Source of the DNA: Octopus sinensis
Lineage: Eukaryota
Assembly (NCBI RefSeq): GCF_006345805.1
Contig: NC_043006.1
Span: 20,336,001-20,400,000, forward strand
Length of the DNA: 64,000 nucleotides
Reading direction: 5' to 3'
Position numbers and translations under genes: made by a program
The notes under the pieces: model-generated
Told to the model about the DNA's origin: nothing
What the model saw: the letters and a program-made list of their open reading frames with translations, nothing else
The model's database searches: none
Shown: piece after piece, positions 1 to 64,000 of the stretch
How positions within the stretch are numbered: the first letter of the stretch is position 1
How the letters are laid out: the number at the start of each line of letters is the position of its first letter

Positions 1-191
1 TGTGAACAGATAGGCATAACATTTGACAAATTAATCTGAACCCTAAAGGGTTAAACAATGAACTCATGAACTCATCCCATAACAGTTGTCCAACTGACTA
101 GTTGAAAGAAATCTATATTTAACCAACAGTGTAGTAGAACTGCTATTGAAAAAAAAGCATCGTCATCATCGTCATGGATAAAGGATACTTA

Positions 192-296
<105 letters not shown>

Positions 297-451
297 TCAC
301 TACACAAAGGAGAAAAGTATAAACACTGATGTAACATTTCTTTCCACACTCTTAAAACAAAAATCATTTAAGCAAGATTGAGCGGCTGGCTTTGACTAAT
401 AATAATGACCAGTTTGTTGGCCAGCCAGCATCACTGGCTAGCGACTAGCTA

Positions 452-872
452 TACTCTTTTACTGGTTTCAGTCATCTGACTGTGGCCATGCTGGAGTACC
501 CACCTTTAGTCGAGCAAATCGACCCCAGGACTTATTCTTTGTATAAGCCTAGTACTTATTCTATCGGTCTCTTTTGTCGAACCGCTAAGTTACGGGGACG
601 TAAACACACCAGCATCAGTTGTCGAGCGATGTTGGGGGAACAAACACAGACATACAAACATATGCACACACACACATATATATACATATATATATATATA
701 TATGTACGACGGGCTTCTTTCAGTTTCCATCTACCAAATCCACTCACAAGGCTTTGGTTGGCCCAAGGCTATAGTAGAAGACACTTGCCCAAAGTGCCAT
801 GCAGTGGGACTGAACCCAGAACCATGTGGTTCATAAGCAAGCTACTTACCACACAGCCACTGCTATGCCTAT
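452..872 (-). mobile_element. tRNA-head SINE (family A) with internal (TA)n/(TG)n
   Basis: Head gtggctgtgtggtaag...ggttcagtccc has A/B-box-like motifs; same family at 14594, 38921, 56812 and several fragments. Confidence 0.85.
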
Positions 873-1067
873 AGTCAACAACACTAGGTAAAGACTAACA
901 ACACTGATCAGTTTGTTGGTTGGTTTCAACTAATAACACTGACCAATTAGCCATTGAGGGAGGTAGGTATGTGAGTAGCAATGAGAGTGATATTAGAAAT
1001 TAATAAGTGTATGTGTGTGTGTGTGGGGGGGATATATTAGGATTTAAGTAACAGCAGGGTTTTTTAC

Positions 1068-1159
1068 CTGGCAAGGTCCAAATGCAGTCCACCTGTAAAC
1101 TTCAACAGCGTAGCACAATCTCCTCCTTCCACATATTCCATTACCATACAGAAGTTTTT
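1068..1159 (-). CDS. MAST: MAST kinase exon [30 protein letters not shown](R) (subdomain V)
   Basis: Acceptor tatcag, donor gtaaaa, 92 nt, phase 0 to 2; conserved [17 protein letters not shown]. Confidence 0.97.
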
Positions 1160-1161
1160 CT

Positions 1162-1241
1162 GATAATAATAATAATGATAATAATAATAATAATAATAAT
1201 GATAATAATAATAATAATAATAATAACAATAATAATAATAA
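1162..1241. repeat. (AAT)n microsatellite abutting a splice acceptor
   Basis: About 26 near-perfect AAT units between SINE B tail and exon 1159. Confidence 0.95.
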
Positions 1242-1470
1242 TTTATTTCTTTATTGCCCACAGGGGGCTAAACATAGAGGAGACAAACAAGGACAGACAA
1301 AGGGATTAAGTCGATTACATCGACCCCAGTGCGTAACTGGTACTTAATTTATCGACCCCGAAAGGATGAAAGGCAAAGTCAACCTCGGCGGAACTTGAAC
1401 TCAGAACATAACGGCAGACGAAATACCGTGAAGCATTTCGCCCCGGAGTGCTAATGATTCTGCCAGGCTC
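1242..1470 (-). mobile_element. tRNA-head SINE (family B)
   Basis: gagc(c)tggcagaa...gagttcaa...gcctttcatcctttcggggtcgataaattaagtaccag; further copies near 7470-7690, 15820-16015, 20190-20320, 35380-35618, 49030-49250, 54050-54310. Confidence 0.85.
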
Positions 1471-1882
1471 TATACAAAAAGGGTCCAATAAAATAAACAA
1501 CTATCACAACAGGCTGGATCCCAAACAAAAAGCACAGAACGCACAATACAAACACTAATACAACAAAAGACAGCAACCAAACTTCACAACAAATCGAAAT
1601 AATGCAATACAACACCAAGAGTAGTTTGCATCCCACTAACAAAAAAGAACACACAATCTACAGTCAACAACAGAAATCCTTGAACCACTTTCCGTCAACT
1701 GAATTATTCAATTTTTTTCTATACATCTTATTAATAACAACTCAAGCATAATATAGATCATGATTGTAAGAATAAAATTTATTAACCAAACACTTTAAAT
1801 AATGTCAATGTACAACCCACTGGCTGTTTTCAACTGGAACACATTAGGGAGGAGTAGTGGTAAGGGTGATTCAATAACTTAC

Positions 1883-2057
1883 TTTGGTCTCAAAACTGCA
1901 GTACATGCTCACCACAAACGGGTTGTCAGTGAATGTGAGAATGTCCCTCTCAACAAATGCTTGTTCAGTTTGGTTGCGCATGAGTAAATGCTGTTTGCCT
2001 ATTTTCTTGATGGCAAATCGTTTTCTTGATTCTTTGTGACGCACTAGATAAACAGCT
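1883..2057 (-). CDS. MAST: MAST kinase exon [18 protein letters not shown]...[26 protein letters not shown] (subdomains I-IV)
   Basis: Acceptor ttttacag, donor gtaagt, 175 nt, phase 2 to 0; AIKK catalytic Lys and VERDIL alphaC Glu present. Confidence 0.98.
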
Positions 2058-2236
2058 CTGTAAAATATAGAGAAGGTTTAGAGTAAACAAGTATGGTGAC
2101 AAAAACTGTAAAGATAAGTATATATCAAAAGAAGAAAACACAAACACAAAAGCATTCTATTTTTACTTGCACAATTCAAACTTCAAATATGCAGTAAGAA
2201 TGTTGAATGTCTTCTGATAAAATATCTTGGCCTGTA

Positions 2237-2453
2237 TTAACCCTTTAGTATTCACATTTCTTTGTCAAATGCATTGCCTATTCATTCACGCTGTTTTGAA
2301 TTAATCGTTATTTTGTAGCTTCAATGTTGTGTTTGTAAATTTTTAGAATGACACTGTAGCGTAGGTGTGAGAGGTTGGATATGGTCAGTTTTAACATAAA
2401 ACAGGGAAAATATTTGGGTTGGATATGACTGAGATTAAATGCTAAATGGTTAA
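2237..2453. mobile_element. piggyBac-type MITE, opposite orientation
   Basis: ttaaccctttag...ctaaatggttaa; similar copy at 43926-44151. Confidence 0.8.
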
Positions 2454-4317
2454 ACACTTTATTCTATAGTGAACATCTTATTCTATTGTATTTTCAACAT
2501 ACAAATCAAATTTTCCCCACCAAAAAATTAACAACCAAAAATGGTAGGCCGACTTATACACAAAGACAAGTTTGGAGAAGCAAAAATTCCATGTGAAATG
2601 TAGCAAGAGTTTGATAAATAGCGACGATACTTGAATGATTACACTATGTACATTTGACTTGTATGCTGGAAAATATGGTCTATAGAACACCTTAATCTAG
2701 ATAAAAATTCCTTTTTCTATATAGGACACTTTGCACAGAACATCTTATTCTTTATAGAACACTTTATTGAACATTGGCCCAGGTTGGAACCTGGCTATAA
2801 TAAATAAAAATTATTCTCCCTTACAATAGTTCATCCGACAGAAATAAACATCAGATCATCCAGGAAAGTTAAGTACAACATCCTAATCATGGGGACTATT
2901 ATTCTTCCCACTACGTCTCACTGCATTTACTGGAGCTATAATCTGGCTCTCCAAACTGAATATATGACGATGGACTCTCCCACTGATTTTAACATGCCAT
3001 CCTCCTCCAGTCATTCAATTAAATGGACAACCAAATCATTGAATTACACATATGGTCAATCTGACAAGCTTCTATATAGTTTTTGTTCACCCAAATTCAC
3101 TCACAAGGTTTTGGTTCATCCAGGGCTATAGTAAAGGTGCTTGCTCGAAATGCTGTGTAGCAAGATTGAACCTGCAACCTCATGGTTGCAAAACAAACAC
3201 CTTTACCACTCATTATTGCCTGCATCCACTCTGAACACACACATATTTATACATGCACACACACACACACACACACAAACAGCTTAGATAAACACTTATG
3301 ATATCCGGTAGTTGTTTACGAAATATAGAAATATTTAGCTGTTTAAACAACTATGTCGAGTGACTTTCTAGCTTCAACATACTTTTACCATGATAAAACC
3401 AACCACTATGAAGAAGATACAATGTTTTTCACATGACCAAAAGCAAATATTGTTTTGCTATGGTGCTTCTGCAGCCAGTTCTTTTCTTAGTGCTGATATA
3501 TAAATAGTATGTCTTTCTTTCTCTTTTAAAACTTGGACATGTCTGTAGGAACTACTCGTTCAAATTGTGTTTTACGCTTAATGCTTTTGCTGTAATTAAC
3601 CACATCATTAAATGTCCTAGTAATAATCACAGGAAATGGGTGTGATGTCTGGTTTATATTTCAACAAGCAATATAATTATATCTTGATTAGACATAGCAT
3701 GTAATGATTATAGCATAGTTTAAACTCATGACCTTGTGGAGAGTAAGTCAATATCTTCTGACTGCAAATGAAATACGAAGATACAAGAGTTTTCTCAATA
3801 TTTGTAAGATACTTTCTTTAATTTATTGAAAACATACACATTGTTCATTCATTTATAGCTTGTTTTATTATCCTAGTATGAATTAGATAGTGAGGTAGTT
3901 GAAGCAATATGTTCAGGGTTACATCCAGATGCTCTTGCTGTTACCAACCCTTAGATTTTTGTTTTATTTCACTGACCTCTGGAAGCATAGAGCAACTGGT
4001 TGTAATGTCAACAAGGAATGTACATATTACATTAGTGTTTAACTCAATAAAAAGCCAAGGAACATCAAGATTTGTGCACACAGGCACACACACACACAAT
4101 ACAGGCATTGGTCAATTCGGGGCTACAGTTGATGGCACTTGCCCAAGTGGGACTGAACTCAGTACCACATGGACATGGAGCAAATGTCTTAACCGTACAG
4201 TCATGCCTGTACCTATACATAAAATTACATGACAACCATCCACCTTTATGACAAATAGAAGTATTGCATACAGGGCAGTACCAATAAGAAATTATGTTAG
4301 CTTAAAGCTTTTGATAC

Positions 4318-4695
4318 TGATGGAAGCACTCCGTCGGTTACGACGATGAGGGTTCCGGTTGATCCAAATCAACGGAACAGTCTGCTCGTGAAATTAACGT
4401 GTAAGTAGCTGAGCACTCCACAGACACGTGCACCCTTAACGTAGTTCTCGGGGATATTCAGCGTGACACAGAGAGTGACAAGGCTGGCCCCTTGAAATAC
4501 AGGTACAACAGAAACAGGACGTAAGAGTGAGAGAAAGTTGTGGTGAAAGAGTACAGCAGGGATCACCACCATCCCCTGCCGGAGCCTCGTGGAGCTTTTT
4601 TTAGGTGTTATTGCTCAATAAACACTCACAACGCCCGGTCTGGGAATCAAAACCGCGAGTCCGCTGCCCTAACCACTGGGCCATTGCGCCTTCAC
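4318..4695 (-). mobile_element. tRNA-head SINE (family D) with Nin/Deu-like central domain
   Basis: Head gtgaaggcgcaatggcccagtggttagggcagcggactc; body ttaagggtgcacgtgtctgtggagtgctcagc also present at 9263-9545(+). Domain name is from memory, unverified. Confidence 0.7.
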
Positions 4696-5236
4696 ATTTG
4701 ATACTATATTCTTGCTCACATACACTACCTCTGTTTCAACTGATTTTGAAAATAACGATGAATCTAGTGAAATAACTGTAGTCGTTAACCTAGTGTTTGA
4801 AACAAATTAACATAAAATTTTGATGATTATAATTAAGATGACTTTAAAGAGAAATTTGCACCATAGAATCAGTGGTACTTTTCAAGCAATTTGTATTATA
4901 GAATCAAGGCTGGTTTTAGGTGGGTTGGTATCAAAAATGCTTAATTTTGCTAGTGATTTATATTGAGAGGGCAATAATAAAAATGATGATAATGATGCAG
5001 TCGGACCTCATTTGTATTGATCCTGAAAGTATGAAATGGTAAAGTCAAGCTAGGTAAGATTTCAAAGTCTGAACAATGAGGTATTGAAATAAAACAGTAT
5101 GTCTGTCTAGTGTTCCAACAAACAACAAATGTCTTGAAAGGTGGGACGAAACACAAAACAAGGAACTGAAGTAAGAGAAATAAAAGAGTAAACAAACACG
5201 TAAGCAAGACAACAAAGAGTGAAGGCATTAACTTAC

Positions 5237-5310
5237 GCAAAAGCTCCACTGCTAATTAGTTTTATTGTATCAAAATCATCCTCTGATGGGGTTGCTTTCT
5301 TCTCTTTTGT
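5237..5310 (-). CDS. MAST: MAST kinase exon TKEKKATPSEDDFDTIKLISSGAF(A), start of kinase domain / Gly-rich loop
   Basis: Acceptor tttgcag, donor gtaagt, 74 nt, phase 0 to 2; aligns to the MAST P.ExDFxTIKLISNGAYG motif. Confidence 0.95.
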
Positions 5311-5386
5311 CTGCAAATTGGAGAAGAAAAAATTTTAATGACCAACATCATTACTGAGCCATGAGGAGGAGAGATAGAAAAAGAGG

Positions 5387-5432
<46 letters not shown>

Positions 5433-6464
5433 CAAAATGGGACAAGAACGCAAAACATCCAGATAGATGATACAAAAAACATGGATGGATCATTCGAAGC
5501 CTTTAATCTTCAGTCAAGAACCGGATCATCCTCGCAATTTCAGCTGATTAATCTTGAAATATATATATATATATACATACATACACACATATATATATAT
5601 ATACACATATATATATATATACATACACACACACACACACATATATATACACACACACGCACACACACATATATATATATACACACACACACATATATAT
5701 ATCTCTAAAAATGTCTTTTTAAAAATTTTTTCTATAAAACAATGCAAGTTATTGGAAATAATGTAAGTTGATAGCGTGTACTTTTACTTTGCATTTCAAT
5801 ATTTCAGTTAGGACCCCCTTCATAGAAATACTGATATACGAGATAAAAGAACAAACCATCGACTTGTATTACTTCTCATAATTTGCACTGTTTTGGCTGT
5901 ATAAAAAATAAAAGCATTTATATATATATATATATATATATATATCAAGCCAATGTTCCATACAAACTATATTTTCACACACACACACACATGCATGTAT
6001 CTGACTCATACACTGTTCGCTTTCCAGACATTTGTACATTACTGCATATACTTTGTACGCACTTTTTGACAAGTTGTGGTGCACCTGGGCACTGTATACA
6101 ATAATTTCATTATTATTATTATTATAGATTCATCATAAGGATTTGGTAATTCTTTATTGCAATGAGGAGGATCAGTGCTAAAAGATTTTTCAGTGCCTTA
6201 CCTATCTAGATCAGAAAACTAGAATAAATAAGTAAAGTTAAAAATGATTAATGTCTGTGATAAGAAAACTCGGGCAGATATAGTTCCAGAGGGACAGAGT
6301 TAAGGAGGGAAAGAACTGGATTAAGTGCTTAATAGGTTGATCAGATGATAGATAACAGAAACAGAAGATGAAAGTAACAAGGCTTCTTTTTTTTTTTGTA
6401 TAATAAGAGAGAAGGTTTTAGATGGATGGATTCCCGTTTCTGAAGTAAGATAATTATAACTTAC

Positions 6465-6535
6465 TGCATTGCTATCCGCTGATTCTGCTCCACTAGCGCA
6501 ATCTGTACTATCGTGCATTCCGATTTCCTGAACAT
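6465..6535 (-). CDS. MAST: MAST kinase linker exon (D)VQEIGMHDSTDCASGAESADSNA
   Basis: Acceptor ccctttctccag, donor gtaagt, 71 nt, phase 1 to 0; bridges the phases of the two flanking conserved exons exactly. Confidence 0.88.
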
Positions 6536-6696
6536 CTGGAGAAAGGGAACAAACATATGGTTAATTTGTTTAATATCAGTTATGGCATACATACATGGGC
6601 TGGTTGTAGGACTTATTTAAGACAGGATTTTAGAGCTGGCTGCTTTTTTGCAATTGCCAACACTTTCCAAGGGATTTTTTAAAAAAAATTTTTATT

Positions 6697-6958
6697 CCGT
6701 GCCGGTGGCACGTTAAAAGCACCAACCGATCGAGGCCGATGCCAGACTCCCCTGGCACCTGTGCCAGTGACACGTAAAAAGCACCCACTACACCACTTGC
6801 AGAGTGGTTGGCGTTAGGAAGGGCATCCAGCTGTAGAAACACTGCCAGATCAGACTGGAGCCTGGTGCAGCCTTCGGGCTTCCCAGGTCCCCGGTCGAAC
6901 CATCCAACCCGTGCTAGTGCGGAAAACGGACGTTAAACGATGGATGATGATGATGATT
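6697..6958 (+). mobile_element. Family C short retroelement (RTE-type 3' tail ending gttaaacgatg(GAT)n)
   Basis: Related copies at 11627-11977(-), 23730-23897(-), 28170-28415(+), 37365-37485(+), 41372-41545(-). Confidence 0.8.
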
Positions 6959-7469
6959 CCACTGGTTTTTGAAAATTCAGAGTGACCACTTGTAACATCA
7001 ACAAGGAATGGAAACATCCTATTACCATTTAGCTCAGACAGTGACAAGTGAAGCCATGGAAAGTCAACATTGACATACATATGCACACACACACACACAC
7101 ACACACACGATGGGCTTCTGTCCAGTTTGTCTAATTAATGCTTTTCCTCGTCACTAAAATTGAGATTGCATTCCACAATTTTGAAAATGCAGCACATAAA
7201 GTTCATCGGGAGTGTAAACACCACGACACTGCTTTTTAAAAATTTTTATTTCAGACAATTTCATGTAAGAAAGTGGAAATAGTAACTATAAAGTACACAT
7301 ACGCATGCACACAAAACTTCCAAGCAAAGTCTATCCATCAGTTTTATTCACAAGATATTGGTCAGTCTAAAGCAACAAGTATAAGACAAATTGCCCAAGG
7401 TGCTATGCAATGAGGCTGTACCTAACACCATGTGGCTGTGAAGCTAACTTCATAACCATGTAACTATAT

Positions 7470-7690
7470 ATTTCTTTACTACCCACAAGGAGCTAAACAT
7501 AGAGGGGACAAACAAGGACAGACAAACAGATTAAGTCGATTACATCGACCTCAGTGCGTAACTGGTACTTATTTAATCGACCCTGAAAGGATGAAAGGCA
7601 AAGTCGACCTCGGCAGAATTTGAACTCAGACCGTAACGGCAGATGCATTTCGCCCAGCCTGCTAACGTTTCTGCCAGCTCACAGCCTTTA
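7470..7690 (-). mobile_element. SINE family B copy
   Basis: Similarity to 1242-1470. Confidence 0.8.
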
Positions 7691-7907
7691 ACTATACTTA
7701 CACACATCCACACCCACCCACCCACCCACTCACATACATACTTATATAAACAGAGACAGACAAAGTTGTGTATCAAATGCTTGAACAATTCCCAATTCAC
7801 ACTGGTCTACTTTGCACGTAATATTACAATGTCTTTGGTATTTGAATCGAAAGGAATTAAAAAACTCGGATTGGCAGGAAAGAGAGAGTGTGTGTGTGTG
7901 TTCTTAC

Positions 7908-8034
7908 CAGCAAGTGGATCTCTGTTTAATCCCAATTTCTGGATGATATACTGGGGGATATCAGCTTTGACATACTGGCGTGCATGGCCTTCTGCTGCCT
8001 CCAGCATATGGTAAAATTGCTCTGGATTGAATTC
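7908..8034 (-). CDS. MAST: MAST kinase exon [42 protein letters not shown]
   Basis: Acceptor ctaaag, donor gtaaga, 127 nt, phase 0 to 1; conserved [18 protein letters not shown]...DIPxYIIxxLGL.RDP. Confidence 0.97.
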
Positions 8035-8284
8035 CTTTAGGGAACAAAAAGGGAGAAAAAAAAAAAAACATGAATAAACTTAATTGTTATCAAGATGAAG
8101 ATAGCTCAGTTGGTTTATTCACCAGTGAGCAGCATATTTAGTTTGTCATCAATACTATCTTGTTCTGTTGCAGCACTAGGCACATCATCTCAGACAAATT
8201 TCAACAGTCATAATTCTGTCTTGTGAAGCAATTCTCAAATCTTTTAGAAATGATTCTCATTTCACTATAGTCACATATGTGTGT

Positions 8285-8585
8285 TCCTTTTCGAGTCATG
8301 CCTGGCTCATAAGGGCCGGTTTTCCGGTTTCCTTGGCGTATAGGTTACCCCCACCTGGACGGAATGCCGGTCCATCACAGGTGAGCTGCAAGATGCAGGA
8401 GGAAAGAGAGTGAGAGAAAGTTGTAGTGAAAGAGTCAGCAGAAGTTCGCCAATACCTTCTGTTGGAGCCGCGTGGAGCTTAAGTGTTTCGCTCATAAACA
8501 CACACATCGCCCGGGCCTGAGATTCGAACCCACGATCCCTCGACTGTGAGTCCGCTGCTCTAACCACCAGGCCATGTGCCTCCAC
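8285..8585 (-). mobile_element. tRNA-head SINE sharing the family D head with a different 3' body
   Basis: gtggaggcacatggcctggtggttagagcagcggactc...ggttcgaatc head; body gtgatggaccggcattccgtccagg. Confidence 0.75.
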
Positions 8586-8819
8586 ATAGTCACATATAGG
8601 TTAGATATTTCTTCAGAATTGGACATTTGCATTAATTACTGGGGAGGTTAGAAGTGGGAGCACACTAGGTGGCATATTAGACACAATGGGTTTGAATTTC
8701 AAATGCTGCATCGCATCGTCACGGGTTCAAAACCCTGCTTCTTCCCAATGAGGGAGAGGTTATTTTGGTTAATACAGACGAGGCTGACTTGACAAGACAA
8801 AAACACTGTGGTGACCTAC

Positions 8820-8918
8820 CAAGCATTCCAGTAGACGAGCTGGTCGGGAAACAATGATGAGTAGCTTTTTGATGAGTGGATAGAGGTACTGATATGTCTC
8901 TTCAGATCTCTCTTGAGC
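8820..8918 (-). CDS. MAST: MAST kinase exon AQERSEETYQYLYPLIKKLLIIVSRPARLLECL
   Basis: Acceptor ttgaag, donor gtaggt, 99 nt, phase 0 to 0; conserved RPARLLECL. Confidence 0.97.
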
Positions 8919-10204
8919 CTTCAATAAGAAATAGGAAACAAAGATTATTGGATAATAGAATACAAGATTCAAAAGATAGAAACGATATATGTAAGTCAGT
9001 ATGATGCCATAATAACAAACTCAAACCCATGTAGTTTACAAAGTGAACTTCTAAACCACATTGTTACACACACACACACACTATAACACAAGGTTCTGAA
9101 TAAAGATAAAAAGACAGTTGCTGAAACTGATTGTTGTTCTTAAAAAGCTTCTCTGAGCATTGATGTATGAAAGCTTCAACATTTCACAGCAGACTTAGCA
9201 GAAGCCCATAAAATTATGTACCAATTTTCCAACAAGTTTGGCTACCTTTTTGAATTCAAAAAGCATGGCCTAGTGGTTAGGAATATTAGGCTTGTACTTG
9301 TAAGGTAGTAAGTTCAATTCTTGGCAGCACTTTGTGTCCTTGGGCGAGGCACTTTCACATCGCTCCAGTCCACTCAACTAGCAAAAATGAGTCATACCGG
9401 TAATTCAAAGGGCTGAATCTCCCTACATTAAGGGTACACATGTCTGTGGAGTGCCCAGCCACTCGCATATTAATTTCACAAGTAGGCTGTTCCATTGCTC
9501 GGATCAATTGGAATGCTTGTCTATATAACAGACGGAGGGCAAGTTATTTCTACCACCTATGGGTATGCTAAAAAACAGCACAACATCCATGAAGTTTGGA
9601 AACAGTTTGCCATGCTCAGAACTGCTGAAGCATGGAATATAATCAGCATCGGTTGTTATCCATCAGGACACTGCATCCTTAAAAAGTTCCGTATCTTCTG
9701 AAACCCACGGAATACTACTCCTGAATTGCCGATGCACACTTTCCACTTCATTGTTCACTTTTCTGTCCTTTTGGGCTTTATCCTATATACTGTGCAAGTA
9801 TTTTTGGCTATTATTTTTGTCTTTCTTTACTTGACTTATTGTTGCCCTCTGTCCCCTCTTTTACCATTTTCTGAGGAACAGTAGAGTACCGGAACACTAT
9901 ATACAACAAGCTTATTGTTATCATTATTAATAGAGTGGTGAGCTGGCAGAATCGTTAGCATGCTGGGCAAACTACTTAATGGCATTTTGCCTGTCTTTAT
10001 GTTCTAAGTTCAAATTCTTCTGGCATCAACTTTGTCTTTCATTCTTTCAGGGTTAACAATTTCCCTATAGTAATAATAATAATAATAATAATAGTCGTTG
10101 ATTCTAGAAGGATCATGGGTAAATTCATGTTGTTTGTCAGCTGTAAATATTTGCTATAAAGAAAAACAATAAAATAATCAAATAAAAGCAATAAAAGAGC
10201 TTAC

Positions 10205-10405
10205 ATCTTTGAGTAGTTTCTCTAAATTTTCTGACAATTCACAGAAATAATTACTAGTTATTAGTTTTTCCTGAGATTTTTGAAGACAATCTCTTGCCAT
10301 TTCAAGTACTTGGTGATGAAGAAAGCTTAAAATTGCATCAGGTTCAACTGGTGCTCGGTTTAATTCAATAAAGAGCTCCAGTCTTTCTTCCATCTGATCA
10401 GTGGC
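10205..10405 (-). CDS. MAST: MAST kinase exon ATDQMEERL...FLHHQVLEMARDCLQKS...LEKLLKD (DUF1908)
   Basis: Acceptor tatatag, donor gtaagc, 201 nt, phase 0 to 0; conserved ATxQMEERL and HHQxxExARDCL. Confidence 0.97.
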
Positions 10406-11386
10406 CTATATAAATAGAGAGAAACAGAATTTATACCTTGGATACTATCAACGAGCCCCACAGTTGTCACCCAACAAATATTTAAAAAACAAACATTCAA
10501 ATAAAGGATTTAATCTTCCTTGGCAGCAACACCTTACAGAGCAAAAGGTGTAGGCAATCAGGGAAAGAACACATTATGCAGAACACTGCTGGAGAAGAAG
10601 AACATATCTTCTCCTCTTGTAACCCAAGCACTGACATACAGGTATTGGTAGAACAAGAAGTGCATCTATCAATCAACTTGTGGAAGACACTGGATATCAA
10701 GCTGAGAATATGAAGGTTGCAATAGCAGATCAGGACATCTGGTGTGAAAGAGTTGTATTGCTCTGGGCAAGATGTTTGACCATTGACATATAGAAGGAAT
10801 TAATTGTATACATGATTTCTCTATTAACCATGTCAGACCACCAGAATAAAAAAAAATAAATAAAAAAACATTTCTAGTTACTTTATTCATAAAAAAAGCC
10901 CACTTATAAGTAAAGTTACTAAAAATTAAAAAAAAAAACACTTCATATTCTCAAAGCCATTTCTTCTCTTTGGATGTTTTTAAATCTATTTTTAAAACAT
11001 AATTAAGCAGAAAAATACAATTAGGAAGACAAGCATAAATGAATTTAGAGCTATGTCTGATTGAATTGAGAAGAAATCATATAAAGGAAGCTGTTGGATG
11101 CCATGTTGAAAATTAATTCAAAATGTTGCTGGAAGTGTTTTTAAGAATGTTATTTCTTATCTGATTTTAAGGAATAAATGAGTATAAAACTAAAAAGAGC
11201 AGATGAAATAATTTTACAGGAGACATAGCTAAGTCTAAACAGAAGGCAGATTAATTTAATTTTTGATTTTGAGCAATATAATAGTGAAGTAATGGATATG
11301 TGCATACGAAAGAGACAGACAGACAGAAATATGATGACAATGAAAGGAAGGGAAAAGGAAGAGAGAAATATTTAAAAGAGTCTAAC

Positions 11387-11462
11387 CTTAGGGAATCTCT
11401 CTTTATACATATTATTCATCATGACTATTTCCAAATCACTTGCAGGAGAGCGAGCAGGACTA
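11387..11462 (-). CDS. MAST: MAST kinase exon SPARSPASDLEIVMMNNMYKERFPK
   Basis: Acceptor cattgcag, donor gttaga, 76 nt, phase 2 to 0; conserved EIxMMNxxYKERFPK. Confidence 0.96.
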
Positions 11463-11594
11463 CTGCAATGGGAAAATATAAACAAACATTAGTTAATTAA
11501 TCAAACATTATTTTGTACATTAATGAAGAAATAAGAGAAGCAGGTATATCTCAGTATTGGTGCGTATGTAGGTGTATGTATGATTGTATGTGAA

Positions 11595-11626
<32 letters not shown>

Positions 11627-11628
<2 letters not shown>

Positions 11629-11977
11629 CATCATCATCATCGTTTATCGTCCGTTCTCCATGCTAGCATGGGTTGGACGGTCCGACCGGGGATCTGGGAA
11701 GCCAGAAGGCTGCACCAGGCTCCAGTCTTATCTGGCAATGTTTCTACAGCTGAATGCCCTTCCTAACGCCAACCACTCCGTGAGTGTAGTGGGTACTTTT
11801 TACGTGCCACCCGCACAGGTGCAAGGCGAGGCTGGCAACGGCCACGGTCGGATTGGTGCAATTTACGTGCCACTGGCACGGAAGCCAGGTGAGGCGGCGC
11901 TGGCATTGGCCACGATTCGGATAGTGCATTTTATGTACCACCAGTCCAGGGGTCCTGGCATCTGCCGGGTGCCAGTC
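11627..11977 (-). mobile_element. Family C short retroelement copy
   Basis: (CAT)n tail, ccatgctagcatgggttggacgg, repeated tttacgtgccac modules. Confidence 0.8.
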
Positions 11978-12012
<35 letters not shown>

Positions 12013-12121
12013 CACACATATATATACATATAAGTGTCTTCTACTATAGCTTCAGGCTGACCAAAGCCTTGACTGAATTTAGTAGATGGAAACTGAAGGA
12101 AGCCTGATTTATGTATGTATA

Positions 12122-12158
<37 letters not shown>

Positions 12159-12877
12159 TAGTTTGTAGCTGATTTCTAAACCTGTTTTTATTTTTCTTGT
12201 CAATAACTTTTACTTTTGATGTCACATTGTTATATATATCAATAACTGGACCGAAGTAACTGCTTGTATCAAAACGACTGTATAGCTGAGCTGTTTTGGC
12301 AAGATAATCTCTTTCGGATCAAACTGTCTGCATCAAGTAAATCTTTATCAGTTTTTGTTTTTGTTTTTAGTTTTTTTTTTTACATTAGAATCTAGGGGAG
12401 GTCATCTGAGTTACTGCTTTATTGCTCTGTTTGCTTCTCAAAAAATACGGAGGTCAGTGAAAATTCCCCCCCCCCTTTTTTAAAATGAAGTTAAAACTCA
12501 TCTTCATTGCCATATACGACAAAGTACATCAACTGATGCACCAGATAATGGTGTTTTGCATTCTAAATGGTGACAGATTGACACATTACGGTAAATGCTA
12601 CCACCACCAGGGAGCATTCTGAACAGTAGTTGAAGATGAGATAAGATACCAAAGAAAACACATGACCTTTGACATATAAAGCTGTAGGTTATCTAGTGAA
12701 AGCAAAAACAAATGAAAATAAAGCAAAACAAAAAACAAAGCAAACAACCAACTGACATAAACTAGTTTTAAAAATGATACAAAAGAAAGTAAATACTAAC
12801 AGATAAGGCTCACCTACAAATATCATCTTAACCAAGTTGCAACTTGTTTAGGTTCCAGAGAAAAGTGGGTTACAAAT

Positions 12878-13324
12878 AAACCATTTTACTATATTCCTGT
12901 TGGCAGACGTTAGCTTTTGTTTCAATTCATTATGAAAATAAACGAAGAATTTAGTAAAATAGCTTCGTTGTTATTATACCAATGCTTGGAAGATAATTTA
13001 ATGTGAAATTTTGATGGAAAGTTATGATTAACCCTTTTTCATTCAGATTACTCTTTCAAATGTAATGCTTGTTTATTTACATTGCTTTGAATTAATCATG
13101 CATTATCTCATAGCTTTGAGATTTCAACGATGCGATTCTTTCCTTTTAGAACGACCTTGTACAGCATTGTAAGTGTCTGGATCTGAACAAAAAGCAGGTA
13201 GAATATTTTGGAAGGATATGGCAGGTTTAAATACTAAAGAGTTAATTTAGATAACTTTAAACAGCTAGATTGTATCATAGAAAACCAGGGGTGGTTTTAG
13301 TGGGGTTGCTATCAAAAGAGTTAA
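12878..13324. mobile_element. Nested piggyBac-type MITEs (inner element 13028-13245)
   Basis: Inner ttaaccc...agagttaa splits the host element, whose sequence resumes as tttagataactttaa...atcaaaagagttaa. Confidence 0.75.
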
Positions 13325-13534
13325 AAATTAGACTCTGCCTGTCAATTCCAGAATAACCAACATGTTGACTAACTTATTTACATCGACATCATCATATAAT
13401 GCCCACTTTTCTATGCTTGTATGGGTCAGACTGAATTTGTTGAGATAAATATTCTACCGCCAGTTGTCCTTGATGTTGCCAAATTATAAATATGCAAATA
13501 AAGTACAGTGCTGTGCAGTGGCAAGAGTCCTTAC

Positions 13535-13710
13535 CTCAAACTTCGGGAGCGGGGTCGGGGCCGCGGTGACCACCGTCCTCCACCAGAGTCATCCTCAGGC
13601 GGAACAGCATTGTTTTCGTTACTTCCAAAATGTCTAGTGAGAATATGCAGTTCATCTGGAGTAGGCTGAGATGGCAGCTGGTGAAGACGCTCTTGAGAAG
13701 AGCACTGGGA
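13535..13710 (-). CDS. MAST: MAST kinase exon [28 protein letters not shown]...RPRSRSL(S), DUF1908 region
   Basis: Acceptor tctttcag, donor gtaagg, 176 nt, phase 0 to 2; conserved SSQExLHQLP.QPT.DEL and RPRSRSLS. Confidence 0.97.
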
Positions 13711-14593
13711 CTGAAAGATTAAGGAAAGAAAACCAAAATTAGCAAAGAGGATTGGCAATTAAAATGATATAAGTGATTTGAAAGAGATTTGGCTGTTATT
13801 TCTAGCAGGTCAAGCAAGCCGCCACCCCAAAGTGGCTTCTAATTTTTTTTTGCTTCTTTTTAAAAATCTTTTGGTAAGGAAGAAAGGTAGTGCCCATGAT
13901 TCTTTACAGGGTCATGTGGCACCGGTGTGTGGAAGAGGGGAAGATACCTTCAAACTGGAAACTTGAATGCTTGCAACAGAACGAACTCTGTTAAAGGTAA
14001 GCAACCAGATGGTGGTGTTAAACTGGGTGACTGATTAAATCTACCACCCAAGTGGACTATGGTAGGAGGAATTGAACTCAAAGAACTGCAACAAATACAA
14101 CAGGATATCGGCCAGACATTCTTACAGTTCTACCAATCCACTGCCCTAGATCAGTATTTTTTTTTTTGGTCCTCAAAAGAGATGAAGGCCAAGGTTGACT
14201 TTGGCAGGATTTGAAACGGAGAATTGTAACAAATACTGTGAGGTGTTCTAACTTGTGATTTTATGACTCTGCCAAATTGCCATCTTAGTTAGCTTGTCTT
14301 CTACCTGATTTCAGGAACATTGTTGTGATGTTAAGCCAGGAATGAAGAATAAGGAGACAGAAAAGATTAAAAAGTCATTATAATCATCATCATCATAATG
14401 CCCACTTTTCCATGCTTGCATAGCTTGGACACAGTTTATCAAGGCAGGTTTTCCACTGTAAGATGCCTTTCCTGTCATCAACCCTTACCTGTTTTGAAGC
14501 AAAGTAATATTTCCCCACAGCCAGACATGTTTTCAAAGAAAATTGAAAATGACTGATATTCATTTAGAACATTACAAAATGTCACACACATAC

Positions 14594-14965
14594 ATACTCT
14601 TTTACTTGTTTCAGTCATTTGACTGCGGCCATACTGGAGCACCACCTTTAGTCAAGCAAATCGACCCCGGGACTTATTCTTTGTAAGCCCAGTACTTATT
14701 CTATCGGTCTCTTTTGCCGAACCACTAAGTGACGGTTGTCAAGCAATGCTAGGGGGACAAACACATACACACACATATATATACACACATACATATATAC
14801 GACAGGCTTCTTTCAGTTTCCGTCTACCAAATCCACTCACAAGGCATTGGTCAGCCCGGGGCTATAGCAGAAGACACTTGGCCCAAGATGCCACGCAGTG
14901 GGACTGAACCCGGAACCATGTGGTTGGTAAGCAAGCTACTTACCACACAGCCACTCCTGTGCCTG
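14594..14965 (-). mobile_element. SINE family A copy
   Basis: High similarity to 452-872. Confidence 0.85.
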
Positions 14966-15223
14966 CACATACATACATCTTTCAGTTTGTTTACCAAATT
15001 CATTCATAAGGCTCTGGTTGGTCATGGGGCTTTAGTAGGAAAATACTTGGCCAAAGTGGCATACAATCACACAATGGAGCTGAAATTAAAACTGTGTAGT
15101 TACTCTTTTACTTGTTTCAGTCATTTGACTGTGGCCATGCTGGAGCACCGCCTTTAGGAAGCAAACTTCTAAAAGTAAAAGTTATAAAAATATATAAATA
15201 TACAAAAATTCGAAGTAACATAC

Positions 15224-15305
15224 CGAGACATTGGAGCTAGCAGGTGTGTTGGTTCCATAACCAGATGATGGCAGTGATGCAAAAGACCATCTACGCCCAT
15301 CCATC
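15224..15305 (-). CDS. MAST: MAST kinase exon [27 protein letters not shown]
   Basis: Acceptor tttttcag, donor gtatgt, 82 nt, phase 2 to 0; hallmark MAST motif [20 protein letters not shown]. Confidence 0.97.
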
Positions 15306-15474
15306 CTGAAAAACACAGAGAGAATGATAATTTTGAAAAGAGAGACAACAACCAAACTGTTTAACAAAGCATGGGAGGGAGACATTATATAAACGATTCA
15401 TTAAAAGTCCACAGCTATTGAGTATATTATGATCCTGTAAACAAGGTAAATGACATTAAATCCTGTGACAACAA

Positions 15475-15530
<56 letters not shown>

Positions 15531-16398
15531 AACATACATACATACATACACATATATATATATATATATACGACAGGCTTCTTTCAGTTTCCGTCTACCA
15601 AATCCACTCACAAAGCTTTGGTCGGCCTGAGGCTTTAGTAGGAGCATCAAATAAAGCATCTGCAGATAGATATTGTTGAATAATATTCGAATACATAGTA
15701 ATTATTAATTTCTGGGGTTGATAAATTGAGTACTGGGGGTCGATGAGATTGTCAGTTTCTCTCCCCACAAAATCCAAGCCTTGTACCTATAGTAGAAAGG
15801 ATTATTGTTATTATTATTCTTTTCTGCTCTAGGCACAAGCCCCCAAAAGTTTTGGGGAAGGGGCCCAGTCGATTAGATCGACCCCAGTACACAACTGGTA
15901 CTTAAATTATCAACCTCGAAAGGATGAAAGGCAAAGTCAGCCTCGGCAGAATTCGGACTCAGAACATAAAGACAGACAAAATGCTGCTAAGCATTTCTGC
16001 CAGCTCACTGCCTTATTGTTATCGTTGTTGTTGCTAAGGCAGCAAACTGACAGAATAGTTACCATGCCTGACAAAGTGGATCACAGTGTGTGTTTCTGCA
16101 CCTTATATCATCAGCATTAAGTTACTGGGTTCATATTTCCTAGTAAACAATCCTTTGGGTGCGAAAAGACATGTTAACATGTATGTCAGTGTGTTTATGT
16201 GTGTGTTTATATATTTAAATATATACACAAGCATATACAAATATACACACATATGCATACATACACATGCATCACACCAGAATATATACCTGTGTGTATA
16301 TAGATTGAACACTGGCTGTCATATATATCTATACACACACACACACTCACATGTGTATGCACACATGTAGACACTACATTTGCACATATGTACACACA

Positions 16399-16439
<41 letters not shown>

Positions 16440-17039
16440 CTTGCAACTGTGTAGAGCAAAAAAAACAAAAAACAACAAAAATGTACTTTCAAGTCACCAA
16501 GCTGCGTCTATTCTAGGCTTTCAGTTGTCAGCAGTGTTTTATTAGCTATTTGATCAGCCAGCACAATGAAAACCCAGCAAGACTGGTTATTAAAAATGAA
16601 TCGATAAATATGTATGCAGCACATGGAAAAATGACAGTGACAGCTAAGAAGAAGAAGAAGAAGAAAGTGGGAGGTTGGACGGAGCAGAATAGGAAACACG
16701 TTGAGAAGAGGATGGCAAACACGAGAGGAAAATGGTGGAAAGGAGTAAAGCCCGTTGCCTGCTCGGCATGAAGAAATAAGTGGGGGGGAAGTTAGTGAAG
16801 ATAGAATTACAATATGAACTGTTGCATGTTTAATGACTGAAGAGGAAACAACAGAAATATATAGTTCCAGTTTATAAAGAAGTATAGAACAGTTATATAG
16901 ACACTAAAACTACATAGAGCAAAAGTGAAAGAGAGAGAGAATGACTATAGAAATACTATAACTATAAAGAGGTAAGGTGGAGGTGACCATTGCAGATATG
17001 GAGGTCACAGAAGCACGATGTACTATAAGCGATATATGC

Positions 17040-17760
17040 TCATTGCACTGATAAAGATGCAGCGATTAAAGGCATAGTGAGTATCAAGGCACAGTGAGTA
17101 TAGAGGTGTGGTGAGTAGAAGCATAGGGAGTATAGAGGCACAGTAAATATGGAGGCATGGTGAATACAGAGGTACAGCGAGTAGAGGGATGAGTATAGAA
17201 GGGTTGTGTAGAAACAGTGAGTATAGATGCTGATTGAGTATAAATGTGCAGCGAGTAGAAGCATAGTGAGTATGGAGGCACAGTGAATAGAGGCAGGAGT
17301 ATAGAGGCAAAGGGAATATGGAGGCATGGTGAATATAGAGGTACAGCGAGTAGAGGGATGAGTATAGAAGGGTTGTGTAGAAACAGTGAGTATAGATGCT
17401 GATTGAGTATAAATGTGCAGGGGGTAGAAGCATAGTGAGTATGGAGGCACAGTGAAATGAGGCAGGAGTATAGAGGCACAGTAAATATGGAGGCATGGTG
17501 AATACAGAGGTACAGCGAGTATAGATGCTGATTGAGTATAAATGTGCAGCGAGTAGAAGCATAGTGAGTATGGAGGCATGGTGAATACAGAGGTACAGCG
17601 AGTAGAGGGATGAGTATAGAAGAGTTGTGTAGAAACAGTGAGTATAAGCATAGTGAGTAGAAGTACAGTGAGTATAGTGGCACCATGAGAATAAGGACAC
17701 AGTAAATATAGAAGCACAGAGTGTATGAAAGCACTCTAAGTATAGAGGTGCAACATGTAT
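17040..17760. repeat. Complex minisatellite: about 16-bp gagtatagaggcacagt-like monomer organised as a 169-bp higher-order repeat
   Basis: Unit start ggagtatagaggca recurs at 17127, 17296 and 17465; degenerate monomers on both flanks. Confidence 0.9.
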
Positions 17761-18866
17761 GGTAAGCAGCAAGCACAGAGAATACAGATGTGCAATGAAT
17801 GCAGAGGGTCACTGAGTAAAGAGGTACTGTGACTGCAATGGTGCAGTCAGTAAATACATGGGGGTCTGTGCATATGCAAAGTGCAGTAGAGTTAACCACA
17901 AACTTAGGTGTTCAAATCAAGTCAGAGCCTAGCTTTAAAGAAAATCAATAATTCATTTGCAGCCAAGTGAACAACAATTAACAACTAATAGACAGATGCG
18001 TGAACAGAACAAATAAATCTATCTGCATTCAGGCTAATATGACAGCTATTTATAAGGTAGGTTATTTGGCAAGGTGGTACTGTTTTAGATGTCACTTTTC
18101 ATGGAATTTTGCAGAAGATCTCACTACTTATCTATGCCAAAGCCACCAAGTTATGCAACAGAAAGCTTACATATCTCTTGTGAGAGAAGGGCAGCGAGAG
18201 AGAGAGAGAGAGAGAGAGAGTAGATAAAGGGTAGGTTTGTATGTTGTTCAACATTGTACAGTAGGTGAAATGCTGAAAGACGAAGGTTTCACACACATTC
18301 CACACAACCAAACAAGGTGTAAATCTTCACTGGCACACCAAAGAATGTGCATATTGTAGCATGTATTGCCAATAGAAAAAAAGAAAGAAGATAGATAGAT
18401 AGATAGATAGATAGACAGACTCCAGTCAGGTGACTCCAGTGATGCATGATCACATTATGATTATTCCTTGAGTGGGAGTCAAAAGTTATGTTACACATTT
18501 GCAATCATCCACTACAACTCTGAGCAGCAGTGCAACAGTGCCATGCACACATGCATGCATTTTAAAATTTCACTTAGGCATAGCAATACTGAAACCCTGG
18601 TGCTAGAACTCAATATACCATGCTTCAGAATAAAGCAATGAGTGCAGAGCATAATATGAAATTTAAAAAAATAACAAAGGAACAGTAATTGCATAATGAA
18701 CTTAATTCCTGTTCTGTTGTTGTTTCTTTAATTTCACACACACACACACACATTTTTGGGATATATACTTTTAGGGAAGTTGATAGTTATGGCTGGTCAG
18801 AGAGTGACCATTGGTTTTGGACCTATAAAGCGCTTGGCCATAGAGGCGACTCAGACTCACCAATTT

Positions 18867-18919
18867 GAGTCTGATGAGTCACCTATATGACTTTATAGGT
18901 GTGAAACCTATGGTCACTC
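18867..18919 (+). ncRNA. Type-I hammerhead ribozyme motif
   Basis: GAGU-CUGAUGA-GU-CACCUAUA-ugacuu-UAUAGGUG-U-GAAA-CC-uau-GG-UC-ACUC: full core, helix I 4 bp, helix II 8 bp plus a G.U closure with one bulged U, helix III 3 bp, GUC cleavage triplet at 18913-18915. Confidence 0.75.
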
Positions 18920-18965
18920 TCTGACTGGCCATAAAAATATATTACTGCTCTAATGAGCTACAGAC

Positions 18966-19057
<92 letters not shown>

Positions 19058-19059
19058 AC

Positions 19060-19262
19060 AAGAAGGTTTACGAAAATAAACAAAAGACGAAGGCAGGTGG
19101 AGTACAAACAAACAAATGTATTAGTATGCCGCTCAGGAATAGAAATAGAACAAGTCTTTTACGTTTCGAGCCTACGCTCTTCGACAGAAAGATACACAGA
19201 AAAAAAAACAAGGAGAGAAACAAGGAGAGAAAAAAAATGCGTGTAGGAGCTAATGATCTATC
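19060..19262 (-). mobile_element. Penelope-like repeat fragment with minimal hammerhead-like motif at 19155-19192
   Basis: Next to (TA)n; minus strand reads UCUUU-CUGUCGA-A-GAGC-guag-GCUC-GAAA-CG-UA-AAAGA; related copies at 48300-48500 and 54543-54632. Confidence 0.6.
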
Positions 19263-22200
19263 TCCAGAGAACTTCACTAACAATGTACTAGTGCTGCTTT
19301 TTCTAACACATCATGGCATTACGTTTTCACTACTATTTAGTAATATTTTTCACAGCTGACAGGAATGGCAAAGTCTGGGATCTTGCCAATTATTTGGAGT
19401 TCATATTCTACATTGGGTGTTTGTTGACTGTGTCTAATACTCACCACATGGAGCAATAAAATAAATACAGGGGGGGGGGCGTTTCAATTGACTGCTTCCT
19501 TTTCTACAAAATTAACTCTAGTGCGTGCATGCACCTGTGTGTGTGTGTGTGTGCCTATATATGTGTGTATGCCTATATATTGAAGAAAGGCAATACAGAG
19601 GAGTCATTCAGCCAAAAGCCATTGTACTAGAAAGAGGTGATGTCACAATAATTGGCCATATACCACAATGATAGACTGTAAGCTCAGTTAGGATTACTGT
19701 GAAAAAAAAAAGGCTGAAGCACAAAGAAACTGCAGGAGATTGTGTGTGTGTGTGTGTGCGCGCATACCTTTGGGTAATCATAAACAATGATGCTGATGCT
19801 GTGTAGTTGTACATAAATCAACAAACAGGTAAGGTTTGTGAAAAAAAAACAAAAAAACATCCTGAAACATGACTAAAGAACTAAAATATAAGCAGCTATT
19901 AGTTAACTAGAATCTGTTCTTCCAGCTGATTAAGCACACAGAGGTAGATATTACATACAGAGCTCTAGAACACAAACTGAACTAAAATAAACAAATATTG
20001 AAGATGGAGAGCTTTCAGGTACAAAGGCACGTCAGGCGTTTGTGCTTGAAATATATATGAAGGTTACTTAATTCTTCTTTTTCACATTGTTAGAAGCTCA
20101 CTGTTTTCATTATTCGTTTTATTTTACTTCTGTAACAACAATGCTTCAAGCAAATTACAAAGCTCTTTTCACAATCAGAACCACACAACTACCTATTTCT
20201 TTATTACCCACAAGGGGCTAAACAAGGACAGACATAGGTATTAAGTCGATTACATCGACCCCAGTGCGTAACTGGTACTTAATTTATCGACCCCGAAAGG
20301 ATGAAAGGCAAAGTCGACTTCTACCACTGCTAACAACACACCACAGCTACTGCCACTGCTCTCAGTACTTCTGCCATAACATTCAATAACCATTGGCTTT
20401 AGTACTCAGAGTATCAAGCTAAATACTAATTCTTACTCTAAATGTCTTGAAGAAGCCAGTTAAGCATGCAGACGTTGGTCAAGTGAGATGCAACAACTTA
20501 ACAGAAGATATATGATATTTCAAATGGAATCAGTTGCAGTTGATATTTGATTCCAACAGTATTGAAAGACATTCAGGAATTTAAACTAATTAATGACTAA
20601 TAATGATTTCTTAACAAAATTTAATTTAATTGCTATTCATATTTCGTTGGTATGGTTTCATTTCAATAAATTAATTTACAAGCTAATTACTTCTGTTTAC
20701 TGAAATATCTTTGCCTTACTTCTGTAAATTTTTTGCTGACTGTTGATGTCTGAAACACAACAGTTCCACAGTGGACCCAACATTGTAAGTGTATAGCACT
20801 TAAAATGTAGACACAAATGAGGCACGACACTAGCCGTTTCTCCTTTTGTTTCAGACAAACTCCTCTTTAGAGACTGTGTGTGTTAAAAATACTGCTCACA
20901 CTGAATGACGTCAGTAAACCATCAGACGCTAGTTTCACCTTTTCACTGACAGATTTATTGGTCATTTAGAGACAGGTCAGAACTTTTGTTCCTATACGGA
21001 AATGAACAAACAAAACGCTAGCTGATTAGTGCAGAAGCTTACCCTGGCTTCACTTACAACAATGTATGCATTTGAAATAGTATTAAATTACAATAACAAT
21101 GACTAACATTTATAAAATATATATTTTTTTCTTTTGTGCAAGAGTAAGTCCTTTTTGGAAACTGTGTGTATTAGAAAGATAGTTCTATCTGATATCTGAA
21201 TGGTGTTAGTGGACCATCAGACACAGGTGTTTTGACTTAACTTCATCTCCTTGGTGTTGGCTACCCAACCAGTCACTTAGAGCTAGGTTAGAACTTTTGT
21301 TCCTATATAGAAATCAGTGCATACATTGATTCAACCAAAAATATAATTTTATCAAGGCCAGATAATCTAAGGATAAAGGCCCTCTCATTGACTTGAGAAT
21401 AAGATCTATGTTAAGCAATACAAAGTATGCTTAATGATAAACAATACCAATTTTACCTGTTGCTGCAATGTGCAATGTAAAACATCAAATGTAAGCAAAT
21501 TTATCCCCCACTCTCTCACTACAGATTACTGAATTACTCTTAAAGATAAAAAAAATTGGTAACTGTGGGTATCATTTGACTATATGTTACATCAGAGTAA
21601 TTAAGCAATTAATTTCTGTAGACTAAATTTACTGCATTATTTTAATTCTTTTATTTTTTTATGTGGGCTTGAACAGAATAGTTTGTTGGATCCGATCTGC
21701 TTCATAATTTTTTTTTACCAACTTTTAGACATAAGGGTAACTTGTACACACGATCATTTGCAAGATTAGAGGGAAGGAGAGAAGAGGGTGCCCTCAAACC
21801 AGAGATTTAACCAGAATGCTCAAAACTGAGTGGACTCTGCTAAAGGTACCCAAGGCAGCAGGTGGTGGTGTTAAAACCAGGTGACAAAAGTGTACTACCC
21901 ATGTCGACTGTAGCAGGATTTGAACTAGAACAAGTACCACAAGGCCTCTGGGCTGATATTCTTAAACTTCTGTAAGTCCACATTCCTGAATTGGTACTTT
22001 TCTCATCAAGTACAAAGGATGAAAGGTGAATTTGACCTTGGTAGTATTTGAACTTAAAGTGCAATGTGTCAGAAGAGATAGTGTGAGGCATTCTAACCGA
22101 TGGTCTAACAATTCTGTCAATTTACTGCCTCCCAGATGAAGAGAAATCAGATTCTAGTAGAATTTGTTGTCCCATTCTCTTTTAATTTTGAAATGTTCAA

Positions 22201-24074
22201 ATAACTCTGGATGGATTTGGATGAATTCAATTTACTGTAAAAACCACCACACCTATACAAAATTACTAGATGTACCTACAGTTACTTGTAGCTGTGCAAC
22301 TGCTAATTATATGAAGCATGTGAGCAAGATAAAAGCTACAAGAAGACCACAGAATGAATAAATAACAAGCCATAGTTTTGTGAGCATTCATCCTTCTTGC
22401 TCTCTTCACCCACCAACTCTGACATTTCTTAAGTGTAGACAAAAGCCCCAAACACAACCAGACATTACTTTGATGGCATGGAAGAGTTAAATGACCACGT
22501 CAGACATTACTTGATTCCAGCATAATTATGGAGGAGACAATAAAAGATTTTCTAACAATATTCCTGTCACACCTGAATGGCCTGTAATGTTATCATTATC
22601 CAAGCTAGATGTTATATACAGTTCTTTTACATTTGACATTTTGTAGAAATGTCACCAAATCAAACAGAAGAACAGAAGAAGCAAAATTATTTTGATGACA
22701 ATGAACTATGTTAGTATGAGTAATACGGCAAATATGATTAATTTATCTATAGCTTTGGACATCTGATGAAAGAAATAAAGCTGTAAGTGAAAGAGTAAGA
22801 TCTGTTTGTTAGTTTAATGAAGTGAAATATTCAACCTTCCAAAGTTAACATCTGTCAGATGGCCTCACACAAACCCCTGTTTTCTTCTAGAGATATAGGT
22901 AAATGCTTACATATGTATATATATATACATACATATAGATACTTCTTTCACTATGTATGGATAAGAAAACAAGAATTTTAGTGAAAAAAAATTGTTGCAT
23001 TTGGGTATGCCATAATTTATTTTAGGAAATTTTGCCAAGGTCACTATGTTCCAAATGAACGTAGTGTTCTCTTTTGCACACTGCATCTTATTGCTCTGAT
23101 ATCCTATTTTTCTTTCAGCTCATTTGTGTTCTGCTAGCATTAATATCTGATGAAGAAGCATGTTCTCATTCCTTTCCAGCCTACATATATCCTTCATATT
23201 TAATGCCCACTGCAACCATGCAACGTCACACAAATCTACCTTTTGACTCAGCAGGAATAGCTTATCTTGCCAACAGAGATAATAGCTTCCAGAACTTTTC
23301 CCATCTTATCTTTTTTTCCTTCTCAAGCTACCATACTTTCAGACCACTCTATTTCACAACTAACTGGGTCACCTAGGTAACATAACAGAAGCTATCAAAT
23401 ATTCCCACAGAGCATTTTGAGCATTTGAAATAATTCATTTCACAGGCGCTCTTACTGATAGCTAGTTCTGTGTATCAGCTCCATAAAAAAAAAGTACTCT
23501 TTCCATCTCAGTTTTGCTGTGATCTCACTGTATCTCTTCTACATTCAAAGTTTACCGTTTTCCTGTGCACCTAGGAAGGCGTCCTACCAGATAGCAGTAG
23601 AGTCCTGTTTTCTTTCCTCTTGGTTAACACTTTTGTTGTTGTTGCTAGAATAACTTTCAGGACCCCCCCTCAATTTCTAAGCTTTCCATTCTTGTTTGGA
23701 ACTTCTTTTCTAAATATTCATCAAATTCAGCCACGTGAGTGTAGTGGGTGCTTTTTACGTGCCACCTGCACTGGAGCCAGGCGAGGCTGGCATTGGCCAC
23801 GGTCGGATTGGTACATTTTACGTGCCACCTGCACGGAAGCCGGTCGAGGCGGCACTGGCTTCGGCCACGATTCGGATGGTGCTTTTTACGTGCCACTCAC
23901 TGTTTCAATTAATGAAGAATTTAGAGGAATAACATGGCCATTATTAAGTAGCTGTTTGGAACATGAATTAACATGAAATTTTGATGGAAGGTTTTAATAA
24001 AGCTATTTAAAAGAAGCTTGCATCACAGAACTGGTGGTGGTGGTCTCAGGTGAGTTGGTACCAAATGGATTAGC

Positions 24075-24310
24075 AGCACTTTTCGACTATATAACTGTCA
24101 ACTTAATAAGCTATTCCTTCTGTTGAATTTTCCTCAATTAGCCCTTTCCATTTCCAGCATTCTCTTCATCCGGTAACTTCAAGTAGCAAACATTTCCACG
24201 CTTCTTTCTTCTCGGCATCAGTGGAGATAAGTGCACGGCCGTAATTCCATAAATAATTTTCACCAACAACAACTTGCTTTGAAATCTTGAATGCCTCATT
24301 GTAAAACACC
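24075..24310 (-). mobile_element. Decayed RTE-type LINE fragment (pre-RT linker)
   Basis: Minus-strand peptide LISTDAEKKEAWKC resembles the RTE ORF segment preceding the RT domain; disrupted. Confidence 0.55.
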
Positions 24311-25173
24311 GACAAACCTCTTACCATCACCGTCTCTCACATACAACTACCTGATATTATTTCCTTCCCCCACACTTCTTCCAATCTTTCCAGTTCCGTC
24401 TCACACACTACCTGGCTCTATCTACAATACCACTTGATCACCTTGTTACCTTCTGTCTGTCCATTGATCTTGTCTGTTGCTTGCAGCAAGCTATATCATA
24501 GCTTTCTTCCTCTTACTCTTCTGCCTCAACATATAATTCTCTCTCTTTATCTCCTCTCTGCCTTCTAGAACTTCTCTGAACTTAAGTTTAGCAGAAGGAT
24601 CTTTCAGCTGCCATACCTTCCTTATATAGAATTTATTTATAAGGTAAGCTGACTGAAGCTAACAGAAATACATCTAGACCGTTACAATAACTGAACCGAT
24701 ATTTTAATCTATGCTCATATATTGTTTATTGTCCTCTACCTAAACTAGATAGCAGCTTCTTCACTTCCAATATTCAAGAAATTAATATGAATTTTACAGA
24801 TTAGAGATTTTACAGATTAGAGATTTGAAAAGAATTAAAAACTGAACACATTAATTCTTAAAAACAAGAACAAAACAATGTATGAACCAGACTTAAAAAA
24901 AAAAAGAGAATTAATACTGCAGAAATCCCATATCTGTGAACCTAATTAAGCTTTTTTGTCCATCACCACCACTATCATTTTAACTGATAACAGTTAACTA
25001 TTAATTATAACCTGCTTCTCACACACACACACACACACACACGTACAGAGTGTTTCCAATTGAATTCATTGAGATTATGTGTCACAACCAATCTAATTGG
25101 AGGGTTTATGAGATGGAGCTGAATCTGCTCTGCTGTGAAATCTCAATAGCAGACATCTTTTCTAATTCTGTAT

Positions 25174-25403
25174 TTAACCCTTTAGCATTTAAACCAGCCA
25201 TATCCGGCCAAAAGTATTCTGCCTGTTTTATGTTCAAACTGGCCAGATCTGGTCTCTCACACCAACCCTACAATATCGTTTTAAAAATTAACAGCTACCT
25301 CTTCAAAATCTCATAGCTACAAGATTAATGAATGATTAGTTCAAAACAATGTGGATGAAAAAGGATTAATTTTGGCAGAATAATGTGAACACTAAAGGGT
25401 TAA
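25174..25403. mobile_element. piggyBac-type MITE, about 230 bp
   Basis: TTAA-CCCTTTAG...CTAAAGGG-TTAA termini; near-identical copy at 59385-59613. Confidence 0.88.
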
Positions 25404-25598
25404 TAGGCGCAGAAGCCCACCTTCCACGGGCATGTTCAATGGTCAAAATATTACTACAGTGCTTATAGATAGTTTGACAACAGCCAACTGACCATTCACA
25501 ATGATTACTGGACACAGGCAGCAGAGAAACAAGCAAGGTTTTTTTTCTTCTTTTTTTTTTTTTTTGTAAAGGTGAATAAATAAGACAATCATTCTTAC

Positions 25599-25671
25599 TT
25601 CTTGATATTTTGGAATGGAAACTGGTTGTGAAGGTTGGGTGATGCTTGGCGTGGACTGTCCATAGGACTTC
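25599..25671 (-). CDS. MAST: MAST kinase exon (G)SPMDSPRQASPNLHNQFPFQNIK(K)
   Basis: Pyrimidine-rich acceptor ttttgttttccag, donor gtaaga, 73 nt, phase 1 to 2; matches the conserved MAST SPLDSPR...F.F segment. Confidence 0.93.
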
Positions 25672-28169
25672 CTGGAAAACAAAAGAAAAGAAGACTGATG
25701 TTATATTGGCATTATTAAAGAACAATGAAGTTAAAAACAGCAGCTGAAGCAACAAAAGATGCCTTCTTTGTTGTTGTTAATAATTGTCAATCTAGTTTGC
25801 TTCAGGATAATAGTTCCATCTTCAGCAAGGTTTTCTCTTTATCATAAAACAAACAAAAATCCTTCTATGTGGCTTGGTTAGAATCCAATGGTTTGTGGGG
25901 TCTGTCATGTCTTCTACTCACAAACAAGATTCAAGAAGGAAGCAAATGAAATATCAGTCTTGATCAAATTAAGTTTGGACAAAACAATGGGAGAAAGCAA
26001 ACTCGTTTCTCAGAACATAGGGAGCTGAAGGGAGACATCAAAGTCAGATTTTACAATATTTGCATTACATTGTGTACATACACACAAACATATAAGGTGG
26101 CTTGTTGGCAGAGTTGTTAGGACATCATACAGATTAGTTGTAGTAAATGTTCTGGTTTTCTATACTTTGAGTTCAAATCATGACAGAATCAACTTTGTCT
26201 TTTATCCTTTTGAGGTTGATAAATAAAAGTACTGCAGTCCTGAAACTGCAATCAATTCTTGTTCTCACTCCCTTTCACTCTGTCTTTCTGACTTTCTCTC
26301 CTCTGGAAGAAATCAGCTGTTGTTTTAGACCTGGAGAAGGACGGACTCTGCCAAGTTTAAAAGATGCCCAAGACAAAGTAAGGCTGCACATACACACATG
26401 ATGGTCTCCTTTCAGTTTCTGTCTACCAAATCCACTTACAAAGCGCTACATAGCAATGAAACCAAATCCACTTGGTTGGGAAGCAAACTTCATAACTATG
26501 CAGCCATGCCAGTGTCTAGCATGCATGCATTTACATATATGAATAAATTAATATAAATACATATTTATTTAATGCTACAAGCTATTAATGTCAGAGATTG
26601 AAATCCTAAAACAGTAGTAATGTTACTGGGAAACAAGGGCATCCAGTAGATTTTTTTTTTTATCAGAAAAGTGTAATTAATATGATAGATTGCCAAAGCT
26701 ACGGGGCAAGAATATGTATAAGTGCTTGGTGTAGCATTTGAAGAAATCAAATTGAATAGTGGAAGTTCAACCATCAGAAAATATATTTCTAAACATCTGT
26801 CATTGGAACATCAAGTGTACATAAATAACAATGGATTAGAGTGTCATGTTCAGGAGCTTACAACATTGAAGGATGTTAAAAAAAAGGCAATACAACTGAT
26901 ATCATGAAGACAGTTTCACAAATTTAGATTTGAATATTATTCCTCAGATCAGTATGAAGTGTGACACTATCCACAGTTATTTCTAATAACCTCAAAATTG
27001 TAATTATTGAAAATGGTATGGTTGTATGGATATGAAGTGTATTTTGAAATGATGGGGTTTCAATTTTCTTTTTTTTTGTTACTGTATGACATCTCAGACA
27101 AGTGTTTTCTAATGCACCTTTGGGCTGAACAACGCTGTGTGAGTAGCAGTGGTATGTGGAAACAGTATGAAAGCCTGCTGTGTGTTTATATTTGTGTGTA
27201 CAGGTGTAAATATTTACATTGTGTCTTTGCATGAAATCATTTGAGCAAATCTGTGACATTGTGTTGGTATTCTCTGTTAACAATTTCAGCCTATAGCTCA
27301 ATGCATTCAAGGATGAATGAAATAAGAAGTTCCCAACATAAAATACAAGTAAAGTATAGCAACAAGAAGGCATCCTGTTGTAAAATAACGTCTTACTAAA
27401 AAGTTTTCCGCCAACCCATGCTACCATGGGAAAAACAGGATGTAAAACAAACCAATGAAACACACTCCAAGTATCCCAAAATATATATGTATTGTAGTTA
27501 TTGAAAATATAATAATGTAGTTATTAAAGCATACATATATTGTAGTTATTGAACTCAATGAATACAAGAAGAAAAGAAAACATACTTTCACACATTTATT
27601 CAAACAAACAATATATACTACAAATGTATATACGAAGACTGCAATATTGTGAATACTTTCCTATTTATTCACTTTTATTGAACATAGCTTTCAGTTGTGC
27701 GTAAATACATACATATATACTACCTATCTATCTAAATAAGTGTGTGAGCATACGTGAGAGTTGATATTGCAAATAAATCATTACATTTCTAAGAAATATA
27801 ATGGAAGTTCGGTATAATAGAACTTCTCTATCCAGTAATGTTTGTGACGATAACAATTGCTGTTTCTCATACACCATGTTGAATGAGAATAACTACTCTT
27901 ATTCTGTATTCAGATTTATTTTTCTGACTATTACAACTAATTCATTTGAAAAGCTATTTTGACAATCTAAATACACACACAGACAGCACCAAGATATCAC
28001 ACTTGACTACCTAAACCTTCACTCAATGTTACAAACAGATTTAAGAAATGCAATGACAGTCAATTTCCACTCTAAAGATTCTGTCTTTACATGAGAAAAC
28101 ATGTATACAGTTGTACCTCCATGCTTGCATGGGTTGGGTGGAGAGGTATTTAAAGAAAGATTTTTATGG

Positions 28170-28415
28170 TATGGCACGTAAAAAGCACCATCCGATCGTG
28201 GCCGTTTGCCGGCCTCGTCTGGCACCTGTGCCAGTGGCACGTAAAAAGCATCCACTACACTCACGGAGTGGTTGGCGTTAGGAAGGGCATCCAGCCGTAG
28301 AAACATTGCCAGATCAGGCTGGGCTTGGTGCAGCCTTCTGGCTTCCCAGACCCCAGTTGAACCGTCCAACCCATGCTAGCATGGAAAGCGGACGCTAAAC
28401 GATGATGATGATGAT
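28170..28415 (+). mobile_element. Family C short retroelement copy
   Basis: Similarity to 6697-6958. Confidence 0.8.
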
Positions 28416-29542
28416 ACTTTTCCTGTCACCAATTTTCACACGTTTTTCAAGCGATATTTTTATCCCCTGGGTCTTTGAAAATGCACAGCAACTGAACATT
28501 ATGTCAATAAAGAATGTATACATCATATCACTGGAATGTCAACATTTGTGTACACAAGAATCCTTTCTACTATAGGCACGAGGCCTGAAATTTGGTGGGA
28601 GAGGGCCAATCGATTAGATCGATCCCAGTACGCAACTGGTACTTAATTTATCGACCCCATAAGTATGAAAGGGAAAGTCGACCTCGGAATACACACACAC
28701 ACACACAGATATATGATGGGATTCCATAAAGTGTCTGTCCACCAATTCCATTCCCAAGGCATTAATTGGCCTGGAGCCATGGCAGAAGATACTAAATTAA
28801 GATCTGCACAACGAGACTGTGCCTAGAACTACGAGGTTGCAAAGCACACAGCCATGCCTGAACCTACATTCTAAAAATTGATTATGAAAATAATTATTTC
28901 CTCTCCTCCCCCACCATCACTGATACACACAGTGAGTTAAACAGTAAAAGATTAAAACTGTTAATGCATCATCAATATGCAAAGGAATGTGTTGACAGGT
29001 GGTGAGTAATAGCTTAGAAAATGTGGTTGTCTTGGTGGAAAGGTTCTAAGATTCTTGACTAATAAGAGGTCTGCCGATTGGTGACCAACTTCGTTAATCC
29101 CAGGAACGGAACTAATAATGGGAAAACAGTCATTCAGGAAAAAAGAAAAAAAAGAAAAAAAAAAAAAACGCTTTCTGTAATTGAGGAATGCTCAATTTAT
29201 TGGAGTGAATTGCTTGACTAATGAGCATAGAGGTGGGGGTGAAATATTTGGGGTTTAATAAAGCAAAATTAAGGAGAATATGAGATAAATGATAGATGTG
29301 TGTGCATGAGTGTGTGTGCTCGTGTGTGTGTAGTGCTCATATGTATGTGTATACAGACGCGCGCGCGCGTGTGTGTGTGTGTGTGTATATAGAAAGCAGG
29401 GGCTTGTGTAGGGCCAACTGATAGATGTTAGCTTTGGAAGGTTGAATGATACTTCACACACACACACACATCTAAATATATATGTTTTTACTTGTTTCAG
29501 TCATTAGACTGCAATCATGCTGCCCTCCACTTCTCTCTCTAT

Positions 29543-29584
<42 letters not shown>

Positions 29585-30934
29585 TATATTGGCCTGCCTG
29601 CCCAGGGAGTGGAGTGGCATCATTTGGAAGCTGAAAGCAACATGAGGATGTACATTGTGACTAGCAGTGTATATATGGTTAATACAGTGTAAAGAAATAT
29701 ATATATATATATTCTTCTATTCTTTTGTTTCAGTCATCTGACTTGTGGCCATGCTGGAGCACTGCCTTTAGTCGAAGAAATTGACCCCAGGACTTATCTT
29801 TGTAAGCCTACTACTTATTCTATCGGTCTCTTTTGCCAAACTGCTAAGATAAAGAAATGTAAACACAGACACACACACACATATTCTTTTGTTCCAGTCA
29901 TTTGACTGCAGCCATGCTGGAGCACTGCCTTTAGTTGAGCAAATCAACCCCAGCTGATTCTTCTCCTTCTCTTATTCTTTTCTTTGTTTCTGTTAGTCTG
30001 TTTCCCTTTAGTATGAATCCACTGTGGCCTAATTCGAGAGAGGCATGGCCCCTACAAGGGCAAGAAAAAAAAAAATGACAAATACACTACACATTTCATA
30101 ACACTGTCTCTATGGCTCTGTGAAAGAGTTGAGGACCCAAGGCAAGGCAATCTATACGAAAAATACATTGAGATGATCAGAGTTACTGGGAAAGAGCTCA
30201 AGTAATGTTGATAGGGAAAATGAGGATGAAAGAAAAACAAAAAAATTTCACATCTCCATTGCTTATATACACACACACACACACACACACACGTGCTTGG
30301 GCACATGCACACACAAATACATACAGCTGCTACAAGTATCATTAAATTCATCTGAAGCTAAGATTACTCAAGATCATTTTGCCAAACAATGCAAGATTTA
30401 CTTTCTAATTATTCTAAATAATCCTCTTGTGAAAGCAACAGATTTTTTAAACCTCTGGCCATTGTTACTGCTACCACCACCACCACCACCACTGCCGCCA
30501 CCGCTGACACCACTGTCACTATCAGGACTCGCACTCCACCACCACCACCACCACCACCACCATCATCATCATCCCAAATCCGTCACTACTATCATTGTCA
30601 TGGCTGTCACTCACACCATCTCTGACAGCCAGTAAGGTGATGTGATGTGCTGTGACCCACAACTGTGCGGATGATGTACTAGGACCAAACTGTAAATGCT
30701 ACATACAGTACAACACACACACACACACACCACACACACACACACTCATGCATGCACACCACCACATTTTCAATATTAAACATATGTACAAATCAGGACA
30801 CAAACGCTTTATGTTCACCCTCAGCTGCTGACATTCATCTGCTTGTTCTGTTACTCTTTTTGTTTTTTCCTGTTCCTCATATTTCTACAGTGAAGACGAA
30901 ACACTGAGTATATATTCGTGTGTATATATATATA

Positions 30935-31290
30935 TATATATATGAACAAATCTATATACAAATGTGTATAATATTCATGTATGTATATATATGTGAACAA
31001 ATCTATATATACAAATGTATATAATATTCATGTATGTATATATATGTGAATAAATCTATATATATATGAATGTATATACAAATGCATATAATATTCATGT
31101 ATGTATATATATGTGAACAAATGCATATTTACTTGAATGTATATACAAATGTATATAATATTCATGTATGTATATATATGTGAACAAATGTATATATACA
31201 TGAATGTATATACAAATGTATATAATATTCATGTATGTATATATATGTGAACAAATCTATATATACATGAATGTATATACAAATGCATAT
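30935..31290. repeat. 67-bp tandem minisatellite, about 5 copies
   Basis: aatattcatgtatgtatatatatgtgaa recurs at 30970, 31023, 31090, 31157 and 31224. Confidence 0.9.
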
Positions 31291-31377
31291 ATGTATTTGC
31301 ATGTATGCATGTATATATATATATATGCATATATGTACATATCTATTTGTATATATACCTATATAAAAACATATCTA

Positions 31378-31410
<33 letters not shown>

Positions 31411-32534
31411 CTTAATTCACTAAGACAGGAATACCCAATAGCAAGGCTATGTTGATTAACCTTAATGCCCAATTGCACTTTTGTTTTTTGAAGAATTCAA
31501 TGCTTGACTAAACCATGGTACCCTGCATAACACACAGAAACGCTGCAATGCCACAGCACTGCAGGAACTAACAAGATTTATCCAAGCTGCTTGTGTGTTA
31601 ACATGTCTGGATGCTGGATGAATTAATTATAGGACAGTGAGAAAAGGTATATGAAATTACTTGAACTGCAAATCAATAATATTCCAGCATTCAGATCAGA
31701 TGGATATCGGGAAGATACTAATAAGGGAATATAAAATTATTTACGCCATGCACCGGTGCTCAAATGATATGAACGATTTAATATCAAGGAGATATTGATT
31801 AAGAAATAATAACATTAGCTCTTTTACACTGCAATGTTTATGATGTTTGCAAAACTCTTCATCAGAATAGCTATAGCTATTCTGCCACACCAGCCTTCAC
31901 TGGTGCCGTCTCTGATATTTATTTTGAAGTTGGGAAGTGTTTTGTCATGACACTACCATAATGTAATAATATAAACAATGGCAATTCTAGGGGTTTGCCT
32001 AATAAGAGATATATTATCAAGAGAAAAATACAATTAGATATTATAAAAACCACCAAAATTCCAGAGAGAAAAGACAAACTGGTCAACTAATGGCATTTAT
32101 CGGTTAATCTTGGTAATTAATTTTTATTATTACATTAGTTTAATCATTATTAGAACAGCATTAAGAATGAGTGGATAGGGTGTGTGTGTGTGAGAGAGGG
32201 GTGGAAAAGATATGTTGTTGCTTTGATGGAATCCTGCACAGGATTTAAATTAGACAATACCAAAGAATCGGTGAAGCAAGTATCAGCAGCAAGGTTTGTT
32301 GCATGGCATTCCTTTTGCCATGTGTCATCAGTAGCCTGTTTCTGAGTTGTCACCTTGCTTACCATTCTATCACACAGTTATTGGAACATGATGGTGCATA
32401 CTGATGGGATAGTGGGGTTGGGGGGGTTGGGGGGGGGACAGTGTGTAAGTGGAGAGTGGTGGTGGTGGGGGGGGGGGAAGGAAGAGGTGTAGAAAGGGTC
32501 GTGAGTCAGAGCATGTTTTAAGGGGGAAAATAGT

Positions 32535-32544
32535 GGAGTGTATG

Positions 32545-32614
<70 letters not shown>

Positions 32615-32758
32615 GGAGAGGGGAAGAAAATAAAAAAGGCATACGAAAAATAGATTGAGAAGAATATTAAATGAAATAGAATGTATGTGTGTATATATAG
32701 ATATATATATATATATATGTGTGTGTGTATATATATATATATACATATATATATAGTG

Positions 32759-32790
<32 letters not shown>

Positions 32791-32880
32791 ATATATATGT
32801 GTGTATATATATATACATATATATATATATGTGTATATATATATATAATATATATATATATGTGTGTATATATATATATA

Positions 32881-32935
<55 letters not shown>

Positions 32936-32940
32936 GTGTG

Positions 32941-32972
<32 letters not shown>

Positions 32973-33001
32973 CTATATATATAATATATATATATAGATA
33001 T

Positions 33002-33034
<33 letters not shown>

Positions 33035-33045
33035 TGAGAGAGTAT
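32535..33045. repeat. Compound (TA)n/(TG)n/(GA)n microsatellite block
   Basis: Direct inspection. Confidence 0.95.
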
Positions 33046-33277
33046 GTATGGAAAGATATGATCAAAGTCAAATCATTGAAATTACTATAAATATTCAAGT
33101 AGGGAACAATAGCAAATTTATATATATTGAGTACAGAAATATTCCTTTGACGACATATTGATTATAGGAATATCAACTATAGAAAATCTCCTTTAATGAA
33201 GGAAAAGAAACAACAAAAACAGCTAATTTCTTTTTTTTTTTTTTTTTTTACATATTCACAAGGTTGCAGAGAAGCAG

Positions 33278-33308
<31 letters not shown>

Positions 33309-33988
33309 ACATCAAGATAGATGTAGTTTTTACAACAGTATTTATTACTAAACAACTGTTACACTAAAACAATATTCTAAAGAATGTAAGTTTGGTCAAA
33401 GAATATATACCATAGCAAAACAGGAACAAAGTGTAAGATGTTTATACATCCTTTCCCCCTATGTTTATGTCAAATACACCTGATTCAGATCTTTGTTTAA
33501 TTCAAATATTCCATTAATATACAGTGAACTTATAAATTATCTTATGGAATCTCGTTTGTTTCTCTCTTGCTTTTGTCCTGGAAACCCCGAAGTCGTTAGC
33601 ATTATGTTGGTAAAAACCATTTCATTTCTCTATTTTGTTTAGTCAGGAAGACACTGCATCCTTTAAGGCCTTCATGCTTTCCGAAATCCGCCGAAACTAC
33701 ACCTGATTATATATACACTTTAGATGAGTTGTAGTGCACCTGAGCACTGTACACAATTATTATTATTATTATTTAATAGGCAGTGTCCATGATCTTTGCA
33801 TTCATTGAATGTTTCACCATTCTAAGTTGCTTACAGTTTTTAGCTCTGTTGTCTGAACATAATTGCCAAACAAAACACACCTAGCTACTTCAATCCTTGA
33901 ATGGAAGGGCAAGGGTGGGGGGGAGTGTTCTTCACCAACAATAAAACCATGGTATATTTGTTTTATATATTCTTAAAACCTTTGCTTC

Positions 33989-34030
<42 letters not shown>

Positions 34031-35379
34031 TCCACTTTCATCTGTTCACTGAAATCTGATGACAACCATCCGTTCTCTAGATATTTAGCAGCTAAACAAT
34101 CCTATCTATTCCACCAGTATCACATATGCTTGCCCCACCTGCTCTAGTCTAAGTTCAACATGTACCACCTTCAATAAAGCATACACATATGATGATAGTG
34201 GTGGCAGTAATAAGTAACAATTGTGGTTGCATCTCCCCCAACATTCTGGTTCTTCTCTTCATCTCCTGTGGAGGCGTGTGGCTTTTCGACCCACTGTAAA
34301 CCCGTCTTTTAAGTGAGAATGTAGAATTACAGGTATTGCAGTTTAGGACATCCAACGAGGCTCTGTTGAAAGACAGGATACAACCCAAGCTGAAATACTG
34401 TTGACCAGTTTGCTTTCTTGAAAAATACATACATTCTCACTGCTAAGTGACATTATTTCCAGTGTTAGGACATTCCCACTTCACTTATCTTCAACTTCTA
34501 GTTTGATGTGTCTGTCACACAATGATAAAAAAGCAAAACTAGGATAGTTAGTATATCTGGCCAGCTCCTGCTTTGATGGGATTGTTCTGTGTTGACACAA
34601 TTCTTACAGTAACAACGAAAACAACTTTCAGTGACTTTTGCATCACCTAGAATGGTGCTTAATGTACAGACAGTGTACCACTGACCACAATCAAACAGCA
34701 CTACTGTTGTATTTATTGCCCCATGGACAGGGCACTCTAACTACAGCTGGCTCAGATGCACAAAGAACAGGTTCCTTTTTCTATCTATAAAAAACAATGG
34801 CTCAAAAAAATAAACCATTTCATTTAAGTAAACATACAAAAATATGTGTGTGTGTGTGTGTATGACTCTCTTCTCCTCTCTGTGTCTTAACTCTCTTTCT
34901 CTCTCTCTCTCTCAGACGTTTACATGTAAAAGTTATTCCAGCTTATTTCTTCGATGCATTTTCTTAAAATTCCCCCAAATAAGACTTGTAATAAAGGAAC
35001 TATAAAGTGCTACTTCTAGCAGCGCTTGTAGAGACTATACTGCAAAGTTTGTGGCTATACATAAAAGGAAGAATAGCAAATGTGTTAAGATTCACGCAAA
35101 TCAACAAGCTTGATGATATGTTACTTAAAAAAATTACTTCTGAAATTCAAATGATGTGAATTTGAACAGGATATCTATTTTTACATATCACAGGTCACAA
35201 TCCATTTAGTAGTAATCTGTGTGTGTGTGTGTGTGTGTATACATAATCATCAGCATCATTTAAAATCTGTTTTCTATACTAGAATGGGTTGGATGGTTTA
35301 ACAGGATTCAGTGAGCCAATGAATCCTCTTAAACCATCCTCTATATTTGTTTGTGTGTGTGTGTGTATACATAATCATT

Positions 35380-35618
35380 ATCTATTTCTTTTACTACCCA
35401 CAAGGGGCTAAACACAGAGGGGACAAACAAGGACAGACAAACGGATTAAGTCGATTACATCGACCGCAGTGCGTAACTGGTACTTAATTTATCGACCCAC
35501 GAAAGGATGAAAGGCAAAGTCGATCTCGGCGGAATTTGAACTCAGAACGTAACGGCAGACGAAATACGGCTACGCATTCCGCCCGGCGTGCTAACGTATC
35601 TGCCAGCTCGCCGCCTTA
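35380..35618 (-). mobile_element. SINE family B copy, intact and CpG-rich (young)
   Basis: Full head ggcggcgagctggcag; flanked on both sides by cataatcattatc, a probable target-site duplication. Confidence 0.85.
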
Positions 35619-36116
35619 TCATAATCATTATCATTTAACGTGTTTTCTACACTAGCATGGGTTGGATGGTTTAACAGGATTCAGTGAGCCACTGGGCTGC
35701 ATTGAGCTCCAGTGTCAGCTTTGGCATGCTTTTTATGGCCGAGTGCCTTCTTTAATACCAACTTCTTTACAGTGTGCACAGCGTGCCCTTTTGTGCTCCT
35801 TGCATTTGTGAGGTTGCCAAGTAACTTGCAAGACAGAAAAAAGAACACGGAGAAATGCTTAAAGGAAAAGCTCCTGCTACTAAGTGATGGATTTACACCA
35901 CATTATAGAGGGGCAGGAGGAACTGAGAAAGAGATAAAAACATGGTAGTGATTTTATAGTCGTCATTATTATCAGAGACTTTGTGGAAACACTGTGGCCA
36001 TATTGTAAAAAATTGAATAAATATGACTAAATGATATTCAGATTGTAACAATGAGTTCTTTCTTTTTCATGGATGACTTAGATCGACAAATTGGAATCCT
36101 CTGAACAAATGTATGC

Positions 36117-36552
36117 GTAATATTTATTTCCCACTTAAACATGGATGCTCTGTTAGAGCAAATTATGTTGTAGTAGATACCATGATAGAAACCCTCTCAT
36201 ATTGGCTTTTGGTGCAAAAATGCTCTCTTGGTTATATCACTAGTGGGGAAATAAAACCCTGCTATTTCCAGCGATGAGACCACCAGATCACATGGTTTTG
36301 ACCTTCCTTGGGTTTCATCACTGGCATGAAGATCAGTCACTGCTATCTCTAACAGTCGAGTGTCCATCTTTAATGATGAGACCAAGGAAGGTCAAAATCA
36401 CATGGTCTCGGCACTGGAGATAGCAGGGATTTATCTCCCAACAAATGATATAAGCAAGAGTGCTTTCTGCATCAAAATCCAATATGAGAGTTTCTCTCAC
36501 AGTATAGTTTGTTCCAATAGAACATTCACGTTTAAATGGGGATAAATATTAC
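36117..36552. repeat. About 435-bp fold-back (inverted repeat) element with roughly 200-bp diverged arms
   Basis: Left arm gtaatatttatttcccacttaaac...ctcatattggcttttggtgcaaaaatgctctcttg...ccctgctatttccag is the reverse complement of the right arm ctggagatagcaggg...caagagtgctttctgcatcaaaatccaatatgag...gtttaaatggggataaatattac. Confidence 0.9.
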
Positions 36553-37719
36553 CTCCCAGTATTGATACTGCCTCTGTTGCCAATATATATATATTTCTAA
36601 CATGTGTATGTGTGTATACATACATGTATGCATTTATACATTTAGCGGTCTGGAAAATAAGTGACCTGAGAAAGTGTTTTCTCTGTGAATATATATGGGC
36701 TGAAAGCCAAGATCTGAAGTCCGGGTGGCGTTTCAGTATCTTCAGTTTTGGCTTTTCCAAGGAGAAAACAGCAAGAAGAGAGGAAGGAGTGTTTTGATAA
36801 ACAAAACAGATTAGTAGAAGAGACACACATTCACAGCAGAGGTACATGTGTGTGTTCTTTAATAATATTTCATCTCAGCTGGTTTGGCATACAGAACTGT
36901 ATCTCAAATTCCATTGTACGAAGTAAATAAGAAACAACTCTGAGATGGGCTGCTTACTCAATTGCAGAAACAGCAGTTACACTTTACCTTGGCACTTTAT
37001 TATGTTTCATCAAAGAAGACTGAAAGCGAACAAATGCCATGAGATGCCATCAATCTTTTTTGTATGCAAACGGAGATGTGCTATCTCTAACTCCTTACGT
37101 TTTGATTGTCAGGTTGAGATAAGTTGAGATAATATAAAACAATTATAGCAATACAACAACAGCCACAAATAAACAATTTTACTACTGCCTTAAAAACAAA
37201 AAGAGCATCTCTGGTTATGGAGCAGGATTTATATTTATGCTCCTTTTCCTACGCTTTAACATTATTATTATTGAACTTAACCAGACAGAATAATTGAGGG
37301 TTTAATTTAAGATGATTACTTGGTAGAATAGAGGAAAATTTATAGCTATATATATATATATATATGTTAGAAACATTGCCAGATCAGACTGGGCCTGGTG
37401 TAGCCTTCTGGCTTCCCAGACCCCAGTTGAACTGTCCAACCCATGCTAGCATGGAAAGCGGACGCTAAACGATGATGATGATGATATATATATATACATG
37501 CATAGGCATGTGACTTAGTGGTTAGAGTGTTGTACTTATTTGCAGTTTTGGTTCCCAGACCAGTGGTGCATTGTATTCTTGAGCACAATACTTCACTGCA
37601 TGTTGCTCTAGTCCACTTGGCGATATTCTGTTCAAGGGGAATGCCAGCTGTCCTGCCTAGCCACCAGTGTGGTATCATTTGAAAGCTACAATAATGAGAG
37701 GAAGCGCATTGTGAGCAGT

Positions 37720-37830
37720 GTTGTATAAATGTTCCGCTTTCCAGCCTGCGTCTTCATATTCCTCAAGGAGGTTTACATAACGGTTAAATTTTCGAGCCCG
37801 AGCGGCGTCCATATTATCTTCATGAGATAA
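37720..37830 (-). mobile_element. Fragment of a restriction-like-endonuclease non-LTR retrotransposon C-terminus
   Basis: HEDNMDAARARKFNRYVNLLEEYEDAGWKAEHL resembles the E.N...A..RK..RY..L......GW segment of REL-domain (R2/HERO-like) elements. Confidence 0.6.
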
Positions 37831-38920
37831 TTTAATTTGATTAGAATTCATAATTGCACTAGTGGCACTCATCATTTATGGCTGTGTGTGTGTGTGTGTG
37901 TGTGTGTATGCATGTATATAGACTAAACAATTAAACTCTCTTGTACCATATTTCTATTGAAATATATTGCATTTGTTTCAATTGATTTTGAGAATAATGA
38001 AGAATTTAGCCAAAAAAACTGTCCTTATTTACCCTTTTGTTATCATATTTCTGTTCAAATACACTGCCTTTGTTTCAATTAATTTTGAATAATGAAGAAT
38101 TTAGTAAAATAATTGCCATTATTAAATTGGTATCTGGAACACAAGCTACCATGAAATTTTGATGAAAGCCTTTGATTTAGATTATTCTAAGCAAGAAGTT
38201 AATATCATAGAACCAGGGGCAGTGTCAAGCAGGTTGGTACCAACCTGTTTGTTTATTCAAGACAGATGGAAGCAGTAGTTTAGAATAAATAATATCAAAA
38301 TAACAAGCTGATTCCATTCCTCTCTCTCTCCCTCCCTCACACAAACATTACTAGTTTTATGACAAAGACACAACTTGGACAATATTTTGCATTTTGCAGC
38401 AATAATTCAATTTATACTCGGTTTTCACTGCAAGAATATGAAAGGAGAAAGAAACATCTTTCTAAATTGAAAGAAACACTTATATGGTTTTTGTCAGCAT
38501 CTTCTGTACAGTAATTATCGTGTTGCATCAGCGATATCATTTTTTTAATGTATTTTATTTTATTTTATTTTATAGCAAGGCAGATTTGAGAATAGAGAAC
38601 AACAAAACACTGGCCTCAATCAGTAATGACGTAACAAAAGTGTGAGGTAATTAATGGAAGAAGCCCTGAAAAATTAGTTGCTGTCAGTCATCGAGACACC
38701 ATCCTGCTTCAATGCTAATACATTAATGATATGTCTTAGCAACTTTTATACTAATAGAAAATTGGCATGTCACACACACACATAATTATCTGAAGGATTG
38801 CAGTTACATACCTCATATGTGTAATTGTCTGAAACTCAGTAATAAGATGAATTCACTGAAGGCATTTATTTGTTTGTATGTATGTATGTATGTATGTGTG
38901 TGTGTGTGTGTATGTATATA

Positions 38921-39480
38921 AGCGCAGGAGTGGCTGTGTGGTAAGTAGCTTGCCGACCAACCACATAGTTCCAGGTTCAGTCCCACTGCGTGGCACCTTG
39001 GGCAAGTGTCTTCTACTATAGCCTCGGGCCGACCAAAGCCTTGTGAGTGGATTTGGTAGACGGAAACTGAAAGAAGCCTGTCGTAAATATATATCTATAT
39101 ATATATATATATATATACGGTGGCATGTAAAAAGCATCATTCGAGCGTGATCGTTACCAGCATTGGCTTACTGGTACTTGTGCCAGTGGTACGTGAAAAA
39201 TATTCGAGCGAGGTCGTTGTACCCACTAAAAGCACCCACTACACTCTTGGAGTGGTTGGCATTAGGAAGGGCATCCAGCTGTAGAAACTCTGCCAGATCA
39301 GATTGGAGCCCAGTGCAGCCATCAGGTTCACCTGGCATTAGGAAGGGCATCCAGGTGTAGAAACTCTGCCAGATCAGATTGGAGCCCAGTGCCGCCATCA
39401 GGTTCACCAGTCCTCAATCAAATCGTCTAACCCATGCCAGCATGGAAAGCGGATGTTAAACAATGATGATGACGATGATG
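38921..39480 (+). mobile_element. SINE family A head followed by family C body with (GAT)n tail and an internal 76-bp tandem duplication
   Basis: Head 38921-39085, (TA)n, then gagtggttggcattaggaagggcatccag... twice, ending gttaaacaatgatgatg. Confidence 0.8.
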
Positions 39481-40548
39481 AACTGAATTACACAGAAGCT
39501 ATTAATAAGATCAGTAAATAGAAAAATAGAACAGAAATAAATAAATAAACATTTTTTCTCTTTGCACCCCAAATTATGTTTGGATGAAGGACTATCTTCG
39601 AAATAATCTGTGATGTAAATTGCTTCTATTTCTAAGAATAAACACAGTGACTAAATCATAAAGCAGGAAATGAAAAAAACAGCCAACTCTGAGACAAGAA
39701 AAAAATTAGAAACTTCCTGGTATTAACAATTAATCCAATATCATCCAGTATATATTCTGCAATTGTTCTCTAGTTGGTTTCAGAGAACAATAGCAACTGG
39801 CATTAAAAATAATCTATTTAAGCTCCACAGTGGTTAACTCAGATTAAAATATATCAACAAAACAAAACAGGGGGAAAAAAAAAAAAAACATTTGGTTTTG
39901 TTAAAAAAAATAAAAGAAAAAAATTTTTAAATGAAATTTATAAAATTTTTTTATTATTCCGAATAAAAAAAATATTCTAGTAAATACGGAGAAGGCAAAA
40001 TTCACAGACAAAATAAGTTCAATATGCTCTTGAACTGTCCAGAGGCATGCTTCAATTATGCTTAAAATTGAATAAAATAAATGAAATAATGCTGAATACA
40101 CATGTATGTGTACATGATGAACAAAATGGATAATAATGATAATAAAAGTGATTTCAAATTTTGACACAAGGCCATGAATTTTGGAGGGAGAGAGAAAGTC
40201 AATTTACATCAACCCGCCGTGATCAATTGGAACTTATTCTATCAACCCTGAGAGGATGAAAGGTAAAGTCAACCTCTGTGGAATTTGAACTCAAAATGTA
40301 ATGACAGATAAAATGCAACAATAATAATGATAATAATCTTTTCTACTCTAGGCACATGGTCCGAAATTTTGGGGGAGAGGGGCCAGTGGATTAGATCGAC
40401 CCAGTATGCAACTGGTACTCGATTAAAGGTGGTGCTCCAGCATGGCCGCAGTCAAAAACAAGTAAAAGAGTAAAAGATATATATATCATCATCATCGTTT
40501 AACGTCCGCTTTCCATGCTAGCATGGGTTGGAATGATACACACACACA

Positions 40549-40764
40549 TACACAGAGTGCTGAAAAGTTCCTGGCTTTGGATGAAAGAAATTACAGGAGG
40601 ATCAGTTAATTATGATTTCATTCAACATATTCCCTTCTCACACTTACTGCAGTGATCCTTCAGTTTTTCCGAAGCCCTGTAAAAGGACTCAGAAGGTTGG
40701 GCCTCCAATCAGGCTTTTTGTTTTAAAGCCTTACAGCCAGGAACTTTTCAGCAAGCCCCTTGTA
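40549..40764. mobile_element. Tc1/mariner-type MITE
   Basis: Terminal inverted repeats tgctgaaaagttcctggct / agccaggaacttttcagca with TA-rich flanks. Confidence 0.75.
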
Positions 40765-42349
40765 TATATATGAAGCAGAGACTAAACAATTGTAAAAGAA
40801 CACTGAATAATGTTGTTTATAATAAACCGATATGCAATGAGTGTGTAAACACTGTGAAATACATTAGGTGTAAACATGATAAAGATACAACAAACCTAAA
40901 CCAAGCTGACATTTAGCTAAAGGCCATTCTCATACCAAGAAACAACAACTTTCAGTCAACGACCCTTGATTAGTTCAGCTCCACTGGACACTGCAATGGA
41001 CACCTTTATGCATTACTGCTGTGTTTACAAACATCAAACATTGCAGGCTTGGCTGTTGGTAAAAAGCTTGCTTCCAAACTACATGGTTCTAAGTTCAGTC
41101 ATACTGTGTGACATCTTGGACAAGTGTCTTCTACTATAGCTCAGGGCTGACCAAAGCCTGGTGGGCAGATTTAAGCCTGTTGTATGTGTGTGTATGTATA
41201 TGTACAAACACACACACACAGAGGTTAGCAAGAGTACCCAGCCATAGAAACCAAACCAAATCAAACTGGAACCTGGTACAGCACTCAGTTTGCCAACACT
41301 GGTTGAACCATCTGACCAATGTCAGCATGAAAAGCAGACATTAAAGGATAATGACAAAGATGATATATATGTCATCATCATCGTTTAACGTCCGCTTTCC
41401 ATGCTAGCATGGGTTGGACGTATGACTGAGGGCTGGCAAACCAGATGGCTGCACCATGCTTCAATCTTGATCTGGCAGAGTTTCTACAGCTGGATGCCTT
41501 TCCTAGCGCCAACCACACCGAGAGTGTAGTGGGTGCTTTTACTGCCTCTATGTGTTCATACAATCTGGTAGAAATAGTAGTTAAGAGTTTCATCACACCT
41601 TACTGTCTTTTGGAAAAAAAAAAAAAGAAAACTGGGTAATGTAGTAGTAGTAGTAAACACAGTTTATTTAAATAAAAGATTGGATGGTCATAACTGGAAC
41701 AAACCTGATCATGTCTGATGGATAAGAGCTGGAAGAAGAGATTGAACCCGCCACCACGACCATCATTATTTGTAAGAACCTAGCAAAGCAAGTAGTTTGA
41801 TTACAAGTGTTTGGTTTCCAGCAAAAACAGCCACAACTTGACATTCTGCAATTCTTCACAAACACTTTGATGTTTCAAGACTGCCAGACAAGGATTATAA
41901 GAGTCTCTCTTTCTGCCTCATTTAACCAAATCACATTTCACCAGTTCTACATTGCACCACCACCACCACCACCACCATCAATGCCATCACTGTTCCACTG
42001 CCACCACCCAGCTTTTGGTTTAGCTTCACTGAAATGACCATGCATGGCAGCGAGAATATAGAACATAAATTCTATAAAGCAGGAAGTGTTAAATAATTTG
42101 TTTTTGTTAATGTGCCTCATCGGCATCCCACCCCCCGGTTACACCTGTATTCTGTTGGCACGGCGACTGTGTGTGTGTGTGTATGCGTATATGCATGTGA
42201 GTAATATAATATACCAAAGGCATAAGGGAATTAAGATTTGGACTATAAACTAAATGGAAAATAAATTAGTAAACAAATTAAATAAATATGGAAGTCTATG
42301 ATCCGGGTGGAACTGAAATAAAAAGTAGAAGATATGGAAGGGAGGGAGG

Positions 42350-42390
<41 letters not shown>

Positions 42391-43346
42391 TGTGTGTGTG
42401 TGTGTGTGTGTGCGCACGTGAAAGTAGTGTTTGAAGAAGATATTGGGAAACTGTAATGTGGAAAGTTGGCATATAAAGCACTAGGCATTCGTTGTTTGGT
42501 TAATAAATGTATAGAGATTAGTACTGATAATAAAAAAACTATTAATAACAAAATCACTTTATATTAATTATATTACATACATAGTAATTCAAACAGGAGT
42601 GGATTTTTTTTTTCTCCAAGTGTGTTTAAGCTAAACTCCTGAGTAAGACTTATAGGAATAAACTGAAAGTAGACTGACAAACGATTGTAACCTTATGGGA
42701 ACAATGGTTCGTTATTGTATTAGTAATAGACAACATTATTGACAGAACAGTTATGAGTTGTGTGGTTTGACATCTGAGACTATCCTTATATCCAACTTTG
42801 AATCACCATTTGTCAATTCTAAATAAATATACATTAATCTTTATTCACTAAAACACGTATCAGTCATCAACTGTGGTGAATACAACCAATCATATTTTGT
42901 GCCATTCCAGGGTTAAAAATAAAACACCACACACACACACACACACAACAAAATAAAAATAAAAAAAAACACTTAACAAATTATAATCACATCAGGAACT
43001 ATTGAATTAAGAACAGCAATTATTACAGAATATCAGCAATTTTCTGTGAAAATCAATCAATAGAAAGAAAACACTGAGAATTAGATGAAGGTCTCGTGAC
43101 AACCCCTACACATACAATGCTACGCTAACTCCCCTCTAATAATCATAATAAGCAAACAATTGCTGACGGTGGCATTCTTCAAGTGAAGACTACACAAAAT
43201 GAATTCAATTACAAAAACCAATCAATCACTCAGAGCAAACTTGAAACTATGTTAAAACACTTTCTGAATATGGCAGCGGAGGAGACAGTACCCACTGGGC
43301 AATAAAATCATTTTTGAATGTTGTGTTTTGCATGTATGCTGGCCTG

Positions 43347-43798
43347 TAACCCTTTTGATACCAACCCACCCAAGGCTGCCTTTGCTACTGATGCAAACTC
43401 CAGGTATCGAAGTGATCTAGTTAAAAATTACCCATTAACCCTTTCATTACTATATTTATTTTGAGATGCTCCGTGTTTCTTTCAATTATTTCAAATATAA
43501 CAAAGAATTTAGTAAAATAACTTTGTTATCATTCAGCTAGTGTTAGGAACATAAATTTTGATGAAGATTTAGTGGAAGGTGTGAATTCAAAACTTATGAA
43601 AACAAGACATTTATACTAAAGGGCCAGAGCCGGTTTCAGCTGGGTTGGTAACTAAAGGGTTAAGCTTCTATGTTAATTTATGTCCCATTACCAGCTTAGT
43701 AATGACCAAAATATCTTAGTATGTTCTTTATTATTTTTCAAAATTAATTGAAATAAACTAACTGTAAATCAACAGAAATATGGTAACAAAAGGGTTAA
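43347..43798. mobile_element. Nested piggyBac-type MITEs (inner element 43435-43663)
   Basis: Host taacccttttgatacc...ggtaacaaaagggttaa interrupted at a duplicated TTAA by a related element in the opposite orientation. Confidence 0.85.
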
Positions 43799-45339
43799 CT
43801 TCTCAACACAGATTATTTGTTCTCTAATGCTTAGCCGATCAGACACAGAAACTCACCAAGGGGCAGCAGGGTAAGAGAGACTAATTTGACTTAGAGCAAA
43901 ATAAATACATCAGATATTACATTCTTCAACCCTTTAGTATCCAGGTTACTGTCAAATATAATGTTTGTTTATTCATATTGTTTTGAATTAATCATGCATT
44001 ATCACATGGCTTTGAAATTTCAATGATGTGATTGTTTATTTTTAGTAAGACAGTGTAGGATAGGTGTGAGAGGCTGAATCTGGCCTGTTTAAACATAAAA
44101 CAGGTAGAATATTTGGGCTATATATGGCTTGTTTAAATGCAAAAGGGTTAATATGCACAGTCAAGAATGTGAAATATTATCTCAACAGAAAATTACTAGA
44201 ATTGAATAGAATAAGCAGTAAATTTGGTTGACTATTTAGAATATTGAACTGATTGCCTTGAAATGATTTGTTCCAGCTCCCTGAGTTCTGAGTCCAAATA
44301 CAATTAAGGTTAACTTTACCTTCATCTTTTTCGACTCGATAAATAAACCACTCTCTTTCTGTCTGAATGTCTCCCTAATCATTCAAGCTGAAATAGGTTG
44401 TGGTTAGCTTAGATTTAAAGTTGCCCAAGACACACAGTAAGTCATGACAGCACCCCTAAACCTTAATCAAGAGTTGAAGGTGCAAAACAAGACAAAATAA
44501 AATTAGGTTTCACTGTAACTATTTACAAGGATACCGTCAATGTGTCAATGTCGTACATGATTCGTGTCTCACAGGAGGAAAATAGGTTGAAAGCTGAGTT
44601 CACTCAATGATAACAACAGAATCAAGATAAAGGTCAGGCAGTGAAAGTACCCTAAAGCAGTTATGGCCAAGAGACCAGATATTGAGGTGAAACATGACTT
44701 CATAGACCTGTCAAAGGTTTGACAACAGGAAGGGCATCCAAGCACAACACTTCCATTGCTTCCATGAAATCCACTCAATGAAAAGCATCTGATGAAAAAA
44801 ACCCCTGATGAGTACATCACCTAGCATCACTATTTCCAAGCAACTCTCATATGATGAGCTGTCCTGGTGGTAATAGTGTTGTAGTCATGATTATAAGCAC
44901 GTGGTTTCAATTCCCAGGCCAAGGAGAGTGCTGAGTCCTTGAGCAAGGCTGTTTATTTCACATTGTTCCTGTCCATCTAGCTTAGAACGAGTGTCAGTAG
45001 TAGTTGGGGGAGTCAACCTAACAATGGATTGGTGTCCTATTCAGGATATGGTGAAGTGGAGTTTTGTATTCTTTTGGCTGCTTATACAACATGTAAAACT
45101 GAGATATGCACTGGTTCAATGAACCTCAAGGCTTGTTACACACACACATGCTGCCTGTATGTATGTACGTATTTCCCAATCTATAAACAGCGCAGAAAAA
45201 CCCACAAGTACTTCTCTTTTCCACCACCCATCAACTGCTCAGACCAACACAAACAAAAGCAGACAGATAATCTTTGAGAGAGAGAGTGAGTGAGAAAGAG
45301 AGAGAGTGAGTGAGAGAGAGCAAGTGAGAGAGAGAGAGC

Positions 45340-45375
<36 letters not shown>

Positions 45376-48299
45376 AGTGGAAAGTGTAGTTGATAGAGGA
45401 AATGACTAAGTGATGACAATTTGGTAAGAGAACATTCCATAAGGCTGCTCTACTGCATACCGACATGAAGAGATGAGAAGAATCAATAATGAAGGACATG
45501 AGATGGCAATATTTATTGAACACATCATTGTAAGGACATTTGAACTAGAGAAGGTCACTGTCGAGTCTGTTACACAATGTTAAACAAAACATAACAAATA
45601 AATTCCACTGGAGAATGCAAGACCCTTACGTCATCACTTAACAGTTGGATTTTTTAACCCCCAACCAATCCATCTCCCTAAAACTGACTCCAACAAGTCT
45701 CCTTGAAATCTAGAGATTATCAAAAAAAAAAAAAAAAGAAAGAATTTGCTCGTAAACTAAGTAGAAGAATGTAATTATAAAATGTTTTATGAGTGGGATA
45801 ATTCAAGTTCTGCTACTGCTGTCACCACCACTGACATCATCACTCCATCACAACCATCGCTGCTGCTGTTGGAGATAAAATTTGTGACCCTCTTTCCTCC
45901 TACTTCAATACACGGTTGAAACTACAACACAAATATTAATTAATACACAGAATTTCACAACTTGTTATCTGAACAACCACAATTTATTGTGCCTCTATGA
46001 AGAATTATTCTGGTAAGATTAGCAGCTCAGTACCAGCAGATGCAAATCAAAGCCATTGAATAACGTTATAAGATGATGATGATGATGATGGAGTGATGAC
46101 AAGTTAAGCCACTTAGGATATGGTTTGCTCTAGACATCCAGATGAATAGGGACAGGAATTAGGTTAGGAACAGGGTGGTTGACCTTTTCCAGATATGAGC
46201 CAAGAAATCAGGCAGAGGTGGCAAACATGTACATCTTCTTGATTACATTATCACCTGACCACTGTATCATCATCATCATCGTTTAACGTCCGTGTTCCAT
46301 GCTAGCATGGGTTGCATCTTTCTATATTTTTCATTGACTGGATGGAAAGGTCATGTTCCACTGGTGAGATGGGCCATCTGCTACCAACATTCTCTGCGCA
46401 GAAGGTTGAGTATGACTTGGTTGGTAGTGCTGTGGTCGCCTTTTGTCAGACACATATCTGTGAGAGAACAACAGTTTTGGGCTAAGTGAAGACCACGACT
46501 GGGTGCTTGGCATCTAAAATGTCCTTAGGTATATGTAACCTTCTACCAGTTGGGCAATATAGCTGGAGAAACTCTCATGTTCTGGTTCTATAGAGGACTA
46601 GTGGTGAAGGAAAATGACGACAGTATTGGGAATCATCAAAAATTAACGAGTTGGTCTGTTCTAAAGGAATTTCAGCATAGAAACTATGGATAACTCTTAG
46701 ACATTTCTATGCTATGCACGCTATTTTATCACCTTCGTTCACCTGCTTTAAAGAAAGCCTCTCATCACTGTTCTGTAATCTTGTGGTGATAGAAAGATTA
46801 TTATATTTTTACATGTAGGCCATTGGGTGTAGTAGTGGTAGATGGTAAGATTTGTAGAGTACTGGACAAAATGATTCAAGTTCAAATCCTACTGGAGTTA
46901 ACTTTGCCTTTCATTATTCTATAGTTTGTAAAAAGAAGTATCAGTCCAGTGCTGCCGTTGATTTAATCAACTCCAAACCCTAGCCTTTTGGAGGAGGAGG
47001 AGGAAGTTGATTACTTTGACCCCAATGTTCAGCTGGTATTTACTTTATTGACCCTGAAAGAATGAAAGGCAAAGTCGACCTTGGAAACATTTGAACTCAG
47101 ATCATAAAAAGCTGAGCCAACAATTTTGAGGGGAGAGGGGAAATCAACACCATTAACCCTAAGACCTGATTGTTGCTTTATTTTATCAACAAAGTTGAAC
47201 AGAGCATGACCTTGCAGGTGGGGCCCAGTTAGAATTTTTTTCAGGTCGAGTAAAACATCCTGCTCAAAAAGTCCCTGAATAAAGGGCTGTTTAAGGAAGA
47301 CAAACGAAATGCCCATGTTTCTTGAGGTGAATTATTCAAACTGCAAAGAATTCCTCTTAGCACATGGCTAGGATGCTTCCCCCACTACTCCTGCTTATGA
47401 TCAGAGATGCACATATCATCAGCCACTAAGGGACATGCTCAACTGGCTAAGGTCAAGCAACTGACAAGCAAATCTGTTTGATTATTATTATTATTATTAT
47501 TAATAATAATAATAATAATAATAGTAGTAGTAGTAGTAGTAGTGGTGGTAGTGGGTCAATGAAATCTCTGTCGGTGCAACACTAAACTGTTGGCACTTTT
47601 TCACTTAATGACTGGTTTAAATGCTTTTACAAAAAGGTAAGAAGATCACAAGTGCCAAATCAACCCATCACTTTCTCACCCACCACCACCACTTTTACAT
47701 CAGAAGCAGCTTTATTGCTTTGCTAAAAAAGTTGTCCTACTCATCACCATCCACCGCCATCATCATCATCATCATCATCATTATCACCATCATTACGAAA
47801 GATTACAAGACTAAACAGATATACATTGAAATATATCCCACCCCCATACTACACTGCTGCCCGCCTCTCCTTAATCATTTCATGATAACAAAATTACTGG
47901 AGTCAGAAAAGACAGTACTTGATCAATAGAGAGAGAGAGGGAAGTCTGTTAGTAAATCCTAATGCATACATACACACACACACATACATACATACAGGCA
48001 GACACACAACCGTGTCACGCAACCACCCACTAGTTTTATATGTAATAAGTTTCAGTAGCTGAATGTAGCACATAGTTTAGTCATCAGTTATTATACTATT
48101 GACTCACTACAGTTTCTATTGATTGCAAACTAATTTCTTTAGGTCTTTCAAACAGTATGGCAGCATCCTGTACAAGTATTAGAACTCAACAATAACAGAT
48201 AAACACAGAGAGAGAGAGAATATGTGCGGCTGCACATGTGCATGGTTACATACATACATACACACACACACATGTATTTTACATTGATATGTATGTATG

Positions 48300-48500
48300 T
48301 ACGCCATGATAGGTCGTTAGCTCCTACACGCATTTTTTTCTCTCCTTGATTTTTTCTGTGTATCTTTCTGTCAAAGAGCGTAGGCTCGAAACGTAAAAGA
48401 CCTTTTCTATTTCTATTCCTGAGCGCTATACTAATACATTTGTTTGTTTGTACTCCACCTGCCTTCGTCTTTTGTTTATTTTCATAAACTTTCCCGTTAT
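48300..48500 (+). mobile_element. Second copy of the 19060-19262 Penelope-like repeat, opposite orientation
   Basis: Near-identical reverse complement; hammerhead-like motif at 48363-48400 with core CUGUCAA. Confidence 0.6.
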
Positions 48501-49828
48501 ACATATATATACACACATATAACGGTGAAGAATGTTTGTGTGAGACGTGTACTAAAGTTACTCCCTACTCTGCGGTACCAGTTAGTTGTAGTTTGTAAGA
48601 AGTATACAGGCAAGCTCTTAAAGAAAAAGCTAAGGAATATTGGATTTCCTTCTTTTCAAAAACATCTTTTTATTTTTTTCCCCAGCATCAATCCCACTCC
48701 CATCTTCCTCCCACACTCACTTCAATGTCTATTTCAATGAGACAACTTTTCAAACTACTGTGACAAATGATGATGATGATGATGACGATACTGGTAATCC
48801 TTTCTCCTGTAGGCACAAGGCCTGAAATTTGGGGGGAAGGAAGACAGTTGATAACATTGACCCCAGTGCTTGACTGTGACACTTTTTTGCATCAATCCTG
48901 AAAGAATGAATGGCAAAGTAGACTTTGGTGAGATTTGAACTCAGAATGTAAGGATGGGCAAAATGCCACTAAGCATTTTGTTTGGCACAGTGAAGATTCT
49001 GCCAATTAGTTGCCACCATATTAATAATAATAATGGTTTCAAATTTTGCCCCAGGGGCAGCCAATTTAGGGGAAGAGAAGAGTCGATTACATTGACTCCA
49101 GTATTCAATTTGTACTAAATTTATCGACCCCAAAAAGGATGAAAGGTAAAGTTGACCTCAGCAGAATTTGAACTCAGAACGTAAAGACAGACGAAATACC
49201 GCTAAGCATTTTGCCTGGTATGCTAACATTTCTGCCAGCTCCTTGCCTTAATAATAATAATAATAATAATAAACTAAGGATAATATTAAACTGCAAAGTC
49301 TACTAAAATTCTTCCTAAATATGGCCAATTCAAAGGAATAACTATGGAATTGTACAACGGTTCAAAAATCATATAGGAAGCAAATAAACAAGAGCTCAGA
49401 ATGTGAAAACCAGGAAATTAGACCCCAACCACTCAGGAGTGAATAAATCTATTAAAATGAAAGAGAAATTTGAAAAAGAGGAGTAGGGAAGTGTCAGACT
49501 AATACTAGAAATAAAAAAAATTGTAGGCGTAAAATGCACTAGTGTTTTCAGTTATAAACTACAGCTCAACATATTTTACTGAAGTTAAGTGAAGTTAAAA
49601 GCATAGGCAGATGAAAAAAAAAAAAAAGAGGTAAAAAACTGATAGCATTTCTAAGTCATTATCACAAAGCTGATGGAGATAGAATATATCTACTCTGCAC
49701 ATAAAAGCAATGTCTGATACAAATAGTGAACTACTTACTACAAAATAACAACAGTGTGACTAGAAAAACACTTTGAAGCAAGAAACTGTCACGTGTAATA
49801 AAGAAGCTATACATATATATACATATAG

Positions 49829-49876
<48 letters not shown>

Positions 49877-51392
49877 AAACGACAAATGAAATAACACATT
49901 TAAATAAGGACAAGACAACAGAAAAGTTTGAAAATACAAATGACAAAAATGACAAAATCAAAATAAAACTTCAAGACATACTGAAGAGGAAATGAAAGGA
50001 AAACCATCTCAAGGAAAATAATGCATGAGGTTGAACAGAGAGGTAGTAAGCCAGAGTGGCTGCAAATAAGGGCCCAAAAGTGTGTGGGCTAAAGGTAGAA
50101 ACAGATCTGATTCTAATTGTATCAGCCCAATACCAAGAATAACTAGAAGAATAAAATAGTGGAAGATGATGCCAACATCAAGTAAAGACTACATGACTAG
50201 TACAATACAAAGGTCGACTACATCACTTCTGGATGCTGAGTCCTTGTCAAGTCAGAGTATATTTACAGACAAGTGCTATGTCCACTGGAAAATATATTAA
50301 CACTTTGATGTGAAAATGGACAAGTGGTGTAAACACATACTAAACATAATAGTCTACAACCACCCAGAACATGCCTGACTGAAAATTTCCATGAGAACCA
50401 AATACAGGAAGGAAGTGCCCCCTCCTCCTCTAATACAACTTCCCACTCCAAATGGAACTTAATTTATAAAGGCTTGGCTGCAGAGGAAAATGTCTGTCCT
50501 TGCTCACTTCAGTCATGTTCAGCACACAATCTCTTTTTTGCTTTAGCAGCCAAGCAGAGGAAAGTTTCCCTTTCTGGCCAAAACGATGGTTGGTTGGTTG
50601 GTCAATTTTTACACTGGACTCAGCTGACAGTTGGATCCATTCTACATGCAACAATAGCTGTTCGACAAAACAGGCAATAAGTGAAAGTATGCAGAACAGC
50701 TTCACTGCCATACGCACATCTCACATACATCTGGTTGATACCACTTGGATACGTGCAGAGTCTACCAGTGGTAACCATTTGTTTTGTTTAACCAGAGTTA
50801 GAGGGACAAGCTGAAGGGATGAAAGAAGCAAATCACATCAGAGCAAAAAACCTAAAAGCAATGAAAGAGAAATGAGGGGGGAAGGAAGACAGGGGAGTAA
50901 AAAAAGGAGAACATAAGAATTAGAAAGGAGAATAAAATGAAGGTTTAGTTAAGTGACAAGGATGGTCAGGCAATTAGTAGGGGACAGGGTCAAGTTGCAG
51001 AATTTCTCTAATCACTGGTGATGGAGTCGTTGGGGTAGTGGTGGTGGTGTGCTGCCAATAGTGACATTGTTGTAGATTGGGAGAGAGAGAGAGAGAGGTG
51101 GGGGGGGGTAGAATAGGAGACCAAAGGAAGTAAAAGGCAGAGAATGTGGAAAGGAACCAGAGACTGATGAAAATGACAATAGTTCCCAGACATGAGCAAA
51201 GATCTATGCAATAAGTGTGTGTGTGTGTTGGGGGGGGGGGGGGGTTAGGAGAGAGCGAGAAAAGAAATTAGGAAAGTGCAATGGAATATAGCAGTATGTG
51301 GTGGTGGTGGTGGCTGTGGTGTTACATGATTGGAAGTAAACCAGAGCAGACAGGTTGGCTAGTGTGCATTTCTACATCTGAGATATAACTGA

Positions 51393-51432
<40 letters not shown>

Positions 51433-52104
51433 ATACATTCCATTGAAGAGGCAGCTATATAGCTGCCCCCCCCCCCCTCCACTGCCCCGCATGGGTAGAA
51501 GTGGAAGCTGAGATAAGAGAAGGGATGCGCATGCAACTTTCAACAGAAATGAAGAGATGGTGGTAGATGTCCTATAAAAGTGGGGCTAAGGGAAGCAGAA
51601 CAGGAAAAAATCTTAACAACCATTGAACAGCAGGCTTTCTCTATCTACAAATATATATATATACATATATATATATATACATACAGCTAACAACCTCCAG
51701 CTTCTGAAGGCAGTCTCTAAAACTCAACAGCAACAGTCATTAATTAAACCCTTTCCTTCTTCCACAAAGCAAAAAAAAATCTTTTTTAAAACAATGGAAT
51801 ACCAAAACAGTAGCTCCCTTTGATTCTCTCCCAAGCAAGCTTTCTCCACCCATCTCCTTCAACACAGAGAGAAGGAGTTATCAGTGAAATCCAGTGGAGT
51901 GAGTTTGGGCGGGCAGGTGAGGGTGGAAAGAAAGTTGATGAGGAGAACAGTTACACCATATAAAGAAAGTATAAAGAAATTGAGATTCTTCTAAGATTGA
52001 AAGAAGGGGAAAAAGCTGGAAAGGGAAGGCACCAGCAACAAATGAGAAAGGATGACTCATTTCATATATAATCTATTTTCACAGAATATTTTGGGGACAT
52101 TATG

Positions 52105-52156
52105 AATGTGTGTGTGTATACACAGACACATATTTATGTATGTGTGTGTGTGTGTG

Positions 52157-52205
<49 letters not shown>

Positions 52206-52244
52206 TATATATATAATATAATATATAATATATATATGTATATA

Positions 52245-52275
<31 letters not shown>

Positions 52276-52607
52276 TGTATATATAATATATATATTTAAT
52301 ATTTATATATATGTATAAGTATATATATATGTGTATATAATATATAATATATGTATATAATATAAATATAGTATATATATATACATTATATATTATATAT
52401 ATATATATATGTATTAATATTATATATAGTATATAATATATATATATATATGTATAATATATATATAATGTATATAATATATATATATATGTATATAATA
52501 TATATATGGTGTATAAATATAAATATATGTATATAATATATATATATGTATATATATTACATATATATATATATATATACATATATATATACACATACAC
52601 ACACACT
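52105..52607. repeat. About 500-bp degenerate (TA)n array
   Basis: Direct inspection. Confidence 0.95.
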
Positions 52608-52756
52608 GTATGCTTACTGATATCTACTTCCTAGTACATATATAATATATATTGGTACAGAAGGAAGTAAATATCTGTAAGAGTAACAGAGTGTGTTTAA
52701 AACATCTGGAATGTTTCAGCTCCATATTAAATACACACACACACACACACACACAT

Positions 52757-52790
<34 letters not shown>

Positions 52791-52814
52791 TATATATAAT
52801 AATAATGATGATGC

Positions 52815-52848
<34 letters not shown>

Positions 52849-52927
52849 AAGGGATGTTACCTTAGTTCACTGGTAGTGAACAGCTGACACCGTAGTATAT
52901 CTCCAGCATTAGAAGCTGTGCAAAGGC

Positions 52928-52960
<33 letters not shown>

Positions 52961-55547
52961 CCTTTCTACTAAAGATACAAGGCCTGAAATTTTATATATA
53001 TATATATATATTTTACATGTGTGTGTGTGTGTGTGTGTGTGCATGTTTGTTTATTGGCCTCTGTATTCTTTCTGTATAAGAGAATTTTTTTTTTTATTTT
53101 GTTTCCTTTTACACTTTTTAAAAAATCAGTTTTTGATGAAGTCGAATTGCAGTAAAAAACAAACAAACACACAAAACAAAACAAAGCAAAGCAAAGCAAA
53201 AACAAAATAGAAAGTGTAAAAGAGAGACTGCTGAGGTGAGGCGAAACAGATAAATAAGAAATAAATCTGCATCCAATAATGATATGGTGGGGGGGTGTGT
53301 GTGAATGTTTCTATAGAGAGTGTTCTATCTGATGAGTGGCTGGCTGGTGGTACTTAATTATCTTTTTATGATCGAACACCGGGTGGGGGGGGGGGAAGAA
53401 AATATTAAATTAAAAGGATCCATCCAAAGCATAAATATGTGTATAAGAAAAACAAAAGCATACGCGATTAGCAAAAGTTATTTATTTATTGGTTTGCGGA
53501 TACAGACAGAATCCGTCTATGGAAAAATCAGTGATTGGAAATACATAGGAGAGAGAGAGAGAGAGAGAGAGTTTGTGTATCTATTGTGTTTGTGGTGCAT
53601 TGAACATATTGATAAATCAGGTTGATTATTTATTTATAAATTAAACTAGCAGACTGAAGAATTCTCAAGAGGAACGGAATTGTAATTTAGAGACCAATTG
53701 CAGTCATAAGTGAATAAGACTAGACAGCATTTAATTAACCTAACACACACACACACACACACAAATTTAGAAGATCATAATGTATATATACACATGAATA
53801 AAAAATTATGAGCAATGACAATTTATATGTAGCTCACAATGATAGGGTGATGGTGGCGGAAGTTTGTTTACAAGGAAAGTTATGCAAAATGATAAGCAGT
53901 TCAGAGCTAGAATGAATATCTTGTGATATTTATGAGGAAGAATTACATTAAACTGTTTAACAGTAAAATCATTAATACAAATGAAATAGATGTAATTCCC
54001 GGAAGGAAACAACATACGTTAAATAAAACACGTTTCATTAGCCTTAATAATAATTCTTTCCTTATTGGCTACAAGGGCTGCCACAGTAACAATCCTTTGT
54101 ACTACATAGACACCAAAGCCTGGAATTTTCAGAAGTTGATTAAATTGCCCCCCAGTGCTCACCTGGTACTTGTTTTATTGACCCCCCCACAAAAAGGATG
54201 AAAGGTAAAAAACCAACCTCACTGGAATTTGAACCCAGAATGTAAAAACAGATGAAAGGCCACAAAGCATTTTGCCCAGGCATGCCAACAATTTGGCCAG
54301 CTCACCACCTTACTGTAACAACAATCTTTTCTACTATAGGTAGAAGGTCTGAAATTTTTGAGGAAAGTGACCCCAGTCCTTCGATCAACTACAAAAGGAT
54401 GAAAGACAGAGTAAATGTAGATAAAACCTGATCTCAGAACATAAGGACAAAATGTTGCTGTGCATTTTGTCAGGCATGCTAATGATTCTACCAGCTAGCC
54501 ACTGGTCTTTCTACTCTAGGCACACAAGGCCTGAAACTTGTAGAGAGCATAGGCTCGAAACGTAAAAGACTTTTTCTGTTCCTGAGCGTTAAACTAATAC
54601 ATCTGTTTGTTTTGTACACCACCTCCTGTCTTCAAGATAAAACAAAGAACAAACATGAACTAAAACCACACTATACATGCCAACCTCTTGACAAACACCA
54701 TCAAAACTTAAAAAGGGCATATTGCAATCAATGTTATGAATATAAAAGTGAAACTAGCTTCTAATTAAAAATATACTGTTTGGACAGCCTTGCTATGTGC
54801 ACTCTATATATTACCCTTTAGGACAACAAGGACAACTTCTACAACCCCAAATATGGGTTAATTAACCAGTCTGAAATTGAATTGAGAATTGCTAGCAAGC
54901 AGGCGTGGCTGTGTGATAAGAAGCTAGCTTCCCAACCACATGGTTGAACATAAATGACGGGCTTCTTTCAGTTTCCGTCCACCAAATCTTCACTCAAGGA
55001 TTTGGTCGACCTGGGGCTATTGTAGGAGACATTTGCCCAAGATGCCATGCAATGGGACTTGAACCAGGTGATTGGCAAGCAAACATTTTACTACAAAGCC
55101 ATGCCAAGCCAAACGAATGTGTGTGTGTGTGTAGAGAATATACACTCTTTTACTGGCTTAATCACTGAACACATCCTTGTTTGAGCACATTGTATTCAAT
55201 GGTTTTAGTCAACTGTCTCGACCTCTAGTACCAATCCTTATCAAATCACCGAGCTCGGTAATAGATCGTAAATCAAAGCAAATGTTTGTGAACGACACAA
55301 GAGAAAAAGAAAAAAACAATACATAATTACGAACCAATTATTAAACCTGAACTCCTACATGGTCCCTTTGGGTGAGCAAATATTCTAGCATGTGTACCGC
55401 TTGGATTTAGCTGTTATCCTTTCTTACTTGTGCACTGTGTCACTTCTCTCACATTATAGCTTGTGAGAAAACTAATTTCTAACGGATTTTAGTATTGCAA
55501 ATAATAAACCTATCAATAAGTGAATGCGAATATGATGCATATGTTTG

Positions 55548-55591
<44 letters not shown>

Positions 55592-56288
55592 GAACAAAAA
55601 GCTAAAACAGTAATACAAGGTTATAGAATGAGACACACCTACACACCTCCTCTGTCCTAGTTTCTCTAGCTTTGACTTGATAGGCAAGAAATAAGTCTGA
55701 ATACACAATGTTCATTATCACCACCACCACTACCACTACACCACCATTACCACGAATGTTCATGTCTCAAAGAAAAAAAAAAAAAAAAATCCCGCTTAAA
55801 GTCTTGCAAATTTCCTAGTAATAATACACACACTACATACATAGCATCATCACATGTCAACGACGTATGTGTGTGTGTGAATGTATGAGAAAGAGTGTGT
55901 GTTTAAAACTGGCTGCTGATGGTGGTGGTGCGATAGGCTGAGAAGCTGTTTAGTCAAGTTAAAAAGGAAAAAATCTTGACATAATAGGTTCGCCTCTCAA
56001 ACTCTATATTTATATATTTCAAAACACCTTGAGAATACGTTAAGTTTTCTGAGCAGCACAACACCACATCACACAACACACAACGCTCACAGAAACTAAA
56101 CCTTCACGTTTAATATATGCAGTAGCACGTGGTCAGTGTGAGTGTGCACGTTATATATATTTATACATGTACATATTCTACACACACACACACACACACA
56201 CACACAGATACACAATTACGCAGACTTATACATACATGTATATGTATTCCTTTACATGTTTCAGTCATGTGACTGCGGCCATGTTGGA

Positions 56289-56323
<35 letters not shown>

Positions 56324-56811
56324 TATAAGGTGGTGCCCCAGCATGACCACAGTCAAATGACTGAAACTAGTAAAAGGAAAAAGGATAAAAGGATATATAT
56401 AAAATATATATATATATAAAAAAATATATATATATATATATATATAAAATATATATATATATTTATATTTCAGTGAGATGGAAAATAATGTTTATTTTTG
56501 CATATTTCCACTTATTTATTTATATTTGAAATGCTTCCTTCTACTTTTTTGAATTGCAAAGTCTTTGATCGGATCCTCAAAATTAATCTTAGGTAACACA
56601 CCTGCAACTATACTTGGTAGAGATAAAGGCATCCTGAATATTATTTAAGCAAGTTTGAAGTGATTTCTTTTGTGCCATCAACCATTTACCATTTCTGTTG
56701 TGCCCCCCCACCCTTCCCTCGATGCTCTGAGCACGTGCTTATTTTGCTTAATGGTTAATCCAGTGCTGCATATATGGGCAGAATTCCATGAAGTGTGTAT
56801 GTATGTGTAGA

Positions 56812-56967
56812 CAGTGGCTGTGTGGTAAGTAGCTTGCTAACCAACCACATGGTTCCGGGTTCAGTCCCACTGCATGGCATCTTGGGCAAGTGTCTTCTGC
56901 TATAGCCTCGGGCCAACCAAAGCCTTGTGAGTGGATTTGGTAGACAGAAACTGAAAGAAGCCTGTCG

Positions 56968-57002
<35 letters not shown>

Positions 57003-57196
57003 CTGTGTTTGTGTTTGTCCCCCTAGCATTGCTCGACAACCGATGCTGGGTTGTTTACATCTCCGTCACTTAGCGGTTCGGCAAAAGAGACCGATAGAAT
57101 AAGTACTGGGCTTACAAAGAATAAGCCCCGGGGTCGATTTGCTCGACTAATGGCGGTGCTCCAGCATGGCCGCAGTCAAATGACTGAAACAAGTAA

Positions 57197-57198
<2 letters not shown>
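56812..57198 (+). mobile_element. SINE family A copy
   Basis: Reverse complement of the 452-872 and 14594-14965 copies. Confidence 0.85.
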
Positions 57199-57228
<30 letters not shown>

Positions 57229-57372
57229 GAGGGCATTATACATACATATATAAATTAATATGTTCAATAAGAAATAATTATTTTCGAAATTTTTTCTCTT
57301 ATGAGGTTTTCACGCTATCTACCTGACAATTTCTTGTTAAGTTTTCCTTATTAAGTAGTTGTCCTTAATTGC

Positions 57373-57419
<47 letters not shown>

Positions 57420-58750
57420 ATTTTATGTATTTGATGTGCAACACGCATTTATACACATTCATGCATGCATACCATATATAATCAATATATACACAACGAA
57501 CAAAATGTAACAGCAGTATACATTCATTCGATGTGTTCCATTTATATCATGCTATATAAAATGTTCCTTCACAATTAATAACAACAACATAACCAAAGGA
57601 TCTTCCTTGAGATTAAAAAAAAAAAAAAATCACCTAATTATTTTGTACCAACCTCATATAAAAATTATATATATATGTATGCTATATTCTGTCTCAGGTA
57701 ATTAATTAAGTAGCGTGATTAGATGAGCAAAAACAAAACACATGATCAAATAGGAAGCGGATAAGGTGCGTGGAGAGTTTGTGCATGCGGAAGATAGGCA
57801 TACTCATATTTACAAGCGATATAACCCACGTGAGCTTCGTGGTTTTCTGAAATACTAAGCCTTGTTAATAAGTCTGTTTCAAACAGGAAACCAAAATTTG
57901 GTCTCACATCTGGATTTAAAAAAAAAAATTTTTTTTTTTAAATAAGACAGGAACTGAAAGAAACCTATGTGTGTGTGTGTGTGCGCACACACACACAGAT
58001 GCCTCTCTTTGTCTTGATATTTCCTGATAGTTGTAAAAATTGACGCTCTCATACAAGCAGCGTCATTCATTTCTAATATTCTGTATGGACACACCTGGCT
58101 ATAGGGAAATATCACTTCTCTCAAAAAAAAAAAAAAGAGAGGGCTGACCTTAGAAAGGGTATCCAGCCATAGAAAAGCCTGTTTCAATAAACTCCATCTG
58201 ACCCATGCAAGCATGGAAAAGTGGATGTTAAATTAAAATGGTTATATGATGACAAGTCAGGTGGGAAAAAAATGTTCATAATCCCTTTTCAGGGCCTGCA
58301 AGATTGGTGTGAGGGAGGAAAGAAGGTGTTCTCTAGCCAAAGAACTTGCCCTGAATACTTGTAAAAGAATGAATTATCCAACAGATAGATTAAGTCAAGT
58401 ATACCAACTCAGCTCCCTAACTAGAAATTATTGGAACAGTGTGACGACAATACTCGCCAACCTACTAACCACTGAAGACATGCAATTATGTCATAGGGGT
58501 TCCATCCATCATCAGTTGGAGGCCTGAGATGGTGGGTAAATAAAGCAGGATTGGAAGCACTGTCTGCATAAGGTGACAAAGTGTCTTTAGAGGAGCAACA
58601 TATAGTACTTGCCACATCTATTTTTGCTTTTGTAATAGAAACCCAGAGATAAATGTCATTCATGTTAGAGTGTGTGAGAGATGTCAGATAAAAGCATATA
58701 TATGTGTGTGTGTGTGTTTGTGTATATGTATGTATGTATATATATACATA

Positions 58751-58796
<46 letters not shown>

Positions 58797-58861
58797 GGTC
58801 CCGGGTTGAGTCGGGGTTAACCACAGTAAATAAGGTACTCAATACATAGCAGAGTAAAGTA

Positions 58862-58993
58862 ATTTATTTTATAGAAGGAGCTTCTACAGGACTAGAACTG
58901 TTTCATTCAGATGAAATCTTCAGGAAGCTTCCTGAAGATTTCATCTGAATGAAACAGTTCTAGTCCTGTAGAAGTTCCTTCTATAAAATAAAT
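58862..58993. repeat. 132-bp loopless palindrome (66-bp arms, one mismatch)
   Basis: Centred on aagctt at 58925-58930; only mismatch is G58880 versus T58975; flanked by (TA)n. Confidence 0.97.
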
Positions 58994-59099
58994 ATATATA
59001 GATAGATAGATAGATACATACATACATACTAGTGACCACGTAAATGGAAAACAAGGTGGTTAAAATAGTACACTAATACTAAAGATAGAGTAATATGAG

Positions 59100-59261
59100 T
59101 TTTATTAAAGCCAAAATCATTTTCATAAACTGTCACTTGGAGTTTCACGCTACTATTCACCGGTCAGTTATTGGCTATGAGTACGATCACAAGTGTCTCA
59201 CAAATAGTAACATGAAACTCTGAGTAACAATTTGTGAAGATTTTTTGGGGCTTTAATAAAA
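59100..59261. repeat. Imperfect inverted repeat with about 60-bp arms (Penelope-like terminal pair)
   Basis: ttttattaaagccaaaatc...gagtttcacgctactatt mirrors aatagtaacatgaaactc...ggctttaataaaa; each arm ends in AATAAA. Confidence 0.8.
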
Positions 59262-59384
59262 AGAATATATATAAATATATATATATAATTTTTATGTCCA
59301 CCTTTTCATGCTTGCGTGGATTGAATGGGTCATCTCCAACAGAGTATCTCATCATTTGTTATGTACCTTTGTCATTTGAGAGGT

Positions 59385-59613
59385 TTAACCCTTTAGCATT
59401 TAAACCGGCCATATCCGGCCAAAAGTATTCTGCCTGTTTTATGGTCAGACTGGCCAGATCTGGTCTCTCACACAAACCCTACAATATCATTTTAAAAATT
59501 AACACCAACCTCATTGAAATCTCATAGCTACAAGATAATGCATGATTAGTTCAAAACAATTTAGATAAAAAAGGATTAATTTTGGCAGAATAATGCGAAC
59601 ACTAAAGGGTTAA
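59385..59613. mobile_element. piggyBac-type MITE, same family and orientation as 25174-25403
   Basis: TTAA-CCCTTTAG...CTAAAGGG-TTAA termini. Confidence 0.88.
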
Positions 59614-59629
59614 CATCTTCAGATAAGCT

Positions 59630-60780
59630 TTCACCACTTTTGCCCATATCATCTTTGTACTTTTTATTTCCAGTTTCCTTCCTCAGTTCAATCTCCGGAC
59701 ACTTCATTAACCACACATCACATCATCCGTATGCATCACGTGTACATACCAACAGTCATTTTTTCCATGTACACTACAACTGTTTCCTCTTGTATCTAGT
59801 TTATCTCTCAGTTCATTTGTTCCATGTTACTCTCCTACACTAACATTACACATCCTTCCACTTTTAGTGCTCATGTTTGACTATCATGTTTTGTAAGGCA
59901 AGCAACATATATTCCAATCTTCCCTTCGAAGAGAGAACTCCTCTGTTGCCAATACAAGTAAAAAAGCTCCTCAAACTTTTTCCCCGTCTGTTCTTATTCT
60001 GATATCTAGGTTTCTGAAGTACCTTTCTCCACAGCTGATTATGTTGCTTAGAAATCAGAAACTATTAACTATGTAACCATTTCCATAGAATCTTCCAAGC
60101 ATCGAAAAAGAAGCTATGACCCTAGCACACCTCGACCTATAATTATTACTGTGTGCACCATATAGAGTTCCTATATATTCTTTTTCTGCATTTCAAATAT
60201 GGCTATTTCCTTGATGACATCACAGACCTGTCTTTTTACGTATTTACTAAAACTTCGGTCTTTGCCAAGTAGAGGCCTCCCAGGACAAGCTTTGGCCTCC
60301 AAGTCTGGAATATTTTTTGCAGTCTTCCAAAGACTCTGCAATGATGACTATATAATAAACAATCAGTAAATAGAAATTTCCATGGACAGCTGGTCTTAAA
60401 CTTCTGTTAAAATTTAAAGAACTGTAATAAATAGGAAGGCACTGAGAACCCAATCTTGAGGAATAAATAACTAACTGCATGCTAAATTTCCCACATATCT
60501 CTTTGCCAATTCTCAGTTTGCTGGCTTGCATTTCTTTACATGACTTGTGTTGCCCTCAAAAGCCATTCATTTATATCTAGTTTTCTTCAAGGCCAGTAAA
60601 CAGGTTCTTGTCAAAAGCCTTTTCCAGATCAACAAAGACTAACTAAAGAGACTCACTCTTCAGCTAAAAATTTCACTGGCGGTTACTTCACTGTGAACAA
60701 AGAATCAGTAACTTGGCAAAAACCTGAACTGCATCTCATCTAAGCTGATTCTCTTCATAATCAGTGGTGCTAATACTTTC
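59630..60780 (-). mobile_element. Decayed RTE-type LINE reverse-transcriptase fragment
   Basis: Minus strand encodes RISLDEMQFRF (QFGF-like) near 60750-60720 and FVDLEKAFDK near 60637-60608, with stops and frameshifts. Confidence 0.8.
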
Positions 60781-60785
60781 CATTT

Positions 60786-60834
<49 letters not shown>

Positions 60835-61004
60835 ATATAATAAAATATTAGGGAATAAATCCAAACTTACAGGGAAAAATCAGATTTAGGATTAAATCCA
60901 ATTTATAGTATAAATATATTATATTATATTATATAAATATATATATAAATATATTTATTTATATAAATATATATATATATATATTATTTATCTATCTATT
61001 GAGT

Positions 61005-61035
<31 letters not shown>

Positions 61036-62148
61036 GAGAGAGAGAGAGAAAGCGTGAGCAATCATCTATTTATCATTGTCTTAATGACTGGGACTGCTTA
61101 ATTAGTCCTTCCAGTTGAATAAACCATAAGATAACACTTGAAACCCCAGCCAAAACGAATTTTTTTGTGTATGTGCACCACCACACACACACACATGCAT
61201 GTATGTACGTATGCACATAGATATACAAACACACACGCATAAATATATGTGTGTGTGTGTGGTGTGTGTGTGTAAATAATCTATCTACACACACGTATAT
61301 ATGCTTTACATATTTTATTCATACGTGTATAATGTGTGTGCTGTGAGCCGCATTCCTTGTCCTGTGTTGTCAGTGCTCTACGAATTGCAGGCAGGATGGC
61401 AAATACACTGCCCATGTCATTACATTTCATATCTGTTACATATTTTAAATCAAGAGTGCGTGCTCTGCATCTGTTGTTCATTGTTAGCATTGTGCGTGTT
61501 GTGTCTACATACAGTTTGTCACGTGTATTGGCTGCGAGGTTATGCGTCCGTTGACTGTAACTTACACAACACAACACTGTGTGGATGTTGTCTGTTATAG
61601 GTTATCTGTTACTTGTGCTGTGGTGTGTGTGTGTGTGTGTGTATGAGCTACCCGGGTAGTTTACTGTAACCATATTGAAAGAATGTAGTGTATGTACTGG
61701 TTCCGTTATATACCCACTTAGTGTTGACTGCCAGTTAAAAAAAAGTACTCAATAACAGAATAGAGATTGAGAATATATATATATGCTATTTGGGTCCTTT
61801 GCTTGTGTGCGCACAGTCCTCAAAATAAATTATGTCATAATTTGCCCAAGACCCTGAGCACCCACAAACAAAACTCATAGTAGAAAGAGACTGGCTCGAC
61901 CAAAATACTGATAATGTATATATGTAATGTGTGTGTGTGTGGTAATGTACGAGTTGTACAATATATTGAAAATATGTTTTACGTAGTGCAAACACTGTCC
62001 GATTTAGGACACAATACGCAGAGTAGGGTGGGTAGATTATGTTTATTTTATCAAATCAGAAGTTGGCTGTCGTCGACTCAAGAGTTTCGCCCTGGGCTGG
62101 GTTTGTTTACGACCAAGACGAAACCCTAATTAGACTGTCAACTTTCGC

Positions 62149-62180
<32 letters not shown>

Positions 62181-62207
62181 TGTATATATATATAGATAGA
62201 TAGGTAC

Positions 62208-62242
<35 letters not shown>

Positions 62243-62445
62243 CATACATAAATACACACACACGTATGTATGTATGCATGAATGTATGTATGTATATATG
62301 TATATACGTATGTGTGATATGCCCTTTGTTGTTGCTTGTTACAAGTCTGTATGTTTGCCAGTTCACAAGTTTAAGATGATCGAAAGATGACTTAATAATG
62401 ATAATAATAATGATAATAAAAATAATAGCAACAACAAATACTCAC

Positions 62446-62596
62446 CCAACCATGACAAACACTTGTTGAAACGGCTGAAGGGACGACCACGAAATTTCTC
62501 ATCGTGAAAGGGCGAGAGATGTAAATTCTCAATGGAGCTACAAGTCCACAGGCTGTGGGCTCGCCTCCGTGTAAAAGTCAATACATCATCATCCAT
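62446..62596 (-). CDS. MAST: Candidate first coding exon of MAST-family kinase (MDDDVLTFTRRRAHSLW...KCLSWL-G)
   Basis: ATG at 62596, 151 nt open, ends at strong donor G|GTGAGT in phase 1, matching the phase-1 acceptor of exon 25671 (gives ...SWL-G-SPMDSPR). Non-repetitive, CpG-richer context. Linkage is inferred from phase only. Confidence 0.7.
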
Positions 62597-62599
62597 ATC

Positions 62600-63398
62600 G
62601 AAATATCTGGTAAGTTACTCCGAGATTAAGAGGAAAACCTGGTTCGGGTATAATGACCCCTGCTGTTGCAGCAAAACGTTTTGTTTTGTAATGTAATCAA
62701 GGGCTTAGGTGAGACCCTCCACATACACAACATGAAATAATTCAATGATGTTAGCCCCCAAAAGAGTGGAGATGTCCTTCATCCCAAGAAGGTGAATAGT
62801 TCCTGATATTGAAGTTATACGAAGAGATACAGTTCCGTTTGTGCCATCTGATTTGTTATTTTTTATTATTTTTCTACGTATTTACACCAATGTCTGTAAT
62901 TGCAGTCTTAGCTCTGAACTAAAATAGTTAGTCATCATCTTTTCAGAGGAGATTCGCTGGTAAAAGTGGTGGCAGTGATGATAATGATGATGATGGTGAC
63001 GTATTCCTTGCAGCAAGTCAGAATAAATCTAAGATTGATTACGGTGTAAATAATAATAATAAAAATAATAATAGGAGGAAGTTGGTGAAATGGTTGTTTG
63101 GGTGAGTAGACGACCGTTTAAAAATGAAATATCCTGTTACGGTCGTTGGAAGATGCTTATAGTCATAATTGCTAATGATGAGGACTTCCGAACGTTGATG
63201 ATGGCATTAGTAATGATAACAATAATAATAATAATAATTATTATTATTATTATGAGTATGATAATGTTGATGATAATGACGGAGACAGAGAGAGAGTTTG
63301 GATGCGGCCGTTAATGGCAGCAGCATGATGACTTGTGTGCTCTCTGGCTCCCCCCACTTCTATATCTGTCTTATGTTTCTACAAGAGGAAAGAATGGC

Positions 63399-63429
<31 letters not shown>

Positions 63430-63700
63430 TAAGGAGGAAGAACTAAGACAGAAAGAAGAACGATGATGATAGTAATAGTAATAATAATAATAATAATAAT
63501 GATGATAACAAGAGAGGCAGCAGTACTGATTTCACATGTTGCATAATGACTGCTGCTGCTGTAAAATTTTAATACTTGGATTGGCACCGTTAACTTGGTC
63601 AGTCTTTGAACGCACCGGTCTCGCTACTACGATTGTCTCTACACTACCACAGCCGCCGCCCCGGCACAGAAGATTCTATTACCTGCATCATTTTATATTC
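62600..63700 (-). promoter_or_regulatory. Probable 5' UTR / promoter region of the candidate first exon
   Basis: SINE-free, CpG-richer than the introns (e.g. gaacgcaccggtctcgc, gccgccgccccggc), with simple repeats; no TSS can be placed. Confidence 0.35.
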
Positions 63701-63859
63701 ATATATATATATATATATATAATGGTAAATCTCAGAGTGAGTTATAGGGCACAGATAGTGTGTCTATAGCCAGCTGGAGGAGGTATCTTCCTGGGGCTAC
63801 AAACTACAGTAGCATCCACCCTTAGGGGTTAGCCATATTCAAATGGCAAATATGCGTCA

Positions 63860-63919
<60 letters not shown>

Positions 63920-64000
63920 GTGTGTGTGTGTGTGGTGTACTCACTGAGATCAGACACAAAACACTTTATAATAAAGTTAATCTTATATTAATTAGTGATC

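Follow-up and report, generated by a model that had tools for sequence, protein, structure and literature searches.

An intronic octopus hairpin with two hammerhead motifs is very probably a truncated Penelope-like insertion

The window analysed here, 64,000 nucleotides of the Octopus sinensis genome (NC_043006.1, positions 20,336,001 to 20,400,000), contains an imperfect 148-nt fold-back at 18787-18934 with a hammerhead motif on one strand and a broken counterpart on the other. Is this palindrome a dedicated tiny ribozyme-bearing element, as a first-pass annotation from the letters alone had proposed, or a remnant of something larger? We conclude that it is very probably a 5'-truncated insertion of a Hydra-like Penelope-like element (PLE), i.e., two hammerhead-bearing 3' ends lying head to head and both decaying neutrally. 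This reading draws on observed features: the dispersed family to which the arms belong, its join to an ORF for reverse transcriptase (RT) and endonuclease, the head-to-head layout, the tail on one side only and the mutation pattern.

The fold-back was borne out by folding computations (predicted -88.8 kcal/mol, z -12.4, none of 200 shuffles equally good), and the minus strand folds strongly too (predicted -92.1 kcal/mol). Its claimed size was too small, however. Alignment of copies and the tail score extend the element to about 18761-18967; its right side includes a tail remnant (Table 1), and TC and TA repeats follow. The left arm has a tail score of 16 at a threshold of 24, and its outer end is a short AT run adjoining a CA repeat. 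From the family majority, the left arm differs at 4 of 61 and the right arm at 2 of 60 non-CpG sites. No target duplication is visible at the window locus.

Table 1. Features of the hairpin and its surroundings, in window positions
Feature	Position	Strand	Basis
Left arm, inverted, 5'-truncated copy of PLE 3' end (pLTR), tail-less	18761..18859	-	copy alignment, profile
Broken hammerhead, left arm	18803..18858	-	sequence and alignment
Head-to-head junction of two truncated copies	18860..18866	.	copy alignment
Right arm, 5'-truncated PLE 3' end, 7-nt deletion in loop II	18860..18934	+	copy alignment
Type I hammerhead motif, right arm	18867..18919	+	pattern search and fold computation
pLTR end and PLE tail remnant, two internal deletions	18935..18967	+	alignment, tail score 28
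Upstream MAST exon, DUF1908 model positions 1-23, AG...GT bounded	25598..25671	-	weak E 0.009
Downstream MAST exon, DUF1908 positions 27-56, in frame with upstream exon	15223..15304	-	

In the right arm, a 4-bp helix I (18867-70/18916-19) leads into the core at 18871-77. Helix II (18880-87/18894-901) has 8 bp and a G-U closing pair of G10.1 (18878) with U11.1 (18902), and helix III (18906-08/18912-14) has 3 bp and a 3-nt loop. CUGAUGA at 18871, GAAA at 18903-06 and GUC at 18913 lie where they had been reported, and the predicted cut falls after C18915. The description as a full type I hammerhead holds for the core, where every invariant letter is present, and for the three helices, whose listed pairs can all form; it does not hold at 10.1-11.1, where the pair is G-U and not G-C. 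No other sequence on either strand of the 64-kb window matched a type I pattern in which helix I had to have 4 bp. The damage described for the minus-strand core of the left arm was found as well: C3-A6 are kept (18854-18851), N7-G8-A9 are missing and, at 18818, where the family has a CpG, G12 is changed to A. C11.1-G12 form this CpG, for which the window's right arm shows the C-to-T and its left arm the G-to-A outcome.

The Rfam hammerhead models, proposed earlier as a check, gave no match. A scan of the 64-kb window yielded nothing at gathering level, and at E up to 10 the region 18700-19000 returned no hammerhead family and only five sub-threshold miRNA and snoRNA matches, with the best miRNA scores far under gathering. 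In a computation of secondary structure alone, i.e., without tertiary contacts or protein help, the hammerhead fold had a weight of about 1e-5 in the bare motif and 3e-33 within the hairpin. The right arm is hence predicted not to adopt the hammerhead fold, and its sequestration by the left arm, as suggested before, is supported as a prediction.

The copy count that the first-pass annotation had called for identified a dispersed repeat: the 148-nt query gave 705 first-look candidates in the 2.72-Gb genome, and among the 40 that were scored, the other copies showed 68-97% identity over the matched part. With the right arm alone as query, 407 first-look candidates were obtained and 40 of them scored. 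In the alignment, both arms contain a hammerhead-like segment; the centre varies among copies, and the two outer ends are unequal. Many copies are single arms, whose shared upstream sequence varies in length. At non-CpG sites the median copy diverges by 8.8% from the family majority, and the window arms lie slightly nearer to the majority than this median.

We collected 126 arms (129 deduplicated profile matches minus 3 weak ones from other families) and formed pairs using each arm once. Selected in this way, there were 39 head-to-head pairs versus one tail-to-tail neighbour. Most pairs were found with the palindromic query, which biases pair frequency and leaves the tail and subfamily patterns unaffected. 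A tail of about 55 nt, longer than the described 30-40 bp, was present on one arm in 33 of the 39 pairs; 6 pairs had no tail, and no pair had two (null 15/500). Both arms were of the same subfamily in all 32 typed pairs; 7 pairs were untyped. Junction signatures, which are read off the ends of profile matches and carry noise where copies are decayed, were distinct in 39 of 39 pairs, and arm spacing ranged from overlap to 1051 nt. Of the 57 tail-less ends, 33 lay at TA or another microsatellite, compared with 115 of 1000 random sites. Exactly one core was intact in 14 of the 39 pairs, so that the state seen in the window, one core intact and one broken, is common under plain decay. The intact core showed no preference for the tailed arm (8/33 versus 7/33 for the other arm), and a single pair, L046, had both cores intact. 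In a sibling family an opposite arm was found at 18 of 25 loci, two of which overlap; inverted pieces of the ORF are present at three young sister loci, and the same head-to-head shape recurs in sister families. At another place in the genome (L055/L056, G000:C19), an 828-bp direct duplication carries two identical arms and probably arose either by duplication in place or in the assembly.

Upstream of the arm, longer copies contain a decayed ORF with RT and GIY-YIG endonuclease, which confirms the link to Penelope-like elements made in the first-pass annotation. At 24 of 29 loci picked by endonuclease DNA (the query's own locus left out), an arm on the same strand follows 119-244 nt further downstream. 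In a younger sister family the frame is open over 620 aa, and eight long copies match its RT, linker and endonuclease in the same order. A 210-aa fragment of the ORF had 2621 relatives at E up to 0.001. Pfam found nothing relevant in decayed copies (12 frames, 5 fragments) or in the open sister ORF; in 15 relatives it found RVT_1 once and GIY-YIG once, both under the curated cut-off. A word-based homolog search with the endonuclease fragment gave 0 of 68 candidates and a PDB sequence search 0 matches. The clusters of 10 relatives had no informative names, and the Atlas clusters for the sister ORF were unnamed, HTH_animal and GIY-YIG, at 0.95-0.98. Among 8 + 15 long loci, none was full-length with the ORF flanked on either side by direct pLTRs.

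The clade was assigned from motifs. A CxCX5C linker is found in the L099 translation, and a looser linker pattern matched 27 of 31 long relatives. The endonuclease, judged by eye from decayed frames, is without CCHH and has CxxC and CxH around conserved E and N. DKT and RWK motifs occur in sister copies and relatives, and none was seen in a copy with a window-family arm downstream. The Hydra clade, in the part of Craig et al. 2021 (PMC8557442) available to us, is defined by a CxCX5C linker, no CCHH, CxxC and CxH, and TA-repeat targets. By these motifs, the parent is likely a Hydra-clade PLE; Neptune, the clade to which we had first assigned it, was dropped on clade motifs. Hydra-type elements look abundant in this genome, with 17,330 first-look endonuclease candidates by a loose count. 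A young sister copy (L123:1700-4579 and downstream, G000:C24) has the 620-aa open frame, a truncated copy in inverted orientation with 98.6% identity at the protein level and a tail at one end only; its hammerhead-like motif has, by eye, a U4-to-C core change. Within the window, a weak remnant of the N-terminal part of a Hydra-type RT lies at 54780-54902 (E 0.004).

The PMC8557442 supplement, as far as available, includes Hydra-1_Obim from Octopus bimaculoides. With this element and the Hydra-clade PLEs, the window family shares a C-terminal endonuclease with CxxC/CxH and no CCHH, the CxCX5C linker and TA-repeat flanks. The 3' hammerhead of Hydra-1_Obim moreover has an identical helix III, and its RT stretch is visibly similar, whereas hammerhead helices I and II and the flanks differ (all by eye). 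Since helix III is the same and the other stems are different, these sequences suggest that the window family is likely a sibling of Hydra-1_Obim. A search of the supplement text for four short motifs found none of them; line breaks may hide such motifs, and the family may still be listed there. The window family differs from the Hydra PLEs described there by a long Asn/Ser-rich insert in the endonuclease and by the decay of all copies examined. At L095-L100 this low-complexity insert spans roughly 100 codons between the GIY-YIG motif halves; N-rich inserts are also described for rotifer Penelopes, at positions unlike those of the window family (PMC3846280, in part).

Metazoan PLE pLTRs carry minimal and near-minimal type I hammerheads that resemble those of the window family in their short helix I, long helix II, small palindromic helix III, G10.1-C11.1 pair and mostly solitary truncated copies (PMC4209133, in the sections consulted). 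In contrast to these, the window family is without the extra letter between 9 and 10.1 and has a bulge just after G10.1, and the window copy has G-U at 10.1-11.1. The same sections report opposite-strand hammerhead pairs 100-700 bp apart in Schistosoma PLEs and describe PLE hammerheads of such type as weak even as dimers; according to the available part of PMC11167929, a PLE hammerhead needs the element's protein. An inverted 5'-truncated copy with a tail at one end is an insertion shape described for PLEs (PMC8557442; PMC3846280, both in part). Penelope insertions of Adineta vaga have a head-to-head inverted pLTR and a tail on one end (PMC3846280), and in the anole Poseidon the tail corresponds to the sequence from one RT start site to the other (PMC11167929). 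Both elements belong to another clade than the window family, and in the portions consulted a mechanism in vitro is given for Poseidon only. A recent octopus repeat annotation, as excerpted, has many Penelope families (PMC13282606). Searches of the published literature found no paper on the window family.

The locus is a truncated PLE insertion of an ordinary kind, in which both the type of ribozyme and its arrangement are known ones, and as a locus it has little significance. Rod-like hairpins with a hammerhead on each strand are a routine product of Penelope inversion in animal genomes and may be mistaken for viroid-like elements. The family also supplies counts on the open question of PLE integration, i.e., exactly one tail per inverted pair and both arms from one subfamily. 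In the origin we propose, the autonomous parent would have cut AT- or microsatellite-rich DNA, and reverse transcription would have given a direct and an inverted copy off the same template in one event. One copy would have begun at a distal site, leaving a tail, and the other at a proximal site, leaving none. Both would have halted just 5' of the ribozyme, at a stop point that differed per insertion. On the parent RNA, the hammerhead probably had weak activity, either as a dimer via the palindromic helix III or with protein help.

Between the window family and the sibling family, the hammerhead core and palindromic helix III are kept, and two pairs of helix I have changed on both sides, from G-C to A-U or the reverse. 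Because of these compensatory changes, the alignments indicate that the hammerhead was real in active ancestors. In the sibling hammerhead family (L169-L193; 1719 first-look candidates), the cleavage triplet ends in UA and there is no clear G10.1-C11.1. Core conservation and helix covariation, on which the ribozyme proposal had been staked, gave a divided answer: covariation is seen only between families, with no compensatory change of note within the window family, and the core decays at the rate of its neighbours. Non-CpG mutations numbered 83/1010 in the core versus 310/3517 at unpaired non-core sites in all arms (p 0.61), and 27/228 versus 74/728 elsewhere in an unbiased set, i.e., 28 arms not picked by arm sequence. 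The core was intact in 26 of 88 covering arms, 8 of them also with G10.1-C11.1; in the unbiased set it was intact in 2 of 20, none with this pair. Across the family, 10.1-11.1 is GC in 44 and GT in 52 cases. At the two core CpGs, the full set had 47 CA to 106 TG versus 119 to 128 elsewhere, so that the lethal G-to-A change was under-represented. The unbiased set (12 CA to 17 TG versus 16 to 34 elsewhere) had no such deficit, and the query arm is TG at both sites; we therefore read the deficit as search bias, with weak selection as the alternative. Both window hammerheads are likely decaying neutrally.

As the first-pass annotation had placed it, the element lies in an intron of a minus-strand MAST gene, 10.3 kb long and bounded by DUF1908 exons on both sides (Table 1). 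It had also rightly assigned the MAST-sense orientation to the inactivated left arm. Since the intact right arm is antisense to MAST and predicted to be locked in the hairpin, the hammerhead at this locus likely does nothing. The same intron has a degenerate 17-nt minisatellite with a 169-nt higher-order repeat at 17021-17843. Reads from 3 RNA runs (about 6% of each) and 1 contig set fitted the arms partially, in both orientations and with next to no flank coverage, and paralogous reads diverged from the window sequence at 18934 and 18955. The reads stem from other family copies, perhaps of another species, and are uninformative on the window locus, for which no specific RNA was detected.

Could the short palindrome be a mobile unit of its own, either non-autonomous or a viroid-like circle with one hammerhead per polarity? 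Its rod-like fold, the many short, symmetric copies and the two intact cores of L046 would fit, yet a fixed unit should not have a different junction in every pair, such variable arm spacing and many single arms, nor cores that decay at the background rate. Neither circular joints nor a read-end pile-up appeared in the 4 runs, which held only paralogous reads. We consider such a unit very improbable. The first-pass notions of a dedicated element and of a viroid-like design thus find no support: each arm is a truncated copy of the same retroelement end, and an intact core is no more frequent on the tailed arm than on the other. Variable junctions and neutral core decay speak against a viroid-like RNA, i.e., a fixed circular unit with active ribozymes in both polarities. 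Non-LTR retrozymes resemble the window element, as viroid-like RNAs do, in their type I hammerhead and small size. They are tandem head-to-tail units, however, in the available text of bioRxiv 2026.07.22.740005, whereas the window has an inverted pair with variable junctions that is tied to an ORF. They were rejected because the window has no tandem hammerhead units and the examined loci only the one direct duplication at L055. There is a further, highly improbable route by which short head-to-head PLE pairs with two intact cores, such as L046, could be transcribed, cut in both polarities and circularised to give an endogenous viroid-like RNA from Penelope 5' inversion; if true, this would be a path from a retrotransposon to an ambisense ribozyme circle.

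A MITE or fold-back DNA transposon that resembles a hammerhead by chance would account for long inverted arms and an overall size of about 150-250 bp. We give it practically no credence against asymmetric outer ends with variable 5' truncation, the join to an RT ORF at 24 loci, the lack of a visible target duplication in the window and the compensatory helix I changes. The hairpin might also share the PLE origin and have been kept, as a regulatory double-stranded RNA (an editing substrate or small-RNA source) or as an antisense self-cleaver. The strong minus-strand fold, the complete core letters of the right arm and the slight closeness of both arms to the family majority are in keeping with retention. 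But more than a few arms of the family keep the core anyway, the hammerhead fold has very low predicted weight alone and still less in the hairpin, and the miRNA scores are far under gathering, which makes retention improbable. A decaying, 5'-truncated PLE insertion remains our reading of the locus.

About 230 nt from the hairpin, in MAST sense direction, lies a copy of a second, much younger repeat family (19052-19262, minus strand), with further copies at 48308-48493 and 54544-54624. It gave 604 candidates, of which the best 40 have 91-100% identity. The family has a minimal hammerhead-like motif with an extra letter before G10.1, a G10.1-C11.1 pair and ends at TA repeats. Its core reads CUGUCGA, i.e., an A6-to-U change, and U6 was found in all loci that matched the pattern (18 of 25). 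A natural A6C hammerhead variant is reported as slow in the part of PMC3088659 available to us.

Follow-up and report, generated by a model that had tools for sequence, protein, structure and literature searches.

Fold-back elements in the window

The window, the whole 64-kb stretch of Octopus sinensis DNA that was analysed, contains four inverted repeats, here called A to D. Element A is intronic, within a MAST-type kinase gene on the minus strand, with flanking exons at 25598-25672 and 15224-15307 (tblastn). The features are as follows.

18787..18934, no strand: element A, head-to-head inverted repeat (arms 57/67 identical)
18867..18919, plus: right arm of A, complete type I hammerhead motif by descriptor (0/1,284 tiles as high)
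18935..18968, plus: probable one-sided extension (tail) of A, into a (TC)n(TA)n tract; read from the window sequence alone
36117..36552, no strand: element B, head-to-head inverted repeat (arms 164/202 identical)
36373..36417, plus: right arm of B, hammerhead-shaped three-way junction (228/1,284 tiles; HH9 12.5 bits, E 2.2)
36553..36582, plus: one-sided extension of B, 30 nt, ending at a short (TA)n run; read solely from the window
58795..58861, minus: one-sided tail of C, 67 nt, included in the repeat family, with (TA)n at its end
58862..58993, no strand: element C, near-perfect palindrome (arms 65/66 identical), its centre within the 5′ strand of stem I, on a 6-bp palindrome
58879..58929, minus: left arm of C, mirror hammerhead motif, sense on the MAST strand (0/1,284 tiles)
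58926..58976, plus: right arm of C, complete type I hammerhead motif by descriptor (0/1,284 tiles)
59034..59099, minus: one-sided tail of D, about 66 nt, belonging to the repeat family and running up to an (ATAC)n tract
59100..59261, no strand: element D, old head-to-head inverted repeat (arms 54/77 identical), its right end abutting (TA)n
59186..59240, plus: right arm of D, hammerhead-like topology (25/1,284 tiles; both arms pooled, 42/1,284)

All four inverted repeats given in the preliminary description were found at these coordinates (4/4), with arms 70-98 % identical over aligned columns and a head-to-head arrangement in each. The earlier boundaries omitted an extension of 30-70 nt, which is present on one arm only of each element and ends at a microsatellite. 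Within the window there are no further copies of A-D and no head-to-tail tandem copies, each element being a single head-to-head pair. Neither is any arm directly repeated (the direct pseudo-LTR feature), as is expected in stubs so short. Other fold-backs occur in the window, for example a TIR-bounded element at 40558-40753, without a convincing core, and there are also monomeric hammerhead stubs from another family.

Hammerhead motifs

It had been proposed that every arm holds a hammerhead core pointing away from the hairpin centre. The orientation is as described, all of the motifs reading outward, however the presence of a core is upheld only for both arms of C and the right arm of A; B fails, and D and the left arm of A are weak. 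A convincing putative hammerhead motif is therefore present in just two of the four elements, C and A.

A strict type I descriptor gave three matches in 128 kb of strand (A right, +18871; C right, +58932; C left, -58923), compared with zero to four in each of 12 shuffles. A stricter setting gave two matches, both in C, and one match across the 12 shuffles; only this setting exceeds chance. On a graded score, none of the 1,284 window tiles scored as high as either arm of C or the right arm of A. The right and left arms of D were equalled by 25 and 33 tiles, the left arm of A by 49, and the left and right arms of B by 107 and 228. When both arms were pooled, 1 control tile in 1,284 scored as high as A, 42 as high as D and 139 as high as B. 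The score of D is borderline, and that of B is at chance level.

The right arm of C has a 6-bp stem I, CUGAAGA at 58932-58938, a stem II of 3 bp above a U-U pair, GAAA at 58951-58954, a 4-bp stem III and a GUA triplet ending at 58970. In the right arm of A, a 4-bp stem I is followed by CUGAUGA at 18871, GAAA at 18903, a short stem III and a GUC triplet ending at 18915. The counterpart of this motif in the left arm has a box shortened by 3 nt, and it carries G12A. The right arm of D has a long stem I, GAAAC at 59214-59218 and a GUA triplet, and its box, which is dead, reads CUCACAA (59197-59203). The junction in B is without a working core, C3 being missing and G12A being present in both arms, and stem I can alternatively be formed with its TGATGA as the 5′ strand.

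Rfam hammerhead models gave no match at E<=10 to the right arms of C and A or to D, and on the right arm of B only HH9 was matched. Among the 150 of 182 matches listed from an Rfam scan of the whole window there is no ribozyme, most being miRNA models on microsatellites. Likewise, Pfam gave nothing above cut-off for the frames of B and D, and a coding role for the arms of B, where matches were sub-threshold only, was rejected. As a monomer with its tail, C is predicted to fold into the hammerhead at -22.2 kcal/mol, compared with -25.3 kcal/mol for the best fold, and the pairing probabilities of stems II and III are low (0.009 and 0.075). In the whole hairpin, the corresponding energies are -42.0 and -113.5 kcal/mol.

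Tails and target sites

All four tail ends and two of the four tail-less ends lie <=4 nt from a microsatellite (6/8 outer ends; background 5.7 % within 10 nt). The left ends of A and B are 35 and 466 nt away. Target-site duplications are unreadable at A-D because the flanks are microsatellite; comparison of the flanks gave TA-type or short chance matches only.

The arms of different elements have no significant similarity (six pairwise local scores, P 0.07-0.83), as the preliminary description held in calling the four elements unrelated. That word nevertheless overstates the case, since B, C and D have a common motif in their one-sided extensions, at 36549-36568, 58835-58857 and 59068-59093, respectively, and the motif occupies the same position in B as in C and D. 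With tail boundaries placed by eye, these three tails are mutually more alike than control segments after ATAAA hexamers (18/5,000 triples as high), and the tail-less ends are likewise somewhat above control (187/5,000). An AATAAA-like hexamer lies close to each outer end of B. The extension of A resembles the motif weakly, 27/364 control segments scoring as high. Under the Helitron end rule, Helitron-type ends were considered for the tail of D, which ends in CTAG, and were rejected, as the tails of A, B and C end otherwise.

Repeat copies of C and D

Comparison with public DNA contigs from four runs (including X1, X3 and X8), representing four related organisms, covered C and D, and the contigs of repeat copies support the earlier proposal of multiple families for these two elements. 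The family of C is very abundant in all four organisms; its summed depth in X1 is 1.18 million against 38.9 for a locus-specific contig, which is depth and not copy count. No listed contig spans C at its own locus. The family includes copies both with and without the extension: depth over 58810-58849 of the tail is close to outer-arm depth, and tail-less copies stop at 58862, followed by TA repeats, in 3/4 runs. Among the 15 of 60 joints listed, 12 connect the left part of C to the right arm at differing places; the arm-to-arm joints listed are mostly of one contig each and are found across all four runs. Long loose ends with only 0.40-0.50 agreement pile up at 58918-58929 (run X8), although 24 of 427 loose-end rows are listed, so longer copies may be hidden.

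None of the listed variants at >=5 % depth in the C motif (58884-58929) is at a conserved core base. They fall in loop 2 (58909, 58910 and 58912), at N7 (58919) and at one stem I position, where wobble pairing is preserved (hand-computed P ~0.04 for 4/5 at free positions). The N7 variant gives CUGAUGA in 113,074/331,931 depth in X1. The loop-2 letters of both C arms are rare in the family (at 58910, 401,751/421,247 depth is another base, mirrored at 58945), and since both arms carry the same rare letters a single template gave rise to the two. Motifs of the C family were sought by exact pattern in metagenome, viral and prokaryotic collections, with 0 loci in every scan, which is the result expected of a repeat from animals.

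For D, 219 nt are identical (0 differences) in a contig from X1, possibly the window's own sample, and 143 nt match with one difference in a contig from X3; D is therefore not an artefact of this assembly. Paralogues cover 59062-59149, with a joint of 59076 to 59242 on opposite strands in 3/4 runs, and one is a hairpin (joint 59149 to 59220). Loose ends of the same agreement pile up at 59185-59186 in three runs. In both C and D the pile-up coincides with the 5′ edge of stem I, and the sequences upstream are not shared. No variants are listed at 59197-59203 among the contigs, which are biased towards look-alikes. The close paralogues therefore seem to have the same dead box as D, and this speaks against simple decay at the D locus.

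Relation to Penelope-like elements

Insertions of Penelope-like elements (PLEs) have been described with an inverted pLTR, a tail on one arm and palindromes at head-to-head junctions, interpreted as self-priming (Arkhipova, 2013, PMC3846280), and with an inverted 5′-truncated copy, a 30-40-bp tail and a (TA)n bias (Craig, 2021, PMC8557442). Two reverse transcription start sites delimit the tail, and cleavage is unnecessary in vitro (Frangieh, 2024, PMC11167929). A-D resemble the endonuclease-bearing PLEs (Penelope/Poseidon, Neptune, Nematis and Naiad) in their head-to-head inverted ends, which in C vary between insertions, junction palindrome and optional extension of one arm, which in C and D is part of the family. 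They also resemble them in their microsatellite and (TA)n targets, and would do so in a type I hammerhead near the 3′ end, which the descriptor, but not the Rfam models, indicates for C and the right arm of A. Unlike these elements, A-D have neither a reading frame nor a direct pLTR between their arms, and the arms are only 66-220 nt long; the tails of C and D (66-67 nt) exceed the published 30-40 nt, and A-D are known without an autonomous partner. No PLE RT or GIY-YIG motif was found in the six frames of the window. Eight short motifs from A-D were not found in the Naiad/Chlamys/Hydra consensus supplement, where line breaks may hide matches. The octopus Naiad consensuses were considered and rejected, the displayed 3′ end of Naiad_Obim being unlike A-D by eye; Naiads are also without canonical hammerheads, whereas C has one. 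In Octopus vulgaris, 30 recently active Penelope families are reported (PMC13282606).

In Schistosoma mansoni, dispersed PLE hammerheads, with opposite-strand pairs about 100-700 bp apart, have been interpreted as truncated PLEs (Cervera and de la Pena, 2014, PMC4209133). The octopus motifs are similar in being of type I, on opposite strands at short distance, and in many sequence families within one genome. However, the Schistosoma motifs are minimal, without helix III and with G10.1-C11.1, whereas C has a 4-bp helix III and U-U at 10.1-11.1, and the core spacing in the octopus elements can be <10 nt. Animal non-LTR retrozymes are also short and non-coding with a type I hammerhead, are thought to be PLE-dependent and have monomer copies, as here (Cervera and de la Pena, 2020, PMC7229834; Li, 2026, 10.64898/2026.07.22.740005). 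They are defined by head-to-tail tandem repeats and circular RNAs, whereas A-D are head-to-head and dispersed, and start upstream of the core.

The Penelope lead in the preliminary description is strengthened by the one-sided tails, microsatellite targets, 5′ ends at the hammerhead edge and variable fold-back points. The suggestion of an undescribed class is not sustained, as the architecture is that of published PLE insertions (PMC3846280, PMC8557442, PMC4209133) and the paralogues have no fixed hairpin centre. A-D are probably new octopod examples of an already described insertion type, and may already stand in Repbase, Dfam or the O. vulgaris library (Zenodo, PMC13282606).

Origin of the elements

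It is probable (about 0.7) that A-D are stub-sized head-to-head insertions made in this cephalopod kinase gene region by PLE reverse transcriptase and GIY-YIG endonuclease. Each is likely to be a head-to-head pair of the terminal segment of its source, with the 30-70-nt tail on one arm. Because there are copies with and without the extension and many differing arm joints, the mirror arm was likely rebuilt at each insertion, and not inherited as a fixed hairpin. In the proposed mechanism, which is drawn from analogy to the PLE literature, the PLE protein would cut an AT-rich or (TA)n target, reverse transcription would begin at either of two nearby sites on the RNA, the intervening stretch being the tail, and copying would stop on reaching the 5′ edge of stem I of the hammerhead. 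Sometimes the cDNA would fold back on a short palindrome at that edge and prime its own second strand, so that the mirror arm is made anew. The source RNA may be a full-length PLE or a short non-coding derivative; B and D would be older copies, with a ribozyme box that is dead or was never present in the source. Against this origin stand the lack of a PLE reading frame linked to any element in the six-frame motif scan of the window, the Rfam results, the scores of B (at chance) and D (borderline), the low pairing probabilities in the C monomer, the somewhat above-control similarity of the tail-less ends, the long tails of C and D, and the distance of the left ends of A and B from a microsatellite.

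It is possible, but on balance doubtful, that the source RNAs instead belonged to families of short hammerhead-plus-tail sequences that have no ORF and a fixed 5′ end of their own (PLE parasites of a solo-retrozyme or SINE-like kind), and that a single terminal recognition motif is common to several of these families. Insertion would then proceed by the chemistry given above, with only the template being different. The clustering of 5′ ends at the stem I edge without common upstream sequence is consistent with this, however a preferred stop on full-length PLE RNA would cluster them equally, and longer copies may be hidden among the loose ends. The abundance of the C family, the motif common to the tails of B, C and D but not to their arms, and the argument for non-LTR retrozymes as non-autonomous PLE derivatives with monomers (10.64898/2026.07.22.740005) also favour an ORF-less source. 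Processed retrozyme monomers would, though, be expected to begin at the cleavage site and not upstream of the core, and there is no tandem arrangement at A-D. A broader and unlikely version is a superfamily, in octopod genomes, of ORF-less 130-250-nt hammerhead-plus-tail retroposons, some with dead ribozymes, whose bodies would have diverged beyond recognition around one terminal signal read by PLE reverse transcriptase (TTAC, then GTATT, then TAC, just past AATAAA). The fraction folded back into perfect hairpins, at thousands of copies, would be a major source of long dsRNA for hyper-editing in octopus.

Ordinary TIR MITEs, or one-off inverted duplications with chance hammerhead letters, are an improbable explanation for the four elements, most tenable for B and less so for D, both of which score inside the control range. 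TA-rich flanks fit Tc1/mariner MITEs, Rfam gives no support for hammerheads, and other fold-backs in the window, such as that at 40558-40753, are without a convincing core. The motifs in C and A, however, are above all controls, and one-sided family tails and variable centres are unlike TIR elements; symmetrical termini and a fixed consensus with an internal spacer are not seen in C and D. In B, the tail motif is that of C and D and is placed as in those two elements. The occurrence of four such hairpins in 64 kb, with hairpin paralogues of C in 4/4 runs and one of D, might suggest a distinct ribozyme-hairpin class spreading as fixed palindromic units, as in the preliminary description. This is very improbable, given that junctions vary between copies, tail depth approximates outer-arm depth, fitting mostly single-arm copies, the duplex is predicted to suppress the ribozyme by about 70 kcal/mol, and hammerhead stubs of a different family occur in the window as monomers.

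Double-stranded RNA and significance

Under the PLE-stub origin, read-through from either strand would let the antisense arm emerge first, and the hammerhead would be trapped in a long duplex, in which no cutting is predicted; this duplex would be a predicted ADAR substrate. It is plausible that intronic hairpins are a candidate supply of long dsRNA for A-to-I editing, and in octopus the genomic potential for long dsRNA is exceptionally high and hyper-editing is strong (Porath, 2017, PMC5625713). A search of sequencing runs listed no RNA run containing the sequences, a result that does not bear on expression. A palindromic Harbinger-class repeat in Xenopus tropicalis similarly gives long dsRNA from one insertion without a partner copy; that repeat is a DNA transposon with a fixed palindromic consensus and shown hyper-editing (PMC5625713), whereas the octopus hairpins are known from DNA. 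Inter-arm mismatches compatible with G-U pairing have no strand bias (23 vs 22), giving no sign of selection for an RNA duplex on the gene strand. Depletion of sense-orientation cores in introns is uninformative for hairpins, because they carry a sense core on both strands. Self-contained hairpins like C would nonetheless be concrete candidate hyper-editing substrates.

If the proposed origin is right, a large proportion of the short palindromes in octopods that are labelled as 'unknown' or as MITEs would be Penelope-type insertion stubs, a point of consequence for repeat annotation. Such insertions, being tiny, present in high copy number, of two end types and folded back at many points, would be a natural data set for the mechanism of PLE integration, addressing where copying starts, where it stops and how the inverted arm is formed, and the shared tail motif would be a candidate cis-signal.

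Inverted repeats in the window

All four inverted repeats of the preliminary description (A to D, each head to head) were confirmed in the window, and its statement that their arms are unlike in primary sequence is borne out, similarity between the elements not being significant. Its boundaries omit a continuation on one side of each element, here called the extension or tail.

18787-18934: element A; arm-to-arm identity 57/67; extension on the right side, about 34 nt
36117-36552: element B; identity 164/202; extension on the right side, 30 nt
58862-58993: element C; identity 65/66; extension on the left side, 67 nt
59100-59261: element D; identity 54/77; extension on the left side, about 66 nt

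No further copies of A, B, C, or D were found within the window. Other fold-backs are also present, including common-repeat pairs around microsatellites; the strict type I descriptor found no hammerhead core in them.

40558-40753: TIR-bounded element of 196 bp (terminal inverted repeats perfect over 19 bp), without a strict hammerhead core
56247-56379: local fold-back
41238-41493: local fold-back
11984-12156: local fold-back
52596-52699: local fold-back
43435-43798: local fold-back
35291-35339: local fold-back

The first of these resembles a Tc1/mariner-type MITE. Several of the six local fold-backs are common-repeat fragments lying face to face across or beside microsatellites. A tandem-repeat-like region (17023-17911) contains long low-complexity open frames in three frames of the minus strand.

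Hammerhead motifs in the arms

On both window strands, the strict type I descriptor matches only the right and left arms of C and the right arm of A. Shuffles gave 0-4 matches each at this setting. The stricter setting is therefore the informative one: it matched only C in the window, against 1 match among 12 shuffles. On a graded hammerhead score devised for this analysis, none of 1,284 control tiles from the window scored as high as these same three arms; 25 and 33 tiles did so for D, 49 for the left arm of A, and 107 and 228 for B. With both arms pooled, the counts were 1/1,284 for A, 42/1,284 for D, and 139/1,284 for B. The Rfam hammerhead models did not match C, A, or D, and gave only 12.5 bits on B. 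The inverted repeats are real, but the hammerhead-like cores described for every arm were partly overstated: judged by descriptor and graded score, the description is right for C and for one arm of A, borderline for D, and wrong for B.

G12A is present and C3 absent in either arm of B, where TGATGA also forms good pairs as the 5′ strand of stem I; B is therefore a hammerhead-shaped junction without the conserved heptamer, or box. Read column by column, the boxes of both D arms could descend from CUGAUGA. No variant of the D right-arm box was among those listed from aligned DNA contigs, a set biased to look-alike copies; the dead box thus seems to be common to close paralogues.

Another repeat carries a minimal type I hammerhead-like motif.

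19034-19220, minus strand: copy 1
48334-48511, plus strand: copy 2
54544-54624, plus strand: copy 3

Its motif has a 5-bp stem I, an extra A after the box, a 4-bp stem II, an A6U change, and a palindromic ACGU where stem III would be. All copies are single-arm, two of the three end at TA repeats, and two outscore all 1,284 control tiles on the graded score. The tail motif of B to D (below) is absent from all three, which are likely stubs of a Penelope-like element (PLE) family different from A-D.

One-sided extensions and microsatellites

A microsatellite lies within 4 nt of all four extension ends and, in C and D, of the tail-less end as well (background within 10 nt, 5.7 %); the distance is 35 nt for the left end of A and 466 nt for that of B. 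C and D, 106 bp apart, share one composite microsatellite tract (58757-59295), an apparent insertion hot spot; they are two different families of different age.

The extensions of B, C, and D have a motif in common, just beyond an AATAAA-like hexamer. Run against the window, a pattern derived from these extensions finds only the same three sites, with 0.33 expected; as it was built after the fact, sum-of-pairs scores are the fairer tests. For all four tails, random tile sets reached the observed score 12 times in 3,000, and shuffles 0 times in 3,000. When B, C, and D were scored alone, 18 of 5,000 triples of segments following ATAAA hexamers did as well (187 of 5,000 in the same comparison for the tail-less ends). 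The A tail alone did not match the motif significantly (27/364).

Families of C and D

Logan DNA contigs from four runs labelled as four organisms (of 24 listed) were aligned to 58790-59370 at 80 % likeness, leaving out the repeats at 58980-59035 and 59255-59370; the best 24 of 427 loose-end rows, 32 of 18,565 pieces, and 15 of 60 joints were listed. In run X1, summed depth reached 1.18 million at 58870-58889 versus 38.9 for a locus-specific contig. Overlapping contigs are added together, so this figure does not count copies, but it implies that the C family numbers in the thousands at least. Depth over the left extension of C is close to that over the arm, and the extension therefore belongs to the family. 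Other C copies stop at 58862, followed by TA repeats (X1, X3, X5). Listed variants inside the C motif lie in loop 2, at N7, and at a single stem I position where wobble pairing is kept. At this locus the two C arms have the same loop-2 letters, uncommon elsewhere in the family, which means that a single template gave rise to both. In 12 of the 15 listed joints (60 in all), the left part of C is joined to the right arm at differing places, and four listed contigs (one from X3, three from X8) cross the C centre; C-family hairpins therefore recur with varied centres.

D is rarer, with depth peaking at 23,862 in X1. Its left extension, too, is part of the family, and there is at least one paralogous hairpin joint. 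Long heterogeneous loose ends cluster at the 5′ edge of stem I, at 59185-59186 in D and 58918-58929 in C (X8).

Origin of the elements

Published PLE insertions include an inverted copy truncated at its 5′ end, together with a tail of 30-40 bp; Naiads and Neptunes insert preferentially at microsatellites (PMC8557442). Palindromes at head-to-head PLE junctions have been read as self-priming, with a tail on one inverted pseudo-LTR (PMC3846280). PMC11167929 reports in vitro cleavage of AT-rich DNA by a PLE protein from a lizard, with two reverse-transcription start sites bounding the tail and no requirement for hammerhead cleavage. Opposite-strand hammerhead pairs 100-700 bp apart in Schistosoma are ascribed to truncated PLEs in PMC4209133, and PMC13282606 counts 30 recently active Penelope families in O. 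vulgaris. Accordingly, A-D probably represent the shortest form of such an insertion: a terminal segment that folds back where stem I begins, with a tail on one arm. The fold-back point of C is a 6-bp palindrome within stem I.

The Penelope lead of the preliminary description is accordingly retained: with one-sided tails, microsatellite ends, and varied centres, A-D are most likely PLE-type fold-back stubs (probability roughly 0.7). No coding parent has been linked, and membership in PLEs proper is therefore not proven. That they are a set of ORF-less mini-families with a common terminal signal, feeding hyper-editing, is unlikely. The suggestion of an undescribed class is not supported as it stands, the architecture itself being already published for PLE insertions. 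Neither these octopod families nor the tail motif were found described in a literature search that reached few subscription papers and did not extend to Repbase, Dfam, or the O. vulgaris repeat library.

Relative to the best fold, the hammerhead fold of C costs approximately 3 kcal/mol as a monomer with tail and approximately 70 kcal/mol in the whole element, which predicts a silent ribozyme inside the hairpin. Stems II and III have low occupancy even in the predicted monomer fold, where activity would therefore not be assured.

Genomic context and potential for editing

195-25672, minus strand: MAST-type serine/threonine kinase, 12 coding exons by tblastn (DUF1908 and the start of the kinase domain)

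The DUF1908 exon matches Argonauta MAST kinase at 95 % and Acanthosepion MAST at 93 %, which places the window in a coleoid cephalopod; together with the repeat landscape, these matches suggest an octopod. By tblastn, A lies between MAST exons 25598-25672 and 15224-15307 and is therefore intronic. B, C, and D are upstream of the exon at 25672; as the first 186 residues of the cuttlefish MAST protein have no tblastn match in the window, these elements probably lie within a long intron or else precede an alternative start. A short ATG-started frame on the minus strand (62363-62596) ends near a GGTGAGT donor-like site and has a loose by-eye likeness (TRRR) to the cuttlefish MAST N-terminus; it had no match in Pfam or tblastn searches and is a possible alternative first MAST exon.

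Arm mismatches show no strand bias toward G-U pairs (23 vs 22). The six local fold-backs are potential added sources of dsRNA. PMC5625713 reports exceptional hyper-editing and high genomic potential for long dsRNA in octopus, and heavy editing of a palindromic frog repeat. Hairpins in MAST pre-mRNA would be plausible candidate substrates for editing.
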